DNA from: Candidatus Roizmanbacteria bacterium RIFCSPHIGHO2_02_FULL_37_13b
GTDB taxonomy: Bacteria; Patescibacteriota; Microgenomatia; UBA1406; HO2-37-13b
Assembly (NCBI GenBank): GCA_001789395.1
Contig: MFZK01000003.1
Location: 48,390 to 112,389 of the forward strand
Direction: 5' to 3'
Length of the DNA: 64,000 nucleotides
The notes under the pieces were generated by a model, which made no database searches, was not told the origin of the DNA, and saw only the letters and a program-made list of their open reading frames with translations. How positions within the stretch are numbered: the stretch's first letter is position 1; each line of letters begins with the position of its first letter. A program made the translations under genes and the position numbers. Below, one piece after another: positions 1 through 64,000 of the stretch.

Positions 1-226
1 TACTTATATAAGACCTCATCCTGCAAGTTACTCTTAATGTTAAAAATATTAAATATCTTTATGATGAAATGTTTTGCAAACATAATATAACCCGGCTCAT
101 CCCACGAAATACCATAATGTTTGTAGGTAGAAAAAATAATTATTAATAAAAAAAATGTGAAAGAAATATGCAGATAATATTTTTCAATAAATCTAAATAG
201 GCTCTCTTTTTTATAATAAATATCTT
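1..226 (-). CDS. Partial CDS (N-terminal part; continues past the window start): polytopic GT-C/GT39-like membrane glycosyltransferase, a paralog of the adjacent gene
   Basis: Reverse-strand translation from the ATG at 226 gives MKDIYYKKESLFRFIEKYYLHISFTFFLLIIIFSTYKHYGISWDEPGYIMFAKHF..., with the same YGISWDE motif and TM helix as the N-terminus of ORF 227..1768. Not in the ORF track because it is truncated by the window edge. Confidence 0.5.
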
Positions 227-1768
227 TCATGTTTTAATAATAAAGACCAACGGTACGCCATCCCTTTTAATGGTTTTTATAATTTGTCCGTGATACTGCT
301 TATCACGTTGCCATCGAGTAAATGTAATAATATAATCTGCTTCTTCGGTTTTGGAGACTAAACTCATATTTTTTTTAAAATAATGAGATGCACTTAGTGA
401 ATTTCCCTCAACTTTGATATCATATAGTTTTTTTTCCTCGTTGATATTGGAATTAAACCATACGACCGCTTCCTTATATGATTTACACCAATAATCTGTT
501 TCAAACTTGCCAAAGGCTCCGGGCAATCCTCCAATAAGTTCATTGTAATATATGTACTGGTAGGGATGAAGAATGATCATCTGCTTCATCACAGACAGGT
601 AATTAATTGTAATGAATACACTGATTATAATTCGCAATACTGAATGTTTTAATTTTAATATAGAATTCAAACCTACGGATGCAAAGATAATCAGTGGAAT
701 AGTCAAAAACAAAAACTGTCGCCAACCATCATAAATAATTGGCCGGATAACAATTTGTAAAAGAAGAGGTATAAAAAAACTAGCAAAAATTATGAGATAG
801 TTTAGTCGATTTATTAAAGTTTTCCTATGATTTTTTATAATAAAATATATTTTGATTATTCCCGTACCGGCTAAGAAAAGAGTAGACAAAGGTATCGTTA
901 TCAACATCATTTTTATGAGATAGTACCAGGGTAAAATAGAAGCGATTATATTCTTTCCTTCAAAAAGCACACTTTCTTGAAACTGAAAATTGGAAGCAGA
1001 AATAAAGAATTCAAAAAGACCTAATATCGGATGTGACCAAAGATAGGGATGAAACAGATGAAGAAAAAGAAGAAAGAAAATCAACAAGACTAGTTGCTTC
1101 TTAATTAAAATATGATTAAGGACTTTCTTTAACTTAACGTCAAGATAAATTAATATAAAAAAAGTCAACAGATAAAGATAGATAAATATGATTCTTTCAT
1201 TGGCTGCCAATGCCAGAAGCAATGATAATATGATAGTTTTATATATATTTTGATTGCTTTTTATATAGTAAATAATAAAGGAAAGAGCCAGACCAAAAAA
1301 AAGAGCTGCTCTAACATCGACGGTGTTGTCAAATATATCGCCAAAAAATCTCGGGGAAAGAAGAAGAATGAAGAGAGAATAAAATCCCATCCGTCGTCCC
1401 AACAGATGTGATGATATTATAAAAACTACCAAAAAAATTGGAACCGATAACAAGGCCTTGATTAAATGGATCGTCTCAAAACTACTGTTGCGGAGCAGAA
1501 ATAGTATTATAATAGTTATAATATCGAGTAAAACTCCATGGCCTTTGAGATGAATTTGAAACAACGGCCCTAGACGTTTTGAATCATCTATAAGATTATG
1601 TTTAATCTGAAAAAAATCAAAGAATTGGATAACGTAATGCTTACCGAAATCAATATAATATTGTTCATCCCATGAAATACCATAATCCTTATAGGTGACA
1701 AATAATAAACCTATCAATACGATTAAAAAAACAAGTACTAACGCATTACGACGTATAAAAACATTCAT
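227..1768 (-). CDS. Polytopic membrane glycosyltransferase, GT-C fold (GT39/PMT- or ArnT-like)
   Basis: 513 aa with >10 predicted TM helices. N-terminal luminal-loop motif YGISWDEQYY is typical of PMT/ArnT-type GT-C enzymes. Sits in the glycan cluster; a tandem paralog lies at 1..226. Confidence 0.6.
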   Translation of the reverse strand: MNVFIRRNALVLVFLIVLIGLLFVTYKDYGISWDEQYYIDFGKHYVIQFFDFFQIKHNLIDDSKRLGPLFQIHLKGHGVLLDIITIIILFLLRNSSFETIHLIKALLSVPIFLVVFIISSHLLGRRMGFYSLFILLLSPRFFGDIFDNTVDVRAALFFGLALSFIIYYIKSNQNIYKTIILSLLLALAANERIIFIYLYLLTFFILIYLDVKLKKVLNHILIKKQLVLLIFFLLFLHLFHPYLWSHPILGLFEFFISASNFQFQESVLFEGKNIIASILPWYYLIKMMLITIPLSTLFLAGTGIIKIYFIIKNHRKTLINRLNYLIIFASFFIPLLLQIVIRPIIYDGWRQFLFLTIPLIIFASVGLNSILKLKHSVLRIIISVFITINYLSVMKQMIILHPYQYIYYNELIGGLPGAFGKFETDYWCKSYKEAVVWFNSNINEEKKLYDIKVEGNSLSASHYFKKNMSLVSKTEEADYIITFTRWQRDKQYHGQIIKTIKRDGVPLVFIIKT

Positions 1769-2682
1769 TTTTGTGCTATCAAAAACAGATTTCCGGCCGA
1801 TAATTTCACGCTAAATTTACCAAAGCGAGTTTTATTTAATAATTTTAACATCATACTTTTTAGAGATAGAGGTAAAGGCGCCATTTTAGTCCAATGTCTG
1901 ATATTATGAATATTAAATGCATTACCAATGGCTCTTATTTTGAAACCGTGTTTAACAAAGATCTTCACCATTGTATGTTGATCATATAGATAGGTATGTT
2001 CGATATCGATTATCGGACTTCTGTCTTTTAGAATTTTATTGGTCAAGGCACCTATATCGTGATTGTAAAATAAAACCAATCCATCTTTTTTCAATACTCT
2101 GTAACATTCAGCAATTAGGCTGTTTGGTTCTGGTATGTGATCAAGAGTTTGAAAACAACAAATCACATTAAAGAAATTAGCTTTGAAGATGTTGGGCCGA
2201 AAAATGTCTATGGTTATTTGCTTTCTAATATCCAATCGGGCTGTTTTCACAGATTCTTCTCCTGGTTCAATTCCAAAAATCTTCTTGTATCCTTGTCTCT
2301 TTGCCTCCTCCAAAAAAAAGCCGTTACCACAACCTATTTCCAATATATTGTTCTTTGAAACGTCAAAATTTTCTAAGAGTTGTAAATAATGACCATAGGT
2401 CTTTCTTAAGTTATCGGTGTGCTCGCCGTAATCAACATTACTTTTTTTATATAATTTTTCAATTTTGCCATAGTTTAATATTGGATTGGAGTATATCAAT
2501 CCACAAAAACGACACTTTACAATCCGATAATGAATACGGTCGGGGAGACGACGGGCAGAAAAAATCTTTTCATCAATACCTTTGATATCAAAATTCGCTT
2601 TATACAAAACCGAATAATTGTTTTTTTCACATATAGCGCACTTTTGTTCAATCATCTTAGGTCTTTTTATGCTATTATACAT
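1765..2682 (-). CDS. Class I SAM-dependent methyltransferase with N-terminal Cys4 zinc ribbon
   Basis: CAICEKNNY...CRFCG zinc-ribbon, then a glycine-rich SAM motif LEIGCGNGFFLEE; 4-nt overlap with the downstream gene (operon). Confidence 0.7.
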   Translation of the reverse strand: MYNSIKRPKMIEQKCAICEKNNYSVLYKANFDIKGIDEKIFSARRLPDRIHYRIVKCRFCGLIYSNPILNYGKIEKLYKKSNVDYGEHTDNLRKTYGHYLQLLENFDVSKNNILEIGCGNGFFLEEAKRQGYKKIFGIEPGEESVKTARLDIRKQITIDIFRPNIFKANFFNVICCFQTLDHIPEPNSLIAECYRVLKKDGLVLFYNHDIGALTNKILKDRSPIIDIEHTYLYDQHTMVKIFVKHGFKIRAIGNAFNIHNIRHWTKMAPLPLSLKSMMLKLLNKTRFGKFSVKLSAGNLFLIAQK

Positions 2683-2701
2683 CTACATTTTGTAGATTAA
2701 T

Positions 2702-3487
2702 ATGAATCTTCGTAAAAGTTTACGCAGGAAAATTGTTCAAGTCGCTTTTAACACCCAAAGTTCTTATTCACATATCGGATCATGTTTATCCTGTATTGAT
2801 ATTTTAATTGAGATCTATTTTCATCAAATGAAAAAAAATGATCAATTTATTTTATCAAAAGGACATGCATCTTTAGCTTTATATGTAATTCTTAACTATC
2901 AAAAAAAAATATCCGACGATATGCTAAATACTTATTTGAAGGAAAATACTTTATTAGGTATTCACCCAACATCCAACATGCCAAAACATATTCCCTTAGC
3001 AACGGGAAGTTTAGGCCATGGACTCTCATTTTCTGCAGGTCTAGCAATGGGATATAAAATGAAGTATAAAAAAAATGCTCAAAATGTCTATTGCATGATG
3101 TCAGATGGTGAATGTAATGAAGGTGCTGTATGGGAGGCTGCCCTTTTTTCTGCTCGACATAAATTAGACAACATTATTGCCATTATAGATAAAAATAGAA
3201 TTCAAGCGTTTGATTATATCCATTCTGCGCTAGGTGATGCTGCCTCGTCTGAAAAATGGCGAAGTTTTGGGTTTGACGTTACAGAATGTGATGGCCATGA
3301 TTTAAAGGATCTAAATATTGCATTATCAAAAGCAAAGAAATCTCATAAAGACAAACCTCACCTTATCATTGCCAACACTGTACGCGGAAAAGGTATCAAT
3401 TCAATTGAAAATGATATCAAATCTAATTACGTCGTCATTGATGAAAAACTGTTAAATGAATCATTGATTGATATAGAAAAAATATGA
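2702..3487 (+). CDS. Transketolase, N-terminal (ThDP-binding) subunit of a split transketolase
   Basis: Motifs SKGHASLALY and GSLGHGLSFSAGLAMG are characteristic of the split transketolase TktN piece; ATGA overlap with the next gene. Confidence 0.8.
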   Translation: MNLRKSLRRKIVQVAFNTQSSYSHIGSCLSCIDILIEIYFHQMKKNDQFILSKGHASLALYVILNYQKKISDDMLNTYLKENTLLGIHPTSNMPKHIPLATGSLGHGLSFSAGLAMGYKMKYKKNAQNVYCMMSDGECNEGAVWEAALFSARHKLDNIIAIIDKNRIQAFDYIHSALGDAASSEKWRSFGFDVTECDGHDLKDLNIALSKAKKSHKDKPHLIIANTVRGKGINSIENDIKSNYVVIDEKLLNESLIDIEKI

Positions 3488-4386
3488 GAAAACCATTTGC
3501 AGAAAATTTTATTAAACTGGCCGTACGTGATAAAAAAATAATCTTTTTGACGGGTGACCTTGGATTTAATGCTTTTGAACAATTAAGAGAAACAATCAAT
3601 ACCAGATTTATTAACGCCGGAGTCGCTGAACATAATATGGCTTCCGTTGCAGCAGGATTCGCTCAGGCTGGTTATAAACCTTGGATCTACAGTATCGCTC
3701 CGTTTGTCACTATTAAAATTCTTGAAGAATTAAGAAATGACATCTGCATTCATAATCGAAATGTAAAAATTGTAGGGCTTGGTGGTGGCTTTGACTATGG
3801 TTTGGCCGGGCCGACACACCATATTCTTCAAGATGTTAGTCTTATGTTATCTCTTCCTAACATGACTATCATTGCTCCTGGCTTTGTTGATGATATCGCG
3901 CCAGTGATAAAACAGGCCGATAAATTAATCAGTCCTGTTTATATCAGATTGACCAAAGGACAAGAAACTAACTTTAAGGTACCTATCTTTAAACCAATAA
4001 GAAAATTAATTGACGGAAAGAAAAAGACCGTGGTTGTTTTTGGTTCGATTATTATCGAAACTCTCCAAGCCATACTAAAAAATAAAAGGATGAGAGATGA
4101 TTTTGATGTTTGGCTGGTTTGTCAATTTCCGATTAATATTCCCCCAGAATTAATCCGTTCGATTAGAAATACTGGTAATTTAATTATTGTGGAAGAACAT
4201 CAAAAGAGTGGGTCCTTGGGTTCTGCATTAAAAGATACAGTAATCGATAATAAGATTTCCCTTAAATCTTTTCATCATCTGTGTGTTACAGGCTATAAAT
4301 CGAATAAATATGGAAGCCGACAATTTCATTTAAAAGAAAATCAATTGGATTCGGATAGTATTTATCTTACATTGAAAAAGGATTAA
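3484..4386 (+). CDS. Transketolase, C-terminal (pyrimidine-binding) subunit
   Basis: FINAGVAEHNMASVAAGFAQAGYKPW... is the transketolase central/C-terminal domain; translationally coupled to 2702..3487. Confidence 0.8.
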   Translation: MRKPFAENFIKLAVRDKKIIFLTGDLGFNAFEQLRETINTRFINAGVAEHNMASVAAGFAQAGYKPWIYSIAPFVTIKILEELRNDICIHNRNVKIVGLGGGFDYGLAGPTHHILQDVSLMLSLPNMTIIAPGFVDDIAPVIKQADKLISPVYIRLTKGQETNFKVPIFKPIRKLIDGKKKTVVVFGSIIIETLQAILKNKRMRDDFDVWLVCQFPINIPPELIRSIRNTGNLIIVEEHQKSGSLGSALKDTVIDNKISLKSFHHLCVTGYKSNKYGSRQFHLKENQLDSDSIYLTLKKD

Positions 4387-4395
4387 AAAACATCT

Positions 4396-5331
4396 ATGAA
4401 TAAAAAAATACCAGGGCCGATTGCGATTTTTGGTGTTGGTGGCTTAATTGGTTTTAATTTGTTTAGGGACTTAATCACATCTAGAACAGATGTATACGGC
4501 CTCTCACATGATCCCGCTAACAACTGGCGATTAAAAACCCTTAAAAAAAATGGTTCTCAAATAATTAAATGCAATATCCTAAATATTAAAGAAATTGAAA
4601 ATTTCATTGTCAGATATCGACCACAAACTATTTTCAATTTAGCTGCCTATGGTGCTTATTCAAATCAAACAGATCCAAAACAAATCTATAAAACAAATTT
4701 TGATGCCACTTTTCATATAATTGAAACATTAAAAAAGAATAGATTTTCTATATACATTCATGCTGGATCACAATCAGAATATGGGTTAAATTGCGATCGT
4801 CCTGATGAAGAGAGTAAACTTATTCCAAACAGTCATTATGCCGTATCAAAAGTCGCATCATATTATTTACTAAAATATTATGCTTGCGTTGAAAAACTTC
4901 CCCTGATTCATGTAAGATTCTATTCTGTATATGGTCAATTTGAGGAACCGACAAGATTGATTCCGACGCTTCTTAGAAGTATTCAGAATAATACATTACC
5001 TAATTTAGTTGATCCAAATATTTCGCGAGATTTCGTATATATTGACGATGTCGTTAAAGCGTTACAGATAATCGCATCAAACTCAAATAAAGCAAATTAC
5101 GGACAAGCATATAATATTGCATCGGGTAGAAAAACAACAATCAAAAAACTTGTTACGCTAGCGATAAAAATTTTTAAGGTACAAAAAGAACCTATATTTA
5201 GTACTATGAAAAATAGATCTTGGGATTTGATCAACTGGGTAGGGGATACCAAAAAAATGAAAGATGCATACGGCTGGTCTGCAACCACTGCTTTAGAGAC
5301 CGGATTAAGGCAAACATATAAACTGTTATGA
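4396..5331 (+). CDS. NAD-dependent sugar epimerase/dehydratase (extended SDR)
   Basis: N-terminal Rossmann motif IFGVGGLIGFNL and a YxxxK region (YAVSK); overlaps the downstream GT2 start. Confidence 0.7.
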   Translation: MNKKIPGPIAIFGVGGLIGFNLFRDLITSRTDVYGLSHDPANNWRLKTLKKNGSQIIKCNILNIKEIENFIVRYRPQTIFNLAAYGAYSNQTDPKQIYKTNFDATFHIIETLKKNRFSIYIHAGSQSEYGLNCDRPDEESKLIPNSHYAVSKVASYYLLKYYACVEKLPLIHVRFYSVYGQFEEPTRLIPTLLRSIQNNTLPNLVDPNISRDFVYIDDVVKALQIIASNSNKANYGQAYNIASGRKTTIKKLVTLAIKIFKVQKEPIFSTMKNRSWDLINWVGDTKKMKDAYGWSATTALETGLRQTYKLL

Positions 5332-6035
5332 CAAAACCAGAATATTCAATCATATTCCCGGTATTAAATCAGGCAGATCATATAGAAAAAGTCACGCTAG
5401 GTTATCGGGAAATTTTAAAACATCATAATTATTCATATGAGCTTATCGCTGTCGTAAACGATACGGTCGACAATAGTTTCGAAATCCTCAAAAAACTTAC
5501 AAAAAAATATCCTGAAATAAGGACTTATGAACTTCAGGGGAGAGGATTTGGCTTGGGGATTCTTTATGGATTGCAGAAATCAAACGGTAAATATTTATGT
5601 TACTTAAACTGTGCCCGTATATCAGCTGAGCAATTATTTAAATCCTTGGAAGTATTTAATAAAGACAAATCGTTAGTTATCCATAACGTTCGTATTGACC
5701 GTGAAAATTGGAGCCGGTCATTTGGGTCAATGTTATATAATTCGATCTGTAAATTAATATTCCAAATTCCAAACCATGATATAAACGGAAATCCCAAAGT
5801 CTTCTCAAGAGATGTTTTTAAAAAGTTAAATTTAAAATTTACCGACAGCATGATAGATCTTGAATTTTTAGAAAAAGCCAAGAATTCAAATATTAAGATT
5901 ATTGAAATACCTCTTGATAAATATGAGCGCCACGGAGGTAAATCAACCACAAGCGTTTGGACTATTTTCCGTCTACTTAAAGAGCTGTCTTTATATTTTA
6001 TTAAAACTAGATTTAAATCTAATCACTCTTTGTAG
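5328..6035 (+). CDS. Family 2 glycosyltransferase (small, soluble-type)
   Basis: YSIIFPVLNQADHIEKV... is a GT2 N-terminal beta-strand/NQ motif; DxD-like region VVNDTVDNS. Confidence 0.6.
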   Translation: MTKPEYSIIFPVLNQADHIEKVTLGYREILKHHNYSYELIAVVNDTVDNSFEILKKLTKKYPEIRTYELQGRGFGLGILYGLQKSNGKYLCYLNCARISAEQLFKSLEVFNKDKSLVIHNVRIDRENWSRSFGSMLYNSICKLIFQIPNHDINGNPKVFSRDVFKKLNLKFTDSMIDLEFLEKAKNSNIKIIEIPLDKYERHGGKSTTSVWTIFRLLKELSLYFIKTRFKSNHSL

Positions 6036-6709
6036 ACATATCCTTGCTGTAAACATTTGTTAAGGAATTTTTTTTCCTGAGCTTTCGCCCAATCGTATTC
6101 AATATATGGATATTCCTTTCCCGAAAGATTGACCGATAATTTAAAATCTTTTTGCTGAATCTGTAATACATTTTTACAATATATGTTTTGCAGATCTGAC
6201 TTAAAAAATACCTGAAAAAAAAGTAATGATATAACCATGTATAAAACTATCGTGCATAAACTGACTAATTTATTCTGACTATAGAATAAATAAAGATCTT
6301 TCACCAGATGGATATTGCTAAGTTTTAAAATCATTAATATTAAAATTAAAAAAAGCATTACTACAAAGCCTGCTTGAAACCAGCTGGAATAACGGTCTGT
6401 TTTAATTAAATATTCAAATTTTACATTTTGAGGATATGGAAATTGATTACCATAATCAAAAACAATATCATAAGCACAAACTTTTAAAGCTTTGGTCTGA
6501 TTAAAATTATCAAGTTGTCCATCGTAGGTGAATACTATTGTTGCACCGCTACTGACTTCTTTTCCATCACTGCATTTAATCATAGTATTAAAATTATCGA
6601 TGTATTTAAAGGGTTTAAACAAAATCAACAGACTAAAACTGATTATTATTATGACGAATAAAAGAATGAAATTTCTTATTTGGTTAAGAAAATATATGAG
6701 ATTTTCCAT
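6023..6709 (-). CDS. Hypothetical membrane-anchored protein
   Basis: N-terminal TM helix, second TM mid-protein; no recognisable family motif. Confidence 0.4.
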   Translation of the reverse strand: MENLIYFLNQIRNFILLFVIIIISFSLLILFKPFKYIDNFNTMIKCSDGKEVSSGATIVFTYDGQLDNFNQTKALKVCAYDIVFDYGNQFPYPQNVKFEYLIKTDRYSSWFQAGFVVMLFLILILMILKLSNIHLVKDLYLFYSQNKLVSLCTIVLYMVISLLFFQVFFKSDLQNIYCKNVLQIQQKDFKLSVNLSGKEYPYIEYDWAKAQEKKFLNKCLQQGYVYKE

Positions 6710-6717
6710 TTAGCTTT

Positions 6718-8811
6718 TTAACTTTCCTCGATACAAATTGTTCCTGAGCATTTAATCGGTTTATACGTCACACCGCAATAAGAATTTAATTTTTTTATTA
6801 ACTCCAGTTGCACAAAACCGCTACGGCCATCATCAATATAAAAATACGTATTTGAGCCCTGGCATTTTTCAGCAATCCTGCAATCAACAACAATTCTTTT
6901 GGGACATTTTTTATTAACATCTTTGATGTAAGCAATTAAACTTTGTGTGTCAATCACAGCAACCTGAGGATTAACATTAAAGTAATTTTTTCTACCCAGT
7001 AAGTAATGTAGATATGTCTCATCGGGATGAAGAATCAGGATTTCATCATCGGAAATCATATCATTAATTAATCGAACGCCACTTTTATGAAGTGTTAGTT
7101 TACTATTCAATTCAAATTGAAATGGATTGTTTTTTATTTTTTGTATTCGCTGGAAGAACAATTCTCCCATCGCCTGTCTTCGCCAAAAGGACGGTAAACA
7201 TATGAAAAGAAATAGCAAACCAATATAAAGCAATAGTCGATATTTTTTTGATAAATTGACAACAACAATTGACAAAACTGCATAAAAAGCCACTATAAAA
7301 AAAGGTGACACAACGAAGAGATTAACCGGATGACTGCGACCGACATAGTAGATCGCGCTTATAAAGCTTGAAATCGATGAAATTAAAATCCAGTAGTGTT
7401 TTCTTTCTTTTCCGATCCGCAAGAGAAACATATTTAAGGACGCAAAAAATACCAGAAAGATAAACCAAAGGTATGATCGGCTTTCAAGCGGTAGCATACC
7501 ATGTCCCGATCTGGCATATTGATTTACTTTATTTAATATGGGAAGAGGATTTATAAGATGTCCGGATAATATAAATTGGATACTATTAATCATAATAAAG
7601 ACTAATGTCAGGGATATTAAAGTTCGAACAATTACTTTGATTAAAGCTAAAAGGTTTATATGTTTTGACAAAAATAAAATAAAAAGCATAAAAAAATAGA
7701 TCATGAATAAATATAACCCGATATCGATAACCCATAATGCTAAAACCGACAAAGACAATGTCATAGTCCAGGATTTAATTTCCTGCCTTTTGTAAACAAG
7801 ATATATGAATAATGTAATAGGCAACCATCTGAGTGGAGTAATCTGTGGTTCAAAAAAAGGTATGTAGTAACTGCAGAAAAAATATAAAGTTATTACGGAA
7901 AAAAAGGCAAGCAAACCAAATATTAAAGACTTACTGCTTTTATATATTAAATAAAAAATCAAAAAAAATTCTATAGCATATAGAAACCAGATAAAGATTG
8001 GCAATGTGATAAAAGAAAATAATTTCAATTTATAAAGATATGCAAAAAAAACTATCATCGAAAATCCGTACTGAGAGGTCGCTTGATTTATTATTGTTTT
8101 ACCGCTTGCGACTTCAAATATAGGACCATAAAAAAAAGAATAATCATGACCCGAGACCGGAAATTGCGGTTCAAAGGTCAAAAAAAAACCAAGTCCAATT
8201 ATGACAATATAAATGCATGCATCGGACAACTTAATACTGAGTTTTTTTGATGATAAGTGTCTGAATAATATAAACCCCCCAAAAGAACAAAAAATGAATA
8301 CTATATATAAAAACCAATTTTTGAAGTAATACAAAGGCTCGCGACTTATTATAAAGGGAAAAATTTCATTTTTTAAAGGAAACTGTCCCACATAGTCAAT
8401 GAAGAGTATCACTAAAAAAGCGATCATGACAATCTTTATGACTTGAGGTAATCCATTTATAAAATTTATGATTTTGTCAGTAAATTTGAATCGATAGAAC
8501 ATTGTTAAAATAACAGTTAATACAAAAATCAAACCTAAATAAAGTGGTATTTCATAAGGTTCGGGTAATACATTATTAACAATAAAATTGCTGTCATGTG
8601 AAAAAGGAGCAACCAAGGGAAAAAATGTATTTAAAAAATCAAGAAGATTGATATATAAAAAAACGGCTACATTTGTAAAAAAAAGAATTATTATACAAAT
8701 GTTAAGTTTTGTTGTGTTTTTTTTTAAGAAAAATATTCGTTTGATTCTATTTAGTTCCATGAATGCAATACACAGCACAACATAATTTTGAAATAATAGG
8801 TATGTTTTCAA
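6718..8811 (-). CDS. Large polytopic membrane protein (possible GT-C glycosyltransferase/polymerase) with a Cys-containing C-terminal soluble domain
   Basis: 697 aa, ~14 hydrophobic segments, C-terminal ~150 aa hydrophilic with CPKRIVVDCRIAEKCQG...CSGTICIEES. The start probably lies at an internal Met (MELNRIK...) because of the overlap with 8747..9451. Confidence 0.5.
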   Translation of the reverse strand: MKTYLLFQNYVVLCIAFMELNRIKRIFFLKKNTTKLNICIIILFFTNVAVFLYINLLDFLNTFFPLVAPFSHDSNFIVNNVLPEPYEIPLYLGLIFVLTVILTMFYRFKFTDKIINFINGLPQVIKIVMIAFLVILFIDYVGQFPLKNEIFPFIISREPLYYFKNWFLYIVFIFCSFGGFILFRHLSSKKLSIKLSDACIYIVIIGLGFFLTFEPQFPVSGHDYSFFYGPIFEVASGKTIINQATSQYGFSMIVFFAYLYKLKLFSFITLPIFIWFLYAIEFFLIFYLIYKSSKSLIFGLLAFFSVITLYFFCSYYIPFFEPQITPLRWLPITLFIYLVYKRQEIKSWTMTLSLSVLALWVIDIGLYLFMIYFFMLFILFLSKHINLLALIKVIVRTLISLTLVFIMINSIQFILSGHLINPLPILNKVNQYARSGHGMLPLESRSYLWFIFLVFFASLNMFLLRIGKERKHYWILISSISSFISAIYYVGRSHPVNLFVVSPFFIVAFYAVLSIVVVNLSKKYRLLLYIGLLFLFICLPSFWRRQAMGELFFQRIQKIKNNPFQFELNSKLTLHKSGVRLINDMISDDEILILHPDETYLHYLLGRKNYFNVNPQVAVIDTQSLIAYIKDVNKKCPKRIVVDCRIAEKCQGSNTYFYIDDGRSGFVQLELIKKLNSYCGVTYKPIKCSGTICIEES

Positions 8812-9451
8812 TTAGTGGTTGCATTTTTTTCGTCAATTTGGCAATCCAATCGGGAGCAAAAAAAGGGACCAACCCTATAAAGTCTTTTTTTAATATTCTA
8901 TAATTATTATTTTTCACCCACCTATTTAATAGGTATGGTGCATATGATTTTTCCCCATGCTGTCTGTGATAAGATGATGTTTTTTCGATGACTTTTAATA
9001 GTGGATTATAACCATTTGGTTCGATAATCAAAATTTCGGACGCTATTTTGGCAATCACTGCTATTGCTCTCTCTGGTTGGTCGATATGATGTAAGACTCC
9101 TCTAATTATAGCTAAATCAAAGTTTTTGAATTTGTCTTCTAATGAATATATGTCATGGTAATAAAATTCTAGTTTGTTTTTCTTACAATATTTTTTTTGA
9201 GCATAAATGATAGCGTTCCTCGAAATATCCGTTCCAATCATCAACTTAGGCTTACATCTTTCATAAAGTGTTTTTGTATATATACCATCTCCACAACCTA
9301 TGTCTATAACCTTTTTATCTTTAATTTGCAATTTTGATATTGTGTATTCAGTCAATGTTTGATTGGCGATTCGACTGCTTAATCCTTTGGTGTGAGTATA
9401 AAGATAACCGCCGTTTAGCGTCATGTCGTGGTCAAATGGATTTTTTGACAT
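8747..9451 (-). CDS. Class I SAM-dependent methyltransferase
   Basis: VIDIGCGDGIYTKTL SAM-binding motif I; acidic post-I motif LMIGTDIS. Confidence 0.7.
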   Translation of the reverse strand: MSKNPFDHDMTLNGGYLYTHTKGLSSRIANQTLTEYTISKLQIKDKKVIDIGCGDGIYTKTLYERCKPKLMIGTDISRNAIIYAQKKYCKKNKLEFYYHDIYSLEDKFKNFDLAIIRGVLHHIDQPERAIAVIAKIASEILIIEPNGYNPLLKVIEKTSSYHRQHGEKSYAPYLLNRWVKNNNYRILKKDFIGLVPFFAPDWIAKLTKKMQPLIENIPIISKLCCAVYCIHGTK

Positions 9452-9498
9452 ATTCTTTTTAAAAACACATTATAATATTTTCAAAAGATATTTATTTT

Positions 9499-11205
9499 AT
9501 GTCCAATATTAGAGCTTTTTTAATCAAATACAAAAATATATTAGATTTGAACGAATTGATTATAATCTTTTGCATCTCTATTGTGGTCGTTATTTTAAGT
9601 TTTTCCCATGTTCTATACGGTCTTGCACAAACTCCCAAAGGCTCAATATATCTTTTTAATGGTCATTACTATTTGGATTACTTTTATTATCTTGCCTTTG
9701 TTGCACAGGGAATTTTTGGCAAATTGATTGCTATCCAGGTATTTGCCACAGATGATTTTAGTATTTATCCCCATTTGTGGCCATATATATTGATAGGGAA
9801 CCTAGGTCGACTTTTTTTCTTGGATGTAATTAAATCATATTGGTTTGCCAATATGGGATTCATTGCACTTATCGTATTTCAAACATTTTTTGTAATTAAG
9901 AAATTATTCAAACATGACAAATTTTCATTTCATATGCTTGCATTGCTGCTCACAATTTTTGCTTCACCACTATTTATCTTTTTAAATTTTAAGCCTACTA
10001 CAAACATAAGAATCTGGGAATATTGGTATTCATATGGTAATTTTTTTCATCGATTTGAAACGGTACCTCACCATCTTTTAAGTTATATCTTAGTCGTGTT
10101 GGCAATCTCTTTAATTGATAGATTAATTTTTTCAATTGAAAAATACACATTTAAAAAAATTGTTTTGAAGACAATCATCGTTTCTATTGTCTTACTTGCC
10201 GGATTCAGCATCAATCCCTTTTTCACTGCTCTAATTACAGGCGTAATAATATTGACACTAATAATTTATTCAGCATTCTATTTTAGACAACAGCATCTAC
10301 TCGGTAATAAATTATTTCTTACCGCGATTCTTCTGACGATACTTTTTGCATGCGGTGCCTATATTTATCAGCATTTTTATTTAACCAATGCTATATTTCT
10401 GAAAAATTTTAAAGCGACAGAAAGTAATTATCATCAATTTGTGGATTTTAAAACCTGGATCTTAAATATCGGCATCATATGTTTTTTTATTCCTTTCGGA
10501 ATTAAATCATTTTTTAGAGAAATAAAACCAATTAAAATCATATTATTATTAACGGTACTTTTTAGTACGATTATTTATTTCACAAGAATTGATTCACTTT
10601 TTGGCACCCATAATGGCCGCTTTATATCACCGATAAACTACTTGCTATATGGATCACTGGCAATTATGGGAATTAAAGAAATAAGTAAAAGATTGATAAA
10701 ACCCGGTTTTTCGTTTGTACTGATAATAACATTCGTTCTTTTAAGCTTTATTCCTCCAAATATTGTTTTTTTTAAAAGCATGATTAATGACAAAAACATT
10801 ATGTCTCCCATTAGTTATCTTCCTGAAGGAATACTAAAAGGTTACAATTATTTAAATACATTTGAAGACGACAAAGTGGTATTAACAACACCAAGTCAAT
10901 TTTTGGGTCAAGTCCTTCCAGCGTTCGTTAACAAAAAAGTATATATTGCCCGCTACATTGCTACACCAAACTTTTTGGAGAAATCTTATGGAGTTGACTG
11001 GTTTTATCTTGGTAAGATGACAAAAAAGGAAGCCATAAATTTTTTAAATAAAAATAATATTGGCTATATTGTATTAACTTCAATTGAAGGCTATGTGAAG
11101 GAACCTTTTTTAAAATATCCATTTAAGGAAAAAATCTATAAGAATTATCCTTTTTTGGAACGAATCTACCTGAATAACGACATTGTGATTTTTAAAGTAG
11201 TTTAG
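9499..11205 (+). CDS. Polytopic membrane protein of unknown function (GT-C-like candidate)
   Basis: 568 aa, many TM helices, hydrophilic C-terminal ~150 aa; sits in the glycan cluster. Confidence 0.5.
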   Translation: MSNIRAFLIKYKNILDLNELIIIFCISIVVVILSFSHVLYGLAQTPKGSIYLFNGHYYLDYFYYLAFVAQGIFGKLIAIQVFATDDFSIYPHLWPYILIGNLGRLFFLDVIKSYWFANMGFIALIVFQTFFVIKKLFKHDKFSFHMLALLLTIFASPLFIFLNFKPTTNIRIWEYWYSYGNFFHRFETVPHHLLSYILVVLAISLIDRLIFSIEKYTFKKIVLKTIIVSIVLLAGFSINPFFTALITGVIILTLIIYSAFYFRQQHLLGNKLFLTAILLTILFACGAYIYQHFYLTNAIFLKNFKATESNYHQFVDFKTWILNIGIICFFIPFGIKSFFREIKPIKIILLLTVLFSTIIYFTRIDSLFGTHNGRFISPINYLLYGSLAIMGIKEISKRLIKPGFSFVLIITFVLLSFIPPNIVFFKSMINDKNIMSPISYLPEGILKGYNYLNTFEDDKVVLTTPSQFLGQVLPAFVNKKVYIARYIATPNFLEKSYGVDWFYLGKMTKKEAINFLNKNNIGYIVLTSIEGYVKEPFLKYPFKEKIYKNYPFLERIYLNNDIVIFKVV

Positions 11206-12374
11206 TTTTTCTTGCTAAATCTTTGGACTATCTCATGTAATACCTTTATGACATATTTAATATCCTCTGTTTTGAATCCAGGTCCAAGCGGTAAGGAAAT
11301 AGTCCTGTCTCCAATAAATTCTGCCTTAGGATAATCTCCTTTTTTAAAGCCATATTTGCTCCTGTAGAACGAATGCATATGAGCAGGGATAAAATGAACA
11401 CCAGCTCCGACATTTCGTTTGATCATTTCATAAATAAATTGATCCCGGTTAACGGTCATTTGTTCTAAGTTGATAAGAATTGTATAAAGATGACGAGCAT
11501 GCACCATTGACTTATCAAGCATTGCAGGTAGAGTAATTTGATTTATTCTCTCCAACCCTTGTGAATACATATTCCATTGTTTAACTCGTGTTTTGAGATT
11601 TTGTTCTATTCTTTTTAACTGCATTATACCTATAGACGAGGCTATATCCGTCAGATTGTATTTATATCCGGGAAATAAACATTGATAGTGGGAAAAATGC
11701 TTGACAGAGTACCTTCTGTAGGCATCGCGCGATAAACCATGCAAACTTAGAATTCTCATTTTATCAGCCAACTTTTTATTATTTGTTGTTATCATTCCTC
11801 CTTCTGCGGTCGTTAGGTTCTTTGTGACATAAAATGAAAAAACTGTTATATCACCAATTGATCCTATTTTTTTATTTTTGTACCACGCTTCAATCGCATG
11901 TGCTGCATCCTCGATGACAGATAAATTATTTTTTTTTGCGATTGCCATTATTTTGTCCATATCACATGGCCGACCATATAGATGCACCGGCAAAATTACT
12001 TTTGTTTTTTTGGTAATTTTTTTTTCAATAAGTGATGGATCCATATTCCCGTCCGGCTTGACATCTACAAAAACGGGTTTGGCCCCACAATGCAATATCA
12101 CATTGACAGTCGCCGGAAAGGTTAGGGGAGAGGTGATAACTTCATCACCCGGTCTTACACCAACTGCATTAAGCGCAAGATGAAGTCCGGCAGTACATGA
12201 ATTAACCGCGAGTGCATATTTTGCGTGAGTATATTTAGCGAATTTATGTTCAAACTCTTCTGTTTTAGGACCTGTTCCTATCCAACCTGATTTCAGTGTT
12301 TTAACAACTGTTTTAATATCTTCCTGACGGATATCCGGCTGGCCAAATACGATGAATTTTCTCTTACGGGTCAT
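11202..12374 (-). CDS. DegT/DnrJ/EryC1/StrS family PLP-dependent sugar aminotransferase
   Basis: N-terminus [39 protein letters not shown] and the lysine region [14 protein letters not shown] are characteristic of this family. Confidence 0.8.
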
Positions 12375-12913
12375 TTTAATTTTTTTATTATTTTTGCCGG
12401 ACTCCCGGCGACTACTGATCTTGGGGGTACATCAACCGTCACAACTGAACCGGCACCGACAACAGATTCTTTTCCAATTTTAACTCCCGGCATAATAATC
12501 GAACCAACACCAATAAAACATCCATTGTCAAATACAGTGGTTTTAGTATTCTTTTTTATATATTTTTGCAATGGGTGCTCTTTGAATCCTACATTCGTAT
12601 GAGTTAGAATGAAACTTCGATTCGATAATGTTACATGATTACTTAAAATTACTTTACCGGCAAGATCTATCATAACTTCGTTGCCCAAAAAACAATTATC
12701 AGCTATCTTTAAACTAGAAAATCCGTTGTGGTAATAATTATAAAACTGGACATTATGCATAACGCAATTTTTACCTATATTTGCACCGAATAATCTCAAA
12801 ATGAACACTCTGAAAAATGGAAATAAACAATGATTAAATATTGCATTGATAATTGTTAAATAAACAAATCTCATCGCTTTTTGAAATCCTATTTCCTTTA
12901 ATGCTTTTATCAT
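12371..12913 (-). CDS. Left-handed beta-helix (hexapeptide) sugar O/N-acetyltransferase
   Basis: Hexapeptide repeats and C-terminal [33 protein letters not shown], WcaF/LacA-like. Confidence 0.7.
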
Positions 12914-13617
12914 CGATTCTTTAAAAATAGTGATATTAAATTGATTAAATATTCAGTTGAGTCTTTAATCGTATGCACCGTTGATTTTTTACTAAATTTT
13001 TTTTTATAGACAAGTGGAATTTCACAAACCGTCAAACCCATTTTAACTGCATAAAAGACAATTTCCGTATCCCAAAACCAACCCGGATTTTTTGCCTTTT
13101 TCAATACTGAAAGTATCTTACTTCGATGAAAAAACTTGAATCCTGATTCAGTATCTGAAACTGGCAAGTGGAACAATTTTTTGACAAATAATGCATATAC
13201 TTTTGTCGCAATATAACGATGAATTAATCTAAATGTAAACACATAGTCACGTTTACCGACAACAAAATCATTTTTTAATAGACAATGTAATGCAGGCTGT
13301 ATATATTCAGGGCTTATTTCCAAGTCGGCATCTATATATCCGGCTATCTCTCCCTGAGCTACGTCCAGTCCATCTGTCACTGATTTACCACGACCAAAAT
13401 TCTTACTATGTGTAATTAAAACCGTGGGGATATCTGGACGACTTTTTATGAGAGAGCGAATTATTGATATTGTATGATCTTTGCTTTTATCATCAACAAA
13501 AATTATTTCAAAAGGCCTATTTATTTTTTTTAAAAAAGTCAGAAGTGTTGTGTAGCTTGTTTTCAAATGTTCAGCTTCATTGAAGCACGCCAGAACAAGT
13601 GATAAGTATATCTTCAT
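12910..13617 (-). CDS. GT2 polyprenyl-phosphate sugar synthase-like glycosyltransferase (DPM1/ArnC type)
   Basis: [18 protein letters not shown]...[12 protein letters not shown]. The start was moved to the internal Met at 13617, because the longer ORF (to 13656) would overlap the divergent gene start. Confidence 0.65.
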
Positions 13618-13654
13618 GTTTAATTTGCAGTATGTATTATATACAATTGAAAAC

Positions 13655-15121
13655 ATGAAGAAAGTGCTTTTCCTAGTCTATATAATTCTTATCCTGATTT
13701 TGGTGAAATCAATTGCACTTTCCGGCTATTATTATCGCTTTGACAATGATGAACTTTATCATTTACAAAAGGTATTTCTATTAGCTCAGGGGTATAAACC
13801 ATACCTGCAATTTTATTCTGTTTATGCTCCATTTCTTCACTATTTCTTACTTCCCATTTTCTTGACGTTTGGCTTTTCTGTCAAAACGTTGTATTTCGCA
13901 AAAATCGCGATGATTTGTCTTTTTTTATGCCGAGTTATACTCATGACTTTTTTTGTTAAAAAGATTTTTGGCCAAAATACCGCGTTTTGGTTTCTACCGA
14001 TCATGTTGATGGAACCTTTTACCTTAGTCACCGGAATGCAAACGCGTCCGGAAAATTTTGCGTTGCTTCTTCTTTCTGTGTTTTTAATAATTCTTTATTA
14101 TGCACTTAAATCACAATCCGCAAAAAAAATATTTTTATCCGGTATATTTTTGACTTTGACTTTCTTTGGATCTCTCAAACTATTACCTGCTGTATTAATG
14201 ATTATTTTAGGTCTAAGTATTTATTGTTTCCTTAATAATAAGAAAAGACTATTGCTTTATTTTTTTGATGGTTTAATAGCTGCTTTTTTTCTTCTTTTTT
14301 TATTTTTTTATTTTTCGGGCAATATGTTGCCGGCATTTCAACAATTACTTCTTGATCCATTACTTCTAAATATGACCATACCCATCTCAACTCCATTCAA
14401 TTTCTTTTATATGATTGAGAGTAGTCTGCTTTTTGGGAAATTAGGACGACCAATAACATGGATTTGGGCGTTGGTACTACCTATGGCTGCATTTGCAGCG
14501 TCATATAAAGTTTTTTTAGAGTCTATAATTAATAATGTAAAATCCGGTAAATATTTTTTTTATTTAGGACTTTCGCTAGCTTTTTTTGTCACCTGGATAT
14601 CAATGCTTTTTATAAATTCTGTCTGGATGCAATATTATCTTCCTTTAACCTGGTTCTATTGTCTTTTCACAGCGGTTTTAATTAATGATATTCAAACCAA
14701 TATAAAGATAAAGACGGCTTTCCGACAAATATTCACTATAATTATGATCATTTTTCTAATCATGGTAGGTAAAACCACCTATGAAGGTAATCTGGTCCGG
14801 TCAACCGGAAGTAACACGATCGAATTACAAAATATCGAAACTTTGTGGAAAATTGTACCGCTCAAAGAAAAAACATTTCCAAATATCCTGTTTCGTCTGC
14901 CAGCTTATCCAATCATCTATGGTGGGACACTTGCTCCCTATATGATCGAGCGCTTTGGACCTGTATATAGAATGCTTCAAAAAAATAATGTAAATATAAT
15001 TACTGCCGAAGAAAACTACATTCGCAGCCTTGATAAAGATTCTCAAAATTATATTTTTATTAACTTTAAAAAAGATTCCCCAAATCCAATCATCTGGCGG
15101 AGAATCATAAAATCCATTTAG
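13655..15121 (+). CDS. Polytopic membrane protein (GT-C-like candidate)
   Basis: Start taken at MKKVLFLVYIILIL (13655); >10 TM helices; divergent from the GT2 at 12910..13617, a typical synthase/GT-C pairing. Confidence 0.5.
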   Translation: MKKVLFLVYIILILILVKSIALSGYYYRFDNDELYHLQKVFLLAQGYKPYLQFYSVYAPFLHYFLLPIFLTFGFSVKTLYFAKIAMICLFLCRVILMTFFVKKIFGQNTAFWFLPIMLMEPFTLVTGMQTRPENFALLLLSVFLIILYYALKSQSAKKIFLSGIFLTLTFFGSLKLLPAVLMIILGLSIYCFLNNKKRLLLYFFDGLIAAFFLLFLFFYFSGNMLPAFQQLLLDPLLLNMTIPISTPFNFFYMIESSLLFGKLGRPITWIWALVLPMAAFAASYKVFLESIINNVKSGKYFFYLGLSLAFFVTWISMLFINSVWMQYYLPLTWFYCLFTAVLINDIQTNIKIKTAFRQIFTIIMIIFLIMVGKTTYEGNLVRSTGSNTIELQNIETLWKIVPLKEKTFPNILFRLPAYPIIYGGTLAPYMIERFGPVYRMLQKNNVNIITAEENYIRSLDKDSQNYIFINFKKDSPNPIIWRRIIKSI

Positions 15122-15193
15122 TAGTTGATTTTTTATTTTTTTTAATTTATAGTTTAATAACCTTATTTCTTTATAAATTTAATAAAAATAAAT

Positions 15194-15898
15194 ATGTCGG
15201 AAAACGCACATCATCAGGATACAAATAATAAGTATATGTTATCACTTGCAAGCATTGCCCTCTTAGTAGTTTTTTTGGGTGTCGTTTTTTTTCTCTATAT
15301 GAAATCGAGTAAAAAATCTGAAGTCGTTTTCCCTGCCGGTTTAAATTACACGGGAACTGAGACAACGCCGATGCCTACTACGCCGCCAAAGAAAGAATAC
15401 AATTGGGGACAGCTTTCTTCAGCTGGAGATTGGGGAACATTTGTATCACAAAGAAAACAATATACTTTTAACCATCCTAAAGAATTGTACCCATTGATTT
15501 TTCCCGGAGATGTCAACGATTCAATGACATTTGATATAGCGGACGTCCCTGTACAACTTAACTTAATGGTATTGGTTGAAAATATCTCAAATTATGATCC
15601 TAAGCTTGCCGGTCAACAGGAAAAATTCGCGAAAGATTATTGGAAATTTTTTGGTGGTTTGAAACAAATGAACACATTTGAACCTTATAAAACTGAAAAG
15701 GGACTTAATGGATTTAAAGTTAATTATGTGACAAGAAGCGGTGCCATCACAAATGACAGCTATTTTCTGATGATCCCGGGTGATAAGAATCGAGTTATTC
15801 ATTTTGTCAATATTTTTCCAAAGGAAGCCGAAATTCTATTTACGAGAATTTTAAATAGCCTTGATTTCAAGATACCTACACCAGAACCGACTAAGTAA
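15194..15898 (+). CDS. Hypothetical extracytoplasmic protein with N-terminal signal anchor
   Basis: TM helix LSLASIALLVVFLGVVFFLYM, then a Pro/Thr linker TTPMPTTPPKK and a hydrophilic domain. Confidence 0.45.
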   Translation: MSENAHHQDTNNKYMLSLASIALLVVFLGVVFFLYMKSSKKSEVVFPAGLNYTGTETTPMPTTPPKKEYNWGQLSSAGDWGTFVSQRKQYTFNHPKELYPLIFPGDVNDSMTFDIADVPVQLNLMVLVENISNYDPKLAGQQEKFAKDYWKFFGGLKQMNTFEPYKTEKGLNGFKVNYVTRSGAITNDSYFLMIPGDKNRVIHFVNIFPKEAEILFTRILNSLDFKIPTPEPTK

Positions 15899-17141
15899 GT
15901 TTCTTGAGAAATTTCTCAAGAATTAACATTGTATAAACCAGCATGGATTGGTTAATACCGGGATATACACCGATCCAAAAACCGTTATTCATTATTAAAT
16001 CTGCATTTATTTGTTGTCCTATAATTTTGCAACTTATTTCTCTGTAAACCGGATGATGAAGCAGATTGCCGGAAAAGATATTTCTTGTACCGATCAAATT
16101 CTTTTCCAAATATTGTGTGAGTTCGTTTCTTGTAAAAGGAGCGTCATGCTTTACTAAGACAGCAAAACCAAACCAACATGGATCTTCATTTTCAGATCGC
16201 ACTATTAGATCAAAATATTTATCATATTTTTTAAAAAAAGCGTAGTATGCCTCATAATTTCTTTTTCTTGTCTTGATGAAATTTGGCAGCTTCTTAAGCT
16301 GAGCTACACCAATAGCGGCCTGAAAATCAGTTAGTTTCAAATTGAATCCAATCTGCGAATAGATGTATTTATGATCATATCCATATGGAAGCTGGCCTAA
16401 TTTCCAATCAAATCTTCTTCCGCAGGTATTATCACATCCTGTATCACACCAGCAATCCCGACCCCAATCGCGAAATTGTCTTATCGAGCGATGGATAAGA
16501 GGTTTATTAGTTATTACAGCACCCCCCTCACCCATAGTGATCTGATGAGCAGGGTAGAAACTAAAGGTAGCAATATCACCAAATGTTCCTACTAGCCGAC
16601 CATTATATCGCGATCCTAAAGCATCACAACAATCTTCAATAAACCAAAGATTGTATTTTTTGACTAATTTCAATATTATTTTTAAATCAAAAGGTTTTCC
16701 TAAGGTATGCGCTATCATAATAAGCCGCGTTTTTTTAGTGATAGCTTTTTCAATTTTTGAGGAATCGATATTTAGCGTACGAATATCCGCATCTATAAAT
16801 ACAGGTCTCAATCCATACAGAATTCCCGGATTAACCGTCGTTGGAAAAGCGGCGGATGTCGTAATATACTCATCACCGGGTTTTAATCGTCTTTCTCCAA
16901 ATATCTTTGACGTTAGACTTGCCAAAGCAACAAGATTGGCTGATGATCCTGAATTAACGAGTGATACATAATTTACTCCTAAATATTTTTTGAAATCCGA
17001 TTCAAACTGCTTGGCAAACCGCCCTTCAGTCCACCAACCGTCCCGTGCTGCAGCAATTGCATTATCAATTTCGGCTCTATCAAAGACTTTTCCGGAGGAG
17101 GGGATATAGGTTTTACCGGGTATAAACTTTTTATTAACCAT
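15891..17141 (-). CDS. NDP-4-keto-6-deoxyhexose 3-dehydratase-like PLP/PMP enzyme (RfbH/DdhC/E1 family, DegT superfamily)
   Basis: N-terminus KFIPGKTYIPSSGKVFDRAEIDNAIAAARDGWWTEGRFAKQFE matches the RfbH/DdhC pattern; length 416 aa. Confidence 0.7.
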   Translation of the reverse strand: MVNKKFIPGKTYIPSSGKVFDRAEIDNAIAAARDGWWTEGRFAKQFESDFKKYLGVNYVSLVNSGSSANLVALASLTSKIFGERRLKPGDEYITTSAAFPTTVNPGILYGLRPVFIDADIRTLNIDSSKIEKAITKKTRLIMIAHTLGKPFDLKIILKLVKKYNLWFIEDCCDALGSRYNGRLVGTFGDIATFSFYPAHQITMGEGGAVITNKPLIHRSIRQFRDWGRDCWCDTGCDNTCGRRFDWKLGQLPYGYDHKYIYSQIGFNLKLTDFQAAIGVAQLKKLPNFIKTRKRNYEAYYAFFKKYDKYFDLIVRSENEDPCWFGFAVLVKHDAPFTRNELTQYLEKNLIGTRNIFSGNLLHHPVYREISCKIIGQQINADLIMNNGFWIGVYPGINQSMLVYTMLILEKFLKKLT

Positions 17142-18090
17142 GGTGAAGTTTTGATTTGTCTATATTTATTGAATCTTCAATAATATACATTGGTCTTCTT
17201 TTAGTTTCTTCAACAATAACCTGAATATATTTTCCTAAAATACTGATTGCCAAAAGAGTAATTCCACCAAAAAAAACAATCGCTAACATCAGAGGAATCG
17301 ACGCCTGGATCGGATTTCCAATCGCTATGACCCAGTATAGATAACCGACAATAAATATAAACGATAGAATAACCAAAATAAATCCGCTATAAATCATTAA
17401 ATCCAATGGCAAATATGAAAAACCAAACAAACCACGTTCCGCATGCTTTAAATAATCAAAAAAAGTATAACTGCTTTTACCATTGACGCGTTCTTGTCTT
17501 TTATATGGAATATATGCCCGTTTAAACCCAACCCAAGAAAGAAGTCCACGCCCAAAACGATTTTTTTCAGGCAGTGATATTAATGCATTCAATACTTTTC
17601 GATCAAATAAACCAAATCCTATTGTATTTGGAGGAAAATCAATGCTAGTCATCTTTCTTGAAACTCTGTAATATAATTTACGCATTAAGGCTATGAATAA
17701 TGATTTTTCTGATCTTTCATACGTACCTAAGACAATATCATATCCTTCTTCCCATTTTTTTATCAATTTTGTTATTACTTCAGGAGGATCCTGCATATCA
17801 GCTCCAAATCCGATTATAGCATCACCAGAAGCTTGATAAAGTGCTGCATGACCTGATGCTTCAGGTCCAAAGTTGCGTGATAAAAATATGCCTATAGCTC
17901 GTTTATCTTTCTTTGCAAGTTTAATAATTTCCTCTCGGGTATTGTCAGTGCTGCAATTATCAGCAAAAATGATCTCGAAATCGTAATTTTTGAAAGAATC
18001 AATAATTTTTTTTAGTTTATGATACATGAGAGAAATATTTTTTTCTTCATTAAGGCTTTGAATACATATTGAAATATTTTTTTGTCTCAT
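17134..18090 (-). CDS. GT2 polyprenyl-phosphate glycosyltransferase (ArnC/GtrB/DPM1-like) with C-terminal TM helices
   Basis: ISICIQSLNEEKNI...IIFADNCSTDNT DxD region; two C-terminal TM helices typical of ArnC/GtrB. Confidence 0.75.
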   Translation of the reverse strand: MRQKNISICIQSLNEEKNISLMYHKLKKIIDSFKNYDFEIIFADNCSTDNTREEIIKLAKKDKRAIGIFLSRNFGPEASGHAALYQASGDAIIGFGADMQDPPEVITKLIKKWEEGYDIVLGTYERSEKSLFIALMRKLYYRVSRKMTSIDFPPNTIGFGLFDRKVLNALISLPEKNRFGRGLLSWVGFKRAYIPYKRQERVNGKSSYTFFDYLKHAERGLFGFSYLPLDLMIYSGFILVILSFIFIVGYLYWVIAIGNPIQASIPLMLAIVFFGGITLLAISILGKYIQVIVEETKRRPMYIIEDSINIDKSKLHHG

Positions 18091-19031
18091 GAAACACCAG
18101 CAAGTAATTTATATTCTTTTTTTCTTTCTCTTAGTATGGTTTTGTTCGGCAAAATTATTTTGTATTTCCCAACATCAATCATTGTTTTTTTCTCTTCGAC
18201 TGTAAATAATTGTTCACGTAATTTTTCTCGCTCACGCAGTCCGATAATTTCAATTTTAATTTTTTTATGAGAAGAATTTTTTTTAATTGTCTCCATAGCT
18301 AAATCGTAAATTTTTTTTTCTCTCATTTTAAGAACAAATATTTCCTGACCTTGCATAACTGCTGTAGCTGATAGTATTAAACTTACTGCTTCTGACGTCG
18401 ACATGAAAAATCTTTTCATCGATTTTGAGGTTACCGTCACTGGTAATCCTTTCTTTATTTGCTCAATCCATGTAGGAATTACCGATCCGCGTGAATTTAA
18501 AACATTACCAAATCTGACTACGGCGAATTTTGTGATTGATGGACCAATATAACTTTTTGAAGATACGACCATTCTCTCCATTAATAGTTTAGTTACCCCC
18601 ATTATAGTATTTGGATTCACGGCCTTATCGGTTGATACGGCAACAACTCGATCTATATTCATATCAATACTTAAATCAATAAGGTTCTGAGTTCCCTGGA
18701 CATTTGTTTTTATTGCTTCAAAAGGATTATATTCACAATAGGGAACGTGCTTTAATGCAGCCGTATGATATACAATATCAACATTTCTTAATGCGATTGA
18801 CAATCGTTCTTTATCGCGTATATCGCCAATTAAATACTTGACATCAACTTTAGTATTTGTCTGTAAGATTTCTTTTTCAAGGAAAAAATGTTTAGATTCA
18901 TCCCGGGAATATATTCTTATCTGTTTACACGGGTATGCTAATAATTGTTTCACTAGTTCACTACCTATAGAACCTGTACCGCCGGTTATCAAAATGTTCT
19001 TATTACGGAATATTGAAGTTAAATCTATCAT
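18087..19031 (-). CDS. UDP-N-acetylglucosamine 4,6-dehydratase (PseB/CapD/FlaA1-like SDR)
   Basis: ILITGGTGSIGSELVKQLL...IRIYSRDESK is the characteristic short PseB/CapD N-terminus. Confidence 0.75.
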   Translation of the reverse strand: MIDLTSIFRNKNILITGGTGSIGSELVKQLLAYPCKQIRIYSRDESKHFFLEKEILQTNTKVDVKYLIGDIRDKERLSIALRNVDIVYHTAALKHVPYCEYNPFEAIKTNVQGTQNLIDLSIDMNIDRVVAVSTDKAVNPNTIMGVTKLLMERMVVSSKSYIGPSITKFAVVRFGNVLNSRGSVIPTWIEQIKKGLPVTVTSKSMKRFFMSTSEAVSLILSATAVMQGQEIFVLKMREKKIYDLAMETIKKNSSHKKIKIEIIGLREREKLREQLFTVEEKKTMIDVGKYKIILPNKTILRERKKEYKLLAGVS

Positions 19032-20146
19032 GATATCAACGGCTTAATCTTATCACAAATATAAGTTATTTCGGCTTTATTAAGTCCGATATAGAAAGGA
19101 AGAGCTAAGGTTTGACTTGAGATTTTTTCAGCAATTGGAAAATCATTCTTTTTAAACCCGTACATTTTTTTCATAAATGGTTGAAGATGTATCGTTGGAA
19201 TATATGGTTTTGTTTGTATCCCCATTTTACTTAATTTATTTATAATTTGATTTCTATTCCGGTTCAAAATTCTGATAACATATACAAACCATGAATGAGT
19301 TCTACCTATGCCAATTTTTGGAGTAATTATATTTGAAATAGACCGCAGTTTCATATCATAATATTCAGCAATTTTTCTTTTTTCTCTAATCATCCAATCT
19401 AGCTTCTTAAGTTGAGTCGTTCCTAATGCAGCGCTCATCTCATCCATACGATAGTTATAACCCAATCTCACATGATTTAGCCACTCTCGATTTTCACTCC
19501 GTCCTTGATTTCGTAAACTATTACAAAGTTGATAAATTCTTTTTGATTTTGTTACTAACATTCCACCTTCACCTGTAGTCATTTGTTTGTTCGGATAAAA
19601 AGCATAGACACCAACATCTCCAAACGAACCAGCCCATTTACCACGATATTTTGCTCCAAGACTTTCACAAGCATCTTCAATTATAGCCAAGTTATATTTA
19701 CGTGCGACAGCCATAATAGGATTCATATCCGCAGTTTGACCAAATATGTGAACCACAAGAATCGCCTTTGTTCGTTTTGTTATAGCTGATTCAATTTTAT
19801 GAGGATCGATGTTAAACGTGTCTTCTTCTATGTCGACAAACACTGGTTTAACATTCTCATATAGCAAACAATTACTTGATGCTATAAATGAAAAAGGAGA
19901 TGTTATAACCTCATCTCCTAATCCTAATCCTAACGCCTTAACTGCTAAATGTAACCCTGCCGTACCACTAGATACAGCCACTGCATATTTAACTTTTGCA
20001 TAATGTGTAACCAATTTTTCAAATTCGCTATACTTTGGACCCAATGATAATAAACCTGATTTTAGTACATCACTAACCGTCTTAATATCTCCGGAATCAA
20101 TATATGGTTTTGCTACTTGAATTATTTTCCTCACATTTTTTTTCAT
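19028..20146 (-). CDS. DegT-family aminotransferase (PseC/LegC-like nucleotide-sugar 4-aminotransferase)
   Basis: DegT motifs; PLP-lysine region AFYPNKQMTTGEGG; in an operon with the 4,6-dehydratase. Confidence 0.8.
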   Translation of the reverse strand: MKKNVRKIIQVAKPYIDSGDIKTVSDVLKSGLLSLGPKYSEFEKLVTHYAKVKYAVAVSSGTAGLHLAVKALGLGLGDEVITSPFSFIASSNCLLYENVKPVFVDIEEDTFNIDPHKIESAITKRTKAILVVHIFGQTADMNPIMAVARKYNLAIIEDACESLGAKYRGKWAGSFGDVGVYAFYPNKQMTTGEGGMLVTKSKRIYQLCNSLRNQGRSENREWLNHVRLGYNYRMDEMSAALGTTQLKKLDWMIREKRKIAEYYDMKLRSISNIITPKIGIGRTHSWFVYVIRILNRNRNQIINKLSKMGIQTKPYIPTIHLQPFMKKMYGFKKNDFPIAEKISSQTLALPFYIGLNKAEITYICDKIKPLIS

Positions 20147-20784
20147 TGATAAATATTTCGTATTTCTTTTTTGCTATGAAATATTTTTGCTGGATTTCCT
20201 CTTAAGGCTAGATTGTCTTGTAAATATGAGTGGGTAACAATTGATCCCATTGCCACAAATGTATTTTTTCCTAAATTAATATGATTTCTCAAACAACTGC
20301 CCAATCCTATAAAACTATTATCTCCAATTTTAACACCACCACCTGTCACTACTCGAGGTGCTAAATGTGAAAAACTCCCAATTGAATTATCATGTTCAAT
20401 AATACATCCCGTGTTTATATAAACACCATCATCAATTTTTGAATTTATGTTAATGATTGTATTAGCTCCGATAAAAACATTATTACCTAAAACCACATTT
20501 TCTTCAATAATTGAACATGGATGAATAATATTAATACAATTTATGTCCATTTTTTTTAATTTTAAATAAATTTTGCTCCTGACCAAATTATTGGCAATGG
20601 CTATAAAAACAGTAAAATTGCCGGCTTTATTAATCAAGAGTGGAATATCTGTAATTCTTCCCAAACAATCTGTTTTTTTTTCATCATCGATGAACCCCAG
20701 TAAATGATATTTTTTTGATTTCATTACCAGATACTTTACTATCTCTCCCTGATCACCATGTCCTATTATGACCAATTTTTTCAT
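20143..20784 (-). CDS. NeuD/PglD-family hexapeptide N-acetyltransferase
   Basis: MKKLVIIGHGDQGEIV N-terminal Rossmann-like segment plus a C-terminal LbH repeat, characteristic of NeuD/PglD/LegH. Confidence 0.75.
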   Translation of the reverse strand: MKKLVIIGHGDQGEIVKYLVMKSKKYHLLGFIDDEKKTDCLGRITDIPLLINKAGNFTVFIAIANNLVRSKIYLKLKKMDINCINIIHPCSIIEENVVLGNNVFIGANTIININSKIDDGVYINTGCIIEHDNSIGSFSHLAPRVVTGGGVKIGDNSFIGLGSCLRNHINLGKNTFVAMGSIVTHSYLQDNLALRGNPAKIFHSKKEIRNIYQ

Positions 20785-20786
20785 AT

Positions 20787-21938
20787 TTAATAAGTAATTT
20801 GCTTATCCAATAATTTATTATCAATACAAATGTTTTCAAGAATTCTTACAATTCTATTTGACGTCTTCCCATCTCCCCATGGATTTTTTATCATTTTGAT
20901 AAAATTTAAGAATTTCATATCATTTAAGCATTTATCTATGGAATTAGATAGCTGACTGTGATTAAATCCGACATCAATAACATTGCTTCCTTGTGGTCTA
21001 CCAAGTTGCCTGATGCCGACATTCACAACGGGGATACCGAAAGATCCAGATTCAATTCTTCCGGCGCTGCTATTTGTTATCCAACAGGATGTATATTTTT
21101 CCAGTGCTAAAAATATTTTATATTCCAAATTTGGGAATATTCGAAATAGGGGATTATTTTTTTGTTTTTCAATTTCCCTTATGATTTTCATTGCTCCGGG
21201 ATCTGTGTTTGGATAAATTATTACAACAGGTAATTTTGTTTTTTTTACGGCATTAAGAATAATATTCATTTGTCTACCAGCCATGTTAATTTGATTAAAT
21301 ACGGGATGTAAGACTACTAGTATATATTTATCTCCGGGCTTCAGATTTAATAATTTAAATACATCTTTTTTATCCGGCAATTTTTCATTCAATATCGTAT
21401 CCAAGCCCGGTGCACCAACTGTATGAATTCGCCATTTTTCTTCGCCCATTTTCTCGATCCGTTTTGCGGAATCTTCCGTGGCGGCAAAATGAAGATGAGA
21501 AAGTTTGGTAATTGCATGTCTAGCTATTTCATCAATATGATACGTTTTGTCTCCACCATGAATTTGAGCTGTAGGAATTCCAAGATAAACTGAAGCTATA
21601 GCAACCATCAACATTTCCACGCGATCGCCGAGTGTTATAGTCAAGTCTGGTTTTGTTTTATTAAATTCGTTAATTAATTTATTGAATAAATCTGAGGCAA
21701 AATGTGCTGTGGCAATTCTACTATCGCCATGAAATGATACAGCAATTTTTTTCGCGTGAGGAAATTTTTTTTTAACATCACCTTCACTGTGACCGAATTT
21801 TGGCATCAGATGGAGACCAGTATAATACAACTGCAACTTCAACTTTCGACTATTATCAATAGCATTAAGAACTGGGGTCATTAAACCAAAATCCATTCTT
21901 CCACCAGAGACAAACGCTATTTTTTTATATCTTGTCAT
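20787..21938 (-). CDS. neuC: UDP-N-acetylglucosamine 2-epimerase (hydrolysing), NeuC/LegG-like
   Basis: KKIAFVSGGRMDFGLMTPVLNAI and the later HGGD...H motifs of NeuC-type epimerases. Confidence 0.8.
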   Translation of the reverse strand: MTRYKKIAFVSGGRMDFGLMTPVLNAIDNSRKLKLQLYYTGLHLMPKFGHSEGDVKKKFPHAKKIAVSFHGDSRIATAHFASDLFNKLINEFNKTKPDLTITLGDRVEMLMVAIASVYLGIPTAQIHGGDKTYHIDEIARHAITKLSHLHFAATEDSAKRIEKMGEEKWRIHTVGAPGLDTILNEKLPDKKDVFKLLNLKPGDKYILVVLHPVFNQINMAGRQMNIILNAVKKTKLPVVIIYPNTDPGAMKIIREIEKQKNNPLFRIFPNLEYKIFLALEKYTSCWITNSSAGRIESGSFGIPVVNVGIRQLGRPQGSNVIDVGFNHSQLSNSIDKCLNDMKFLNFIKMIKNPWGDGKTSNRIVRILENICIDNKLLDKQITY

Positions 21939-21946
21939 ATTTTTAG

Positions 21947-23002
21947 TTAAATAAAATCTCTTTTCGATAATTGCTGATCAATTTTCACATCTTTAATCAG
22001 CTTTTTTCCAAGAAATGATTGGTAATATCTTGCTGATATTCCCGTAGCAGGTCTTTTACCCTCAATATCTTTAAGAGTTAAAATTTGTCCTTTTTTTAAA
22101 TCGTTTATATATACCAGACTTCTTCTCACTTCCTTAATATATGGAATCTCGCATTTTGCAGGTTTAATGTTTGATCCCATTATTATCTTAACTTTTCGAA
22201 TAGCCATAATTTTTGCCTTTGCATCGGATGGATTTGAGGATGCGTGATGATCCGGACCTTGTAGTTTTTTATCCAAAGTTATATGAAATTCATAAACAGC
22301 AGCACCCATCGATGCTATCATAATTGCAACTTGAATATCTTGACTGTGATCGGAATAACCCACGGGAACATCAAATCTCGACATCATTCTCTCCATGACC
22401 TCTAAATTTACATCAGTTATTTGACATGGATAATCAGTCGTGCAATGTAAAATAGCTATTTTGTGATTGTTTCTAGATTTAACAAAATTTACGGCATCTT
22501 TAATTTCTTTATAACTGGCCATACCTGTGGATAAAATAATAGGTTTCTTCAGTCTTGCAATATGATCTAAAAGCAAGTAGTTGGTCAAATTTCCTGAATC
22601 TATCTTGTATGCTGGCAATTTAAACCTTTCTAAAAAATTTACACTTTGTCGACCTCCTTGTGGTGTGGATAAAAAAAGAATATTCCGCTTATGACATCTT
22701 TCAATAATCGGCTTATAAAATTTATCTGGAAGGGCTAGCTTTCTTAACATATTAAGCTGGGATGTTGTTGTTCCTAAGTTTCTTTTCTGATATGTCGCCA
22801 TCTTTCCCTTTGGAGTAACGACATTTTCCGGTTTAAATGTCTGAAATTTAACGGCATCAGCTCCGCTGTCAGCGGCTGCATCAACTAGTCTTAAAGCCAA
22901 ATCAAGTCGGCTATTATGATTAACACCGGCTTCAGCAATAATGAATATATCTCCATTTTCCTTTATTATTTTTTTTCCTATTTTGAAGGTCTGCTTTGCC
23001 AT
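21947..23002 (-). CDS. neuB: Nonulosonic acid synthase (NeuB/LegI/PseI family)
   Basis: IIAEAGVNHNSRLDLALRLVDAAADSGADAVKFQTF TIM-barrel N-terminus and a C-terminal SAF domain. Confidence 0.85.
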   Translation of the reverse strand: MAKQTFKIGKKIIKENGDIFIIAEAGVNHNSRLDLALRLVDAAADSGADAVKFQTFKPENVVTPKGKMATYQKRNLGTTTSQLNMLRKLALPDKFYKPIIERCHKRNILFLSTPQGGRQSVNFLERFKLPAYKIDSGNLTNYLLLDHIARLKKPIILSTGMASYKEIKDAVNFVKSRNNHKIAILHCTTDYPCQITDVNLEVMERMMSRFDVPVGYSDHSQDIQVAIMIASMGAAVYEFHITLDKKLQGPDHHASSNPSDAKAKIMAIRKVKIIMGSNIKPAKCEIPYIKEVRRSLVYINDLKKGQILTLKDIEGKRPATGISARYYQSFLGKKLIKDVKIDQQLSKRDFI

Positions 23003-23011
23003 CTATATATA

Positions 23012-23797
23012 TCAAATTATCGTCCAACCACCATCAACTAATAAATTATGTCCTGTTATATATGAAGACCCATCAGATGCTAAAAAGAGAGTAGGCAAAA
23101 CAAGATCCTCGGGCTTAGCCATTCTTTTCAATGGGACAAAATCTTCATAAGCTTTAACAAATTTCTTATTTTGATTATCAAAAACACCTCCAGGACTTAT
23201 GCAATTAACACGAACGTTGTATTTACCATAATAACTTGCGAAATAGCGGGTCATTGTATTAATTCCTCCTTTTATCAACGCGTAAGCTGACGGTGATGTC
23301 ATTTTAGTCCCCTCGTAAATCTGAAAATTAGGCCCAACAAGTCCGTATATAGAACTAAAATTGATAATTGATCCTTTTTTTTGTTTCTTCATAATTAAAG
23401 TAACTTGTTGTGTCAGGTTATAATAACTTCCCAAATGATTTATTAGATTTGATTTAATTGATCCGTATTTCACTTTTTCAACATTTAAAGACCAATCCGG
23501 CGTTTTAGGAAAACTACAATTAACAAAAACATCGATTGCTTTGAAACGAATAATTATTGAATTAAATAATTGCTTAACAGCTTTTTCGTTATTGATATCT
23601 ATCTGATAATGAAAAATTGTATTTTTATTAATTTTATTTAGTCCATCAATAAATTTTTTTTTCTCACCTATATCAACTACAACTAATTTAACATTGTGTT
23701 GACAAAATCCTTGACAGAGTTCTTTACCGATTAAACCGAAACCTCCGACTATAACAACTACCTTATCATTTAAATCTGAAAGATTATAGTTTTTCAT
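23012..23797 (-). CDS. Short-chain dehydrogenase/reductase (PtmA-like)
   Basis: VVIVGGFGLIGKELCQG Rossmann motif, ~260 aa classical SDR; lies in the NulO module. Confidence 0.65.
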   Translation of the reverse strand: MKNYNLSDLNDKVVVIVGGFGLIGKELCQGFCQHNVKLVVVDIGEKKKFIDGLNKINKNTIFHYQIDINNEKAVKQLFNSIIIRFKAIDVFVNCSFPKTPDWSLNVEKVKYGSIKSNLINHLGSYYNLTQQVTLIMKKQKKGSIINFSSIYGLVGPNFQIYEGTKMTSPSAYALIKGGINTMTRYFASYYGKYNVRVNCISPGGVFDNQNKKFVKAYEDFVPLKRMAKPEDLVLPTLFLASDGSSYITGHNLLVDGGWTII

Positions 23798-23803
23798 GAT
23801 ATT

Positions 23804-24811
23804 TTAAAAAGCAATGTCTTTTATGTTTACCATTCTTTTTAATTCATGTGATTTATGGGCAGCCAGTATTATTTTTAAATTATTTATCCCATCATTTAGT
23901 GTTATGTTCGGCTTCTTGTTTAATAATAAAGTGTGTCTAAAATCCTTTAACTCCGCAATAAACATGTCGTTTCTGGAGAACGTTTGACTATAATTAATTT
24001 CCCGTTTATTATAATCTTTTCCATTTGATTTCGTTAAGTACAAAATTAATACATTTTGATAATAATCAAATTCAATTTTCCCTTTATTACCAATTATCGA
24101 CCAATTTCTTTGCGGAGGATTTTGAATATAATCTAAGTGTATCTCTGACATCATCCCCGTTTTATACTTAAATAAGATTTCAGCCGAGTGTTCAGTATTA
24201 ATTTTTAGATTGCTGTTACGACTTTCTATACAAAAAACCTGTGATGGCATTCCAAAAAAATAAACCATTAAATCAAATTCATGACATAATGTATTTATTG
24301 GTCCACCACCGAGTTCTTTTCTGGCGGCATAAGTTTTACTGTAATCTTCATTAGGATGCCAAAGGGGTAAATAGTTACCACAAGTGAATTGACAACAAAT
24401 AATTTTTCCTATATTCTCACTTTCAAGCCATTTTTTAATCTGTATAACAGCTGGATGATAACGCATCATAAATCCCATAAATACTTTAAGTTTTTTTTTA
24501 GCAATGACGTGAGTTAATTCTGCCACTCCTGTTTTGTTTGTCGATAAAGGTTTTTCGATAAAGAGATGACATCCGTATTTAGCAAGTTTCATTGCCAAGG
24601 GGATATGCAGACTTGATGGATTTGCAATTATAGCAACATCTGGTTTTTGCTTCAAAGCTTTTTCCAAATCAGTAAAAACAAGAATTGTTGGAAAACTCTT
24701 CATGGGCAAGTTTCTTGTTCTATAAGCAATAATGTCTTTCTCTCCTAATGACAATAAATTTATTAAGTGCCGTTGGCCTATCGACCCTAAACCACAAAAT
24801 ACAAATTTCAT
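23804..24811 (-). CDS. Gfo/Idh/MocA family oxidoreductase (PtmF-like)
   Basis: MKFVFCGLGSIGQRHL N-terminal NAD(P) Rossmann fold and EKPLS motif. Confidence 0.7.
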   Translation of the reverse strand: MKFVFCGLGSIGQRHLINLLSLGEKDIIAYRTRNLPMKSFPTILVFTDLEKALKQKPDVAIIANPSSLHIPLAMKLAKYGCHLFIEKPLSTNKTGVAELTHVIAKKKLKVFMGFMMRYHPAVIQIKKWLESENIGKIICCQFTCGNYLPLWHPNEDYSKTYAARKELGGGPINTLCHEFDLMVYFFGMPSQVFCIESRNSNLKINTEHSAEILFKYKTGMMSEIHLDYIQNPPQRNWSIIGNKGKIEFDYYQNVLILYLTKSNGKDYNKREINYSQTFSRNDMFIAELKDFRHTLLLNKKPNITLNDGINNLKIILAAHKSHELKRMVNIKDIAF

Positions 24812-25704
24812 ATTTTAATTTTTTTTATCTTTGATTTGTGGTAATAATCGTCTTTAATAACTTTATTCTTATCCAGCAAATCTAAATTTGCAGTGTAGTA
24901 GTTATACAGTTTTTTTATACCGACAAAGTACGAGGTGAAAGTCAAATCAGGCATTAATATTTTTAATCTCTTATTACTTCCAGTATATTGGTAATTAAAT
25001 CCCTTATTATTAACTACAATTTTTGATTTATTAGATGAAATTTGATTGATTATATCAACTATCTCACTTAGAGCTATTGATTTTGACGGTATAATATTCA
25101 AATCTCTAATATTTATTCTATGCTCAACTATAAATTCAACTATTGAAATAAGATCATCAATGTATAAATAATCAAAAATTACATTTTGTTTAATGATAAT
25201 TGGTTGTTTAAAAATATTTTTAGCTATAGAGTTAGAAATGAATTTGAAAAGATAGTCTTCATACTTGCCGTAAATCCCGAAAAGTCTCAAATTAACTACT
25301 TTAGGATTATTTTTGCTTATCGAATGACAAATATATTTTGCTAATCCATAATCATCTTTTGGAATATATTTGCCAAATTCAGATTCCTTGATTTTAACTA
25401 AATCTCGACTTTTATCATACTCGGCACCGGACCCAAAATAAATAAATTTTTTGACTTTATCTATATTTCGATAAAGATTTAAAAACATGGAAATTGTATC
25501 TTTAAATAAATATTGTCCTTTCCCAACAGCGCTATGTATGACAACGTCAATACTGTTTTTCTTAAAGTATTTATTAACGGCAGCAGAATCTGTTAAATCA
25601 AGATCTTGATGAGTAGGGGAGAGAATATGATATTTTTTTCCTAATCCTTCAATTAAATTTCTTCCGATAAAACCAGACCCACCGGTAATTAAAATTGTTT
25701 TCAT
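24808..25704 (-). CDS. NAD-dependent epimerase/dehydratase (SDR)
   Basis: ILITGGSGFIGRNLIEGL motif. Confidence 0.7.
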   Translation of the reverse strand: MKTILITGGSGFIGRNLIEGLGKKYHILSPTHQDLDLTDSAAVNKYFKKNSIDVVIHSAVGKGQYLFKDTISMFLNLYRNIDKVKKFIYFGSGAEYDKSRDLVKIKESEFGKYIPKDDYGLAKYICHSISKNNPKVVNLRLFGIYGKYEDYLFKFISNSIAKNIFKQPIIIKQNVIFDYLYIDDLISIVEFIVEHRINIRDLNIIPSKSIALSEIVDIINQISSNKSKIVVNNKGFNYQYTGSNKRLKILMPDLTFTSYFVGIKKLYNYYTANLDLLDKNKVIKDDYYHKSKIKKIKI

Positions 25705-25743
25705 AGTTTATTTATTAAATTTACGTTTCGACTTTCGGTTTTT

Positions 25744-27525
25744 TTAACTGAACGTCTTCATAATCGCTTCAAGTTCTTCTTTTGGCAGATGCGGCCACAT
25801 ATCCTCAAGTGATCCAGACTCCAACGAGCCGTCTAGTTTGCGCCGTGTGACAGATCGCGGCATTCTTGATTGATCATAAGAAATATTTACTTCATATAGC
25901 GTTGGTCCTTTTGTAATTAATGCTCTTCTAATTTTTTTTTCAATTTGACTATTATTTGAAATATAATCATATTGCAGGTCATAGGCGCTTGCTAATTTTT
26001 TGAAATTTGGATTTATTACTCCTGAATTTTTATCAGCTCCAACCAACCGTCCTTCAAATAAACTATTTTGAGTATCCCTGATTGATTTATAGCCTTTATT
26101 GTTAAAAACAAATATTTTTATGGGTAATTTGTAATAACGGATTGTGTTTAATTCCTGTAAATTAAACTGAATGCTACCATCTCCAGTGACACAAATGGAT
26201 CTCTTTCGATTATTTGCAATGCACGCGCCAATTGCAGCAGGCAAACACCATCCCATTTGACCAAAATTTTTATTAACATACGCCCGTTGACCTTCTTTAA
26301 TCTTAAATGCTTGATTAAAACTAATCACATCTAATCCCATGCCTGTTGTTAAAATATCCTCTTTAGTCAATAAATCGGATAATTTGTCCATAAATAAATA
26401 GCTGTTGACGTGTTTTTTGTCTTGTTTGAATTTCGAAATAATAGTCGGGTATTTCTCTTTCCAAAGTTTACCTGTCGTAAGCCATAGTGGATCTAAATGT
26501 AATTTAACATTTGACGATTGTTTTATAAACGCTTCAATAAAATCTTTACCATCCATTTTTATAGACATGTCTACATTTATTGTTTTTTTTTGAAGTTCAC
26601 CTTTATCAATATTAACCATTACTATTTTCCCCTTTCTTGCGAAGTTACTATAATTAAAGCCTGTAGAGGCAATGTTTAAACTGGCACCAATGCTTATTAT
26701 TAAATCTGCATTTTGAAGGACTAAATTTGCCCGTCTATAACCAGACGGACCAAAATAACCAATTAACTTTGGATGACTAAAGGGAATTAAATCCAATCCG
26801 TTTAATGTTAATAAAATTGGTATGTCAAATTCATCTAGAAGTTTATTTATAGTTTCACTTGCTCCTGATAAACGAATTCCATGGCCAAGAATAAAAACCG
26901 GTCGTTTAGATAATTTTAGTAGCGAAATCACCTTCCCAACTTTTTTTATTTTATTATTTTTCGACTTATATTTTGGGATATTAAACGATTTCAATTTTGC
27001 TTCGTCAATATTAGACCCCTGAACATCAAGCGGGATATTTAACCAGACAGGACCAGGCCGATTTGTCGTTGCCTCATGGAAACCCTTCTCCAATTCAAAT
27101 TTAATACTTTCCGGATTCATAATCGTTACGGCATATTTTGTTATCGGTTTTACCATCGGAATAATGTTCACCTCTTGATTTCCCATTTGCCTTAATTTTG
27201 AATAATCAGCAATTACTTCCCGTTTAACTTGACCTGATATCACCAACATCGAAATCGAATCTACCCAGGCAGCAGCAACTCCTGTAATAGCATTTGTTGA
27301 ACCAGGTCCTGTAGTCACTAAACATGCTCCAATTCTATTTTTCAATCTTGCATAAGACTCGGCACAAGTTGCACTTGCCTGCTCATGATAATTGGAAATA
27401 TATGTAATTTTCTTATTTCTATAGATCGCATCTAAAAGGTACATTATCCCACCACCGGATACTAAAAAAATATCGGTGATCCCTCGTTTTACAAGAAAGT
27501 CAATTACGTAATCAGCTACAATCAT
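25744..27525 (-). CDS. Thiamine-diphosphate-dependent enzyme, acetolactate-synthase-like (YerE-type candidate)
   Basis: 593 aa; N-terminal Pyr domain VADYVIDFLVKRGITDIFLVSGGG...HEQASA...TTGPGSTNAITG; C-terminal ThDP motif GDGSIQFNLQEL...NNKGY. Confidence 0.75.
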   Translation of the reverse strand: MIVADYVIDFLVKRGITDIFLVSGGGIMYLLDAIYRNKKITYISNYHEQASATCAESYARLKNRIGACLVTTGPGSTNAITGVAAAWVDSISMLVISGQVKREVIADYSKLRQMGNQEVNIIPMVKPITKYAVTIMNPESIKFELEKGFHEATTNRPGPVWLNIPLDVQGSNIDEAKLKSFNIPKYKSKNNKIKKVGKVISLLKLSKRPVFILGHGIRLSGASETINKLLDEFDIPILLTLNGLDLIPFSHPKLIGYFGPSGYRRANLVLQNADLIISIGASLNIASTGFNYSNFARKGKIVMVNIDKGELQKKTINVDMSIKMDGKDFIEAFIKQSSNVKLHLDPLWLTTGKLWKEKYPTIISKFKQDKKHVNSYLFMDKLSDLLTKEDILTTGMGLDVISFNQAFKIKEGQRAYVNKNFGQMGWCLPAAIGACIANNRKRSICVTGDGSIQFNLQELNTIRYYKLPIKIFVFNNKGYKSIRDTQNSLFEGRLVGADKNSGVINPNFKKLASAYDLQYDYISNNSQIEKKIRRALITKGPTLYEVNISYDQSRMPRSVTRRKLDGSLESGSLEDMWPHLPKEELEAIMKTFS

Positions 27526-27535
27526 ATTATTCCAA

Positions 27536-27578
27536 TCAATCCCGGGATCGCAACAAAGCTAATTCTATCCCGGGATTA
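27536..27578. repeat. REP-like palindromic doublet (third copy of the repeat that flanks the RAYT gene)
   Basis: tcaatcccgggatcg-caacaaagctaat-tctatcccgggattac; ~90% identical to the doublets at 61222..61275 and 61955..62000. Confidence 0.6.
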
Positions 27579-28524
27579 CTAATTTATACCATTCATATAT
27601 TTTTTTAATTTGACTTGTCATAGTATATTGCGGCTGCCATCCACAAATTTTTTTGACTTTATTAAAATTCAGAGTCTGATAGGGAATTTCATTATTTGCG
27701 TTATTTATAATCTTGTATTTAATTTTTCTATTTAATTTGGTTTCAACAATTTTTATTACTTTAATGACTGAAAGGGTGTCTTTTGATCCGAAATTAAATG
27801 CTTGTCCCTTCGTCTTATCAATATTTTCCATCAGCTTAATATAACCCGATACAACATCTTTGATATAAATATAATCACGAACATGTTTTCCGTCACTACG
27901 TATTTTTAGTGTTTTATTTTGAATAATAGACCTTAAAATATCAGGAATGAGTCGAGAAAAATGGAAATCACCCTCACCGTATACATTACCAAAACGGGTC
28001 ACAGTCACGGGTAATCCATAAGTTTTATAATAACCTAAACTTATCATGTCAGCAGCGGTTTTAGATAATTCATACGGATGATCTGATAAAAGGGGATCTA
28101 TTTCCCGATACTTTCTCTTTCCTTGTTTTCCATAAGCTTTGTCTGATGAGGCGATCACAACACCTTTAATATTTTGTAAACTCCGGGTAGCTTCCAGAAC
28201 ATTCACCGTACCCTGAACGTTAGTTTCAAACATTATTCTCGGATTATCATATGCATTTTCTACTTCGGATACAGCAGCAAGGTGATATACAAAATCGGGT
28301 TTTATCTTTTTAATAAGACTTGATAATCTCTGAAAGTTTCGGATATCGCAACTCGCATATTTTACTTTTTTTAGTGTAGGACAATTGGCGAAGTATGATA
28401 GGGGATGGATTCTTATGTCACATGCAATAATCTTATAATCCTTTTTCAACAATTCTTCTGCTAAGTGCGATCCAATGAATCCCGTACCACCGGTGATAAG
28501 AATTTTATTATTTTTTATTTTCAT
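27565..28524 (-). CDS. NAD-dependent nucleotide-sugar epimerase/dehydratase (SDR)
   Basis: ILITGGTGFIGSHLAEELL, YELSK catalytic motif; the last codons (…VIPG) are supplied by the REP element. Confidence 0.7.
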   Translation of the reverse strand: MKIKNNKILITGGTGFIGSHLAEELLKKDYKIIACDIRIHPLSYFANCPTLKKVKYASCDIRNFQRLSSLIKKIKPDFVYHLAAVSEVENAYDNPRIMFETNVQGTVNVLEATRSLQNIKGVVIASSDKAYGKQGKRKYREIDPLLSDHPYELSKTAADMISLGYYKTYGLPVTVTRFGNVYGEGDFHFSRLIPDILRSIIQNKTLKIRSDGKHVRDYIYIKDVVSGYIKLMENIDKTKGQAFNFGSKDTLSVIKVIKIVETKLNRKIKYKIINNANNEIPYQTLNFNKVKKICGWQPQYTMTSQIKKIYEWYKLVIPG

Positions 28525-29452
28525 TCAATATTTTTCTTATAATATATCTTGGTCTTTTTTTTACTTCAAGAAAGATTTTGGCCAAATATTCGGCAATTAT
28601 ACTGATCGACAAAAGTTGTACGCCTCCTAAAAATAGAATGGCTAAAATTAATGTAGGTATCCCGCGTGGGGAGTTTTTGTACATAAAATATTGAACGACA
28701 TCTATCGTCAATAATGCAAATGAAAAAAACATTACAATAAAAGCAATCTTTGATATCCACTCAAGCGGTTTTAAAGAAAAATTAATTATTATGGTTTTCG
28801 CCCACCAAAAACCTGATAAAAGACTCTCTGTTGATGTTCCTCTCACTCTGCTATCTCTCACATATTCTATCCCTGTCTGACGAAATCCTACATATGCCCT
28901 AAGACACCTAATGTAATAATCATATTCATCAATTTTTGTTAATTCCGTTATTACTTTTTTATCCATCAGTGAAAATTCACCGGCGTTAAGCGGTATATCA
29001 ATATAAGCCATCTTTTTTAAAAGCGCATAAAAACTTTTATAAAAAAGATTCCATAAAATGCCGTATCCTTTTCGCGACTTTCTTACGCCGTAGACGACAT
29101 CATAACCATTTTTCCATTGTTTAATGAATTTTGGGATCAACTCAGGCGGATCCTGAATATCTCCATCCAAGAGTACAGAGGCATCACCATTTGAGTATCT
29201 CAGTCCGGCGATAAAACTGGATTGAGGCGTACCGAAATTACGACTCATAAAAATTATCTTAACCTTCTTGTCCTTTTTAGCCAATTTATTAAAAATTTCT
29301 TCCGAACCATCTTTTGAACAGTTATCAACATAAATGATTTCATAATCGTATGGAATTTTCTTAAAAACCGAAACTAGACGCTGATACATTTCATTAATAT
29401 TTTCTTTTTCGTTGAAACAGGCTATTATTATTGATATTGTTTTTTTTCTCAT
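28508..29452 (-). CDS. GT2 polyprenyl-phosphate sugar synthase-like glycosyltransferase with C-terminal TM helices
   Basis: ISIIIACFNEKENI...IIYVDNCSKDGS; two C-terminal TM segments. Confidence 0.7.
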   Translation of the reverse strand: MRKKTISIIIACFNEKENINEMYQRLVSVFKKIPYDYEIIYVDNCSKDGSEEIFNKLAKKDKKVKIIFMSRNFGTPQSSFIAGLRYSNGDASVLLDGDIQDPPELIPKFIKQWKNGYDVVYGVRKSRKGYGILWNLFYKSFYALLKKMAYIDIPLNAGEFSLMDKKVITELTKIDEYDYYIRCLRAYVGFRQTGIEYVRDSRVRGTSTESLLSGFWWAKTIIINFSLKPLEWISKIAFIVMFFSFALLTIDVVQYFMYKNSPRGIPTLILAILFLGGVQLLSISIIAEYLAKIFLEVKKRPRYIIRKILNENKK

Positions 29453-29479
29453 ATGTTGTATTTATTCACGACTTAGAAG

Positions 29480-30550
29480 ATGCAGACTTTATTATATAAT
29501 ATCTTCATGAATTCTATTATCGGTCAGGATCTCGACTATATATTATCGACTGACATTCCCTGGACCAGACTTCGTAATAAAACGTTCCTCATCTCGGGGG
29601 CTGCGGGATTTATTGCATCTTATATTGTCAGGACTTTGGTCAAACTCAATGATCAAAAGCACTTAAATATTAAAGTCATTGGTATTGTTCGCAATAAACA
29701 AAAAGCAAAAATAAAATTAGCGGACATTATCAAAAGAGCTGATTTTAAATTAATTATTCATGACGTCTGCAAACCAATAATTATCAGAGAAAAAATTGAT
29801 ATTATAATTCACGCAGCCAGCTTAGCTAGTCCAAAATATTTTAATACCAATCCTGTTGAAACTCTAAATGCAAATATTTTTGGAACAAAAAATCTTCTTG
29901 AACTTGCAAAGGAAAAAAAATCCGATCATTTTCTTTTTTTAAGTAGCGGAGAAGTCTATGGAAAATTATCAAAAAAACAATTACCTACAAATGAAAAATC
30001 TTATGGATATATTGATCTTTTGGATGTCAGGTCTTGCTATGCAGAGAGCAAACGAATGGGTGAAGCAATGTCTATAGCGTGGAACCACCAATACAAAGTA
30101 CCAACGAAAATTGTCCGATTGTTTCATACGTATGGACCAGGAATTTCCCTAGATGATGGTCGTGTATTTGCTGATTTTGCAGCAAATATAATTAACAATC
30201 AAAATATAAATTTAAAAAGTACAGGTACGGCAATCAGATCTTTTTGTTATATTGCCGATTGCGTAACCGGAATATTTACAGTTTTATTTCAGGGTAAAAA
30301 CGGCGATGCTTATAACATTGCCAATGATAAAGGCAACACCAGCATTAAGAATTTAGCCAAATTATTGGTCGATATTTATCCTGAAAAAAAACTCAAAGTA
30401 ATTATAAAAAAAAGAAAAAAAAACGATCCATACTTACGAAGCCCAATCCAGATTAACGATCCGGACATATCGAAGATTAAGTCTCTTGGCTGGAAACCAA
30501 AATATCCACTTCAAACAGGATTTAAAAGAATGATTGATAGTTACCTTTGA
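29480..30550 (+). CDS. NAD-dependent epimerase/dehydratase (UDP-glucuronate decarboxylase/4-epimerase-like SDR)
   Basis: FLISGAAGFIASYIVRTL, YAESK catalytic motif. Confidence 0.7.
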   Translation: MQTLLYNIFMNSIIGQDLDYILSTDIPWTRLRNKTFLISGAAGFIASYIVRTLVKLNDQKHLNIKVIGIVRNKQKAKIKLADIIKRADFKLIIHDVCKPIIIREKIDIIIHAASLASPKYFNTNPVETLNANIFGTKNLLELAKEKKSDHFLFLSSGEVYGKLSKKQLPTNEKSYGYIDLLDVRSCYAESKRMGEAMSIAWNHQYKVPTKIVRLFHTYGPGISLDDGRVFADFAANIINNQNINLKSTGTAIRSFCYIADCVTGIFTVLFQGKNGDAYNIANDKGNTSIKNLAKLLVDIYPEKKLKVIIKKRKKNDPYLRSPIQINDPDISKIKSLGWKPKYPLQTGFKRMIDSYL

Positions 30551-30553
30551 AAA

Positions 30554-31471
30554 ATGAATAGAATAAACCGATTACAACGAACTTATAGAGAATATAGATC
30601 TGGCAGAATCACTAAATCCACTTATATTAAAAGAATGCATGATATCCATAAGATTCTTTTTGATTATTCAGATTTTATTAAAAAAACTGATATATCCAGC
30701 ATTGACATTAATACTTACGACGTAATAATGACATTAAATAAAACAGGATTGAAATTTCTTTGTGATAAAAATGATCATCGAATCGCACCAATTGAAATTA
30801 TCAACTTTAGTACATACGAAAATGAAGAAATGGCTGTCACTTTAAAGCTAATAAAGAAAAATTATACTATATTTGATATTGGCGCCAATATCGGTTGGTA
30901 TTCATTAACTCTGTCTCGCTTAAAAAAAAATATCCAAATCTATGCTTTTGAACCTATTTTGAGAACTTATAAATATTTAAACAGAAATATTGCGCTTAAT
31001 AATATTAAGAATATAAAAACAATGAATTTTGGTTTTTCAGATAAAAATAAAAAAATTAAATTTTATTATTATCCTGAAGGATCAGGAAATGCATCTGCTT
31101 TGAATATATCACATCACCCCAACGCTGAAAAAATAACAGGTCGGATTATGAAATTGGATGATTTTATTAATAAAGAAAATATAAAGATTGACCTTATTAA
31201 GTGCGATGTCGAAGGAGCTGAGCTCTTTGTCTTTAAGGGTGCCATAAACACCATCAAACAACAAAAACCGATTATTGCCACAGAGATGCTTCGAAAGTGG
31301 TCAAAACCTTTTAATTATCATCCGAATGATATTATTGAGTTGCTCGGTACAGTTGGATATAATTGCTACGTTGTCAGAAAAAAAAGATTAATTAACATGC
31401 CATATATCACCGATCATACGAAGGAAACAAATTTCTTTTTTTTACATCATCAAAAACATAAAAACATATGA
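30554..31471 (+). CDS. FkbM-family SAM-dependent methyltransferase
   Basis: IFDIGANIGWYSLTL and KCDVEGAE motifs, diagnostic of FkbM methyltransferases. Confidence 0.75.
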   Translation: MNRINRLQRTYREYRSGRITKSTYIKRMHDIHKILFDYSDFIKKTDISSIDINTYDVIMTLNKTGLKFLCDKNDHRIAPIEIINFSTYENEEMAVTLKLIKKNYTIFDIGANIGWYSLTLSRLKKNIQIYAFEPILRTYKYLNRNIALNNIKNIKTMNFGFSDKNKKIKFYYYPEGSGNASALNISHHPNAEKITGRIMKLDDFINKENIKIDLIKCDVEGAELFVFKGAINTIKQQKPIIATEMLRKWSKPFNYHPNDIIELLGTVGYNCYVVRKKRLINMPYITDHTKETNFFFLHHQKHKNI

Positions 31472-33258
31472 GAGTTGCCGATTATATTATTGATTTCATC
31501 TATAAGAAAGGCGCTTCGTACATTTTCACCCTGGCCGGTGGAGGAGCAATGTTTTTAAATGACGCTGTCTACTGTCATAAAAAAATCAAATATATCTGCA
31601 ATCACCATGAGCAGGCATCAGCTTTTGCCGCCGAGGCATATGCAAAAACAAATAATAAAATTGGGGCTGTCATGGTCACTTCAGGTCCCGGGAGCACCAA
31701 CGCCATTACCGGCCTTTTGGAAGCTTGGCAAAATTCGATTCCTTGCATATTTATATCCAGTCAGGCTAAACGTCAGCAGATGGTATACTTTTCTACCGTC
31801 AAAAACATCAGACAACTGGGGGTACAGGAACTTAATATTATCCCCATCGTCAAACCACTTACTAAATATGCGGCTGAGGTTGAGACTGTTGAAAGCATCC
31901 GATTTCATCTGGAAAAAGCCTTTTTTTTAGCTAAATCCGGCCGACCCGGACCTGTCTGGCTTGATATCCCACCTGATATTGCAACTGCGAAAGTCAAAGC
32001 TAATGAGCTAATCGGATTTAATAACAAAAAAACTTCGAACAAACCTTTAGCATCGTCTCATGATTTTGCTTCTGTATTAAACATGTTAAAAAAGTCACAA
32101 AAACCACTGATTATTGCAGGTGGTGGTATTCGACTTTCTGACTCAGTAGCGGAATTTAGAGAATTATTGCATTCGCTTAACGTCCCTGTCGTTGTCCCGG
32201 ATATGGGATTGGATTTACTTGAGTTTACTCACCCGTGTTATATCGGCACGGGTGGTACCAAAGGCCAGCGTGCTGCTAATATCGCGATGCAAAATGCGGA
32301 TTTGATCCTTGTGATTGGAAGCCGTCTGGCTATCCCATTTACCGGACATGAATATGACCGTTTTGCTCCTAATGCAAAAAAAATAGTAATTGACATTGAC
32401 AAAATTGAACACAAGAAAAAAACAATAAAAATTGACTTTTTTATTCATTCTGATGCCAAATATTTCATCGCCAATCTCAACAAAAAAGTAAAGAATATAA
32501 AATTCAAATTCAGGGATAATTGGCTAAAAAAATGTATTGCTTTAAAAAATAAATATACAGATCTTTTTCCAACATGGCAAAGTGAAAAAAATAAAATCAA
32601 TATGTATGAAGCGTTTAGCAAGATATCTGATTTTTCCAGTCAAGGTGATATCTTTACTTTTGATGCCGGTGTTACAGCATATGTCGCTACACAAACATTA
32701 AAAATTAAAAAAGATCAACGAGCGATAATACCGGGAGCAACATTAACCATGGGTTATAATCTACCGGCAATTATTGGCATTTGGGCAGCTACCCCAAAAT
32801 CAAACATTATTTGCATTACGGGTGATGGATCATTTCAGATGAATATCCATGAATTACAAACAATAGTACATCATAAAATTCCGGCAAAAATTTTTATTAT
32901 CAACAATCAAGGATATTTAGCAATCCGTACGACACAAAAAAATTTCTTTTCTGGCCGGCTTATCGGTGAAGGCATTAAATCAGGAGTATCTTTTCCCGAT
33001 ACGGAAAAAATTGCCAAAGCCTATGATATTAAGTTTTTTAAAATTAACAAGAATCAAGAATTAAATACCATTATTCCAAAAGTACTCCGGTATAAAGGTA
33101 CTGCCATATGTGAAATTATCTGCCCGACATGGCAAGACATTCTGACTACTTCTTCAAAACAACTACCAGATGGACGGATGGTTTCTTTGCCACTCGACGA
33201 AATGTCTCCTTTTTTACCTGAAGATGAAATGACTGAAATAAAAAATAGTTTATCCTAG
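31468..33258 (+). CDS. Thiamine-diphosphate-dependent enzyme, acetolactate-synthase-like (paralog of 25744..27525)
   Basis: VADYIIDFIYKKGASYIFTLAGGG...HEQASAFAAEAYA...TSGPGSTNAITG; ThDP motif GDGSFQMNIHEL...NNQGY. Confidence 0.75.
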   Translation: MRVADYIIDFIYKKGASYIFTLAGGGAMFLNDAVYCHKKIKYICNHHEQASAFAAEAYAKTNNKIGAVMVTSGPGSTNAITGLLEAWQNSIPCIFISSQAKRQQMVYFSTVKNIRQLGVQELNIIPIVKPLTKYAAEVETVESIRFHLEKAFFLAKSGRPGPVWLDIPPDIATAKVKANELIGFNNKKTSNKPLASSHDFASVLNMLKKSQKPLIIAGGGIRLSDSVAEFRELLHSLNVPVVVPDMGLDLLEFTHPCYIGTGGTKGQRAANIAMQNADLILVIGSRLAIPFTGHEYDRFAPNAKKIVIDIDKIEHKKKTIKIDFFIHSDAKYFIANLNKKVKNIKFKFRDNWLKKCIALKNKYTDLFPTWQSEKNKINMYEAFSKISDFSSQGDIFTFDAGVTAYVATQTLKIKKDQRAIIPGATLTMGYNLPAIIGIWAATPKSNIICITGDGSFQMNIHELQTIVHHKIPAKIFIINNQGYLAIRTTQKNFFSGRLIGEGIKSGVSFPDTEKIAKAYDIKFFKINKNQELNTIIPKVLRYKGTAICEIICPTWQDILTTSSKQLPDGRMVSLPLDEMSPFLPEDEMTEIKNSLS

Positions 33259-34034
33259 GACCAGATCTTCCACGGAGCTCTGCTTGAAAACCAAAGCTTA
33301 TTAAGACTTTCCACTTCTTTGTAAGTATCCATACAAAACCAAAAACCATTGTGTTTGAAGAGTGATAATTGTCTTTCCTTAACTAATCTAGCCAATGCTA
33401 AATGTTCGGTTTCTCGTGGCCGAAAATAATTAAAAACGCGTTTATCAAATACCATAAATCCACCATTTACCCAATCTGAAAGAACCGGCTTCTCAACAAA
33501 ATTTATCACGGCATCATGGCTGTCGACTTGTGATGAACCATATCTTGATCTGGGATGAACCCCTGTAATCGTGCCGATTCTTTTATTTCTCTTATGGAAT
33601 TTCAATAGATTATCTATATCCAGATCAATAACTCCATCTCCATAAGTCACCATAAAATACTTATCTCTCTTTGGAATATATTTCTGACATAATAATATAC
33701 GCTCTCCGGGTAAGGTCTTAAGTCCGGTATCGACAAAGGTGATTCGAAAATCATCGATTTCCATACGATCTTCCAAAAAATATTTTGTCTTATAATTTCT
33801 TGTGTTTAAAGAAAAGTTTGAAGTCAATGCTTTTTGATTGAGAAAATAACTCTTGATGAAATCACCTTTATATCCCAAGGCTAAAATAAACTCGTTGAAA
33901 CCATAATATGCATATATTTTCATAATATGCCAAATGATGGGTTTTCCACCGATAAAAACCATCGGCTTCGGTTTAAATTCGGTTTCTTCTTTAAGTCGGG
34001 TTCCTTCACCGCCGCAAAGAATTATTGTTTTCAT
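33255..34034 (-). CDS. rfbF: Glucose-1-phosphate cytidylyltransferase
   Basis: MKTIILCGGEGTRLKEETEFKPKPMVFIGGKPIIWHIMKIYAYYGFNEFILALGYKG closely matches the RfbF/DdhA N-terminus. Confidence 0.8.
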   Translation of the reverse strand: MKTIILCGGEGTRLKEETEFKPKPMVFIGGKPIIWHIMKIYAYYGFNEFILALGYKGDFIKSYFLNQKALTSNFSLNTRNYKTKYFLEDRMEIDDFRITFVDTGLKTLPGERILLCQKYIPKRDKYFMVTYGDGVIDLDIDNLLKFHKRNKRIGTITGVHPRSRYGSSQVDSHDAVINFVEKPVLSDWVNGGFMVFDKRVFNYFRPRETEHLALARLVKERQLSLFKHNGFWFCMDTYKEVESLNKLWFSSRAPWKIWS

Positions 34035-34084
34035 ATAAGTAATATCTTAAAGTATTATAATTAACTTATCAAAAAAAGCAATTT

Positions 34085-34960
34085 ATGAGTAATAAAACCA
34101 AAGCATTACTTGTATTATTTTTTGGAATAATTATCGGTGCGCCGTCGCCTGCATTGACTAAAATAGGTTTAAAAGAAATTCCTCCGTATACATTCACCTT
34201 TATCAGATTTATTATTTCATCTATTTTTATTATTCCATTTTTCTTAAAACAAAGAATTGTCTTAAATAAATCCTTAATAAAATTATTGTTATTTTCATTT
34301 TTACCGATCATAAATATTATTTTTTATGTTCAGGGTATAAAAATAACAACCGCCAATAGTACGATGCTAATTCAATCTGTCATACCAATCATTACGGCGA
34401 TTTTTTCATTCATTGTCATTAAGGAAAAAATTAGCAATATTAAATGGCTGGCAATATCTTTTGGTCTTCTTGGTACCTGGTATACAATCCTCCTGCCTGC
34501 GATCGAGACAAATTCCATCTCCGGTAACATGTACGGAAATATATTAATTCTCTTGGGAGCAATTGTCTATTGTCTTTATATGGTTTTGTTAAAAAAGGCA
34601 CAACGAACACATTCAATGATAACAATTGTTTCAATGATGATTTTTGCAGGTCTGTTAGTATTTTCTTTATTATCTTTAACTGAAAAATTTGATTATTCAT
34701 TAATGATGAACAACGTATCAAATCTGGCAAAATTATCATTATTTTACCTTGCATTGACCATAACTATTGGCAGTTATCTACTATCCCAGTATCGGATAAA
34801 ATTAGCAGGCCCTGTTGCAGCTTCATTGGATTTCTATTTGGGACCTCCGGTTGGATATTTATTTTCATATATCTTACTTGGTGAGATTTTAACTCCAGGC
34901 CTTTTAATTGGTACAATCCTTGTATTAACCAGCGTTGTTTTTGTTACATATAGTAAATGA
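34085..34960 (+). CDS. EamA/DMT-superfamily transporter
   Basis: 10 TM helices in two EamA repeats. Confidence 0.7.
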   Translation: MSNKTKALLVLFFGIIIGAPSPALTKIGLKEIPPYTFTFIRFIISSIFIIPFFLKQRIVLNKSLIKLLLFSFLPIINIIFYVQGIKITTANSTMLIQSVIPIITAIFSFIVIKEKISNIKWLAISFGLLGTWYTILLPAIETNSISGNMYGNILILLGAIVYCLYMVLLKKAQRTHSMITIVSMMIFAGLLVFSLLSLTEKFDYSLMMNNVSNLAKLSLFYLALTITIGSYLLSQYRIKLAGPVAASLDFYLGPPVGYLFSYILLGEILTPGLLIGTILVLTSVVFVTYSK

Positions 34961-34966
34961 CTAACT

Positions 34967-35833
34967 ATGTTTAATCCATCATCTATCGCGATCGCTCTGA
35001 TTACGTATTACCCAAAGTGGTATCGCGGAAAACTTCGCAGCCTTGGGGCTACCGATAAAATACGCGGTGATTTAGCATTGAGGACGGTTGAACAAGGCGT
35101 CAAAAAAGGTTATCAAATAATAATTGTTGATGGTACCAGTTCCAGGAGTTTCAAGACAGATCTCCGACGTTTCTCATCAGTTCATTTGATCAAAAGACGC
35201 ATCAATAAAGCTTCTCCAGCCAAGAGACAAGCGATAAAGCGAGCAGCCAGTATAGATGGAGTGAAAGCAATTGTTTTAATGGAACCGGAAAAAACTGATT
35301 TGATAGAGAATCATATCGAAATGATAGTCAAACCAATATTGAAAAATTATGCCGACATTGTTATACCGTGTAGAAATGATGACTTTTTTCGAAAAACTTA
35401 TCCTGACTATATGTATAAGTCAGAAGTCGAAGGAAACTTTATGTATAACCAAATATTAAAGTCGACCAATTTTCTTCAAAAAAAAGCGAGTGATTTTGAT
35501 TTTTTCTTTGGTCCCCGGGCATTTAAAAATGAAAGGGGAGTGGTAAAGCTATTTCTAAAAAAGGCAAAATTAAAAATTAATAATGAGATTATAAATAAAT
35601 TAATCATTGATCCGGAAATATATTCTAATAGCCTGTATTACTCGGTAATTCAAGCTCTGAAGAAGAAATTAAAGGTACTCAGCATAGAAATTCCATTTAA
35701 ATATCCAACCATTCAAAAAGAAAATGAAGAAAAAGGAGACCGAGATTTTTTTATGGAAAAACGTAATAATCAACAACTTCGACTGATAGTGGAACTTCTG
35801 TGTTTTATGAATCGAGAGTATAAACAAGTTTGA
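34967..35833 (+). CDS. Hypothetical protein, possibly a nucleotide-diphospho-sugar transferase-like fold
   Basis: SIAIALITYYP...IIIVDGTS resembles a GT-A N-terminus, but no clear DxD motif; soluble. Confidence 0.4.
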   Translation: MFNPSSIAIALITYYPKWYRGKLRSLGATDKIRGDLALRTVEQGVKKGYQIIIVDGTSSRSFKTDLRRFSSVHLIKRRINKASPAKRQAIKRAASIDGVKAIVLMEPEKTDLIENHIEMIVKPILKNYADIVIPCRNDDFFRKTYPDYMYKSEVEGNFMYNQILKSTNFLQKKASDFDFFFGPRAFKNERGVVKLFLKKAKLKINNEIINKLIIDPEIYSNSLYYSVIQALKKKLKVLSIEIPFKYPTIQKENEEKGDRDFFMEKRNNQQLRLIVELLCFMNREYKQV

Positions 35834-35863
35834 CTTTTTCAGATATTTTCCAAACGCTATATA

Positions 35864-36292
35864 TCACTTTATATTTTCTGCTTCCTGAACCATTTCATAA
35901 GTTAAATAAAGCGTCTTCATTTTTTTTATTTCCTGTATTGTTAGCCATTTATATTCGGATGATTCATGATTGAGCACAATATTTTGTCTATCAAATTTCA
36001 TTCTGCATAAAAAACATAGGAAGACTCCATGCCACTTGTTGTTTCTCACCTGATGATGAACTTTAGGAATTAATGATGCAATCTCGACATCTATTCCAAG
36101 CTCTTCAAGAAGCTCTCTAACCAAAGCTTGCTCAACACTTTCTCCAAATTCCAATTCTCCACCGGGTAGCTGCCAAAGACCGTTGTAAGGGGATTTGGAT
36201 GATTTCTTATCGCGCCTTTTAGTCAGTAAATATTTATCATTCTTTCTAATTATCCCCAAAACTACGATTTTTATTCGTCCTTTATTTATCAT
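35864..36292 (-). CDS. NUDIX hydrolase
   Basis: Nudix box GGELEFGESVEQALVRELLEELGI. Confidence 0.75.
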   Translation of the reverse strand: MINKGRIKIVVLGIIRKNDKYLLTKRRDKKSSKSPYNGLWQLPGGELEFGESVEQALVRELLEELGIDVEIASLIPKVHHQVRNNKWHGVFLCFLCRMKFDRQNIVLNHESSEYKWLTIQEIKKMKTLYLTYEMVQEAENIK

Positions 36293-36363
36293 AAATAAAG
36301 CTTAATTATAACATTTTAAACTTCATGCATTTTGATTTTTTCGCAACAGTATGCTATTCTTAA

Positions 36364-37128
36364 TTGCATATGGAAAATAAACATTATGATCTAAAACCTA
36401 TTTTAACCTATTTGACGATCATAATAATTTCGCTCATCGCCTTACAATTAATTAAATCTCTCGATATATCATATCCGATTACGATCACAACAACGACTAA
36501 ATCTTCCGAGCTTGCAGTTGTAGGAGAAGGCAAGCTTGATATCGTACCGGATATCGCCTATGTAGATGCCGGAATAACCGTCAACGCAGCCGATTCGGTT
36601 CAAATTGCCAAAGATACAATTAATTCCACTAATAATAAAATAGTAGAATCATTGAAAAATTTAGGGATCAGAAAAGAAGATATTAAAACTTCAAATTATT
36701 CTATTTATCCTGATTACTCTTATGATAATAATGTTAATAAAATTAGAGGTTATACGGGAAATGCTACTGTATCTATTACTGTTCGTGATATAAATCAAGT
36801 ACCTCAAGTTATTGAAAAAGCGACTCAAGCAGGAGCAAATCAGGTAAATGGAGCCAGATTCAGCATTGAAAAGCCTGAAAATTACCGAGAAAAAGTTCGT
36901 GATATGGCAATTACCAATGCAAAAGAACAAGCTTTAAAATTAGCTAAAAATTTAGGCATTCGATTAGGTCGAATCACCAATATTGTTGAATCATCACCTG
37001 ATAACACTTATATGCCTTACGCAATGAAATCACTTCCCATGGGTGGAGGTGGTGGAGGACCAGCTGAAATGGAACCGGGTACTCAAACAGTGACATCAAC
37101 CGTGACTCTTTATTTTGAAAAGAAATAA
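36364..37128 (+). CDS. SIMPL-domain (DUF541) periplasmic/lipoprotein-like protein
   Basis: N-terminal TM/signal; then AVVGEGKLDIVPDIAYVDAGIT...ARFSIE, typical of SIMPL/26-kDa periplasmic immunogenic proteins; C-terminal Gly run. Confidence 0.7.
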   Translation: MHMENKHYDLKPILTYLTIIIISLIALQLIKSLDISYPITITTTTKSSELAVVGEGKLDIVPDIAYVDAGITVNAADSVQIAKDTINSTNNKIVESLKNLGIRKEDIKTSNYSIYPDYSYDNNVNKIRGYTGNATVSITVRDINQVPQVIEKATQAGANQVNGARFSIEKPENYREKVRDMAITNAKEQALKLAKNLGIRLGRITNIVESSPDNTYMPYAMKSLPMGGGGGGPAEMEPGTQTVTSTVTLYFEKK

Positions 37129-38145
37129 TTAGACTAATTTATTTTCCTCAGGATTCATCAATAATTCAGCGATTGCTTTTGAGAGAGGTTGTTTTGTCAG
37201 ATTTTCGATCCATAAATATTGACCATTGGGATTCAATTCAAAAAAAACGTACTTTCCCTCAGGCGTTACAGCCATATCGATGGTACCAAATTGCAGGTGG
37301 TAATGACGTAGTAAATCCAAACAACCTTTCTCAATTTCTATGGGCAATATGTAAACTGAATGTTTTATATTCTCCGGTATTTCTCTTCTCCAATCTGTCT
37401 TACCAAGCTTAGTTGATTGTGAATCAAGTGCTGTTGCAAAAACTTTTTTCCCGATTATAGTTATCCGTAATTCAATTTTCTTCTCAATCTCTTCTTGTAA
37501 AAAAAGCGGATAATCAATAGGCTTTAATTTATGATAGTTAACAAATTTGTTTTTTGTGATCGGTATTGTAAAAAATAAACGTGAATATTTTCCATATCTA
37601 ATCTGAGACGTTACGATATTTTTTATAACCGCTTTACCATCGTGATTGCTAATAAATGATAATAAACTATCATAGTCAGCCGAAATTAATGTCTCCGGTA
37701 TTGAAAATCCAAGTTTATTTGCTGTATTTAGTTGATCAAGCTTATTTGAAGATAGCATTAATAAATCAATACTGTTAATGATAAAAATGCCTTTTTTTTG
37801 CGCCTCATTCATAATTCCTCTTGAAAACATTGCAATAATTTCGTTTCTTTTGTACATTATCGACATCATCTTATCAGGATCATGATCGTGTTGGTCTTCA
37901 CTTTCTAACCAAAGATGAGGTTTTCTAAACCATAGGCCTGAAAAATCATTTAAAGTATATTTTTTTACTCGTAAGACAAAGGTTAAAGGCTCATTTTCTT
38001 TGGGATTATATTCCACATACTGATTTTTTCCAAACATATTTGCATACAATGCAATTGAATTTTTTCCATTTTTATTAAGAATCTCGAGAACTCGATCTAT
38101 ATGAGGATCTGGATATGATGTAAGTATAAGAATGGATTTTTTCAT
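37129..38145 (-). CDS. Microviridin-type (graspetide) ATP-grasp macrocyclase, MdnC/MvdD family
   Basis: C-terminal block IELRITIIGKKVFATALDSQ...KTDWRRE...FGTIDMAVTPEGKYVFFELNPNGQYLWIE...LSKAIAELL closely parallels the MdnC signature (LELRITIVG...IDWRKE...GAIDMIVTPD.RYIFLEINPVGEFFWLE...ISQAIAEIL). The N-terminal MKKSILILTSYPDPHIDRV pre-ATP-grasp leader-binding domain is present. Start chosen at internal Met (alternative 38196). Confidence 0.7.
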   Translation of the reverse strand: MKKSILILTSYPDPHIDRVLEILNKNGKNSIALYANMFGKNQYVEYNPKENEPLTFVLRVKKYTLNDFSGLWFRKPHLWLESEDQHDHDPDKMMSIMYKRNEIIAMFSRGIMNEAQKKGIFIINSIDLLMLSSNKLDQLNTANKLGFSIPETLISADYDSLLSFISNHDGKAVIKNIVTSQIRYGKYSRLFFTIPITKNKFVNYHKLKPIDYPLFLQEEIEKKIELRITIIGKKVFATALDSQSTKLGKTDWRREIPENIKHSVYILPIEIEKGCLDLLRHYHLQFGTIDMAVTPEGKYVFFELNPNGQYLWIENLTKQPLSKAIAELLMNPEENKLV

Positions 38146-38183
38146 TAAGTCATTATTTAGAAAATAACAGGTGTTAAAAAAAA

Positions 38184-38588
38184 TCAAGGATCCCATGCGA
38201 CATCTTGACCTCCATCATCATGAGTTTCATCACCACCGTTATTATGTGTGTGGATTATTGTATCTGGTTTCGGTTTATAAGTCCAATCACCGTTTTCTGC
38301 TGTGTTTGAATATACAACTTTGTCTGCGTTTTGAAATATGATAGGCGCTACACTCATCGTAGTCGCTGAAGTTGGTTCTAATAGTTTGGCTGAAGCCGCC
38401 GAATCGGTAGTTGTATAAGGCGCAACAAAAGACGGATTACAATCAGATCGCACTGAATCAGTGCCTATCAATGGCGCTGAATCAATTACCATTCCATCGA
38501 CTAAAAGTAGCGATTCACCACCTACCCGTGTGGCTTGCCCAGCGACTCGTGGAGGAGTTTTTGTCTCAATCTCGACTGGTGGTGTCAT
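38184..38588 (-). CDS. Candidate graspetide precursor peptide (134 aa from the first ATG, or 57 aa from the internal Met at 38357)
   Basis: Immediately upstream of and co-directional with the ATP-grasp gene. No TM helix. C-terminal region rich in Thr/Lys/Asp/Glu (TAENGDWTYKPKPDTIIHTHNNGGDETHDDGGQDVAWDP), suitable for omega-ester/amide cross-links. Preceded by a consensus promoter. Confidence 0.4.
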   Translation of the reverse strand: MTPPVEIETKTPPRVAGQATRVGGESLLLVDGMVIDSAPLIGTDSVRSDCNPSFVAPYTTTDSAASAKLLEPTSATTMSVAPIIFQNADKVVYSNTAENGDWTYKPKPDTIIHTHNNGGDETHDDGGQDVAWDP

Positions 38589-38597
38589 ATTTAGCCT

Positions 38598-38626
38598 ATT
38601 GTAATACTCTTAATATCTCTTGTCAA
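38598..38626 (-). promoter_or_regulatory. Sigma70-like promoter for the precursor/ATP-grasp operon
   Basis: On the minus strand: TTGACA (38621-38626), a 17-nt spacer, TACAAT (38598-38603), and ~9 nt to the ATG at 38588. Confidence 0.45.
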
Positions 38627-38656
38627 TTCTTCCTATTCTATTATATGATATCGATA

Positions 38657-39625
38657 ATGAAAAAAATAATCATTATCACCGGACAAACTGCTACCGGAAA
38701 AACCTCTCTTGCGTTACAACTGGCAAAAGAAAAAAATGGTGAGCTAGTCAATTTTGACTCCAGACAAATGTATAAATATCTCACTATTATTACGGGAAAA
38801 GACATCAAGAAAAATTCGAAATTCAAAAGTCAAAAGTCAAAATTACAGCTTGAAAGTAAAAATTCATACGATATTGGATATTATAAAATTAACGGTATAA
38901 ATGTTTGGCTGTATGATGCGGTCGATCCAAAGCAAAATTTTTCGTCCTTTGATTTCAAAGAGTTGGCAGAAGTCGTCATTGAGGATATTCAAAAAAGAAA
39001 CAAAATTCCAATTCTCATCGGTGGAACTTATTTATATTTAAAACATTTGCTGTATGGTTTTGAAACTGAAAATATTCCACCCAATTGGCCATTAAGAAAA
39101 AAATTAAATAAAAAATCCCTCAAAGAATTGCAGAAACTGCTTAAGTCAATAAATTACCAAATGTTTCAACATTTAAATAATTCTGACAAAAACAATCCTC
39201 AAAGATTAATAAGAAAAATCGAAATCGCAACCAACCTAAATTTACCAGCAGTGCAAAAAAAATCACTTAAACCGAAGGTTCAGCCACTAACTAACCCCAC
39301 GGGTTATGTAGCTTTGAATCTTCGGATATATACCGGACTCAGATTTGCCAGCAATGACAAATTAAAGGTGGTCATTAAAAAGAGAGTATTAAAAAGATTG
39401 CAGCTTGGTGCCATCGATGAGGTTAAATCACTTCTAGATAAGGGATATAAAAAAACTGATCCCGGAATGAAAACCATCGGCTATCAACAAATTATCGAAT
39501 ATTTAGAAAAAAAAATCAGTAAGGAGAACGCGGTTAAAAAATGGATCACAGCTGAAATTCAATATGCAAAAAGACAATATACGTTTATGAAGAAAGATGA
39601 GAATATTGTTTGGAGATTGGTATAA
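38657..39625 (+). CDS. miaA: tRNA dimethylallyltransferase
   Basis: MKKIIIITGQTATGKTSLALQLAKE...VNFDSRQMYKYLTIITGK (P-loop, DSRQ motif). The start was reassigned from 38411 to the Met preceding the P-loop. Confidence 0.8.
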   Translation: MKKIIIITGQTATGKTSLALQLAKEKNGELVNFDSRQMYKYLTIITGKDIKKNSKFKSQKSKLQLESKNSYDIGYYKINGINVWLYDAVDPKQNFSSFDFKELAEVVIEDIQKRNKIPILIGGTYLYLKHLLYGFETENIPPNWPLRKKLNKKSLKELQKLLKSINYQMFQHLNNSDKNNPQRLIRKIEIATNLNLPAVQKKSLKPKVQPLTNPTGYVALNLRIYTGLRFASNDKLKVVIKKRVLKRLQLGAIDEVKSLLDKGYKKTDPGMKTIGYQQIIEYLEKKISKENAVKKWITAEIQYAKRQYTFMKKDENIVWRLV

Positions 39626-39713
39626 ATTGAAGCTCCTAGGGCTAAAAGCCCTCGGATTCATTGAGACTTAAAGCTGAAATCCCACGGAGCGAAAGTCTCG
39701 ATTACCGCTTCAG

Positions 39714-39739
39714 CCGAGGGTTAATAACCCTTCGGTTTT
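39714..39739 (+). terminator. Rho-independent terminator candidate downstream of miaA
   Basis: Hairpin ccgaggg-ttaataa-cccttcgg followed by tttt. Confidence 0.45.
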
Positions 39740-39803
39740 CGTGGAGTGGGAATAAACTGTTACACGTTTCACGTAACGCGTTACACGTATCACATTACAC
39801 AAA

Positions 39804-40781
39804 TCAGGTTTTTTTAAGACGCTTTAAATCTACATCAACCATCATTTTTATCAATTCTTTGAAACCCACCTTTGGTTGCCATCCAAGTATTTTTTTTGCC
39901 TTATCCGCTTTGCCTTTAAGCTCAAATACTTCAGCAGGTCGAAGGTATCTCGGGTCTATCTTGACGTACTGATTGAAATTCGTCATACCAGCTGCTTTAA
40001 ATGCTTCTTCGACAAATTCCCGAACGGTATGATTTTCACCTGTAGCAGCGACATAATCATCTGGTTTATCACTTTGTAACATCAAATACATCGCCTCAAC
40101 ATAATCACCCGCAAAACCCCAATCTCGCTTGGAATCGAGGTTACCGAGCCTTAACTCTTTAGTTAGTCCCAACTTAATTCTGGCAACTCCATCAGTGATT
40201 TTCCTGGTGACAAATTGAATACCCCTTAGAGGCGACTCGTGATTAAATAAAATTCCATTAGACGTAAAAATATTATATGACTCTCTAAAATTTATCGTCA
40301 TCCAATATGCATATAGCTTTGAAATTGCATAAGGACTTCTTGGTTTAAATGCGGTGTTTTCATCTTGATAGCCATTATCATTATTCAAACCAAACATCTC
40401 CGATGTTGAAGCCTGATAAAATTTTGTTAAGGGGCAAAAAAACTTAACTGAATTCAATAAATACAAAACTCCCAGCGAATTTATTTCTGTTGTCAGTTTA
40501 GCCTGATCCCAGGATGAACCGACAAACGACTGAGCTGCCAAATTGTAGATTTCCTGAGGTCTGATCGATTTTATTATATTCATCAACGATCCCTCATCCG
40601 TCATATCTCCTTCTACGTATTGAACTTGATTTGTTATTCCAAGATAATCAAGATTCTCGAAGCTCGGATTTGAATAACGGCGAATCAATCCATAAACCTC
40701 GTAGTCTTTTTCCAAAAGCAATTTGGCTAAATACGGGCCGTCTTGACCCAATATTCCGGTTATAAAAGCAACTTTTTTCAT
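39804..40781 (-). CDS. gmd: GDP-mannose 4,6-dehydratase
   Basis: MKKVAFITGILGQDGPYLAKLLLEKDYEVYGLIRR is the canonical Gmd N-terminus; ~325 aa. Confidence 0.85.
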   Translation of the reverse strand: MKKVAFITGILGQDGPYLAKLLLEKDYEVYGLIRRYSNPSFENLDYLGITNQVQYVEGDMTDEGSLMNIIKSIRPQEIYNLAAQSFVGSSWDQAKLTTEINSLGVLYLLNSVKFFCPLTKFYQASTSEMFGLNNDNGYQDENTAFKPRSPYAISKLYAYWMTINFRESYNIFTSNGILFNHESPLRGIQFVTRKITDGVARIKLGLTKELRLGNLDSKRDWGFAGDYVEAMYLMLQSDKPDDYVAATGENHTVREFVEEAFKAAGMTNFNQYVKIDPRYLRPAEVFELKGKADKAKKILGWQPKVGFKELIKMMVDVDLKRLKKT

Positions 40782-40847
40782 TAATTAAAACTATATCAAA
40801 TTAACTCCCTTTCTGCAAGACTAGAAAAAACTGGTAAAATAATAAAA

Positions 40848-42122
40848 ATGAAACGACTCATTCATTTGGTCAAATTACCTACGACAAAAGAAGTTATTGT
40901 TAACACTTTTGGTAATTATCTTAATGTCTTATTTACGGCTTTCTACGCCCTAATGCTTGTCCGCATCATGACTCCGGCCCAGTATGGAGTATTAAGTGTT
41001 TTGTTTGCGATTACATATCTTTTAGCCAATGTACTTGACTTTGGCGTATCAGCTTCAATCTATTCTTATTTACCGCCTATCTTGCACAATCGAGAAGAAA
41101 CAAATAAATTCATCAAAGCTAATTTTGTCTTTCAAACCGTGTTGGCCGCGATAGTCATCCTGATAACTTTTGTCTTTATTAAACCAATCGACAACACAAT
41201 TTTAAAACTTCATGTCCCAATGTCATCATTTTTTTGGACTTTTATCTCAATTCCTTTATTCATTTGGCAAAACTTCACGTTAAATATTTTTTTTGCCGCT
41301 AGAAAATTTTTAGCAGCTAATATTGCTTTAAATATAGCCAACGTGCTAAAAACTGGAATCCTTTTGTATTTTATCTGGCAAAAGCAAGCATCTATTAATG
41401 CAATAATTATTACCTTGGGCGTAATTGGTCCTCTGTTATTTCTTGGTCTTTTGGCCTATGATCGACAAACTGATGTCTTAAAAATTCTGCAAACATCTTT
41501 CCACCGAAGTAGCATAAGACTAAAGTATACCTTGACCTTCTTTGTCTCATCACAATTTTTTAATATGGCCTCTCGTATCGATCTATTTATGCTTTCTTTT
41601 TACCTACCAAAAGCAGATGTCGGTTATTATGGCCTTTCACAAAAAATAATTTTAACTATACTGACATCAGTAAATAGTATCACCCAAGTTTTATCACCAC
41701 AATTTGCCAAGGCAGTCACCAAAAAAGAAGTAATCAGTCATATGAAAAAAGCATTATTGTATATGTCGATACCAACAGCACTTTTTTTTATAGCGGCAAT
41801 ATTACCGACATGGATCTATACTCTTGTTTTTACTTCAAATTATCAGAAAACCGCCATGATTACCCGGATCTTGTCTAGCTCATATATTCTTTATGGTATT
41901 TCCGCAATACCTTCACTCTTTTTTCTTTATACTGTCAGAAAACCAATCTATCTTTGTATAAATAACCTTGTATTTTTAATAATAATTGCATTTGGATCTT
42001 ATTGGTTGATTCCTCATTTTGGCGTTTTTGGACCAACGATCGCCTTTTTTGGTTGTTTTATCTGGTCAACACTTTATCTGTATTTATACTATTTCCTGGA
42101 GATAAAAAAAATGAAGCAGTAG
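40848..42122 (+). CDS. Wzx-like oligosaccharide flippase (MOP/polysaccharide biosynthesis protein family)
   Basis: 424 aa, 12-14 TM helices; membrane topology typical of PST-family flippases. Confidence 0.65.
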   Translation: MKRLIHLVKLPTTKEVIVNTFGNYLNVLFTAFYALMLVRIMTPAQYGVLSVLFAITYLLANVLDFGVSASIYSYLPPILHNREETNKFIKANFVFQTVLAAIVILITFVFIKPIDNTILKLHVPMSSFFWTFISIPLFIWQNFTLNIFFAARKFLAANIALNIANVLKTGILLYFIWQKQASINAIIITLGVIGPLLFLGLLAYDRQTDVLKILQTSFHRSSIRLKYTLTFFVSSQFFNMASRIDLFMLSFYLPKADVGYYGLSQKIILTILTSVNSITQVLSPQFAKAVTKKEVISHMKKALLYMSIPTALFFIAAILPTWIYTLVFTSNYQKTAMITRILSSSYILYGISAIPSLFFLYTVRKPIYLCINNLVFLIIIAFGSYWLIPHFGVFGPTIAFFGCFIWSTLYLYLYYFLEIKKMKQ

Positions 42123-42124
42123 TC

Positions 42125-43594
42125 ATGTTTAAAAAATACACTCCGATTATTCTAATTTTACTTTTAGCACTAATGCTTAGAGTCATTGCTTTAAATCAAT
42201 CATTTTGGCTCGATGAAACAATTCAGGCCACTGTATCGAATAGCAACTCATCATCAATAAATTGGAGCAATGACTTTCAACCACCGTTATTTTATTTATT
42301 CAGTCACTTGTGGCAACAAATTGGAATAAATTATGAATGGTTTTTGCGGCTACCATCTGTCATTTTTGGTATTTTAACAGTATTTATACTCTATTTGTTG
42401 ATCAAGGATATCGCGGGAAAACATACTGCTATTTTATCCGCGCTTTTTTTGGCAACTGCACCATTTCACATTTATTACTCACAGGAATATCGAATGTATT
42501 CATTCTTCACTTTATTGGTAGCGCTATCATGGTATCTGCTTTATAAGCGAAAATTATTATCATATTTTCTTACTCTAGTACTTTTATCTTACACTCATTA
42601 TTTTACCACTTTGGTAATTATTTCTCAAATTATTTATGTAATTCTTGCGAGACAAATTACGATTAAACGATTAATTGTAGTATTTGTGGCTACTTTTTTT
42701 TTCTTTATTCCTTGGTTACCGACGTTATTTAAACAAATCCAGACTGCATCAAATCTCATTTCCATTTGGCCAAAATGGCAACAAGTTGCAGGCGTCACGT
42801 TCCTCAAATTCCCATTTTTACTTCTGGCTAAATTTACGGTTGGGATGATCAGTCCAACGAATAAATATATCTATGGAGTTTTTGTATTGTTCATGGCAAT
42901 AATATTTTTTTTGTATGGGTTTAAATTGATATATCAATATATTCAACCTCGAAGGTTACGGATGTTATTAGCAGAACCTAAAGTAAGTATTTTATTAATC
43001 CCGTTTGTAATACCTCTAATTTTGGCTTGGATTTCTTCGGTTTGGATTTCAGCTAGTTCACCGCATCGCTTATTATTTACGCTTCCTTTTTTTTACGGAA
43101 TTCTCGCGGTTGGATTTTTTCAAGAGAACAAAAATGTTTTTTTAAATATTTTTAAGCAAAAAAAGTTAAAAATGATATTTATAAGTATTCTGGTATTATG
43201 TAATTTGGTGTTTTCATTTTTATATTTATTAAATCCTAAGAATCACCGTGAAGCCTGGCGTGAAGCCATTGCATATACCGACAACAAAATCGGAGATAGG
43301 GGAGTGGCACTATCAGAATTCATCGACCCGTGGGCACCGATGATCTGGTATTCCAAATATCCAGAAAAATATCTCGGAGCTTCAAATTCAATGAAGGTAA
43401 CCAATGAATCAATTCAAACCAAACTAGATTCCCGTATACAAAATACTCAAAACCTCATACTCTATACTTATTTATACGAACTTTCAGATCCCAATCGTTT
43501 GGTAGAAAAATATTTAGCGACAAATGGTTTTAAACTCACTGAAGAAAAAGACTTTAGAGGAGTGGGAATAATAAAAATATATAAGAATGATTAA
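42125..43594 (+). CDS. GT-C fold membrane glycosyltransferase (GT39/GT83 PMT/ArnT-like)
   Basis: Start reassigned to MFKKYTPIILILLLAL (42125). First luminal loop ALNQSFWLDETIQA (the R/W-DE motif of the ArnT/PMT family); many TM helices plus a C-terminal soluble domain. Confidence 0.6.
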   Translation: MFKKYTPIILILLLALMLRVIALNQSFWLDETIQATVSNSNSSSINWSNDFQPPLFYLFSHLWQQIGINYEWFLRLPSVIFGILTVFILYLLIKDIAGKHTAILSALFLATAPFHIYYSQEYRMYSFFTLLVALSWYLLYKRKLLSYFLTLVLLSYTHYFTTLVIISQIIYVILARQITIKRLIVVFVATFFFFIPWLPTLFKQIQTASNLISIWPKWQQVAGVTFLKFPFLLLAKFTVGMISPTNKYIYGVFVLFMAIIFFLYGFKLIYQYIQPRRLRMLLAEPKVSILLIPFVIPLILAWISSVWISASSPHRLLFTLPFFYGILAVGFFQENKNVFLNIFKQKKLKMIFISILVLCNLVFSFLYLLNPKNHREAWREAIAYTDNKIGDRGVALSEFIDPWAPMIWYSKYPEKYLGASNSMKVTNESIQTKLDSRIQNTQNLILYTYLYELSDPNRLVEKYLATNGFKLTEEKDFRGVGIIKIYKND

Positions 43595-43615
43595 TTACAC
43601 GTAGCAAGTTGTGGA

Positions 43616-44065
43616 TTATTTTTTTTGAGGTGCTTTTTTTGTTTGTTTTGGTTTCGACAATTTTTCAAAATCGTTCTCTAAGTATTTTTTAAGTTTAATC
43701 AGCGTTTTTTCCGGCATTTGATGAGTATCTTTGACTTTATCAACAACTTCTTTTACAACTCCCGCATATTTTTCTTTGTCGATCGTTTGCCATTTGTCAG
43801 AAATTTCCGATAACTTGGTCGATAACGTATCCATTGTCTCATTAAAAATATCTAATGATTTTTCGGATAAGTCATCAAATATTTCTCGAACGATTGTTTT
43901 GGCATCTGACTCTTGCAGTTTCGATCGAATTTCTTCAGCGGCTTTTGATAGTTCTTTTCTCATTTTTTTACCCGCTTTTGGAGCAAGTAGTAATCCGGCA
44001 ATTGCACCGGAGATAGCACCAAATATTAATCCAATGCCGAACTTAGATGATTTTTTATTTTCCAT
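43616..44065 (-). CDS. YtxH-domain protein
   Basis: Start at MENKKSSKFGIGLIFGAISGAIAGLLLAPKAGKKMRKEL, a typical YtxH N-terminus; coiled-coil remainder. Confidence 0.6.
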   Translation of the reverse strand: MENKKSSKFGIGLIFGAISGAIAGLLLAPKAGKKMRKELSKAAEEIRSKLQESDAKTIVREIFDDLSEKSLDIFNETMDTLSTKLSEISDKWQTIDKEKYAGVVKEVVDKVKDTHQMPEKTLIKLKKYLENDFEKLSKPKQTKKAPQKK

Positions 44066-44130
44066 ATATAAAATCCTAGCAAAATGGACTTCATAAATCA
44101 AGCGATTCATATATAATAGTTGTAGTTAAA

Positions 44131-44203
44131 GCCCTTATAGCTTAATCGGATAGAGCAGAGGCTTGCGGAGCCTCAGATCCCCGTTCGATTCGGGGTAGGG
44201 GCA
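44131..44203 (+). tRNA. tRNA-Arg (anticodon GCG)
   Basis: Manual fold: acceptor GCCCTTA/TAGGGGC, D arm GCTT-AATCGGATA-GAGC, anticodon arm GAGGC-TTGCGGA-GCCTC, T arm CCCCG-TTCGATT-CGGGG, discriminator A; no encoded CCA. Confidence 0.65.
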
Positions 44204-44215
44204 CAAGGCTTAATT

Positions 44216-44602
44216 TTATTTATCTCCCATGAATTGAAGAATATTGCCGTCCGGATCCTTGATCGTCATACACCAAAAACCCCCAGGGGGTGCTTCAAAT
44301 GGCGTGGCAACAAATTCAATTTGCTTACTTTTAAGCTCATCATATATGGCATTGACACTTTCGGCCGAAAAACCAACCATTACACGATAGGGATCAGTAT
44401 TTTTTTGATTTTGTGAGACTTGACCATGTTTCCCAATCCAAAAAAAATTATCACCGAATTTAAACGAGACATAAGTATCCTGTGGGTGATCAAGACGTTC
44501 TTTTTCCTCAAAACCCAAAACATTCTTGTACCAATCGACCAGTTTTTCAAAATTCGCAGTATAAATACCAACATGAAGATAGGGATTTTTTAGTTTTATC
44601 AT
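44216..44602 (-). CDS. VOC-family (glyoxalase/bleomycin-resistance/dioxygenase) protein
   Basis: Paired beta-alpha-beta-beta-beta modules, HVGIYTANFEKLVDWYKNVLGFEE. Confidence 0.7.
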   Translation of the reverse strand: MIKLKNPYLHVGIYTANFEKLVDWYKNVLGFEEKERLDHPQDTYVSFKFGDNFFWIGKHGQVSQNQKNTDPYRVMVGFSAESVNAIYDELKSKQIEFVATPFEAPPGGFWCMTIKDPDGNILQFMGDK

Positions 44603-44636
44603 AGGTGATATAATTATACAGAGATTTGCAAATTGT

Positions 44637-44707
44637 AGGGGGTGTGGTGAAATGGTATCACAACGGTCTCCAAAACCGTTATTCCGGGTTCGACTCCTGG
44701 CACCCCT
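44637..44707 (+). tRNA. tRNA-Trp (anticodon CCA)
   Basis: Manual fold: acceptor GGGGGTG/CACCCCT, D arm GTGA-AATGGTA-TCAC, anticodon arm ACGGT-CTCCAAA-ACCGT, T arm CCGGG-TTCGACT-CCTGG, discriminator G. Confidence 0.8.
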
Positions 44708-44747
44708 GCAAACCCAAACTTAAAGTCACCACGTATACTATCTATAT

Positions 44748-45644
44748 ATGCGATTTTCTAAAAATAAAGGCGTGATTCTAGCGCTTTTGGCTGGACTGCT
44801 CTGGGGGACCATTGGGATTTTCGTTAAAAAGCTTACTGGGCTTACGCCTATAGGCACAACATTCTTTCGACTACTTATTGCCTTTGTTGGAATAGTTTCG
44901 GTTGTGGTATTTCTGAACCTGCAGAAAGAGGTAAAATCAACCCTTACACATTGGAAATTTCTCACAATTCTTTCTTTTATCATGAGTTTGTCCTTATTTT
45001 TTTCAGTTTTGGGTTTCTATGGAACTACTGTAGCCAATGCATCGATTCTTAACAATACAACTCCACTTTATGTTGCTCTTTTTGGTTTGCTGCTTTGGGA
45101 AAAAACCAGTCGTAAAGAGTGGATGGGTATATTGCTCGGGTTTTTTGGAATCTTATTGATATTTTCTGCACATGAAATTTCGTTTGAATCACAAAGATTT
45201 ATAGGAAACGTACTCTCAATTATGTCGGCAATTTTTCTTGCGGCTTATACCATTTTTTCAAAGCGAATACGTTCTCGCTTTTCCTCATTTGCTATAATGT
45301 TTTGGGTCTTTGGGCTAGGCAGTTTATTCATACTTTTAGAAAGCATTCTTTTTCAAAAACCACTTTTCCTTAAACTGGTATATGCTGATTTATATTATGT
45401 AGTTGGGCTGGGGATTTTCGGAACATTTTTGGCACATACTTTTTATACAACAAGTCTCAAATACATTAAAGCATCCACAGCCAGTCTCATTGGACTTTCT
45501 TCACCCATATCAGCTACTCTCTATGCCATTATTTTGTTGGGAGAAATACCTTCAATCCTTGCTTTATTAGGTTTAGTCTTTTCTATAACGGGGATTTTCT
45601 ATGTAGTTCGCAGTGAAATAGTGACAAACGAGTTGGGAAAATAG
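44748..45644 (+). CDS. EamA/DMT-superfamily transporter
   Basis: 10 TM helices, two EamA repeats. Confidence 0.7.
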   Translation: MRFSKNKGVILALLAGLLWGTIGIFVKKLTGLTPIGTTFFRLLIAFVGIVSVVVFLNLQKEVKSTLTHWKFLTILSFIMSLSLFFSVLGFYGTTVANASILNNTTPLYVALFGLLLWEKTSRKEWMGILLGFFGILLIFSAHEISFESQRFIGNVLSIMSAIFLAAYTIFSKRIRSRFSSFAIMFWVFGLGSLFILLESILFQKPLFLKLVYADLYYVVGLGIFGTFLAHTFYTTSLKYIKASTASLIGLSSPISATLYAIILLGEIPSILALLGLVFSITGIFYVVRSEIVTNELGK

Positions 45645-45761
45645 TACGTTCCAACAAAATTCACCAACCCCTGCATTAGAGTCGCTTTCCGATTCACCAT
45701 CCAGCCATCAACAAACGTTAAGGATTTTAATCTACCGAAGGTTCAACCACAAATAACCCCA

Positions 45762-45791
45762 CGGGTTAGTTGTTCACGGGTTAGTTGTTCA
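45762..45791. repeat. Perfect tandem duplication of the 15-bp unit cgggttagttgttca
   Basis: Two adjacent identical copies, directly downstream of a 38-nt segment shared with the miaA coding region. Confidence 0.5.
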
Positions 45792-45878
45792 TGGTCTTCA
45801 ATTAAATATATTTGCACCTAATTATTTTGTATAGGATAGTTAATAACATATCATATATAGTGTTTATATTGTTATGAA

Positions 45879-46559
45879 TTGACAATTGTTTATATACTTG
45901 ATATACTACCGGTTATAATGATTGTAAAAAAAGCTGCTGTTAACAAAAACTACTCCTTATTTAATATTAAAATTGCTTTGTCGCCGATTCTTTTGCTTGT
46001 CGCTTTATACTTAATTCTTCAAACCTTTAGCATTGCATCGGCTACTGATGCTAATAACTTTCCGACGCCAACCAATTTTTGTCCTGATGATATTTGTGAT
46101 GTTACACCGCCTTCATGTGACGATCTAAATCCTTCATGCGGAGCTGCTACGCCAACGATTCGAATCACATCTGGTGAAATCGCTACACCAACTTTAAGTA
46201 CAACAAAATCACCAACAACCAGACCGACAAGTACACCTTCAGAAGAAATCATTCCTACCAAAGAATTGACAATTACACCATCAAACGGTGGCGGTGGTGG
46301 AATCGTATCACCGACTCCAACAAGTACACCGACACAAACACCAAGTCCAACCTCAGTTTCATCATCAAGCGGATCATCATCAAGTGGTGGTGCTTCTTCG
46401 ACTTCGTCAAGTTCACCATCAAGTAGTGGCGGTGGAGGAGAGGTCTTAGGATTAGCTGAGACTGGATCTTTTGTTGAATCTATTTCGAGCGCTTTTTTTA
46501 TGCTCTCGATATCTTTTTTTGGTCTATCAATTCTTTCTCATGCCAAAAAGAAAAAATAA
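45879..46559 (+). CDS. Sortase substrate: Thr/Pro/Ser-rich (mucin-like) surface protein with a C-terminal LAETG sorting signal
   Basis: N-terminal signal/TM; low-complexity TPT/SSS repeats and Gly runs; C-terminus ...LGLAETGSFVESISSAFFMLSISFFGLSILSHAKKKK (LAETG, hydrophobic span, KKKK tail). Confidence 0.6.
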   Translation: MTIVYILDILPVIMIVKKAAVNKNYSLFNIKIALSPILLLVALYLILQTFSIASATDANNFPTPTNFCPDDICDVTPPSCDDLNPSCGAATPTIRITSGEIATPTLSTTKSPTTRPTSTPSEEIIPTKELTITPSNGGGGGIVSPTPTSTPTQTPSPTSVSSSSGSSSSGGASSTSSSSPSSSGGGGEVLGLAETGSFVESISSAFFMLSISFFGLSILSHAKKKK

Positions 46560-47097
46560 CAGACACCATAAATATTCAACCACACTGGTCTTATTTTTTT
46601 TAGCCAGCTGCTTTTTAATCCTTGGTATTTTTTTCAAAACTCTCGATGTATACAATAACATTGAACAACAGATGCTAACCGCTCAAAGCAAATCAGAATA
46701 TTCTGCAATGACTCCTAAATCTATAAAAATAAACCGTCTTCACTTGAATTTACCGATAGAAGGTACCGATATTATCAACGGTAAATGGCCAATTAGTAAA
46801 TATGCAGTATCATACTTAAAATCTTCAGAAAAATTGGCCGGTAATGGTACTACAATCATCTATGGTCATAATAAAACCAATATTTTTGGCCAGTTAAATG
46901 AAGTCAAAATTGGAGATAAGATTGGTTTAACATTATCTGATAATAGAAATGTCAGTTACACGGTTTATCAAACGATTGTGGTCAGGCCAAATGAGGTCTC
47001 TGCCCTTAAAACAAATACCGGATCGATGCTTATTTTATACACATGCACCGGATTTGCAGATTCAAAAAGACTGGTGGTCAAAGCAAAACTCACATAA
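46540..47097 (+). CDS. Sortase-family transpeptidase
   Basis: Start at MPKRKNN...; N-terminal TM anchor; His motif TIIYGHN; catalytic Cys in LILYTCTG; overlaps the substrate gene's 3' end. Confidence 0.7.
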   Translation: MPKRKNNRHHKYSTTLVLFFLASCFLILGIFFKTLDVYNNIEQQMLTAQSKSEYSAMTPKSIKINRLHLNLPIEGTDIINGKWPISKYAVSYLKSSEKLAGNGTTIIYGHNKTNIFGQLNEVKIGDKIGLTLSDNRNVSYTVYQTIVVRPNEVSALKTNTGSMLILYTCTGFADSKRLVVKAKLT

Positions 47098-47124
47098 TCC
47101 TTAATTCTTGATATAATAATATCA

Positions 47125-47943
47125 ATGGTTGACTTAGGGAAAGATCAAAGTCCACATACCCGAAATATCAAGGACCACTTTTTTTTATCCGAACCACAAA
47201 GACATCAAATGCTAGCTGCCCGAGACGAAGTCATTGACTGGTTAAACCGTAGAAATTTTGCGAACTTTAATTTCACTAGAGGACAGTTAAGTGATGTAAA
47301 ACTGGGGCTAGCTGATATTCAAGATCATTTTGAAGGTGGTACCGCCGATGTCTCAATTTTAGATCATCAATCAGATATGGTTATGGCGGAGTTCTCTGGC
47401 GATTCGCATAAAGCAAGATTAATTACAGATGTTAAAACAAAAGACATTAGATTCGTACTTGAAGATCGCTGTGCAGATTTTACATCTCAAGATCTTCTTT
47501 ATCAAGCAGTTGCACGGGCTCAAGCTCAACCTTATTATGATGATGGAACTTTAATGGAGTTCTGGATCGTTGATACGCCTGATAGACGTCAGGGATTTCA
47601 AGATGCAAGCTTTTGGGCAAAAAAATTAATTCCTGATCTAGGAGCAAAAGACACAGCGATTACACGAGCAATACCAGGAGCTGTAAGGCGTCATTTAGTC
47701 GGTGATACATTTCAAGCCTATTGGACAGCTCCTGAATATACTGATTTAGTCGTAACTATTAACACAATTGATGATGATACGATTCCCTATATCTTCAGAA
47801 AATTAACACAAAATAACGGCAGGACGGTTTTTGTTAAAAGAGGTAATTTTGATATGACTAATTTGCCTCAAAGACAAGAAGAACGGCAAACGCTGCCACA
47901 AGGAATTCTTCAACCGGTGCCAGTCGAAGCGAATATACAATAA
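47125..47943 (+). CDS. Hypothetical soluble protein (GC-richer than surroundings)
   Basis: 272 aa, no TM, no recognisable motif; ~38-40% GC versus a ~30% background. Confidence 0.5.
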   Translation: MVDLGKDQSPHTRNIKDHFFLSEPQRHQMLAARDEVIDWLNRRNFANFNFTRGQLSDVKLGLADIQDHFEGGTADVSILDHQSDMVMAEFSGDSHKARLITDVKTKDIRFVLEDRCADFTSQDLLYQAVARAQAQPYYDDGTLMEFWIVDTPDRRQGFQDASFWAKKLIPDLGAKDTAITRAIPGAVRRHLVGDTFQAYWTAPEYTDLVVTINTIDDDTIPYIFRKLTQNNGRTVFVKRGNFDMTNLPQRQEERQTLPQGILQPVPVEANIQ

Positions 47944-48115
47944 TCCTAGAGCAATATTCCGCTTGCTCGCATCAAACGCGAATACAATCTTATAGAATAA
48001 TAGTTGTTGACCCCGCTAGAATTCTTACTTGCTCCCGAGGTCTACGTCCTCGCGTCGCAAGAACGAATCTACGAGGGTCTGCGTCACGAATCTATGACCT
48101 ATATAAATTCGCTCC

Positions 48116-48145
48116 TTGACTTAGTGAACGGTTGTTCACTATACT
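48116..48145 (+). promoter_or_regulatory. lexA promoter with overlapping SOS box
   Basis: TTGACT (48116-21), then the GTGAACggttGTTCAC palindrome (48124-39; the GAAC-N4-GTTC Cheo-box-type LexA operator), then TATACT (48140-45), 18 nt upstream of the lexA ATG. Confidence 0.6.
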
Positions 48146-48163
48146 TGATTTACGTAAAAAAAT

Positions 48164-48730
48164 ATGGAAGATCAACTCAAAAAAATCAGGAAGTTTTTTA
48201 GAATTCATCGTCGGCTGCCGACATATCAGGAACTGGCGAATTTATTTAATTTTGCTTCAAAAAACGCTGCCTATAAACTGGCACAAAAATTAATTGATGC
48301 CGGATTTTTAGAAAAAGATGAAACCGGCAAACTTATTCCCAAAAAACTGTTTGCTCCGTTACCTAATTCCGGATTTGTCCAGGCCGGATTTCCATCGCCG
48401 GCTGAAGAAGAGCTTATTGACACAATCTCATTTGATGAATATTTAATCGATAAACCGGAAAGCACTTTTATTCTAAGAGTATCGGGCGATTCAATGATTG
48501 ATGCCGGTATCCATCCGGGTGATATTGTCTTAATAGAGAAGGGGAGGACTCCTAAAGATGGAGATGTCGTCATCGCATCCGTCGATGGAGAATGGACCTT
48601 GAAATATTATCACAAAGAACAAAATAAAATAGTTTTAGTTCCGGCAAACAAAAAATATCAAAAAATATATCCAAAAAATAGCCTAGAAATTGGAGGAATA
48701 GTTATATCGGTTGTTAGGAAATATAACTAA
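48164..48730 (+). CDS. lexA: LexA repressor (S24 peptidase)
   Basis: N-terminal wHTH; cleavage-site region; S24 catalytic motifs VSGDSMIDAGI and K in LVPANKKYQ. Confidence 0.85.
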   Translation: MEDQLKKIRKFFRIHRRLPTYQELANLFNFASKNAAYKLAQKLIDAGFLEKDETGKLIPKKLFAPLPNSGFVQAGFPSPAEEELIDTISFDEYLIDKPESTFILRVSGDSMIDAGIHPGDIVLIEKGRTPKDGDVVIASVDGEWTLKYYHKEQNKIVLVPANKKYQKIYPKNSLEIGGIVISVVRKYN

Positions 48731-48731
48731 T

Positions 48732-48917
48732 ATGAAAAAAATTGCATCAACGATATCAAATACGTATAAAGCATTAAAACTGCTATCTGATCCAAAAATG
48801 ATTGATATTTTGTATCACCAAATTACATTACAACAAAAAAATCAAGAAATTAAAACCCTCTCGGGAAAGAAAGATCTTTTTTTCCATAAACATTTCATTA
48901 TTCAGGTAATAGGATAG
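48732..48917 (+). CDS. Small hypothetical protein downstream of lexA
   Basis: 61-aa ORF starting 2 nt after the lexA stop; no motif. Confidence 0.3.
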   Translation: MKKIASTISNTYKALKLLSDPKMIDILYHQITLQQKNQEIKTLSGKKDLFFHKHFIIQVIG

Positions 48918-48989
48918 AATTTTAATTAAATTTTCAACAATATCCCAGCTGTTGCAAATATAGGCCTATAGTGGTATAATGATGTTATC

Positions 48990-50330
48990 ATGTCAGGTGA
49001 AGGGCTTAGACAAGCACAAGCAGCAGTTGATGCTGCTGAAGCTGTATTTAGAGAACAACTTTTAGGCCAACGAGATAATCGTGTTTGTGCTTCCCTTAAT
49101 TCACCAAACGGCCCAATAATATTGGGTTGGGATGAACAAGGCTTACCCCGTCAATGGACTGATTTAAACCAATTACACCCTGCTCAAAGGCAAAATGTAG
49201 AGTCATATTCAGCCTCGCCTTACGACGTCCGCTCAAATAACTTCGAAGCTCTTAATTTAGTACGTATTGCAACAATGACAGACTATACTGATCCCTCTCA
49301 TCAAGCAATCCCCGATAGAGTCAATTTTATAGTCATGGATGACCAGGGACAAGAAAGACCTCTTTCAATCGATGAATTAACAGCCTTAAGATCAATAGCT
49401 TTTGCGCCCCATTTTCAAGAGGGTCATCAACAAGTCGGTGATTCTATCCAATCATTACCATTAGCAACAGATATGTATTGTTTTCTTATTCCACAAAATG
49501 GATCCGGTGTCGCTATTTTACCTCAACCTTATAAAGATACCGTCGGTAATAGTAATTCTGGAGCATATGAAGAGGCTTCACGTACAATTATTTCGGAACT
49601 CATTATTAATGATATTTTACAAAAACGGTCGGAATCAGATACCGGTCTGTATCTTGAAGATGCTATTTCTGTCCTACCAATCTCAACTGGAAGGAGAGAA
49701 ATCGATGGTTTATTAAATTGGGTACTGACACAAGAAAATGTCCAAGATGCAATAAGACGTGCTGAAGATAAAACTGGAAGATTAGGAAATTTATTAGGCA
49801 GGGCGGGATTAGCTACAGTTTTCACCACTGACTACATAAAGAGATTGATAGCCAAATCCTTAATGCCAAGTTTACGACATGCCTCTCTTCAAGATTTAAG
49901 ACGACTTGCATTAAAAATGGCTATGCGTGCTGAGCGAACTTTTCAACCTGATCATTTTGAAGATGATCTGATTACGACTATTGAACCTGATTCAGAGATA
50001 TTTGATTTTGACCCAGATAGACCCGCTACAATGCGTAAAAGTGGACAAAAAGATACTGTTCCAGGACCCGGCTATATAGGTTCAGGAAGAGAATTTGTAC
50101 ATCAACCAGGAACTTATCAAGAATATGATGATGGAACGCTTAACCTACTAGACGAATTTGGATACAATCCAAGAACGAATAGCGTATTCGCATTGAAAGG
50201 ATGGACTGTCAATCCAGATGGACAAGCGGTAGTAGCACAAGGATTTGAATTGGATGATGATAATAATCCAGTATTAGTTCGCGGTTATGTCTGGAATCCT
50301 GAGACAAGAACTGCAGCGCTTTTTGTCTGA
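48990..50330 (+). CDS. Hypothetical soluble protein (GC-richer)
   Basis: 446 aa, no TM, no recognisable motif; elevated GC; TATAAT-like -10 element upstream. Confidence 0.5.
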   Translation: MSGEGLRQAQAAVDAAEAVFREQLLGQRDNRVCASLNSPNGPIILGWDEQGLPRQWTDLNQLHPAQRQNVESYSASPYDVRSNNFEALNLVRIATMTDYTDPSHQAIPDRVNFIVMDDQGQERPLSIDELTALRSIAFAPHFQEGHQQVGDSIQSLPLATDMYCFLIPQNGSGVAILPQPYKDTVGNSNSGAYEEASRTIISELIINDILQKRSESDTGLYLEDAISVLPISTGRREIDGLLNWVLTQENVQDAIRRAEDKTGRLGNLLGRAGLATVFTTDYIKRLIAKSLMPSLRHASLQDLRRLALKMAMRAERTFQPDHFEDDLITTIEPDSEIFDFDPDRPATMRKSGQKDTVPGPGYIGSGREFVHQPGTYQEYDDGTLNLLDEFGYNPRTNSVFALKGWTVNPDGQAVVAQGFELDDDNNPVLVRGYVWNPETRTAALFV

Positions 50331-50487
50331 TAACTTCTTAATCTATCTTTTCATATTTTATAATATAATATCCTCTAGATTGCGGTGGTAGTTCAGCGGT
50401 ACCCCGGATAACGCTTTCTGTTCGTGAGGTTTACATCCTCACCTCACAGTGGCGCGTATACGGGGCAGGGAATGTCTTAAACAAAAT

Positions 50488-50561
50488 GCGGGATTAGTTG
50501 AGCGGCTCAACGTCAGCTTTCCAAGCTGAAAAGACGGGTTCGACCCCCGTATCCCGCTCCA
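50488..50561 (+). tRNA. tRNA-Gly (anticodon UCC), CCA encoded
   Basis: Acceptor GCGGGAT/ATCCCGC, D arm GTTG-AGCGGCT-CAAC, anticodon arm TCAGC-TTTCCAA-GCTGA, T arm ACGGG-TTCGACC-CCCGT, discriminator U, then CCA. Confidence 0.65.
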
Positions 50562-50682
50562 AAAAGTTCAAGGATGAAATCAAGGAGAAGGTTGAGGGCC
50601 GAAGGTCCCGTCCGCCGCTCAGTGTACGACAAAGAAATAAAGTGAAAAGAAGGGCCGCGAAGGTCCTAACTAACATGAAGGA

Positions 50683-50703
50683 TTCGACCCCCGTATCCCG
50701 CTC
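50683..50703 (+). repeat. 21-nt direct repeat of the tRNA-Gly 3' end (ttcgacccccgtatcccgctc)
   Basis: Identical to 50539..50559. The ~120-bp segment between the copies carries two near-identical hairpins (gggccgaaggtccc / gggccgcgaaggtcc). Confidence 0.5.
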
Positions 50704-50739
50704 ATTGTCCTCTCAGAACGAAGGAGGGGTTTTTTTTCT

Positions 50740-51936
50740 TCAAATCCTACCTGACTCTATCTTCTCTCTTATATCCTCCATAAAGCACTCGATTACGGTA
50801 AGATTGTGAATTGTTGCCAACCGATATGCAGTCAGTTCACGTGCTTTAAAAAGGTGACGCAAATAGGCTCGTGAATAATTTTGACAGGTATAACATTGGC
50901 AATCTTCATCAATAGGGTTAAGATCATATTTATATTCTGCATCATAAATATCAATTACTTCTTGCGCCGCTCTATAGAGTTTTCCCATACGAGCATGACG
51001 CGTCGGGATGACACAATCGAAAGTATCTATACCTTGCTTGACTGCATCAACGATATCATCAAGTTGACCAACTCCAAGTAGATGACATGGTCTTTTGTCA
51101 TTATTTATAACATCCATTACCCATTTAACTTGATTTCTCATCTCTTCCTTGGACTCGCCGACAGCCACTCCGCCAATTGCTAAACCCCAAAAGGGTAGAG
51201 AAGATATATCTTCGGCTGATTTTTTACGGAGATCCTCATACATACCACCCTGGATGACCCCGTAAAGTCTCTGGATCGTGGGACGTGCTGAGACCATTTG
51301 CAGAGATCTCTGTGCCCAATCATAAGTCCTTTTTACAGATCTCTCTGTCTGCTTTCGCGTCACGTCAGACGGTAAACAGTCATCAAGCGCTACGATAAAA
51401 TCAGCGCCAATCTTTTTTTGAGCCTCAATTGAGTATTCGGGGGTAAAATAAAATTCATTTCCATCAATATGTGATCGAAATTTGACACCGTCATCAGTAA
51501 TTTTGACTAAATTAGGAAAGTCAATATTAGAAAAAGCAGATTCTGTCACTTCCTCCTCCCAGCCAGTGCTCTCGTTGTTGCACGCTGTCTGGGACTCCCT
51601 CCGGTCATGCCACCTGCTTTTTCTGGACAAGCTAAACACTTGAAATCCGCCGGAATCAGTGATAAGCGGCAAATTTAAATTGGCGAATTTGTGAATACCA
51701 CCGGCTTTTTCAATAATATCAACGCCACAAGACACGACCAAGTGATACGTATTAACAAAAAGGATTTGTGTTTTAATTTTTTGAATATCTTCAATCACTA
51801 ATGATTTTAATGATCCTTTTGTCGCACATGGAATAAACGCCGGCGTTTTAATCTCACCATGAGGCGTTTGTATGATCCCTAAACGAGCACGGGATTTTTG
51901 ACTTTGTTTCAGTATTTTGAACTGAAAAATATTCAT
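50740..51936 (-). CDS. tgt: Queuine tRNA-ribosyltransferase
   Basis: LITDSGGFQVFSL; zinc site CQCYTCQNYSRAYLRHL; carries a ~35-aa GC-rich insertion after the FSL motif. Confidence 0.85.
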   Translation of the reverse strand: MNIFQFKILKQSQKSRARLGIIQTPHGEIKTPAFIPCATKGSLKSLVIEDIQKIKTQILFVNTYHLVVSCGVDIIEKAGGIHKFANLNLPLITDSGGFQVFSLSRKSRWHDRRESQTACNNESTGWEEEVTESAFSNIDFPNLVKITDDGVKFRSHIDGNEFYFTPEYSIEAQKKIGADFIVALDDCLPSDVTRKQTERSVKRTYDWAQRSLQMVSARPTIQRLYGVIQGGMYEDLRKKSAEDISSLPFWGLAIGGVAVGESKEEMRNQVKWVMDVINNDKRPCHLLGVGQLDDIVDAVKQGIDTFDCVIPTRHARMGKLYRAAQEVIDIYDAEYKYDLNPIDEDCQCYTCQNYSRAYLRHLFKARELTAYRLATIHNLTVIECFMEDIREKIESGRI

Positions 51937-52021
51937 TTTAATAGATTTCTAATTACTATAAATACCTATTTAATACAATTCAACTCACAAAATTATGATA
52001 ATTATATCAATTCAACCAACC

Positions 52022-52045
52022 TTCCAATCGTTTAATCGATTGGAA
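52022..52045. promoter_or_regulatory. 24-bp palindrome ttccaatcg-tttaat-cgattggaa (copy 1, abutting the stop codon of the TrpR-like gene)
   Basis: Perfect 9-bp inverted arms; recurs at 52601..52624, partially at 52667..52685, and as ccaatcgattaatcgattgg at 57350..57369. Confidence 0.5.
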
Positions 52046-52513
52046 TTATAAACCGTGGATTTTTTTACGTTCGGCCTCTAATTTTCGCTGCCAAGCGGCA
52101 GACCAGTTGACACCATATATACCGGGTGCAAACAATGTATTACAAATATCCATAAACATATCTTTGAGATTTTCTTTCAGGATAATTAACTGGAACGCTT
52201 TTTGGATACCTCGATCGGTATGGGTCTGTAAAATAAACGCAAATTTCGCAACTGTGGATGGAGATAATTTCAAAACATAACAAATCGTCCCATTTTCAAT
52301 TCCTTTCATAAGCAAAAATGACAATGCGATCCGTTTAGCAATCATTATTTTCTCAGACTGAGATAATACATCATTCAAAATATCCAAAAACTCCGTTTTA
52401 TTATTTCTTTTACCTACAATATTAAAAAATAAATCAAACAATTTTTCTAGCTTGTCCTCTGATAATTGATATTTTGATAATCTAACCATTTTAAATTCCT
52501 CAAATTTTATCAA
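52046..52513 (-). CDS. TrpR/YerC/YecD-like helix-turn-helix DNA-binding protein
   Basis: Pattern ...SEKIMIAKRIALSFLLMKGIENGTICYVLKLSPSTVAKF matches the TrpR-like (PF01371) fold with an N-terminal extension. Confidence 0.55.
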   Translation of the reverse strand: MIKFEEFKMVRLSKYQLSEDKLEKLFDLFFNIVGKRNNKTEFLDILNDVLSQSEKIMIAKRIALSFLLMKGIENGTICYVLKLSPSTVAKFAFILQTHTDRGIQKAFQLIILKENLKDMFMDICNTLFAPGIYGVNWSAAWQRKLEAERKKIHGL

Positions 52514-52600
52514 TAAAAACCATCATGATGAATTTATAATACAAGTAAGTTTGTACCTTTTTCAATCGATTATAATCATCAAAATCATCATCTTATTTCA

Positions 52601-52624
52601 TTCCAATCGTTTAATCGATTGGAA
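52601..52624. promoter_or_regulatory. 24-bp palindrome (copy 2), upstream of the TrpR-like gene; probable operator
   Basis: Identical to copy 1. A degenerate half-copy lies at 52667..52685. Located 88 nt upstream of the gene start. Confidence 0.5.
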
Positions 52625-52726
52625 GTATAACATCATTGCTTCAGAGATATAAATTAGTCATTGGTATCCAATCGTTTAATCGAATAAAAAATAAGTGCAA
52701 GAGAAGAAAAATATAAATTGTTTACT

Positions 52727-53632
52727 TTATTTATTTCTGATTTTGTGAATTGGATGGTAATGTATCCTTCCCTCAGCTATATATATTCCCACGATAACTA
52801 AAAGAGCTCCCAGAAAATAGAGCTTTGTCGGATATTCTCCAAGAAGAGGAATAGCGATCAAAACTGTTGCAACGGGATCAATATACATAAAAAGCCCTAT
52901 TTCAGAAATGTGGATTTTTGAAATGCCGTAATAAAAAAAACAGTAGGCGATAATTGATGCTAATACAGCGCCATATAATATACCTATTATTCCAACCAAA
53001 TTTAATTTATCAAAAGACCATCCCCTCAGTTCAAGAGCCATGAAAGGCAAAAAACTCCATGATGCAAAAAGAAAGGAAATTGCAGTAAACTGAATAAAAT
53101 GAACTCGATCAAGTACTTTTTTAGCAATTAATGGATCTATGACCGCACCGACTGTTGCCAATACAAAAAAAAGATTGGCCACTGTTGCTGAATTCTTTGA
53201 AACTTGTGATCCATTCAGGTAAGGAGAAAATACCACGACCAAAACACCAAGAAGCGCTATCATCATTCCAAAAAAAACCTTTTTATGAAATTTTTCTCTG
53301 AAAAAAAAGATTGCAAAAATAAATATAAACACCGGACCGGCCGATGCAATCAACGTTGAGTTGATACTTACTCCATGCTGAAGTCCCAAAAAGAAAAAAG
53401 AGATGTTAATTGTGATCCCAAAGAGAGCTGATAGACAAATAAGCAAAATGTCCCTAAGTTTCATGGGTCTCCAGATTCTCAAACTTAACGGTAACAATAT
53501 CAAAGCAGCAATGAAGAAACGCAAAAAAGCAAGTGTGAATGGGGGAATATTTTGCAGCGCCAGTTTATATATGGGTGGTGATGCCCCCCAGATAATATTA
53601 GTAATAATAATCGCTAAAACAGCAATGTTCAT
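52727..53632 (-). CDS. EamA/DMT-superfamily transporter
   Basis: 10 TM helices, EamA repeats. Confidence 0.7.
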   Translation of the reverse strand: MNIAVLAIIITNIIWGASPPIYKLALQNIPPFTLAFLRFFIAALILLPLSLRIWRPMKLRDILLICLSALFGITINISFFFLGLQHGVSINSTLIASAGPVFIFIFAIFFFREKFHKKVFFGMMIALLGVLVVVFSPYLNGSQVSKNSATVANLFFVLATVGAVIDPLIAKKVLDRVHFIQFTAISFLFASWSFLPFMALELRGWSFDKLNLVGIIGILYGAVLASIIAYCFFYYGISKIHISEIGLFMYIDPVATVLIAIPLLGEYPTKLYFLGALLVIVGIYIAEGRIHYHPIHKIRNK

Positions 53633-53696
53633 AAATATTATTATGGCGCTTTTTTAGACACTTGTCCAGATCAAGTAATGATTTTGATGGGGGGGG

Positions 53697-55208
53697 TTAT
53701 GATGCAATTCTTTGCAGTGCGTTTTTTAGCAATCGATAAAAGGTTGAAACTGATTCAATTTCAACTCTCTCTTCAGTTGAATGTGCACCATCTATAGTCG
53801 GGCCTATTGAGACAGGCGTCATATGAGCAAATTCTGACTGTTTTAAGAATTCTCCAAGCTCTAAACCTGCATGAATAGGACCTATTTTTGGTTTTTTACC
53901 TGTTAGACGTTCATATTCTTCTGCCATCAATGCCACCAGTTGATTATTTGGATCCGGAAGCCAACCTGTATAACTAGGTAATTGCTCAACATTTGCGCCA
54001 TATTTTTGACCAGCCGCTGCCACTCTAGCTCTTTGACTCTCTAACGTCTCAGCATAAGTACTCCTTGAGTTAACAACAAGCGATAATTTTCCCTCTTCTG
54101 TTTTGATAGTAGCTAAATTTGAAGAAGTTTCAACGAGATCAGGCACATTTTCAGTATAAGCCGCAACACCATGAGGTAACTCTTCAATTAAATCAACTAC
54201 TCTTGATGTATCTTGTTGTGTCATTACACGGCAATTTTCAATTGGCTCTAAATCTGTTGGAGATATCTCAATGTCGTTGTCCATTGGCGCATGAAGTCTT
54301 GCAGCGCTCTGAAATCCAGACACGAATGCATACACTCTATCGACTTCACTTGGATCAACCGCTAAAACCATTCTACAATCTGAAGGTATAAGATTATGAC
54401 GTTCACCACCTATAATTGATACCATATTAGCAGATACACCATAACTAGTTCTTAAATCTTTGAGTAACCGGCCTGCTTCTTTTATGGCATTTGCTCGCGG
54501 TTCATGGATCTTAAGACCCGAATGCCCACCGACCAAGCCAGAAATATCAATTTGTACTAATTTTCTGTCACCTAAGGCTTCGGTAGAAAACGAAGTTTCA
54601 ACTCGACTATTCCCTCCACCAGCACACCCATTGAATATTTGATTTCCATCTTCACTATCGACATTGATAATATACTGAGGCTTTGAAAAGTCAACGCCTG
54701 GAATGTTAAATTGCTGAACACCTGAGAGACCAGATTCTTCATCTACAGTTGCGATAAAGTATAAATCACCATGTCTTACTGTTTTATCGGTCAATATAGA
54801 CATTACAACTCCTAAACCCAAACGATTGTCCGCGCCAAGAGTAGTTCCATTAGCTTTAACCCACTTACCATCTTCAGACACAACTACATCAAGACCATTT
54901 GCCTCATCTATATCGCCCTTAAAAATCATGTCTTGGTGACCCTGTAAGATAACAGCGGGTGAGCTTTCACAACCGGCTGTTGCAGACGCATGAATGACTA
55001 CATTGCCAACACCACCATCGCCATCATCATAATAGTCAAAGTCAAACTCTTTAGCATAATCTCTTAATCTTGTGCGTATTGGGCCTTCTTGACCAGATTG
55101 GCAGGGGAATTTGCACAGATCTAGAAAGTACTTCCAGGTTTGGTTAACGCCTGGTTCGACTTCGCGCTCGACTAAACTATCTAGTTCTGCAGAAGTTGGA
55201 GGTGGCAT
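53697..55208 (-). CDS. pepD: M20C-family aminoacyl-histidine (Xaa-His) dipeptidase, PepD-like
   Basis: HQDMIF...GADNRLGLG...VDEESG... metal-binding motifs of M20 peptidases; ~500 aa typical of PepD; GC-richer than the neighbours. Confidence 0.7.
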   Translation of the reverse strand: MPPPTSAELDSLVEREVEPGVNQTWKYFLDLCKFPCQSGQEGPIRTRLRDYAKEFDFDYYDDGDGGVGNVVIHASATAGCESSPAVILQGHQDMIFKGDIDEANGLDVVVSEDGKWVKANGTTLGADNRLGLGVVMSILTDKTVRHGDLYFIATVDEESGLSGVQQFNIPGVDFSKPQYIINVDSEDGNQIFNGCAGGGNSRVETSFSTEALGDRKLVQIDISGLVGGHSGLKIHEPRANAIKEAGRLLKDLRTSYGVSANMVSIIGGERHNLIPSDCRMVLAVDPSEVDRVYAFVSGFQSAARLHAPMDNDIEISPTDLEPIENCRVMTQQDTSRVVDLIEELPHGVAAYTENVPDLVETSSNLATIKTEEGKLSLVVNSRSTYAETLESQRARVAAAGQKYGANVEQLPSYTGWLPDPNNQLVALMAEEYERLTGKKPKIGPIHAGLELGEFLKQSEFAHMTPVSIGPTIDGAHSTEERVEIESVSTFYRLLKNALQRIAS

Positions 55209-55278
55209 AAATTTAGCCTATTTTAACATGCTAATTTAACGTATGCAAATTTTGAAACTTTAATCACGGAAGTGATTC

Positions 55279-56172
55279 TTATTTTCGTTTATTGTGCAAG
55301 TAGACAACAAGTTCAGCGACTATACCAGTCATAATGATTTGAAGTCCAACGATGATTAGGAGAATGGCAAAAAGAAGTGCCGGACGCCGATACAAAAGGA
55401 CTCCATAAAAGATCCGCTGAAATGATAAATAACCAGCCGTGATAAACCCGACAGTAAAAAATAATCCACCAATAATTGAGAAAAAATGAAGGGGCCTCTC
55501 TGAAAAACGATAGATAAAGTATGTATTTAAGGCATCGATAAATCCGAAAAATATTCGAACAATATTATATTTTGATTCACCATGAATTCTTGACCGATGA
55601 TCTACTTCAATTTCACCTACTCTAAATCCTTTTTTTTCTGCAAGTATCGGGATAAAACGATAATTGTCTCCATAAAGAGGAATTTCCTCCAAAACCTGCC
55701 GTCGCATCATCTTAAATCCACAGTTAATATCATGTAATTCTGTCGAGAATAAAAATTTAGTTAGAAATTTATTTAAAATTTTTGAAGGTAAAGTTTTGTC
55801 AATTTTATCTTTCCTTTTTTTTCTCCAACCATTTATTAAATCATAACCTTGATTCATTTTTTTAATAAAGTTATTTAAGTCCTCAGGATTGTCCTGCAGA
55901 TCCGCATCCATAAAAGCGATAATATCTCCTTTAGTTTCTTTAAAACCAGCTGCAAGGGCCTGTCCCTTACCAAGCCGTTTAGGGTAAGATATAAGTTTAC
56001 TGTTTGTGTCTTTTGACGTGATACGTGTCACGTGGAACGGAGAACGATCAGTCGATCCGTCATCAACGAATATTATTTCAAATTGTTCTGATTCCAGAAC
56101 TTTCAATAATTCTTTATAAAGAATCGGTAAATTTTTTTCTTCGTTGTGAAAAGGTATTATTATTGAAATCAT
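55279..56172 (-). CDS. GT2 polyprenyl-phosphate sugar synthase-like glycosyltransferase with C-terminal TM helices
   Basis: MISIIIPFHNEEKNL...IIFVDDGSTDRS; two C-terminal TM helices; 4-nt overlap with the downstream membrane protein. Confidence 0.75.
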   Translation of the reverse strand: MISIIIPFHNEEKNLPILYKELLKVLESEQFEIIFVDDGSTDRSPFHVTRITSKDTNSKLISYPKRLGKGQALAAGFKETKGDIIAFMDADLQDNPEDLNNFIKKMNQGYDLINGWRKKRKDKIDKTLPSKILNKFLTKFLFSTELHDINCGFKMMRRQVLEEIPLYGDNYRFIPILAEKKGFRVGEIEVDHRSRIHGESKYNIVRIFFGFIDALNTYFIYRFSERPLHFFSIIGGLFFTVGFITAGYLSFQRIFYGVLLYRRPALLFAILLIIVGLQIIMTGIVAELVVYLHNKRK

Positions 56173-57569
56173 ATTTTCTTATATATTTCTAAATTCAGTC
56201 TACCGTAGACTAGTTTAAAATTTGGATCCTTTTTTAGTAAATTGTATGCATCGATTGAACCTTTTTTATCGTACCAATCATCTAAAACCTTATTCCTCAA
56301 TAATACCACATAATCGCCTTTTATGTAATTTGATGAAAATCGTATTAATGTTTTTCTTCTGGAAAAATGGGGAGCTAAGCTACCTGATGCTGCAACAGAA
56401 ATATTTTCATCCGATAAGATTCTAGTCCACAGCTCTATATCATTAGTTTCTGCTAATCGATTCTGAAAAGGCCGCATATCTGCCCATTTTGAATAGGGGA
56501 GAGGACTATATTTCCAACTAGTAAAAAAAGTCGCCATTAGTAAAATAATTAATAAATATTTAATCGCCATCTTCTTCTTCTCTTGAATAAATTGCAAACT
56601 ATATATTAATGATAAAAAAAGAATCGGGGTGATCACCGCGGTGTAATGATAAATTACACTTTGCATGTTGGTGTTACTGCTTAGTAAGTTTATAACTAAG
56701 TCTGGCAGTGCTAGAAGAATAACCGGTGAAAAAATTGGTAACAATGATAATGGTGAAAGTATTAACCAAAAATAATCCAAACTATTTGTACTAAATAATT
56801 TTTGAATAATAATCATAATAGAACTTAAAGAAGCTCCTATGTATTTATAGCGAACTAGAGCAAAATGTTGTCCTTGACGAAAATATGGAATCAACCAAAA
56901 GAAGACCGCAAGTAACCAGAAAATGCTTAATCCAAAAACAGCAAAATTAAATCGTCGATCGCCTCTTTTTGACAAAATAAAATAAATTGCCATTAATGTT
57001 ATTGTGACCGCAACTTGCTCTTTGGAAAAAATAGTGAGTAGAAAGAAAATCGCTGAAAATAAGTATTTTTCCTTCTTCCAAAAGTAAAATAGTGCCAATA
57101 AAAACGTTGTCGACAAAGTTACGGCATGAAAATCAAAAATCACTGACCACTGTAGTGGAGGATACATCAAATATAAAAACGCCAAAAGCAGTCCTATTTT
57201 ATTTGATCCAAGAATTTCTTTTGTCAATAAATAAACAAAGATACTACCCAAAGCAACAATTAAAACCTGCAAGATTATAAGCGTCTCAGGTCCTGAATAA
57301 ATCCAATACAAAGGTGCTAATAAAGCTAAAATTACATCACCATGAATCACCAATCGATTAATCGATTGGAATCCTGCCGGATCGGTCATTTGTAAAATCC
57401 GACCCTTGCTTGTATTATAAACTGTTTGATCCATTATCCCCATGTCATAATATTCTGAAAGAAAAGCTTGGTGACGTGATATTCCATAGAAAGAAAAATA
57501 AAGAATAAAAACCAAAACCATTAACGATAAAATAATAATTTCCTTTTTATTTATTATTTTTTTTATCAT
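56169..57569 (-). CDS. Polytopic membrane protein (DUF2079-like putative GT-C glycosyltransferase partner)
   Basis: 466 aa, ~12 TM helices; operonic with the GT2 above; contains the palindrome ccaatcgattaatcgattgg at 57350..57369. Confidence 0.5.
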   Translation of the reverse strand: MIKKIINKKEIIILSLMVLVFILYFSFYGISRHQAFLSEYYDMGIMDQTVYNTSKGRILQMTDPAGFQSINRLVIHGDVILALLAPLYWIYSGPETLIILQVLIVALGSIFVYLLTKEILGSNKIGLLLAFLYLMYPPLQWSVIFDFHAVTLSTTFLLALFYFWKKEKYLFSAIFFLLTIFSKEQVAVTITLMAIYFILSKRGDRRFNFAVFGLSIFWLLAVFFWLIPYFRQGQHFALVRYKYIGASLSSIMIIIQKLFSTNSLDYFWLILSPLSLLPIFSPVILLALPDLVINLLSSNTNMQSVIYHYTAVITPILFLSLIYSLQFIQEKKKMAIKYLLIILLMATFFTSWKYSPLPYSKWADMRPFQNRLAETNDIELWTRILSDENISVAASGSLAPHFSRRKTLIRFSSNYIKGDYVVLLRNKVLDDWYDKKGSIDAYNLLKKDPNFKLVYGRLNLEIYKKI

Positions 57570-57605
57570 TATTTCTTGGGTTTTTTTACCTTACCAAATC
57601 ACATT

Positions 57606-58550
57606 TTATACCTTATTCCCAGAATGATACTTTTTGTGTGTTTCTCTTAATCTTAAATTGGTAACATGAGTATATATTTGCGTGGTAGAAATATTTTTGT
57701 GGCCTAACATTTCCTGAACCGACCTCAAATCCGCCCCATGATTTAATAAATCGGTGGCAAATGAATGTCTAAGCACGTGTGGAGTCAAATGATTTAGAAT
57801 ACCGGCTTTTTTTTTGTATTTGTCGACCATACGCTCTATTGACCGTGTTGTTAACCGCAGGCTTTGATCAGTTAATTCTCCTTTGATTTTCGGACCGCTG
57901 TAACGAATAAAAAGAGCTTGATATGGATCCTTGCGTGCGTGCAAATATTCATTTAACCATTTCTTCGCTGAAGTCGTCAAAAAAACAAGTCTGAGTTTGC
58001 GCCCTTTGCCCATGACCGCAAATTCACCTTCATTAATATTGACTTTATCTCTATTAAGACTTACAAGTTCAGATACTCGAAGGCCAGTTGAAAAAAGAAC
58101 TTCTAAAATTGCCTTATCACGAAGTCCTCGGATTTTTTTTGTATCCGGTGCTTGAAGTAATTTAGTTAACATATTTTCTTCCAAAAATTTTACTTCCCGA
58201 TCACCCAGTTTTCCAAGTTCAATTATCTCGGGAGAAATCACGGACAATTTTTTCTTTATTAAATACCTAAAAAATGAACGAAGTGCGACTAAAAAATAAT
58301 TCTGTGTCTGTTTTTTTAACTCACCTTTATATTGATTAAAATAATCTCTCGATAAATAGAGACGAAATCTTCGGATCTGCTCTTCATCAACATTTTCTAC
58401 CTTGAAGTCTGTCCCTTTTTTTTCCTCTTTTTCAATCCATTTCTGAAAAAAAGTTAAATAATAGTCATACATTCGGATCGTATTCTGGGATAAATTCCTA
58501 TCAAGATCACAATATTCCAAAAAACGTAAAATAGCTTCGTGCAGATTCAT
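57606..58550 (-). CDS. Tyrosine site-specific recombinase (XerC/XerD family)
   Basis: Box I/II residues: ...GLRVSELVSLNRD..., HVLRHSFATDLLNHGADLRSVQEMLGHKNISTTQIYTHV (R..HxxR..Y catalytic set). Confidence 0.8.
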   Translation of the reverse strand: MNLHEAILRFLEYCDLDRNLSQNTIRMYDYYLTFFQKWIEKEEKKGTDFKVENVDEEQIRRFRLYLSRDYFNQYKGELKKQTQNYFLVALRSFFRYLIKKKLSVISPEIIELGKLGDREVKFLEENMLTKLLQAPDTKKIRGLRDKAILEVLFSTGLRVSELVSLNRDKVNINEGEFAVMGKGRKLRLVFLTTSAKKWLNEYLHARKDPYQALFIRYSGPKIKGELTDQSLRLTTRSIERMVDKYKKKAGILNHLTPHVLRHSFATDLLNHGADLRSVQEMLGHKNISTTQIYTHVTNLRLRETHKKYHSGNKV

Positions 58551-58570
58551 AACTTAATTGTAACAAAAAA

Positions 58571-58604
58571 CCCAGCCCAGCCGCTCGCGAGCAGCTGGGC
58601 TGGG
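58571..58604 (-). terminator. Strong GC-rich hairpin terminator (bidirectional-looking)
   Basis: cccagcccagc-cgctcgcgagca-gctgggctggg, an 11-bp perfect stem; on the minus strand it is followed by a T-run (tttttt); lies between the Cys-rich gene and xer. Confidence 0.6.
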
Positions 58605-58640
58605 TAATTTTAGTAATTAAATATTTACTTTTTTAGCTGA

Positions 58641-59801
58641 CTAGTTCCTACAACAATAATTAGAATTATTAATATTTTGACAAGATCCCTCACATACTTG
58701 CGCACAACTGGAATTTGGATCACAACTGCAGCTTTCCGTACAACTAGCCGGAATGCTTTGTTCTAAAACAGGACATTTCATATAGTCATTACACAGTTGT
58801 TTTGCGTATTGCGTCCACAATGATCGCGGTTTACAAGATGTTGATTCACCCAGTGTATATTTTTTAAGAATTGATTGACCGTCTGAACAGTAAAAATTCA
58901 CATGTCGATATCTCTGGGTATCCAAGCATGTCTTATCATTACTGTTGCATTTTGTCGGACCGCCACAAAGATCGCTGACGGAAACACCTTTTTCAGCGAC
59001 TAATCCGCAAACAGATGGTATTTTTTCTGCTCGCATTTGAACGGCGGTAATCGCTGGTTCTATTACAACTATTGGTGATATTGCTGGAAACAACCTCTGC
59101 GTTATGAGAATATCACGTCCTATGGGCGTAGTCTTATCAAAACAAGGATATTGTTTTTGGCACCAATCATCAGCTGATTTCTTAAATCCTGCCCAAGGCA
59201 TACATGATCCATCAGATTTTAGAGGAACATTGATCACCTCGACTTTGCCTACTTCATATTTTTTGTTATAACAGAGGAATTCATAACTAGTATAGCATTG
59301 TGAACCGATTGATTTGACCAACCGATAAGTACCGTCAATTAATCCTACTTTACAGGTCGTATCAGGGATTGGTTTGGCTACTTCCTCTTGTTTTTTGCCA
59401 CCTATTGATTCCCAATTAGTACAACAAGCGTACCATGGACTTTCTTTCGCAGACAATTTGCCCATAAACCATTCCTGCGACTGACAAACACTTGTCCCCG
59501 ACTGCAGTGATTGTGGAGTAAAATAGGCTGTAGCTTGTGTTTTACCACTTCTTGTAGGACAAGTAGCATTATATAACCTTATCCCGCGGCCTTCACCAAA
59601 GTGGCAACTGTTTACTCCGGACATAGATACCCGGCAGGTACCAGGATCAGCAGCAGAGGAAAAGAAAGTCAACGCTTGATCGGTATTCTTGGTCATCACG
59701 ACCACCGCTAATGTCAAAACTACTAATAAACCAACAACAGCAAAAATTGCTAATTTTGCCCGATGTTGCCTGCGAAAAAGTTTGTCAATTTGATGTTCCA
59801 T
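58641..59801 (-). CDS. Cysteine-rich extracytoplasmic protein with N-terminal signal anchor (paralog 1)
   Basis: 386 aa, ~36 Cys including several CC pairs; TM near the N-terminus; shares a conserved N-terminal ~120-aa domain (GTCR.S.SGVNSC.FGEGRG.R.YN...SVCQS...CC.NW) with 59813..61141; ~40% GC. Confidence 0.55.
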   Translation of the reverse strand: MEHQIDKLFRRQHRAKLAIFAVVGLLVVLTLAVVVMTKNTDQALTFFSSAADPGTCRVSMSGVNSCHFGEGRGIRLYNATCPTRSGKTQATAYFTPQSLQSGTSVCQSQEWFMGKLSAKESPWYACCTNWESIGGKKQEEVAKPIPDTTCKVGLIDGTYRLVKSIGSQCYTSYEFLCYNKKYEVGKVEVINVPLKSDGSCMPWAGFKKSADDWCQKQYPCFDKTTPIGRDILITQRLFPAISPIVVIEPAITAVQMRAEKIPSVCGLVAEKGVSVSDLCGGPTKCNSNDKTCLDTQRYRHVNFYCSDGQSILKKYTLGESTSCKPRSLWTQYAKQLCNDYMKCPVLEQSIPASCTESCSCDPNSSCAQVCEGSCQNINNSNYCCRN

Positions 59802-59812
59802 ATATTTTGTAA

Positions 59813-61141
59813 TTAATAACTATTATTGACGACACAATATGAATTAACACACTGATAGGCAGTTGGACAAGGCCAGAAACCACAGCTAATTGAACTCGAA
59901 CCGCCAGTCGTTCCATAACCACTTGATCCAGATCCGCCGGGACAACAATACCATCGACCTGAATGCTTTGCACAACTTTTTCCTGATTCACATTCAACCG
60001 TTAGACAATTTGATGCCTCCCCAGCGCGACAAGGACAATAGCTATTTCTCTCTGTTGTACAACCCGTAGGAATACCAGGTTGTGAGGAGGTTGGAGTAGG
60101 ATTTTGGTAATCAGGAATTACACAACAATATTTCTGTGTTCCTCCTCGCTCAGAATCAAGACGACAAATCTGTTGGGCAGGTGTCTGACCATCAGGACCT
60201 TGACGATATGTATTACAAGTTGTACTACTAGTACATCTGATATCAGTACATAAAGAATCTTTTTGACAAGTACTACATGCCTCATTGGTTTCACAACCTA
60301 TTCTTCTACAAACATTGGCATAAAGAATTGGATAAGACGATCCTCGATAATAACATCGATATCCAGTTAAACAATCTGAATCAACAGAGCACGTTTCATT
60401 ACAGCTTCTTTTAATCGTGGTTGGAGATGGTACTAAAGGCCAGTTTGTAATTTGCCTTTCCCCCTGACCGCTACCTCTCTGACCACAGCATTGATTATTA
60501 GCCAATAATATTAACTCATCTTGAGAAAGACAAATTTCGCTAGTAACAGTCTCTGATTTAATAGAGCTTCCTTTCTTACATTTATATGACAAGGCATTAG
60601 CTTTTGGCCTGCGACATGTGCCTTTCGTAAACTGATTAACTGTATATTGTATTTTGCATGAAACAGTTGGGGGAGGATTTCCAGTGGGTGAAGAATTGGT
60701 TGGTCTGGGTTGTCCCGGTGGTTGATTTCCAATTAAATCATCCCAATTGTTACAACAATTTTTCCAATTACTTCGCTCATCCCTGAGTTTCTTTACAAAC
60801 TCACTCTTTGATTGGCAAACCGAAGATCCGGGAGCTAAATCTCTTGGGAGAAAATATAATGATGGAGGATTTCCCCTATAATTACATCCTATGCCGGAGG
60901 AAGACATATTATATATACGAAATCCCCGTCCTTCACCAAACATACAACTATTGACTCCGGATAGAGATCCACGACATGTACCTTGTACTTCCGCCGATGC
61001 AAACATATTCCTTAACTGATCACTATTTGCAGCTAAATTTACGACCAAAATGCTGACGAAGAGAGCAAAAACACCAACACTAAGCAATGCTAACTGAGTA
61101 CGTTTATGATACCGAAATAATTTTTGAATTTTTAAATCCAT
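59813..61141 (-). CDS. Cysteine-rich extracytoplasmic protein with N-terminal signal anchor (paralog 2)
   Basis: 442 aa, >40 Cys, Pro/Thr/Ser linkers, Gly/Ser-rich segment; N-terminal domain homologous to the adjacent paralog. Confidence 0.55.
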   Translation of the reverse strand: MDLKIQKLFRYHKRTQLALLSVGVFALFVSILVVNLAANSDQLRNMFASAEVQGTCRGSLSGVNSCMFGEGRGFRIYNMSSSGIGCNYRGNPPSLYFLPRDLAPGSSVCQSKSEFVKKLRDERSNWKNCCNNWDDLIGNQPPGQPRPTNSSPTGNPPPTVSCKIQYTVNQFTKGTCRRPKANALSYKCKKGSSIKSETVTSEICLSQDELILLANNQCCGQRGSGQGERQITNWPLVPSPTTIKRSCNETCSVDSDCLTGYRCYYRGSSYPILYANVCRRIGCETNEACSTCQKDSLCTDIRCTSSTTCNTYRQGPDGQTPAQQICRLDSERGGTQKYCCVIPDYQNPTPTSSQPGIPTGCTTERNSYCPCRAGEASNCLTVECESGKSCAKHSGRWYCCPGGSGSSGYGTTGGSSSISCGFWPCPTAYQCVNSYCVVNNSY

Positions 61142-61221
61142 ATACTGCTAAAAAACTTATATATATTCAGTGTTACAAATTGCTGGACTGTTTGTCAAGA
61201 GGCAATCAACCGTTCTGGAAT

Positions 61222-61275
61222 TTAATTCAATCCCGGGATTGCATCAAGGCTCATTCAATCCCGGGATTGAATTAA
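61222..61275. repeat. REP-like palindromic doublet flanking the 3' end of the RAYT gene
   Basis: ttaattcaatcccgggattg-catcaaggctcatt-caatcccgggattgaattaa. Each unit, caatcccgggattg, is itself a perfect palindrome. Confidence 0.7.
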
Positions 61276-61937
61276 GTAATAATTTTTGATTTGATTAATT
61301 GTAATTTTTTTTGATAATCAGCCTGATCGTATATAAATTTATGATATGCATCGGGTGATTTAAAATACGCCAATATTTCTCTTTTAGAGATGACATTGTC
61401 ATCTTGCGTTGTCCGAGAAAGAAAATATGGTAACGACGTGTAAGGATATCCAACAAGGTCTTCAATTTTTATTATCCCTGAACTAACAGGATTTAAATGG
61501 ATGTATCGTGAAGTATGAATCAATTGTTCTTCACTTGTAATCAATACTGCTTGATAGCGCGTCATAAATACAGGTCCCTTTTTTGAATATTTTTTATTGA
61601 GGTACTTCGCATATCCTAATTGTATATTTGAAACAGCTGACCTAATACCATCGGTAATGTTTTGCTTCAATAGTAAGTGAAAATGATTTGGCATTAAACA
61701 ATAAGCAATAATTGTTACGATTCTATCCTTTGTTTTACTTAAATAATTTTTTTGAGCATCTTTATTAAGATTTATAAACTTTGAAAAGCTCATAATTTGC
61801 TGAAAGCGATAATATTTGAATAGAGAACAAAACCTATTAAGGTCGTCAATATTAAAATATAACCGTTTTGATTCCTCACATCTGTTATAAATATGATAAA
61901 AATAGTTATTTACAAAAAATTGTTTCCGATAGGGCAT
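61272..61937 (-). CDS. IS200/IS605-like HUH Y1 transposase (REP-associated tyrosine transposase, RAYT-like)
   Basis: HUH motif YCLMPNHFHLLL and catalytic Tyr motif RYIHLNPV; flanked on both sides by REP doublets. Confidence 0.75.
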   Translation of the reverse strand: MPYRKQFFVNNYFYHIYNRCEESKRLYFNIDDLNRFCSLFKYYRFQQIMSFSKFINLNKDAQKNYLSKTKDRIVTIIAYCLMPNHFHLLLKQNITDGIRSAVSNIQLGYAKYLNKKYSKKGPVFMTRYQAVLITSEEQLIHTSRYIHLNPVSSGIIKIEDLVGYPYTSLPYFLSRTTQDDNVISKREILAYFKSPDAYHKFIYDQADYQKKLQLIKSKIIT

Positions 61938-61954
61938 ATTAATATTTTTATCAA

Positions 61955-62000
61955 ATCAATCCCGGGATTGCAACATGGCTAATTCAATCCCGGGATTGAT
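61955..62000. repeat. REP-like palindromic doublet flanking the 5' end of the RAYT gene
   Basis: atcaatcccgggattg-caacatggctaat-tcaatcccgggattgat; same orientation as the other two copies. Confidence 0.7.
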
Positions 62001-62023
62001 GAGATGTTATAATTTATAATCAG

Positions 62024-62108
62024 GAAGGGTCGCATAGCGGCCGAGTGCGCACGCTTGGAAAGCGTGTAAGGGTAAAACCTTCGCGGGTTCGAATCCCGCC
62101 CCTTCCGC
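62024..62108 (+). tRNA. tRNA-Ser (anticodon GGA), type II with long variable arm
   Basis: Acceptor GGAAGGG/CCCTTCC, 3-bp D stem GCA/TGC, anticodon arm CACGC-TTGGAAA-GCGTG, 16-nt variable arm, T arm GCGGG-TTCGAAT-CCCGC, discriminator G. Confidence 0.8.
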
Positions 62109-62243
62109 ATTGACATTTCTTAGCGAACCTGAGATTATCGAAAGAGAGTTTAGAAATGACAAGGCCCGCCAAATTAACGCCCCTTGAGTCGCAGTAGAAA
62201 TCTACTAAGACGAAAGGTAAGTAATGGCGGGCTATATATATAC

Positions 62244-62888
62244 ATGGATAAAATTACCAACAGTAAGACGGTAGCTGCTGCCTTAGATTGGGGAGAAGTG
62301 ATCCTTGCTCTAGTCAGAAATCATCCTGTCATTGCGCCACTTATCCTTATCGCTATTGAAGAATTTGCCATTCCTCTTCCACTTCCAGGCGAAGTCTTGA
62401 TCGTTTATACCGGCTATCAAGCTTCACGAGGTATCTCCAATTATACCTTTGCGTTTATATCGTTCTTTTTTGCTGTTTTAATTGGTGCGTCAATATTATA
62501 TTGTCTATCGGTAAAATGGGGTAATTTTCTGGTCCTTCGGCTTGGCAAATTATTTCATTTAGATCAAAAAAAATTACATCTTATCGAAGAGAGATTTCGA
62601 CGTCATGGAATGTTATTTATCATACTAGGTCGTATGATTCCGGGATTTCGAATCCCTATAACCATATTTGCCGGTATGTCAAAAGTCCCATACAAGACTT
62701 TTATCTACGCGATATCATTATCAAATATTATTTGGATTCCATTATATCTTTATATAGGAAAAGTCTTTGGCCCGCAGAGTCATAGAATTCTTCAATCCCG
62801 CTACTCAATTTTGTTTATTATTTCAATACCGGTTTTAGTCGCAATCATCTATTATTTCTTTTATAAATCCATTGACACCAAAAATTAA
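62244..62888 (+). CDS. DedA/TVP38-family membrane protein
   Basis: Start at MDKITNSK; DedA motif region ...EEFAIPLPLPGEVLIVYTG...; 4-5 TM helices. The longer ORF from 62184 would run through a leader hairpin. Confidence 0.7.
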   Translation: MDKITNSKTVAAALDWGEVILALVRNHPVIAPLILIAIEEFAIPLPLPGEVLIVYTGYQASRGISNYTFAFISFFFAVLIGASILYCLSVKWGNFLVLRLGKLFHLDQKKLHLIEERFRRHGMLFIILGRMIPGFRIPITIFAGMSKVPYKTFIYAISLSNIIWIPLYLYIGKVFGPQSHRILQSRYSILFIISIPVLVAIIYYFFYKSIDTKN

Positions 62889-62977
62889 GGCCTATATTGT
62901 TACACCTCTTGACAAAGACTGATATGCTTCTTTATTCTTTAATCTAGTTAATATTTTTTATAAATTGAAATCTTCTT

Positions 62978-63091
62978 ATGGCTAAAGGTAAAAATAACGG
63001 ATTTGAATTAAGTCCTGTAATGCAGCTTGGTGTCATTATGATTGTCTTAGCTGCTATCGCACTGGTTGCCATCGCTTACAAAGCTTGGTAA
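62978..63091 (+). CDS. Candidate 37-aa single-TM small protein
   Basis: MAKGKNNGFELSPVMQLGVIMIVLAAIALVAIAYKAW; below the ORF-track length cutoff; upstream of the ABC ATPase. Confidence 0.3.
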   Translation: MAKGKNNGFELSPVMQLGVIMIVLAAIALVAIAYKAW

Positions 63092-63130
63092 GTTAAGTAA
63101 CTAAGTAGAAAACACGATACTTAATTTATT

Positions 63131-64000
63131 GTGGAATATGTATTAATTGTCGAGAAGCTTTCTAAATTATTCAATGGTTTTAAGGCTGTTGATAATATTT
63201 CTTTTTCGATAAAGCAAGGAGAAGTTGTCGGGCTACTTGGTCCAAATGGAGCAGGAAAAACCACGACAATTAATATACTAACCGGTGTAACGCTTCCTAA
63301 CTCCGGACAAATTGAATATTTTGGGGTTGATTTTTTTAAAAATCGCTCCGACTGTTTAGCAAAAATAAATTATTCTTCCTCTTATAGTAAACTTCTGCAT
63401 CGTGTCTCTGTTTGGGAAAATTTAGAGGTTTTTGCTCATCTTTATGGTGTTTCCGATTATAAAAATAAAATATTCTCCTTGGCAAAATATTTTGACATTG
63501 TGACGCTTTTACCAAAAAGATTTCTGAGTTTATCTTCGGGTCAAAAGACACGAGTTAATCTAGTCAAAGCACTTATCAATGAACCACAAGTTTTGCTGCT
63601 TGATGAACCCACTGCCAGTCTTGACCCTGACATGGCAGATAAGACACTGACTTTAATTGAAAATATTAAGAAAACCAGAAATATCTCTATTCTTTATACA
63701 TCACATGATATGCGGGAAGTTTCTCGTATCTGTGACCGTGTGATTTTTATGGACAGGGGCAAAATTGTCGCCGATGATACGCCTTTAGGGTTGACTAAAA
63801 AAATCAAATCCGCCATTTTGAGATTGACCTATGATGGCGATGAAGAAAAATTGAAAAAATTAATAAATGAAAGAGGGTGGAGGAGTACATTTCCAAAAAC
63901 TAACGTTGTTGAAATCACTTCAGAGGAAAAAGATTTGCCTTCGATGATATTTAAAATCAGTAATCTCGGAATTTGGATCACCGACATTGAAGTAATTAAA
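63131..64000 (+). CDS. ABC transporter ATP-binding protein (partial, continues past the window end)
   Basis: GTG start; Walker A GPNGAGKTT, signature LSSGQKTRV, Walker B LLLDEPT. Confidence 0.75.
   Translation, partial: MEYVLIVEKLSKLFNGFKAVDNISFSIKQGEVVGLLGPNGAGKTTTINILTGVTLPNSGQIEYFGVDFFKNRSDCLAKINYSSSYSKLLHRVSVWENLEVFAHLYGVSDYKNKIFSLAKYFDIVTLLPKRFLSLSSGQKTRVNLVKALINEPQVLLLDEPTASLDPDMADKTLTLIENIKKTRNISILYTSHDMREVSRICDRVIFMDRGKIVADDTPLGLTKKIKSAILRLTYDGDEEKLKKLINERGWRSTFPKTNVVEITSEEKDLPSMIFKISNLGIWITDIEVIK

Follow-up and report, generated by a model that had tools for sequence, protein, structure and literature searches.

A close described counterpart of the locus analysed here is the yersiniose A pathway of Yersinia pseudotuberculosis (DdhA-D, YerE and YerF), in which CDP-glucose synthesis, 4,6-dehydration, an E1 dehydrase, a three-domain thiamine diphosphate (ThDP) enzyme and a reductase are all encoded in one glycan locus. 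Long acyl-branched sugars are represented by erwiniose, caryophyllose and gastriose, for which the corresponding enzymes are ErwE, MMAR_2332 and MyGE; the donors of these enzymes are keto acids made by aldolases (PMC9306805). The shared scheme begins with a dedicated enzyme that forms a 3-deoxy-4-hydroxy-2-keto acid, continues with a YerE-like ligation to CDP-4-keto-3,6-dideoxyglucose, and ends with an NAD(P)H reductase (PMC9306805). A further enzyme of this kind, JanthE of Janthinobacterium sp. HH01 (PDB 8rph, 8rpi and 8rpj), accepts ketones and uses long keto-acid donors in vitro, and its physiological substrates are unreported (PMC12188165).

The stretch of DNA considered here, hereafter the window, covers 64 kb of a contig no shorter than 143 kb and comes from a groundwater Roizmanbacteria, a member of the candidate phyla radiation (CPR). 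It holds the same set of functions as the yersiniose A locus apart from the E3 gene, which is missing from the window, and we read it as a further variation on the established route to acyl-branched sugars. This is probably a cell-surface glycan locus that builds C-4 acyl-branched 3,6-dideoxyhexoses by the logic of YerE. It differs from the yersiniose A pathway in having two carboligases, both nearer to JanthE than to PpYerE (35% versus 30% identity), and in belonging to a CPR bacterium, which has no LPS. Moreover, its sugars appear to be routed through ArnC-like polyprenyl-phosphate transferases, and the donor is probably not pyruvate alone.

Layout of the locus

The four key genes of the first-pass annotation were all recovered, at 15891-17141, 25744-27525, 31468-33258 and 33255-34034. 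Thirteen minus-strand genes run from 29452 down to 15891, overlapping or separated by gaps of no more than 39 bp. An FkbM-family methyltransferase (30554-31471, plus strand) and, by domain scan, a split transketolase (2702-4386, plus strand) had also been proposed and are indeed present, and GT-C enzymes of the PMT_2 type are encoded elsewhere in the window. Two ORFs that have no Pfam match, 15194-15898 and 6023-6709, encode membrane-anchored proteins and not nucleotidyltransferases.

Synthesis of the proposed CDP-linked acceptor

The gene at 33255-34034 (minus strand; CytT) had been called a glucose-1-phosphate cytidylyltransferase of the RfbF/DdhA type, and the profiles agree. TIGR02623 aligns with its product end to end at 263.5 bits, just below the cutoff of 300.25, and PDB 1tzf matches over the full length (3e-56). 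This enzyme would make CDP-glucose from glucose-1-phosphate.

The next step had been left without a confidently assigned gene in the first-pass annotation, as had a reductase. A putative CDP-glucose 4,6-dehydratase of the DdhB/RfbG type, in a short 319-aa form, can now be assigned to 27565-28524 (minus strand) because of its Asp-Lys SDK motif. Its SSDKAYG lines up with TSDKCY in the CDP-glucose dehydratase 1wvg and is unlike both the STNKVYG of CDP-tyvelose 2-epimerase and the STDEVYG of dTDP-glucose dehydratases; the protein also shares RLIPDILRS with 1wvg and contains YELSK. Its top NCBIfam match is TIGR02622 (209 bits, under the cutoff of 278); the sub-cutoff scores of this protein and of CytT count against the pathway proposed here. 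The highest-scoring PDB match is a CDP-tyvelose 2-epimerase, an identity disfavoured by a catalytic motif that reads SDK and not TNK. The dehydratase would convert CDP-glucose to CDP-4-keto-6-deoxyglucose.

The product of 15891-17141 (minus strand) is, judged by family profile and active-site residues, a genuine E1 (RfbH/DdhC), the PMP- and [2Fe-2S]-dependent CDP-4-keto-6-deoxyglucose 3-dehydrase. It scores 621.7 bits against the NCBIfam RfbH profile NF011936 (cutoff 423), and its top PDB match is the Yersinia E1 dehydrase 3bcx (E = 1e-145). An ordinary DegT aminotransferase would keep the PLP-binding lysine; here that position is occupied by His199, which aligns with His220 of 3bcx, the residue changed to Lys in the H220K mutant 3bb8. 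The cysteines C172, C230, C232 and C240 form an intact Cys-X57-Cys-X-Cys-X7-Cys [2Fe-2S] motif. Among 44 E1 orthologs the histidine is kept in 43 and each of the four cysteines in 43 or 44.

E1 would strip the 3-hydroxyl with electrons from a reductase encoded outside the window. Pfam scans of the larger ORFs in the window detected no Fer2, FAD_binding_6 or NAD_binding_1 protein that could serve as an E3/AscD/RfbI reductase, and a ferredoxin/FNR motif search, whose regular expression was perhaps too strict, gave no candidate either there or in 89 loci (L001-L089). SpnQ, a relative of E1, works with general cellular reductases. The resulting CDP-4-keto-3,6-dideoxy-D-glucose would be the ketone acceptor for both ThDP carboligases, each of which would decarboxylate an alpha-keto acid and join the acyl unit to C-4, leaving a tertiary alcohol.

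Two YerE/JanthE-type carboligases

Both ThDP1 (25744-27525, minus strand) and ThDP2 (31468-33258, plus strand) contain the Pfam N, M and C domains of ThDP enzymes. The catalytic Glu (HEQ) and the GDGS..(27)..NN cofactor motif are present in both and are invariant in the family-wide alignment A1; JanthE itself has CDG in place of the canonical GDG of the two window proteins. The two had been described as mutual paralogs sharing the motifs VADY[VI]IDF, HEQASA, GPGSTNAITG and GDGS[IF]Q.N, all four of which are seen when they are aligned. Paralogy holds, at 43% identity over the full length, with the refinement that the duplication is old and not recent, each copy having its own orthologs elsewhere.

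JanthE is the best solved-structure match of each (2e-116 for ThDP1 and 1e-107 for ThDP2). For ThDP1, JanthE (8rph) is followed by PpYerE (5ahk) at 6e-73 and by acetohydroxyacid synthases (AHAS) at about 1e-66, and for both proteins identity is about 35% to JanthE, 30% to PpYerE and 27% to AHAS. A neighbor-joining (NJ) tree was built from 94 sequences over 598 columns, with JanthE and PpYerE sequences taken from PDB alignments; PpYerE stood in for YerE, the set containing neither the Y. pseudotuberculosis protein nor ErwE or MMAR_2332. The smallest clade that holds both ThDP1 and ThDP2 comprises 61 of the 94 leaves and has JanthE inside it. The likeness to YerE that was originally suggested is thus retained, as both proteins group with JanthE and PpYerE, the former being the nearer of the two.

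A role in branched-chain amino acid synthesis has to be considered, in which case both proteins would be acetohydroxyacid synthases located in a glycan locus by chance: fold, domain order, catalytic Glu and GDG...NN motif are shared with the AHAS large subunit, the top NCBIfam names read acetolactate synthase large subunit, and the source annotations read acetolactate synthase. The scores argue otherwise. Both proteins fall below every AHAS NCBIfam cutoff, with 387 and 359 bits against TIGR00118, far under its cutoff of 538. In the tree, ThDP1, ThDP2, JanthE and PpYerE fall together and apart from the E. coli enzymes IlvI, IlvB and Gcl in 100 of 100 bootstraps, and neither a small subunit with an ACT domain nor ilvC or ilvD turned up in Pfam scans of the window. 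The glycan context, moreover, is kept across the 80 related loci described below. We therefore reject the AHAS reading on scores, tree and context, considering it very improbable, and uphold the original placement with YerE. By sequence, ThDP1 and ThDP2 are YerE/JanthE-type enzymes that should attach carbon side chains.

Related loci and putative keto-acid supply

The recurrence of this gene set was followed in 80 related loci that span at least 15 phyla, many of the loci being truncated. Dehydratase homologs occur in 52, E1 in 48, CytT in 46 and ArnC-like GT2 genes in 36, and a CytT homolog adjoins a dehydratase homolog in 46. The complete trio of CytT, 4,6-dehydratase and E1, found in 40 of the 80, is the commonest partner of the ThDP family. 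The proposed link between the ThDP enzymes and a CDP-hexose module is thus borne out in the window, where all three genes are present, and in its recurrence elsewhere; this conserved linkage, like the family identities and catalytic motifs, can be read directly from the genes.

The usual gene order, CytT-DH-E1-(keto-acid maker)-ThDP-SDR-GT2, includes a place for an enzyme of donor synthesis. Within 2.5 kb of the ThDP gene, 44 of the 80 loci encode an enzyme that putatively forms an alpha-keto acid: a NeuB variant accompanied by a HAD phosphatase, an HpcH/HpaI aldolase or an HMGL/DmpG aldolase. Such neighbours match the published scheme of aldolase-made donors (PMC9306805). ThDP phylogeny follows the type of neighbour: the p-distance within types is 0.498, against 0.539 +/- 0.004 when permuted, and none of 2000 permutations was as low. 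JanthE falls in a subclade whose neighbours include no keto-acid maker. ThDP2 belongs to a clade other than that of ThDP1. Its orthologs with 60-70% identity are found in other Microgenomates, where they adjoin alpha-keto-acid supply genes that the window lacks beside ThDP2; relatives of ThDP2 adjoin DmpG/DmpF-like genes, as ErwE adjoins ErwI/ErwJ. No aldolase or transaminase is found beside ThDP2 in this window.

In one respect these loci depart from the scheme of ErwE, MMAR_2332 and MyGE. Instead of a pyruvate aldolase, the window and 33 of the 80 loci have, as the neighbouring keto-acid maker, a PEP-dependent synthase of the NeuB family, often with a HAD phosphatase or a whole legionaminic (Leg) or pseudaminic (Pse) acid pathway. 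A search of the accessible literature for a published link between YerE and NeuB returned unrelated matches only.

The nonulosonic acid module and a possible donor for ThDP1

In the window the NeuB gene belongs to a legionaminic-type nonulosonic acid module of five minus-strand genes (18087-23002), assigned from family profiles. As in legionaminic and pseudaminic acid biosynthesis, these encode in one string a PseB/PglF-like 4,6-dehydratase (18087-19031), an aminotransferase that keeps its Lys (19028-20146), a NeuD/PglD acetyltransferase (20143-20784), a NeuC hydrolysing 2-epimerase (20787-21938) and the NeuB synthase (21947-23002). Unlike in typical loci of that pathway, they are embedded between the E1 gene and the pair formed by ThDP1 and a short-chain dehydrogenase/reductase, SDR298. 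Five of the six functions of the legionaminic-type pathway are present; the sixth, the usual CMP-synthetase, is missing from the window, as it is in most of the related loci. Neither Pfam nor an iterative HMM search started from E. coli KdsB detected a CMP-ulosonate synthetase (CTP_transf_3) in the 64 kb.

The clade of ThDP1 has 13 members, that of the window included, from at least eight phyla. All 13 stand beside a Leg/Pse-type pathway, with a NeuB of the nonulosonic acid (NulO) type within 6 kb in 13 of 13, and the CMP-activating enzyme is usually missing. The tie between this clade and nonulosonic acid genes suggests that the branch is probably more than the two-carbon unit that YerE adds; the idea of a branched sugar as such is supported. 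As the most likely donor for ThDP1 we tentatively propose the legionaminic-type nonulosonic acid that the co-transcribed NeuB pathway would make, the alternative being pyruvate or another small keto acid. For the clade as a whole we put forward, as a conjecture that may well prove wrong, that free Leg- or Pse-type nonulosonic acids, not CMP-activated, are the alpha-keto-acid donors of the carboligases. If so, decarboxylation would leave C-4 of the CDP-3,6-dideoxyhexose carrying a polyhydroxylated, diacetamido chain of eight carbons, giving a 14-carbon branched sugar. On the same conjecture, taken more broadly, synthases of the NeuB family (with HAD phosphatase and cupin isomerase) would provide JanthE-like enzymes at large with a second, PEP-driven donor route. 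The constant neighbours of the ThDP1 clade hint at such an undescribed, very long-branched product.

The same genes could instead make two independent sugars: a pyruvate-derived, yersiniose-like 4-C-(1-hydroxyethyl)-3,6-dideoxyhexose formed by ThDP1, ThDP2 or both, and a separate CMP-activated legionaminic-type acid, transferred in the ordinary way, whose synthetase is encoded elsewhere in the genome. YerE and JanthE do take pyruvate (PMC9306805, PMC12247030). Nonulosonic acid genes are frequent in glycan loci, the window covers only part of its contig, and locus L011, whose ThDP enzyme belongs to the ThDP1 clade, carries two CTP_transf_3 genes. Yet of the 80 loci just three besides L011, namely L057, L061 and L066, yielded true CTP_transf_3 genes with the iterative HMM, which found none in the window, and Pfam assigns the domain to only 3 of 114 unassigned ORFs from 38 NeuB-containing loci. 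A genomic island of Paraburkholderia phymatum (L016, flanked by gcvT and uvrD) combines the full CDP-sugar set, a ThDP gene and a Pse-type pathway with a single glycosyltransferase and no CMP-synthetase. The proximity of NulO-type NeuB throughout the ThDP1 clade also speaks against separate products. Two independent sugars are accordingly possible but rather unlikely, and a NeuB-derived donor for ThDP1 is tentatively preferred.

Candidate reductases, SDR356-FkbM and a proposed lipid-linked transfer

Directly downstream of ThDP1 lies SDR298 (24808-25704, minus strand), an RmlD-like extended SDR by Pfam (Epimerase, RmlD_sub_bind) with weak PDB matches to RmlD-type reductases. Homologs occur in 25 of the 80 loci, often straight after the ThDP gene. 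We infer a YerF-like role, in which this adjacent SDR would reduce the new side-chain carbonyl of the ThDP1 product. Between NeuB and SDR298 are a PtmA-like SDR (23012-23797) and a GFO/IDH/MocA oxidoreductase (23804-24811), both on the minus strand, a pair found beside ThDP genes in 15-21 of the 80 loci. They were set aside as reductases of the ThDP product, as they travel with Leg-type NeuC/NeuB in L014, L023 and L025.

The plus-strand string that ends in ThDP2 begins with SDR356 (29480-30550), followed by the FkbM-family gene (TIGR01444, 109.6 bits against a cutoff of 37.7; Pfam PF05050), whose stop overlaps the ThDP2 start. SDR356 looks UXS-like rather than a plain reductase, its best PDB matches being UDP-glucuronate decarboxylases (5e-42). 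The SDR356 and FkbM genes also stand together in L011, L068, L087 and L095; a role of the pair in tailoring the ThDP2 product was set aside, since in L095 it is detached from the ThDP genes.

Because of those matches, SDR356 could supply a different 4-keto acceptor, and one or both ThDP enzymes might act on its product or on a UDP-4-keto-6-deoxy-HexNAc from the PseB-like dehydratase. UDP-glucuronate decarboxylases have a 4-keto intermediate, SDR356 is coupled to FkbM and ThDP2 at the level of translation, a PseB-like gene adjoins ThDP in L017 and L018, and some family loci have no E1 within 10 kb. On the other hand, Pfam scans found no UDP-glucose dehydrogenase in the window, the commonest partner of the family is the CytT-DH-E1 trio, and the pair in L095 is flanked by GT2 genes of its own. 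Such an acceptor thus seems improbable, and CDP-4-keto-3,6-dideoxy-D-glucose is preferred for both enzymes.

Two glycosyltransferases resembling ArnC, GtrB and PgfS complete the minus-strand string. GT2b (28508-29452), its first gene, matches PgfS NF047588 at 233 bits and ArnC NF007986 at 136 bits, both under cutoff; GT2a (17134-18090), identified by profile match, has homologs after the ThDP cassette in 36 of the 80 loci. These enzymes would load the finished sugars on polyprenyl phosphate, and the GT-C enzymes would transfer the lipid-linked sugars outside the membrane.

Significance

CPR bacteria have tiny genomes. Their surface glycans are uncharacterised, and we know of no glycan structure from any CPR organism. 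The presence in one CPR locus of three ThDP modules, putatively for sugar branching, implies that surface chemistry matters to such bacteria. JanthE-like enzymes, so far studied only as biocatalysts, gain a testable physiological context, with CDP-4-keto-3,6-dideoxyglucose as acceptor and a donor predicted from the neighbouring gene; a NeuB-fed donor route, if true, would assign JanthE-type enzymes a function in the cell. It would also yield new biocatalysts, namely carboligases able to take large, chiral, functionalised keto acids. Should nonulosonic acids indeed be the donors, the ThDP1 clade would make higher-carbon branched sugars of a new class and would use sialic-acid-like compounds independently of CMP.

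Genes for a predicted CDP-3,6-dideoxyhexose

The locus is, on its predicted functions, a variant of a known acyl-branched-sugar system. All of the open reading frames named in the first-pass annotation were found at their given coordinates, and its identification of 15891-17141(-) as an RfbH-type 3-dehydrase (E1) is borne out by a score of 621.7 bits against the curated RfbH model (cutoff 423) and by a full-length alignment with the Yersinia E1 dehydrase 3bcx (E = 1e-145). An ordinary DegT aminotransferase would keep its PLP lysine, as do the window's two other DegT proteins. At the lysine column, located through alignment with the H220K mutant 3bb8, E1 instead carries His199, and the histidine is kept in 43 of 44 homologs (E1 matches of at least 300 bits in related loci). 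C172, C230, C232, and C240 reproduce the Cys-X57-Cys-X1-Cys-X7-Cys spacing exactly.

The gene at 33255-34034(-), annotated as a glucose-1-phosphate cytidylyltransferase, aligns with the family model over its whole length, scoring slightly below the cutoff at 263.5 bits, and matches PDB 1tzf at 3e-56. The intervening 4,6-dehydratase had been left to be sought among the SDRs. The best NCBIfam match of 27565-28524(-) is CDP-glucose 4,6-dehydratase, at 209 bits below the cutoff of 278, yet the top raw PDB score went to CDP-tyvelose 2-epimerase. The motif SSDKAYG speaks against an epimerase: it aligns with TSDKCY of the CDP-glucose dehydratase 1wvg and not with STNKVYG of the epimerases (dTDP-glucose dehydratases have STDEVYG); RLIPDILRS is also common to the protein and 1wvg. 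The alignments favor CDP-glucose 4,6-dehydratase as the predicted function.

With these three assignments, the window is predicted to encode the first three steps of the 3,6-dideoxyhexose pathway. A motif search, perhaps an over-strict one, for the fourth component, the E3 reductase, found none in the window or in 89 related loci. SpnQ, a dehydrase related to E1, works with general cellular reductases, so the absence of E3 is not fatal to the pathway reading, though it is still a gap.

Two predicted YerE-like carboligases

The two proposed paralogs, ThDP1 at 25744-27525(-) and ThDP2 at 31468-33258(+), both contain all three ThDP-enzyme domains and the quoted motifs, and are 43% identical. Their PDB matches are strongest to JanthE (8rph; 2e-116 for ThDP1, 1e-107 for ThDP2), a YerE-like enzyme of Janthinobacterium, followed by PpYerE (5ahk; 6e-73 and 1.8e-73) and acetohydroxyacid synthase (AHAS; about 1e-66 and about 1e-65). 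With TIGR00118 they score 387 and 359 bits, respectively, against a cutoff of 538.

A neighbor-joining tree was built from 94 aligned sequences: ThDP1 and ThDP2, 84 homologs drawn from 80 species, sequences of JanthE and PpYerE transcribed from PDB alignments, and four E. coli proteins (IlvI, IlvB, Gcl, and PoxB); YpYerE was not among them. In all 100 bootstraps, ThDP1, ThDP2, JanthE, PpYerE, and all of the homologs form a clade that excludes IlvI, IlvB, and Gcl, and the window holds no AHAS small subunit and no ilv gene, so that the clustering with AHAS raised as an alternative in the first-pass annotation is not what was found. Recent duplication of the pair is likewise ruled out: each has its own ortholog (60-66% identity) in another Patescibacteria genome (L010/L095), and JanthE branches inside the clade common to both.

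The family is very large: database matches number more than 8000, and a single scan hit at least 599 species genomes. For the best 80 loci, annotation used the proteins of the window as probes, with crude ORF calling, flanks of up to 10 kb, and functions inferred from sequence. Because many loci are cut by contig ends, the counts are lower bounds: homologs of the 4,6-dehydratase occur in at least 52 of the 80, of E1 in at least 48, of the cytidylyltransferase in at least 46, and of an ArnC-like GT2 in at least 36. The commonest order is cytidylyltransferase, dehydratase, E1, X, ThDP, SDR, GT2, and the linkage is seen in Patescibacteria, Omnitrophota, Acidobacteriota, Verrucomicrobiota, Chloroflexota, Bacillota, Proteobacteria, and archaea. 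This linkage argues more strongly than any other evidence that the family would act, like YerE, on CDP-4-keto-3,6-dideoxyglucose. All told, the original observation was correct, and its CDP-hexose/YerE-like interpretation is supported by family identities, tree, and linkage.

Neighboring predicted keto-acid makers

Clustering and Pfam scans of ThDP neighbors without prior assignment identified gene X as usually an α-keto-acid-forming enzyme. It may be a NeuB-cupin fusion (about 505 aa) with an NT5C-like HAD phosphatase after it, a short NeuB with a KdsC-like phosphatase next in line, or an aldolase of either the HpcH/HpaI or the HMGL/DmpG type. Of the 80 loci, 44 have such a gene no more than 2.5 kb from the ThDP gene, and in 33 it is of the NeuB family. 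A published unifying scheme has 3-deoxy-4-hydroxy-2-keto acids as the donors of YerE-like enzymes (PMC9306805, PMC12247030). The gene X types fit this scheme. The ulosonic acids made by NeuB-type synthases carry the same 3-deoxy-4-hydroxy-2-keto motif. The ThDP2 orthologs of L095 adjoin DmpG/DmpF-like genes, the same pair that accompanies ErwE.

Tree leaves labeled by nearest keto-acid maker sort into short-NeuB, NeuB-cupin, HpcH, and HMGL clades (the last including ThDP2), a clade without such a neighbor (including JanthE), and a 13-leaf clade including ThDP1. Within a type the distance averages 0.498, compared with 0.539 ± 0.004 when labels are shuffled (0 of 2000 shuffles as low), a pattern that demonstrates coupled inheritance and not coupled chemistry, since cassette co-movement of linked genes gives the same result.

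ThDP2 orthologs in other Roizmanbacteria (L096, 8823-14733; L097, 8795-14825) have a class I aminotransferase on one side and aspartate kinase, homoserine dehydrogenase, and aspartate-semialdehyde dehydrogenase on the other. This suggests a route to homoserine-derived 4-hydroxy-2-oxobutanoate as donor; such organisms otherwise lack most amino-acid synthesis, which makes these genes notable.

One Omnitrophota locus ('Gorgyraea atricola', L008, 3197-19440) combines a cytidylyltransferase-dehydratase-ThDP-NeuB/cupin cassette with an E1_dh/Transket_pyr pair. It also has four radical SAM genes, of which one includes a B12-binding domain, and, as a gene of its own, a methyltransferase with C-methyltransferase domains. 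E1_dh/Transket_pyr pairs, of the α-keto acid dehydrogenase type, make acetyl-branched sugars in antibiotics.

Nonulosonic acid as a candidate donor

Thirteen minus-strand genes occupy 29452 to 15891, none separated from the next by more than 39 bp, in the order GT2b, 4,6-dehydratase, ThDP1, SDR298, GFO, PtmA-like SDR, NeuB, NeuC, acetyltransferase, aminotransferase, PseB-like dehydratase, GT2a, and E1. This order places the nonulosonic acid (NulO) genes within the CDP-sugar operon. L096 has the same order, with a formyltransferase replacing the acetyltransferase. Counting the window's own ThDP1, a NulO-type NeuB lies within 6 kb in 13 of 13 members of the ThDP1 clade, usually with PseB-like and aminotransferase genes also near.

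No CMP-ulosonate synthetase was found within the 64-kb window. Iterative HMM searches recovered true CTP_transf_3 genes in just four of the 80 loci (L011, L057, L061, and L066), and the Pfam family appears in 3 of 114 previously unassigned ORFs from 38 NeuB-containing loci. The best example comes from cultured Paraburkholderia phymatum EG181B (L016, 5500-19912), where gcvT and uvrD flank a 14-kb island: cytidylyltransferase, 4,6-dehydratase, E1, SDR, a ThDP1-clade enzyme, PseC-like, an unassigned 409-aa ORF, GNAT, NeuB, an unassigned 267-aa ORF, PseB-like, one GT2, and one methyltransferase. Its NulO genes are Pse-type, and the island contains no CMP-synthetase. A single glycosyltransferase, where two sugars would otherwise need serving, argues that the NulO is consumed by the ThDP enzyme as donor and not activated as a separate sugar, a reading we hold at somewhat less than even odds. 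A CMP-synthetase could be located elsewhere in the genome, outside the examined regions. We know of no reported NulO-derived branched sugar of this sort.

Downstream steps and genomic setting

SDR298 (24808-25704(-)) has weak RmlD-type PDB matches only, and a gene of its type directly follows the ThDP1-type gene in many loci; assigned by position only, it would perform a YerF-like reduction. GT2a (17134-18090(-)) and GT2b (28508-29452(-)) resemble PgfS, ArnC, and GtrB in NCBIfam, enzymes that make polyprenyl-phosphate sugars used by GT-C transferases, and their products would pass to the window's three GT-C transferases. Two carboligases and two ArnC-like GT2 proteins would fit two branched sugars. 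SDR356 (29480-30550(+)) best matches UDP-glucuronate decarboxylases in PDB; its pairing with FkbM (30554-31471(+)) is conserved across loci, with the ThDP gene not always adjacent. The divergent starts of GT2b and SDR356 (29452/29480), taking longest ORFs, are separated by 27 bp, implying either promoters within coding sequence or miscalled start codons; in one public gene call, SDR356 begins 27 nt further on.

The window (GC about 32%) matches Rifle aquifer metagenome scaffolds identically, and ThDP1 shows 100% identity to a protein from Candidatus Roizmanbacteria bacterium RIFCSPHIGHO2_02_FULL_37. By Pfam, its first 44 kb are glycan genes almost throughout, including several GT2, the three GT-C/PMT_2-like membrane transferases, a Wzx-like flippase, methyltransferases, and sugar-nucleotide enzymes. 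A separate small module at 11202-13656(-) (DegT aminotransferase with its lysine, hexapeptide acyltransferase, GT2) probably makes an N-acylated amino sugar. In a third ThDP module (2702-6035(+)), a split transketolase (2702-3487 and 3484-4386) precedes an SDR (4396-5331) and then a GT2 (5328-6035). Close to ThDP locus L047 there is also a split transketolase of similar kind, and L009 has a Transketolase_N gene at its end. A sugar-branching role for split transketolases has hitherto been proposed in Streptomyces only (PMC12247030). Lying 3' of the glycan region are a tyrosine recombinase (57606-58550(-)) and an IS200/Y1-type transposase (61272-61937(-)), with two large ORFs without Pfam match between them (58641-61141).

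To our knowledge, no glycan chemistry is known for the host lineage. The testable lead is that carboligase donors may come from NeuB-type synthases, complete Leg/Pse pathways among them, and the island in cultured P. phymatum EG181B makes the NulO-donor idea open to experiment.

What the first reader, a model, noticed from the sequence alone, without database searches (positions are those of the whole stretch)
37129..38656. Graspetide (microviridin-type RiPP) locus: MdnC-like ATP-grasp macrocyclase plus a candidate precursor ORF
The 37129..38145 product carries the C-terminal signature of the microviridin/graspetide ATP-grasp ligases, ELRITIIG...DWRRE...GTIDMAVTPEGKYVFFELNPNGQYLWIE...KAIAELL. 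This closely parallels my recollection of MdnC (ELRITIVG...DWRKE...GAIDMIVTPDERYIFLEINPVGEFFWLE...QAIAEIL). It also has the N-terminal leader-binding pre-domain.

Immediately upstream and co-directional is a non-membrane ORF (38184..38588). Its C-terminal 40 aa are rich in Thr, Lys, Asp and Glu (TAENGDWTYKPKPDTIIHTHNNGGDETHDDGGQDVAWDP). That is the donor/acceptor chemistry of omega-ester and omega-amide macrolactone/lactam rings. Its core does not match the microviridin TxKYPSDWEEY motif, so it may belong to an uncharacterised graspetide group.

The pair is driven by a near-consensus TTGACA-17-TACAAT promoter. It sits between surface-glycan genes and miaA, in an organism class not known for RiPPs. 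Only one ligase is present and there is no GNAT or ABC exporter.
Basis: partly seen in the sequence, partly recalled or inferred. Interest (0 to 1): 0.75.

Follow-up and report, generated by a model that had tools for sequence, protein, structure and literature searches.

The report
Two-gene graspetide cassette in a CPR bacterium
A tiny groundwater bacterium (Candidatus Roizmanbacteria) carries a minimal two-gene kit, a peptide and an ATP-dependent enzyme predicted to staple that peptide into rings; the kind of locus was already predicted for these bacteria in 2022, so this is a good new example, not a new kind.

Summary
37129-38145(-) encodes a 338-aa ATP-grasp enzyme. It matches graspetide maturase models over its full length (MvdD 2.4e-54, RimK 1e-8). 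Its closest solved sequences and folds are CdnC, MdnC, AMdnB, PruB and PsnB.

The 134-aa ORF at 38184-38588(-) is a real gene and the likely substrate. Every near relative of the ligase whose flanking DNA I could read has a small co-directional ORF next to it, in unrelated genomic contexts. These ORFs end in Thr-rich then Asp-rich sequence. The window ORF carries TxxxTx(6-10)Dx(1-4)D at aa 110-129; it is the only one of 367 small ORFs in the window with this signature near its C-terminus.

That signature, and the Woesebacteria relative (41% identical ligase), belong to "Branch 1" of CPR graspetide loci described by Makarova et al. 2022. The claim that this organism class is not known for RiPPs is therefore outdated.

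This locus is not in that paper's supplementary files. No CPR graspetide characterisation turned up in the searched library.

Local features: a long leader conserved only in the closest relative, a hypervariable core, a probably leaderless transcript from a conserved promoter, and no protease, exporter or second ligase found.

Verdict: new member of a known kind.

The parts
38598..38626 (-). Sigma-70-type promoter TTGACA-17-TACAAT for the precursor-ligase operon. The -10 hexamer ends 9 nt before the ATG, which implies a leaderless or nearly leaderless mRNA.
   Evidence: 11 of 12 matches, best site in the region; the homologous locus L001 has TTGAAA-17-TACAAT followed by 9 nt and the ATG, the same geometry, although the ORFs share only about 33% amino-acid identity.
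38184..38588 (-). Precursor peptide gene (134 aa plus stop; GenBank OGK21893.1, annotated hypothetical protein A3C23_00915).
   Evidence: Syntenic homologue in L001/L091, BLASTP E=1e-5 over aa 1-92. No RNA family match and RNA folding z-score 0.09. GC 44% against 31% for the ligase, as in L001 (43% against 34%).
38334..38345 (-). P82-I-I-F85, the candidate leader recognition motif (Pro, two hydrophobic residues, then an aromatic).
   Evidence: PIIFQ (window), PIVFQ (L002), PIQFY (L011) and PVFGA (L001) each lie 28-32 residues upstream of the TxxxT motif. Compare the Phhx(1,2)h leader signature of PMC8939145. The strict published regex is not matched.
38202..38261 (-). Core signature T110-IIH-T114-HNNGGDETH-D124-DGGQ-D129 (followed by VAWDP and the stop). 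These are the predicted ring-forming Thr and Asp residues.
   Evidence: The same TxxxT-x(6-10)-DxxxxD layout is found in L001, L002, L011, L013 and the published Gottesmanbacteria cluster 3058.
38146..38183 (-). 38-nt spacer between the precursor stop codon and the ligase ATG; no terminator-like site.
37129..38145 (-). Graspetide ATP-grasp macrocyclase (338 aa plus stop; OGK21892.1, A3C23_00910) with an N-terminal pre-ATP-grasp domain.
   Evidence: The start at 38145 (MKKSILILTS) rather than 38196 is chosen by alignment to homologues.
37924..37926 (-). R74 (in WFRKP). By position it is the equivalent of PsnB Arg72, a core-binding residue conserved in graspetide ligases.
   Evidence: Invariant in alignments A2 and A3. 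Its role is taken from 10.1101/2021.03.09.434688. The mapping is by motif and position and is an inference.
37459..37473 (-). E225-L-R227-I-T229. R227 is probably the equivalent of PsnB Arg213, which holds the ring-forming carboxylate next to ATP.
   Evidence: R227 and T229 are invariant in A3. The motif aligns with ELRITVVG of CdnC and ELRITIVG of MdnC. Role (inference).
37387..37395 (-). D251-W-R253, the D(F/W)R loop typical of graspetide ATP-grasp enzymes.
   Evidence: Described as conserved and essential in PsnB.
37222..37245 (-). FFELNPNG (aa 301-308). E303 and N305, together with D290, correspond to the Mg-ATP ligands that I take from general knowledge of ATP-grasp enzymes.
   Evidence: D290, E303 and N305 are invariant in A3.

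Best explanation
This is a minimal two-gene graspetide (omega-ester RiPP) biosynthetic cassette of the CPR "Branch 1" type, in Candidatus Roizmanbacteria.

- **Transcription (inferred).** One promoter (38626..38598) drives a probably leaderless mRNA that encodes the 134-aa precursor and, 38 nt later, the single ATP-grasp macrocyclase.
- **Recognition and chemistry (inferred by homology to MdnC, CdnC and PsnB).** The enzyme's N-terminal pre-ATP-grasp domain binds the leader, most likely around P82-I-I-F85. The ATP-grasp active site then phosphorylates side-chain carboxylates of the C-terminal core. R227 and the D251-W-R253 loop position the carboxylate and ATP. D290, E303 and N305 bind Mg-ATP. 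Thr hydroxyls attack the acyl-phosphates and form side-chain-to-side-chain ester rings.
- **Ring pattern (inferred, lower confidence).** The core T110-xxx-T114-x9-D124-xxxx-D129 has a GG turn near the middle of its loop. This suggests a beta-hairpin stapled by two nested esters, T114-D124 and T110-D129. Each ester costs 18 Da.
- **Maturation and role (not shown).** No dedicated protease, exporter or tailoring gene was found beside the pair. Leader removal and release, if they happen, must use general cell functions. By analogy with characterised graspetides, the likeliest activity is protease inhibition.

Shown here: the enzyme family and fold, intact catalytic motifs, a conserved precursor-ligase pairing across unrelated contexts, the core signature, and the conserved promoter geometry.
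For: **Ligase family**
- NCBIfam MvdD 2.4e-54 (residues 6-330 of 338), SAV_5884-type 7e-48 and MvdC 9e-44, against RimK 1.2e-8.
- PDB sequence hits: CdnC 1e-36 and MdnC 4e-35.
- AlphaFold model with pLDDT 93.6. Its 32 best PDB matches are all graspetide macrocyclases, TM 0.65-0.79.

**Catalytic and graspetide-specific residues**
- R74, R227, D251-W-R, D290, E303 and N305 are all present and conserved.
- Their roles come from the PsnB work and from general ATP-grasp knowledge.

**Precursor pairing**
- An adjacent co-directional small ORF with a Thr/Ser-rich then Asp/Glu-rich C-terminus sits next to nearly every related ligase whose flanks could be read and scanned, in different neighbourhoods. 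No such ORF turned up by my ATG-ORF scan next to L014, L079, L100, L110, L116 or L123.
- Examples: L001/L091 132 aa, L002 95 aa, L011 67 aa, L013 68 aa, L171 57 aa, L098 53 aa, L005 and L006 60 aa, plus many Patescibacteria loci.
- L001 keeps the same miaA / precursor / ligase / SIMPL order. Its flanking genes are 54-64% identical and its ligase 54%, but the precursor is only about 34% identical, and only in the leader. That is the RiPP pattern of a conserved leader and a variable core.

**Core signature**
- Present at aa 110-129 and in all five closest precursors.
- Unique among 367 small ORFs of the window.
- Occurs in the last 30 aa of 2.4% of shuffles of the ORF.

**Link to the published class**
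- The Woesebacteria relative (P0004 = KKR30824.1) and its 95-aa ORF (KKR30825.1) are listed as a Branch 1 ligase and precursor cluster 6490 in PMC8939145.
- The window ligase groups with it in a neighbour-joining tree.

**Operon**
- The promoter geometry is conserved in L001, and no terminator-like site was found.
Against: - No chemistry has been observed: no product, no mass loss, no expression data.
- The precursor has no detectable homologue beyond L001/L091. This holds in a 5.8-billion-protein word search and in an exhaustive phmmer of 1.84 billion representatives, apart from a doubtful repeat-protein hit.
- The strict published leader regex Phhx(1,2)h is not matched. Several Pro-hydrophobic sites exist (PSFV, PLIG, PIIF), so the recognition site is not pinned down.
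- The core signature is short and degenerate: 11% of shuffles of the last 40 residues contain it.
- The ring pairing is an analogy, not a result.
- The ligase scores far below the curated equivalog cut-offs (184.7 against 475 bits), so it is a divergent family member.
- With no protease or exporter found in the genes annotated nearby, the end product and its destination are unknown.
Confidence: 0.85

Rival explanations
1. The ligase is a genuine graspetide macrocyclase, but the 134-aa ORF is not its substrate. The real precursor would be a small unannotated ORF elsewhere in the genome, and the upstream ORF an unrelated fast-evolving protein.
For: The ORF is long for a RiPP precursor and has an orphan sequence. 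The strict leader regex is not matched. PMC8939145 notes that some CPR ligase loci have no identifiable adjacent precursor.
Against: The small-ORF and ligase pairing recurs in different genomic contexts. The core signature is shared with all near relatives and is unique within the 64-kb window. The spacing from the leader-like motif to the core is constant at 28-32 aa. Long predicted precursors exist in the same branch: 95 aa in Woesebacteria and 145 aa in Gottesmanbacteria.
Confidence: 0.07
2. The G+C-rich stretch 38184-38600 is not protein-coding. It would be a structured non-coding RNA or a chance ORF.
For: GC rises to 0.44-0.47 against about 0.31-0.34 around it. In A+T-rich genomes that often marks RNA genes. 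A near-consensus promoter sits right at its 5' end.
Against: No Rfam match at E<=1. The folding energy equals that of shuffles, z=0.09. The ORF, its start codon and its N-terminal residues (MTPPVE against MTPSVE) are conserved in L001 at protein level, E=1e-5. The high GC follows from a Thr/Ala/Pro/Val/Ser/Gly-rich composition.
Confidence: 0.02
3. The ATP-grasp enzyme works like RimK, LysX or ArgX. It would add amino acids to a protein or carrier C-terminus, here the acidic ...DVAWDP tail, instead of forming rings.
For: RimK, LysX and ArgX are the next-best structural relatives. Some database sources label relatives of this ligase as RimK-type. The ORF ends in an acidic tail.
Against: Graspetide models win by more than 45 orders of magnitude. 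The N-terminal pre-ATP-grasp domain, the DWR loop and the R74/R227 pair are graspetide features. All 32 top structural hits are macrocyclases.
Confidence: 0.03
4. The cassette is an inactive evolutionary remnant in a reduced genome.
For: No protease, exporter or immunity gene was found nearby. The core differs completely from that of the closest relative.
Against: Both ORFs are intact. All catalytic residues are conserved. The promoter is near-consensus and conserved. The pair is retained in at least two diverged Roizmanbacteria-like genomes at the same site.
Confidence: 0.03

Closest known systems
CPR 'Branch 1' graspetide loci of Makarova et al. 2022 (Biol Direct 17:7, PMC8939145), e.g. Candidatus Woesebacteria GW2011_GWA1_39_8 ligase KKR30824.1 with precursor KKR30825.1 (cluster 6490)
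   Same: The ligase is 41% identical (E=6.5e-73) and groups with it in the tree. The precursor lies immediately upstream and co-directional. The core signature TxxxTx(6-10)Dx(1-4)D is shared. Long predicted precursors (95-145 aa) occur in the same branch. The host group is the same (CPR, Microgenomates).
   Different: This locus (OGK21892.1 and OGK21893.1) is not in that paper's supplementary files. Its precursor sequence is unrelated to any of the published precursor clusters I read (1029, 1472, 1865, 1874, 2658, 2710, 3058, 5505, 6190, 6490). No homologue of the accessory proteins seen in related loci (M29 peptidase, DUF6624-like protein, which may correspond to the published cluster 23) was found in the window, and the scanned neighbours gave no TPR hit. 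The strict Phhx(1,2)h leader motif is not matched.
Microviridin system (MdnA with MdnB/MdnC, or MvdC/MvdD); MdnC structure 5ig9
   Same: Same enzyme family and fold: about 29% identity, TM about 0.8, shared ELRIT, DWR and xIDM...E-x-NP motifs. A leader-guided ATP-grasp forms side-chain rings on a ribosomal peptide.
   Different: There is one ligase, not two. No GNAT or ABC transporter was found. The core lacks TxKxPSDx(D/E)(D/E). The leader lacks PFFARFL. The precursor is about three times longer.
Chryseoviridin ligase CdnC (7mgv)
   Same: It is the best solved-structure match by sequence (E=1e-36, full length) and by fold (E=2e-27, 30% identity).
   Different: CdnC acts on microviridin-like cores in Bacteroidota (my own knowledge). 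The window core is of a different type.
Plesiocin (PsnA/PsnB, group 2, TTxxxxEE) and thuringinin (group 3): hairpin-like bicyclic omega-ester peptides
   Same: A single ligase acts on two Thr and two acidic residues around a turn. This is the model for the nested two-ester hairpin proposed here. The R72, R213 and D(F/W)R features of PsnB are present.
   Different: The ligase is only 14-16% identical to PsnB. Spacing differs (TxxxT...DxxxxD with a 6-10-residue loop). There is one core copy, not three or four repeats. The acceptors are Asp, not Glu.

Membership tests
Graspetides (omega-ester/omega-amide RiPPs made by ATP-grasp macrocyclases) | ATP-grasp ligase of the MdnB/MdnC (MvdC/MvdD) family, including the N-terminal pre-ATP-grasp domain | tested here: met
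   NCBIfam MvdD 2.4e-54 over residues 6-330, against RimK 1e-8. PDB hits CdnC, MdnC, MdnB, AMdnB and PruB. Model pLDDT 93.6, and the top 32 fold hits are all graspetide ligases. The Pfam PF21068 hit alone is below threshold.
Graspetides (omega-ester/omega-amide RiPPs made by ATP-grasp macrocyclases) | Intact ATP/Mg and carboxylate-handling residues (conserved Arg pair, D(F/W)R loop, Asp/Glu/Asn metal ligands) | tested here: met
   R74, R227, D251-W-R253, D290, E303 and N305 are present and invariant or nearly so in 19 homologues. Roles of the Arg pair and the D(F/W)R loop are; the role of the metal ligands is from general ATP-grasp knowledge.
Graspetides (omega-ester/omega-amide RiPPs made by ATP-grasp macrocyclases) | Gene-encoded precursor next to the ligase, with a leader and a C-terminal core rich in Thr/Ser(/Lys) donors and Asp/Glu acceptors | tested here: met
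   The 134-aa ORF lies 38 nt upstream on the same strand. Its last 40 residues hold 7 Asp, 2 Glu, 5 Thr and 2 Lys. The pairing is conserved across relatives.
Graspetides (omega-ester/omega-amide RiPPs made by ATP-grasp macrocyclases) | Side-chain ester or amide macrocycles actually present in the product | not testable with these tools
   This needs co-expression and mass spectrometry.
CPR 'Branch 1' graspetide loci (PMC8939145) | Ligase belongs to the Branch 1 clade of the ATP-grasp tree | tested here: met
   It groups with the Branch 1 member KKR30824.1 (= P0004/L002) and other Microgenomates ligases in a neighbour-joining tree of 35 sequences, with 41% identity. No bootstrap was run and the full published tree was not rebuilt.
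CPR 'Branch 1' graspetide loci (PMC8939145) | Core signature TxxxTx(6-10)Dx(1-4)D | tested here: met
   aa 110-129, TIIHTHNNGGDETHDDGGQD. It is the only ORF of 367 in the window with this signature near the C-terminus.
CPR 'Branch 1' graspetide loci (PMC8939145) | Leader motif Phhx(1,2)h, typically within the first 30 residues | tested here: inconclusive
   The strict regex finds no match. P82-I-I-F85 (Pro, two hydrophobics, an aromatic) is the nearest fit. It lies at a conserved 28-32-aa distance from the core in four relatives, but not in the first 30 residues.
CPR 'Branch 1' graspetide loci (PMC8939145) | Frequent accessory genes (cluster 23 protein, TPR protein, metallopeptidase) | tested here: not met
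   The Pfam-scanned neighbours are glycan-synthesis, NUDIX, SIMPL, miaA and EamA genes. There is no tblastn match to the M29 peptidase or to DUF6624-like or membrane proteins from related loci. I did not have the published cluster 23 or TPR sequences themselves. These genes are frequent in the branch, not defining.
Microviridins (graspetide group 1) | Core motif TxKxPSDx(D/E)(D/E) and leader PFFARFL | tested here: not met
   Neither string occurs in the 134-aa ORF.
Microviridins (graspetide group 1) | Two ATP-grasp ligases (ester and amide) with a GNAT acetyltransferase and an ABC transporter | tested here: not met
   One ligase only. No GNAT or ABC gene among the genes annotated from about 23.8 to 50.3 kb.
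RimK / LysX / glutathione-synthetase-type ATP-grasp enzymes | Best match to those family models | tested here: not met
   RimK 1.2e-8, glutathione synthetase 8e-5 to 1e-2 and LysX 9e-3, against 2.4e-54 for MvdD. In the fold search they rank 33rd and lower.

The most novel reading that the evidence does not exclude
The Roizmanbacteria pair may be a distinct sub-type of CPR graspetide. Its marks would be an unusually long (about 95-aa), lineage-conserved, probably disordered leader, a double-ester beta-hairpin core that is replaced wholesale between close relatives, and expression from a leaderless transcript with no dedicated protease or exporter. In this reading the modified protein itself, not a short cleaved peptide, is the functional product. 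It could, for example, inhibit a host or competitor protease in the episymbiotic lifestyle. If so, it would be a first experimentally tractable CPR natural product, since I found none characterised in the searched library.
Probability: 0.2. Interest if true: 0.6.

Novelty: new member of a known kind. Interest (0 to 1): 0.35.

Why it matters
CPR bacteria have tiny genomes, are mostly uncultured and are thought to live on other cells. Almost nothing is known about the molecules they use on their hosts or rivals. Graspetide cassettes are among the few specialised-metabolite loci they carry. Such loci have been predicted (Makarova 2022; RODEO groups 27 and 42 in Carter 2026), but I found no experimental characterisation in the searched library.

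This locus is a clean test case. It has only two genes, an intact enzyme, a clear candidate substrate with named ring-forming residues, and a natural comparison partner (L001) with the same leader but a different core. Expressing the pair in E. coli could give a first structure of a CPR RiPP. It could also show how far one ligase tolerates core replacement.

For genome annotation, two "hypothetical proteins" (A3C23_00910 and A3C23_00915) can be renamed.

Tried and rejected
1. **Non-coding RNA in the G+C-rich stretch.** Rfam found nothing relevant at E<=1. ARAGORN found no tmRNA or tRNA there. The folding z-score was 0.09. Rejected.
2. **Word-index protein search with the 134-aa ORF.** It found only itself. 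Homologues were found through synteny instead.
3. **Exhaustive phmmer against 1.84 billion representatives.** It found itself plus P0023, a 1096-aa DUF7507/DUF11 repeat surface protein, at E=1.2e-8.
   - The score is summed over five near-identical repeats. The best single BLASTP segment is 34 bits. By my estimate that is expected by chance many times at this database size.
   - Pfam DUF11 and DUF7507 models do not hit the ORF. I treat this as probably not meaningful.
4. **Ligase-linker-precursor fusion for AlphaFold**, intended to dock the leader.
5. **AlphaFold of the precursor alone.** pLDDT was 32. This is uninformative beyond saying there is no confident globular fold.
6. **Accessory genes seen in related loci** (M29 peptidase, DUF6624-like protein, 190-aa membrane protein). 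None is present in the window.
7. **Locus accessions in the supplements of PMC8939145 and PMC13097080.** Absent from both.
8. **The 57-aa alternative start (M78).** Rejected as the main form, because the N-terminal 92 residues are the part conserved with L001.
9. **The longer ligase start at 38196 (355 aa).** Rejected, because homologues align from MKKSILIL.
Full report
**What is there**

The window comes from Candidatus Roizmanbacteria bacterium RIFCSPHIGHO2_02_FULL_37. This is a CPR (Microgenomates) genome from groundwater. The two proteins are in GenBank as hypothetical proteins A3C23_00910 (OGK21892.1) and A3C23_00915 (OGK21893.1).

On the minus strand, in order:
- a TTGACA-17-TACAAT promoter at 38626..38598;
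- a 134-aa ORF at 38588..38184;
- a 38-nt spacer;
- a 338-aa ORF at 38145..37129.

The stop codon of the 338-aa ORF abuts the stop of a convergent SIMPL/DUF541 gene. The divergent upstream gene is miaA, whose real start is at 38660.

**The enzyme**

- *Family models.* The 338-aa protein matches the graspetide maturase models over its full length: MvdD 2.4e-54 (residues 6-330), SAV_5884-type 7e-48, MvdC 9e-44 and grasp-with-spasm 3e-30. RimK scores 1.2e-8 and the glutathione synthetases 1e-4 to 1e-2.
- *Solved structures.* By sequence it hits only graspetide ligases: CdnC 1e-36, MdnC 4e-35, MdnB, AMdnB and PruB.
- *Fold.* An AlphaFold model built from 19 homologues has pLDDT 93.6. Its 32 best PDB matches are all graspetide macrocyclases. 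ArgX, RimK and LysX follow only after them.
- *Catalytic residues.* The PsnB work identified an Arg pair and a D(F/W)R loop as conserved and essential in graspetide ligases (10.1101/2021.03.09.434688). These are present and conserved here as R74, R227 in ELRIT, and D251-W-R253. The metal ligands D290, E303 and N305, whose role I take from general ATP-grasp knowledge, are also present. The enzyme looks active.
- *Divergence.* It scores well below the curated equivalog cut-offs, so it is a divergent member of the family.

**Is the 134-aa ORF a gene, and is it the substrate?**

Its G+C content (44% against 31% for the ligase) made me test an RNA gene first. There is no Rfam match, and the predicted folding energy is no better than that of shuffles (z=0.09).

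A word-index search of 5.8 billion proteins found only the ORF itself. Synteny was more informative.
- The closest ligase relative (54% identical; L001 and L091, groundwater metagenomes) sits in the same miaA / small ORF / ligase / SIMPL arrangement.
- Its 132-aa ORF begins MTPSVE...PP.V, against MTPPVE...PP.V here. It aligns over residues 1-92 (34% identity, E=1e-5 for the single comparison). The C-terminal parts are unrelated.
- Flanking genes are 54-64% identical. The precursor therefore evolves faster than its neighbours, and its core has been replaced. That is the usual RiPP pattern.

More distant ligase relatives sit in quite different neighbourhoods. Almost all of those with readable flanks have a small co-directional ORF beside the ligase that ends in Thr/Ser-rich then Asp/Glu-rich sequence. 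Six (L014, L079, L100, L110, L116, L123) showed no such ORF by my ATG-ORF scan.
- Woesebacteria, 95 aa: ...TSLYTPKGGSYDIQTTDPD
- Roizmanbacteria 38_11, 67 aa: ...TTLWTGPGQTCDGTTTDSD
- Roizmanbacteria 37_12, 68 aa: ...TETFTPPDNDFDDSNPDP
- L171, 57 aa, and L098, 53 aa
- many Patescibacteria, Dehalococcoidia and other loci with classical 36-80-aa precursors

**Link to the literature**

Makarova et al. 2022 (PMC8939145) described two CPR branches of graspetide ATP-grasp enzymes. For Branch 1 they gave the leader motif Phhx(1,2)h and the core signature TxxxTx(6-10)Dx(1-4)D.
- Their Branch 1 list contains the Woesebacteria GW2011_GWA1_39_8 ligase. Their precursor cluster 6490 is exactly the 95-aa ORF I recovered next to P0004.
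- The window ligase is 41% identical to that enzyme. In a neighbour-joining tree it groups with it, L001, L171, L011, L013 and L098.
- The window ORF carries the signature at residues 110-129: T-IIH-T-HNNGGDETH-D-DGGQ-D. So do the four other near relatives and the published 145-aa Gottesmanbacteria precursor, and all six have a Dx4D spacing.
- Within the 64-kb window it is the only one of 367 six-frame ORFs of 30-200 aa with the signature in its last 35 residues.
- The motif is short. It appears in the last 30 residues of 2.4% of whole-ORF shuffles and in 11% of shuffles of the last 40 residues. Its weight comes from recurring at the same place in every relative.

Carter et al. 2026 (PMC13097080) also describe RODEO groups 27 and 42 as including many examples from uncharacterised candidate bacterial phyla. 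The window's accessions are absent from the supplements of both papers. My searches of the paper library turned up no experimental work on a CPR graspetide.

**Mechanism**

Homology supports leader-guided, ATP-dependent activation of core Asp or Glu side chains as acyl-phosphates, followed by attack from Thr hydroxyls to give ester rings. Two details are my own inferences.

1. *Recognition element.* It is most likely P82-I-I-F85. PIIFQ, PIVFQ, PIQFY and PVFGA lie 28-32 residues before TxxxT in four precursors of very different total length. The strict published regex is not matched, and PSFV (conserved with L001) is an alternative, so this point stays open.
2. *Ring pattern.* Turn-forming residues sit at or near the centre of the loop between the second Thr and the first Asp:
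   - window: HNN-GG-DETH
   - L001: ETVV-GG-YVRA
   - L002: PK-GG-SY
   - L013: PP-DN-DF

   This points to a beta-hairpin with two nested esters, T114-D124 and T110-D129 here, as in plesiocin- and thuringinin-type bicycles. It is a prediction only.

**Expression**

- The -10 hexamer ends 9 nt before the ATG, so the mRNA should be leaderless or nearly so.
- L001 has TTGAAA-17-TACAAT, then 9 nt, then the ATG, with almost the same spacer (gggctatat against aggctaaat).
- No terminator-like site lies between or after the genes, and the gap is 38 nt. The two genes are very probably one transcript.

**What is missing**

Pfam scans of the genes from about 23.8 to 50.3 kb show a large surface-glycan cluster, a NUDIX gene, SIMPL, miaA, EamA transporters and a LexA-like S24 peptidase. 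A few ORFs (45879-46559, 47125-47943, 48990-50330) gave no Pfam match, and 46471-47097 was not scanned. No second ligase, GNAT, ABC or C39 transporter was found. There is also no M29 peptidase, DUF6624-like protein or membrane protein of the kinds seen next to related ligases. How the leader is removed, whether it is removed at all, and where the product goes are unknown.

**Verdict**

The remark that the organism class is not known for RiPPs is out of date. The core fits an already published, though uncharacterised, CPR signature. The locus is a new, unlisted member of a known, bioinformatically defined kind.

It has some attractive local features: a long conserved leader, wholesale core replacement between relatives, a leaderless transcript and a minimal gene content. 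I score interest at 0.35. This is solid, useful for annotation and a good experimental entry point, but it would not surprise a specialist.

Noticed in passing
window 38598-38660: The precursor promoter (minus strand, -35 at 38626-38621) and a promoter-like site for the divergent miaA (plus strand, TTGTCA at 38620-38625, 18 nt, TATGAT ending at 38649) have overlapping -35 hexamers. Each -10 ends 9-10 nt before its ATG (38588 and 38660), which suggests two back-to-back leaderless transcripts. L001 shows the same layout, with a TATGAT-like box just upstream of its miaA start (read by eye).
   Followed up: partly
window, e.g. 55208(-), 40781(-), 40848(+), 44748(+), 47125(+), 48990(+): Several ORFs of at least 150 aa have a -10-like hexamer ending 6-12 nt before the ATG. 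The gene starting at 55208 even has the same 'aggctaaat' spacer as the precursor. Only 7 of 53 long ORFs have a Shine-Dalgarno-like 4-mer upstream. Leaderless or SD-independent initiation may be common in this genome. The counts are too small to show enrichment.
   Followed up: partly
window 38196-38408 (precursor aa 61-130) against P0023: Exhaustive phmmer found a 1096-aa DUF7507/DUF11 repeat surface protein at E=1.2e-8, about 39-42% identity to one repeat. The score is summed over five near-identical repeats, the best single segment is 34 bits, and Pfam DUF11 models do not hit the ORF. It is probably compositional, but a remote origin of the precursor from an Ig-like repeat is not excluded.
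   Followed up: partly
window 38411-39625 (+): The 404-aa TTG-start ORF is an artefactual 5' extension of miaA that runs antisense through the precursor gene. The IPP-transferase match and the P-loop begin at the ATG at 38660.
   Followed up: yes
window about 23800-35800 and 39800-43600: A large surface-glycan gene cluster. It includes two TPP-dependent enzymes (25744-27525 and 31468-33258), several NDP-sugar epimerases and dehydratases, an FkbM methyltransferase, GT2 glycosyltransferases, a GDP-mannose 4,6-dehydratase, a flippase and a PMT_2-type transferase. The graspetide pair, NUDIX, SIMPL and miaA sit between the two halves.
   Followed up: no
L024 859-1458; L009 2325-2820; L016 2479-2979; L103 2123-2485; L121 2028-2501: Related ligases elsewhere have multiple or multi-core precursors. 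An Ignavibacteria MAG has three tandem 61-65-aa precursors ending ...DATSDESSDR-like. L009 and L010 have two different precursors. L016, L103 and L121 have 120-166-aa precursors with repeated T...(E/D)DD modules.
   Followed up: no
L025, L030, L032, L037 (about 3990-4110): A conserved 36-37-aa precursor family lies immediately downstream of the ligase in four Patescibacteria/Saccharibacteria MAGs (MK.AETFA..C.VES......SWT.G...GSD.DD). It is followed by a conserved protein of about 170 aa; that protein was not itself scanned, but it resembles the DUF6624 protein next to the L007 ligase. This protein may be the 'cluster 23' partner of PMC8939145.
   Followed up: no
L014 (CAZLQR010000015.1): A MAG labelled uncultured Gammaproteobacteria carries a ligase that groups inside the CPR/Microgenomates clade (37% identity). 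No convincing adjacent precursor was found by ATG-ORF scanning. The cause could be mis-binning or horizontal transfer.
   Followed up: no

Follow-up and report, generated by a model that had tools for sequence, protein, structure and literature searches.

Within a 64,000-nucleotide stretch of the genome of Candidatus Roizmanbacteria, an uncultivated groundwater bacterium of the CPR (the whole stretch is hereafter the window), two adjoining genes of the same orientation, cys1 and cys2, encode proteins in which cysteine makes up 7.3% and 8.6% of the residues, compared with 0.97% in the 59 other ORFs of the window. The locus raises the question of what such proteins might do and how they came to lie between a tRNA gene and a transposase on one side and a tyrosine recombinase on the other. 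A preliminary description proposed a horizontally acquired, diversifying islet bounded by the recombinase and suggested that the products might be adhesin- or toxin-like. Given the composition of the pair, its context in related genomes, and its variation among strains, we consider it somewhat probable that cys1 and cys2 are disulfide-stabilized, fast-evolving anchored surface proteins that are vertically inherited and probably serve in attachment.

The locus and its transcription unit

The genes for the recombinase, the two Cys-rich proteins, the transposase, and tRNA-Ser were all found where they had been placed by the preliminary description (Table 1). The exact protein sequence of cys2 is present in NCBI (OGK21916.1). 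The gene cys2 lies upstream of cys1 with an 11-nt gap between them, and the succession of a promoter-like stretch, cys2, cys1, and a hairpin terminator reads as a single transcription unit. The promoter-like stretch, which we take to function as a promoter, is ~85% identical to its counterpart in a sister species, whereas the adjoining REP region is unalignable; a consensus promoter scan listed no site within the stretch. The sister species has kept the terminator as well; its stem there shows a compensatory change from A-T to C-G and a G-U wobble. A strong GC hairpin had been noted as accompanying the recombinase gene, and the hairpin is real, but it is the terminator at the 3' end of cys1, upstream of xer, and not a feature of the recombinase.

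Table 1. Features of the cys1-cys2 locus (positions counted from the first nucleotide of the window)
Feature	Position	Strand	Details
xer	57606-58550	minus	314 aa; XerC/D-type tyrosine recombinase; ORF and profile matches
Intrinsic cys2-cys1 terminator	58570-58605	minus	16-bp stem, 11 G-C pairs, T-run
cys1	58641-59801	minus	386 aa, 28 Cys; NCBI hypothetical A3C23_01040
cys1 N-terminal ectodomain (predicted)	59406-59666	minus	~residues 46-132, 6 Cys
cys1 signal-anchor (predicted)	59694-59753	minus	residues 17-36; hydropathy and charge
cys2	59813-61141	minus	442 aa, 38 Cys; NCBI hypothetical A3C23_01045
cys2 57-aa 8-Cys module	60266-60436	minus	residues 236-292; copy number varies
cys2 N-terminal ectodomain (predicted), family-defining	60737-61006	minus	~residues 46-135, 6 Cys
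cys2 signal-anchor (predicted)	61031-61093	minus	residues 17-37; hydropathy and charge
Promoter-like stretch upstream of cys2	61154-61211	minus	TTGACA at 61193-61198
REP doublet	61224-61270	unstranded	RAYT stop codon to cys2 promoter region
RAYT-like HUH-Y1 transposase	61272-61937	minus	221 aa; Pfam Y1_Tnp and motifs
REP doublet	61953-61999	unstranded	RAYT start codon to tRNA-Ser
tRNA-Ser(GGA)	62023-62108	plus	conserved flank, outside any island

Architecture of the two proteins

The number of cysteines had been put at ~36-45 per protein, which was too high: counting gave 28 in cys1 and 38 in cys2, and both remain extremely Cys-rich. All of the CC-pair motifs that had been listed were recovered (two in cys1, four in cys2). 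The paralogs share an N-terminal domain, as had been claimed, with 39% identity over 166 aa (E 2e-34); its family-specific core of ~90 aa carries six Cys in both proteins, and the cys2 copy ends in W-x2-CC-x-NW. This membrane-proximal domain is the best conserved part of the pair. Distal to it follow modules of four, six, or eight Cys, whose motifs include C-x-x-DSDC-x-x-G-Y-x-C, on Pro/Thr/Gly/Ser linkers; both the Pro/Thr and the Gly/Ser kinds that had been reported are seen in cys2. Every delimited cys2 module has an even number of Cys (6+6+8+6+8+4=38, counted on the translation), and all 28 of the 28 Cys of cys1 are conserved in its 449-aa ortholog (P0005), compared with 68% of the other residues.

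The description of the proteins as signal-anchored agrees with a single N-terminal transmembrane helix in each paralog, preceded by positive charge. The net charge of cys2 residues 1-16 is +4, and residues 17-37 are its sole strongly hydrophobic stretch; the segment ahead of the hydrophobic residues 17-36 of cys1 has a net charge of +3. The first 45 residues contain no Cys, and every Cys lies in the predicted extracytoplasmic part. By the positive-inside rule, both proteins would be oriented N-in, C-out (type II). Neither a sortase signal nor a lipoprotein signal was found in cys1 or cys2. AxA-like motifs stand 12-13 residues past the helix (SSA followed by A in cys1, ASA followed by E in cys2) and may leave room for cleavage and release of the ectodomain.

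Variation in module content

The 57-aa, 8-Cys module of cys2 occurs in one, two, or at least three copies among near-identical strains. Alleles of 499 aa differ from the 442-aa allele of the window by an exact tandem duplication of the module, and a cys2 fragment (P0133) begins a third copy. Three independent contigs terminate within the module, at window positions 60366 and 60295, and the single copy in the window allele may have arisen through collapse of the 171-bp tandem repeat during assembly. Between species, cys2 orthologs differ by whole modules, and the cys1 ortholog has an extra stretch of ~63 aa that is the source of its 10 additional Cys. The pair had been called diversifying, and gain, loss, and duplication of modules are indeed seen between species as well as strains. 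Identity to the sister species is 61% for cys1 and 52% for cys2, compared with 75-77% for VTT, Xer, GT2, and EamA, so that on these comparisons the pair appears to diverge faster than its flanking genes.

Searches for a family or fold

That the proteins resemble no nameable family was borne out, since the whole proteins had no match in Pfam, NCBIfam, PHROG, PADLOC, or the PDB, the last of which was searched by both sequence and profile. A profile of the N-terminal domain matched only three representatives among 1.84 billion, all from the window species or a single sister species, and the family is an orphan. Phage, plasmid, and viral collections, IMG/VR among them, yielded no relatives, and Pfam and NCBIfam revealed neither an adhesin nor a lectin nor any other binding domain. 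When the modules were compared with small disulfide-rich Pfam families, the best scores were 13.8-14.1 bits (E 0.05-0.06) against cutoffs of 20.6-22; the sub-threshold likenesses, to Squash inhibitor, WAP, CBM_1, and carboxypeptidase inhibitor (E 0.05-6), are at chance level. AlphaFold2 models of the pair were unreliable (mean pLDDT 33 and 41), with only cys1 residues 350-386 reaching ~71-78, and a Foldseek search of these low-confidence models against the PDB gave no match with E<=0.001, the matches returned being noise. A fold or family could not be assigned to cys1 or cys2 from these searches.

Genomic context and composition

The sister species, the sole other carrier of the family, has an identical gene order, and its core proteins are only ~75% identical to those of the window species; the arrangement would therefore be old. 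In more distant Roizmanbacteria, tRNA-Ser(GGA) lies ~0.9 kb from the block xer-DUF2079-GT2-EamA-TGT, and RAYT and the cys genes are absent, which identifies Xer and the tRNA as conserved flanks. As to variable presence, the cys genes were found in the window and the sister species and were absent from the relatives L004, L005, and L006. In L004 and L005, the same tRNA-Ser(GGA) adjoins xer, and RAYT, cys2, and cys1 are missing from the spacer, which in L005 holds different small ORFs; L006 lacks the cys cargo and keeps the xer core block. The absence of the segment from the same site in the more distant Roizmanbacteria marks RAYT, cys2, and cys1 as lineage-specific occupants of a gap of variable content flanked by ordinary housekeeping genes.

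The recombinase matches PF00589 (E 6.5e-45) and the N-terminal SAM-like PF02899 (E 1.1e-11) in Pfam, and its catalytic set is complete (R158, K183, H258-x2-R261, H284, Y293). Like the XerC/XerD dimer resolvases, it matches both models over their full length at ~250 bits and is strongly conserved and in synteny across Roizmanbacteria; because its scores against the NCBIfam equivalogs fall below both cutoffs (XerD 252.8 bits, cutoff 329.6; XerC 244.4, cutoff 335.15), it is not assignable to XerC or XerD. Among more than 6000 homologs (E<=1e-60), the best 120 are 65-75% identical, and those that are named are Roizmanbacteria. Since xer is the first gene of a core block that persists whether or not the cys genes are present, it appears to be a chromosomal Xer rather than an island integrase, and it does not travel with the cys cargo. 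No att-like direct repeat of tRNA-Ser was found in 57400-62300, and the RAYT-cys segment adjoins the tRNA gene at its 5' rather than its 3' end.

The GC content of the pair had been given as ~40% over a background of ~30%. The former figure holds (40.5% and 39.7%), but the window as a whole has 33.8%, and the pair is no higher than several other genes of the window. The excess is confined to codon position 2 (z +2.9 and +4.5) and equates to amino-acid composition, whereas GC3 is 0.31 and 0.23 compared with 0.278 +/- 0.036 for the other ORFs (z +0.9 and -1.3); the pair thus has no foreign composition at synonymous sites. Conserved synteny together with ordinary GC3 is largely the outcome that the preliminary description had itself named as speaking against a horizontally acquired islet, and the pair does not appear to be a freshly imported mobile island.

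A proposed model and its alternatives

Under the explanation that we favor, each ectodomain would consist of small modules in a row, each folding on its own and knotted by disulfides. Sec would export the proteins; outside the cell, their cysteines would be oxidized by MdbA/DsbA-like and VKOR enzymes, a machinery common among CPR bacteria, and the products would be displayed on the surface of a small, probably host-dependent Roizmanbacterium, where the likeliest role would be to make contact with surfaces or with other cells, for attachment or recognition. An MdbA-like oxidoreductase is enriched in the CPR, often beside VKOR (bioRxiv 10.1101/335083); a scan of 10 small ORFs of the window turned up neither a Dsb nor a VKOR gene. 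The family would be young and may have grown by paralog duplication, by insertion and deletion of modules between species, and by tandem change in module copy number within a population. Together with a domesticated RAYT and its REP sequences, the cys genes would take up the spacer, variable in content, that separates tRNA-Ser(GGA) from the chromosomal xer, and would have been inherited vertically since before the split of the two known carrier species. The layout of the unit, the conservation of its Cys, the variation in modules, the orphan status, and the shared gene order are observations; we infer the topology, disulfide bonding, surface display, and adhesive role of the pair from its sequence.

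A recent integration of a mobile element carrying the cys genes beside tRNA-Ser, through the tyrosine recombinase and/or the HUH transposase, would account for a tRNA gene, a recombinase, and a transposase lying side by side, for the empty spacers of L004 and L005, and for the whole-gene GC of 40%. We nevertheless consider it improbable, as Xer belongs to the core block, GC3 is normal, the gene order is shared with a species whose core proteins have diverged considerably, the expected repeat is missing and the segment sits at the wrong end of the tRNA gene, relatives are lacking in phages, plasmids, and IMG/VR, and published work describes RAYTs as domesticated genes that occur in single copy and pass down vertically (PMC5581495). 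It is unlikely, if slightly less so, that a signal peptide is cleaved and that the ectodomain, or knottin-like modules excised from it, is set free to act on hosts or competitors as toxins, antimicrobial peptides, or protease inhibitors. The AxA-type motifs, the faint inhibitor likenesses, and the resemblance of the linker-separated modules to multi-domain inhibitor arrays point in this direction, but those likenesses all lie below the curated cutoffs, Sec signal peptides do not typically combine a helix of 20-21 residues with putative cleavage 12-13 residues beyond it, the pair has no gene for a processing protease, for immunity, or for export next to it, and the membrane-proximal domain is the best conserved, as would be expected of the base of an anchored stalk.

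To each of two further readings we give a low probability. Metallothionein-like proteins, Fe-S or Zn scaffolds, or extracellular thiol buffers would suit the very high content and absolute conservation of Cys, the origin of the organism in groundwater, where reducing conditions occur, and the metal-resistance genes that lie upstream of the same spacer in L005; yet all Cys are predicted to be extracytoplasmic and come in even numbers in each delimited cys2 module, neither CxxC-rich or His-containing metal motifs nor matches to metal-binding families (Pfam, NCBIfam) were found in cys1 and cys2, and linkers of Pro/Thr/Gly/Ser with variation in module copies are typical of surface stalk proteins. 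The proteins might instead be structural components of the envelope, S-layer-like or part of a wall scaffold and with no specific binding, whose linkers could be O-glycosylated by GT2 and the GT-C-like DUF2079 protein. Stretches of Ser, Thr, and Pro, as in these linkers, are the usual O-glycosylation targets of PMT-type systems, the nearby DUF2079 gene (weak PMT_2 likeness, E 1.6e-4) overlaps GT2 by 4 bp, and glycan-synthesis genes are plentiful in the window. Since relatives without the cys genes also keep xer-DUF2079-GT2, however, the adjacency of the cys genes is not specific; the cys unit also has its own terminator, and a family of two species with variable modules makes an unlikely essential scaffold.

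Comparison with known systems

The anchored surface proteins proposed here have their closest counterparts in other CPR genomes, for which strain-variable, Cys-rich extracellular proteins have been described and proposed to act in attachment (PMC4736985). By their features, the pair resembles those of Candidatus Peribacter riflensis (Anantharaman et al. 2016, PMC4736985), a CPR host from the same Rifle aquifer system, in a Cys content of ~7-9%, a signal or anchor, a predicted extracellular location, a general want of functional annotation, clustering in neighboring genes, and variation at the strain level. The Peribacteria proteins differ in averaging 1655 aa within a 14-gene cluster, whereas the cys pair comprises two genes of 386-442 aa; integrin FG-GAP or Myxococcus Cys-rich repeats occur in some of them, in contrast to the cys pair with its private N-terminal domain and no detectable homologs outside two species. 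The modules, with 20-60 aa, 4-8 Cys, CC doublets, and a serial arrangement on flexible linkers, recall knottin, WAP, Squash-inhibitor, and EGF domains, but none reaches a Pfam threshold (best 14 bits compared with 20-22). In general terms, anchoring, whole-domain copy polymorphism among close strains, rapid distal divergence, and an organism of dependent lifestyle are shared with the repeat-variable adhesins of Gram-positive bacteria and with Cys-rich variant surface proteins of parasites, such as the VSPs of Giardia; the anchor, however, is an N-terminal transmembrane helix and not an LPXTG-sortase or C-terminal transmembrane one, and the pair differs further from the Giardia VSPs in lacking the CXXC-rich signature and in consisting of only two genes, with no switching or multigene repertoire evident.

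The neighboring transposase gene, an HUH-Y1 gene between palindromic REP doublets, is organized like RAYT/REPIN systems (Bertels and Rainey 2011; Bertels et al. 2017, PMC5581495). It scores 35.4 bits against Pfam Y1_Tnp (PF01797), above the cutoff of 23, and carries HFH at residue 85 and YIHLNP at residue 145; it departs from those systems in its CPR host and in scoring 52.5 bits against NCBIfam REP_Tyr_transpos, below the cutoff of 80. In the sister species, an ortholog of 47% identity occupies the corresponding site and is accompanied by a different REP sequence. Flanking doublets had been reported, and the motif CAATCCCGGGATTG does occur twice on each side of the gene. Together with a degenerate doublet at 27534-27580, 34 kb from RAYT, these make six matches over the 64-kb window, compared with 0.22 expected.

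Locus organization and base composition

Two paralogous genes for Cys-rich proteins, cys2 and cys1, were located between a REP-associated transposase gene (RAYT) and a tyrosine recombinase gene (xer) in a CPR/Microgenomates metagenome-assembled genome from the Rifle aquifer, Candidatus Roizmanbacteria bacterium RIFCSPHIGHO2_02_FULL_37; both products are deposited in databases as hypothetical proteins (A3C23_01040 and A3C23_01045). The two genes are 11 nt apart, and the stretch directly upstream of cys2 is ~85% identical in a sister species, in which the neighbouring REP region is unalignable. The hairpin 3' of cys1 is also kept in that species, where a compensatory change replaces one A-T pair by C-G. 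Given the short gap and the conservation at both ends, cys2 and cys1 form an autonomous bicistronic unit (the cys unit). The hairpin, the REP doublets, and the tRNA-Ser of the preliminary description are all real, with the correction that the hairpin terminates the cys unit and does not belong to the recombinase side.

Features of the locus and its surroundings, with amino acid identity to the sister species
Feature	Position	Strand	Remarks	Identity
VTT				76%
tRNA-Ser(GGA)	62023-62108	plus
HUH-Y1 transposase (RAYT)	61937-61272	minus	221 aa; first in transcription direction	47%
Conserved stretch upstream of cys2	61154-61211		~60 nt; contains TTGACA
cys2	61141-59813	minus	442 aa	52% (N-terminal part)
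cys1	59801-58641	minus	386 aa	61%
G+C-rich hairpin	58570-58605		3' of cys1, 5' of xer
Tyrosine recombinase (xer)	58550-57606	minus	314 aa	75%
DUF2079	57569-56169	minus	3' of xer	63%
GT2 glycosyltransferase	56172-55279	minus	3' of DUF2079	75%
M20/PepD-like peptidase	53697-55208	minus	503 aa; between GT2 and EamA
EamA				77%
TGT				63%
Third REP doublet	27534-27580		degenerate; intergenic gap
GT2 paralog matches	12997-13605, 17323-18075, 28550-29437
PglD-like and hexapeptide acetyltransferases	20143-20784, 12371-12913
SAM methyltransferases	1765-2682, 8747-9451
TGCAAACCCCAGGTGTT sites, sister-species contig L003	3040-3056, 3778-3794
TGCAAACCCCAGGTGTT sites, sister-species contig L001	4851-4867, 5589-5605
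Tandem tRNA-Ser genes, more distant contig L005	6856-6942, 6970-7058

The cys genes had been described as ~40% GC against a ~30% background; their own values hold (40.5% and 39.7%), the background is 33.8%, and several other genes in the window equal them. Their excess resides at codon position 2 (z of +2.9 and +4.5), where an abundance of Cys, Gly, Ser, Thr, and Pro in the products would place it. GC3 (0.31 and 0.23) deviates by no more than ~1.3 sd from the mean for the window (0.278); composition therefore provides no evidence for a foreign origin.

Architecture of the Cys-rich proteins

Cys residues number 28 in cys1 (7.3%) and 38 in cys2 (8.6%), versus 0.97% in 59 other window ORFs, which bears out the reported Cys-richness at lower counts than the 36-45 per protein first given. 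The other features read from the sequence were recovered: every quoted CC motif was found in the translations, the Pro/Thr and Gly/Ser linkers are present, and the N-terminal paralogy extends over 166 aa (39% identity, E 2e-34). In each protein, an N-terminal segment of 16 residues with a net charge of +3 or +4 precedes the sole strongly hydrophobic stretch (20-21 residues), and every Cys lies C-terminal to that stretch, from which the positive-inside rule would predict a cytoplasmic N-terminus and an external Cys-rich part. A shared ~90-aa domain comes next, with six invariant Cys and the ending W-x2-CC-x-NW. Beyond it, cys2 comprises modules of 6, 8, 6, 8, and 4 Cys, as delimited on the translation and each with an even Cys number, joined by the linkers QPPGQPRPTNSSPTGNPPPT, NPTPTSSQPGIPTG, and GGSGSSGYGTTGGSSS.

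Searches for relatives and folds

A word-indexed search returned near-identical sequences and one diverged ortholog per gene, P0003 (532 aa) for cys2 and P0005 (449 aa) for cys1, both from the sister species. With the N-terminal domain as profile, an exhaustive HMM scan of 1.84 billion cluster representatives found three proteins, from the window and sister lineages, and GTDB genomes, JGI metagenomes, and IMG/VR added one further sister-species contig only; the GTDB collection scanned evidently did not contain the window's own genome, which that scan missed as well. The whole proteins matched nothing in Pfam, NCBIfam, PHROGs, PADLOC, or the PDB (sequence and profile), in agreement with the initial impression that no family could be named. 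Eight isolated modules searched against Pfam at E<=10 returned Squash, WAP, and CBM_1 only, and membership in these families was dropped because the matches were sub-threshold and at chance level. As far as sequence searches reach, the cys family is an orphan known from two sampled species.

AlphaFold2 models built from 5-sequence alignments, the only ones obtainable, had mean pLDDT values of 33 (cys2) and 41 (cys1), the last ~37 residues of cys1 alone reaching ~71-78. The better model had no Foldseek match in the PDB at E<=0.001, and no fold was assigned. A beta-hairpin plus helix pattern with four Cys recurs by eye at cys1 residues 169-220 and 292-343, where the low-confidence predicted secondary structures are alike, and similar stretches occur in cys2 and P0003. 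It was not accepted as an internal repeat, as an HMM from either copy misses the other above shuffled decoys.

Divergence and module variation

Between cys1 and its ortholog, 28 of 28 Cys are kept versus 68% of the other aligned residues, and the ortholog has an additional ~63-aa stretch that is the source of its 10 extra Cys. Both cys2 orthologs have 38 Cys yet differ by whole modules: an 8-Cys module with its linker (residues 361-400) occurs in the window species only, and a ~130-aa insert in the sister species only. At the 52-62% amino acid identity between the orthologs, synonymous sites are saturated. Within the window species, in the 90% cluster of cys2, the 442-aa form was found on 12 contigs and in two NCBI accessions, and a 499-aa form in one JGI sequence (on an 89,950-bp contig) and three sequences from run SRR3989344. 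In the longer form, a 57-aa module with 8 Cys (residues 236-292) is repeated exactly in tandem, and a cys2 fragment, P0133, begins a third copy. The pair was thus rightly called diversifying, with modules gained or lost between species and the copy number of the 57-aa module varying among strains.

Independent samples yielded three contigs that break off within this module and elsewhere match the window at 100% identity (L010 starts at window position 60366, L011 and L012 at 60295). These ends suggest that assemblers stall on the repeat; they fit either population heterogeneity or repeat-induced assembly ambiguity, and the single copy in the window could be an assembly collapse. The variant P0002 differs from the window's cys2 by G23C inside the TM helix and G282C, which makes an extra CC; with a single member sequence, these changes may be sequencing error and not a real allele.

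Synteny of the locus

The sister species has the same order on both of its contigs (L001 and L003): ABC-ATPase, VTT, tRNA-Ser(GGA), RAYT, cys2, cys1, and xer, followed 3' of xer by DUF2079, GT2, EamA, TGT, and tRNA-Gly. With the identities listed in the table, the arrangement must be older than the split of two clearly different species. Three more distant Roizmanbacteria (L004-L006) retain xer-DUF2079-GT2-EamA(-TGT) intact, and in two of them (L004 and L005) tRNA-Ser(GGA) precedes xer by ~0.9 kb. The spacer of these two lacks RAYT and cys homologues, and in L005 it holds two unrelated small ORFs; in L006 a helicase gene lies upstream of xer instead. The tRNA and xer are therefore conserved walls of a variable spacer, and its ~3.9-kb filling (RAYT with REPs, cys2, and cys1) is, judging from these contigs, specific to the two-species clade.

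Matches of the recombinase to the XerD and XerC models are full-length (~250 bits, under equivalog cutoffs), and no residue of the R-K-HxxR-H-Y set is missing. Its homologues exceed 6000 at E<=1e-60, and the best 120 listed are 65-75% identical, the named ones being Roizmanbacteria. These matches, the catalytic set, and the synteny identify a chromosomal Xer, and the persistence of its block in L004-L006 without cys genes speaks against an island integrase. A recently acquired island, as first proposed, is accordingly improbable: the order is shared with the sister species, GC3 is normal, no tRNA-derived direct repeat marking integration was found, the cys/RAYT segment adjoins the tRNA gene on its 5' side, and phage, plasmid, and viral collections contained nothing similar. 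What survives of the "accessory" label is lineage specificity. A tRNA, a recombinase, a transposase, and higher GC together mimicked an island, a look that conserved flanks, a probably domesticated RAYT, and amino acid composition explain.

Two side observations concern these neighbourhoods. The M20/PepD-like gene (GC 40.7%, GC1 0.56) occupies this place in the window species only, EamA directly following GT2 in the sister species and in L004-L006, and looks like a real single-gene insertion. One of the two tandem tRNA-Ser genes at the L005 spacer, beside tRNA-Ser(GGA), was assigned the unusual anticodon ACT by ARAGORN; it may be either miscalled or an atypical tRNA.

The RAYT and its REP palindromes

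The transposase has HFH and YIHLNP motifs; its score exceeds the cutoff of Pfam Y1_Tnp but not that of the NCBIfam RAYT model. On either side of the gene lie doublets of a perfect palindrome, CAATCCCGGGATTG. The third doublet, 34 kb from the RAYT, consists of CAATCCCGGGATCG, 14 nt, and CTATCCCGGGATTA, from which it follows that the REP pair dispersed as a unit. The sister-species RAYT is flanked by another palindrome, TGCAAACCCCAGGTGTT, and its identity to the window's RAYT is far under the ~75% of its neighbours; RAYT and REPs seem to have co-diverged in place. RAYT/REPIN systems have been described as domesticated and vertically inherited (PMC5581495), and the pattern here is the same (flanking doublets, same site in the sister species, a different palindrome there). 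The transposase is probably an ordinary domesticated RAYT.

Proposed role of the cys proteins

With the N-terminal helix as signal anchor, the cys proteins would enter the membrane through Sec, and their Cys would be oxidised outside it by an MdbA-like and VKOR system of the kind enriched in CPR (10.1101/335083). A scan of 10 small window ORFs found no Dsb or VKOR gene. Once displayed, each protein would form a string of rigid, disulfide-knotted units joined by linkers that are flexible and possibly glycosylated, with the conserved domain membrane-proximal and the variable modules distal. Strictly kept Cys positions, fast change in the remaining sequence, and a variable module copy number are hallmarks of surface proteins with changing partners. 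We somewhat favour disulfide-stabilised, anchored, modular surface proteins for partner contact, and hold "exported, disulfide-rich, modular, fast-evolving" more firmly than "adhesin". Among described proteins, the closest analogues are Cys-rich extracellular proteins of Peribacteria, which vary between strains and have been proposed to function in attachment (PMC4736985).

Should the proteins instead be cleaved and secreted, as an array of effectors or inhibitors, the AxA motifs C-terminal to the helix would be accounted for, and we regard this as unlikely. Lower still do we place metal or redox proteins, and we equally doubt a glycosylated envelope scaffold tied to the adjoining GT genes, since those genes are kept in relatives without cys genes, a distribution that also weakened any functional tie between the cys genes and DUF2079/GT2.

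The cys pair adds a new, unclassified case to a known type of CPR feature, and the preliminary description stands as to its orphan, predicted extracytoplasmic, diversifying, and lineage-specific character, having erred on a recent island, on Xer and tRNA as island parts, and on GC as a foreign signal. Attachment to other cells is the presumed lifestyle of CPR bacteria, and to our knowledge the molecules that mediate this contact are almost unknown. As a candidate system for surface recognition that evolves fast, the cys unit is concrete, small, and clearly delimited: its two genes, known from two sampled species, encode modular proteins predicted to be anchored and Cys-knotted, with module number varying among co-occurring strains; the family is also an orphan example in which sequence and structure prediction both fail. 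A bolder reading, which we offer tentatively, is a newly born lineage-restricted family with an unseen disulfide-rich fold, acting as the host- or partner-recognition determinant of the clade, its specificity tuned within natural populations by VNTR-like copy-number change and swapping of mini-domains of 4-8 Cys. If true, it would provide a compact, tractable model for the evolution of surface recognition in ultra-small symbiotic CPR bacteria.

Neighbouring putative glycan genes

DUF2079, with weak PMT_2/GT-C-like similarity, overlaps GT2 by 4 bp (the pair spanning window positions 55279-57569, and ~9000-11400 in L004-L006), and GT2 has C-terminal TM helices; their block with xer, EamA, and TGT is conserved across Roizmanbacteria. 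Together the two products may glycosylate the envelope or proteins, as a polyprenol-phosphate-sugar synthase paired with a GT-C transferase. Much of window positions ~1-33000 resembles a glycan/envelope biosynthesis region.
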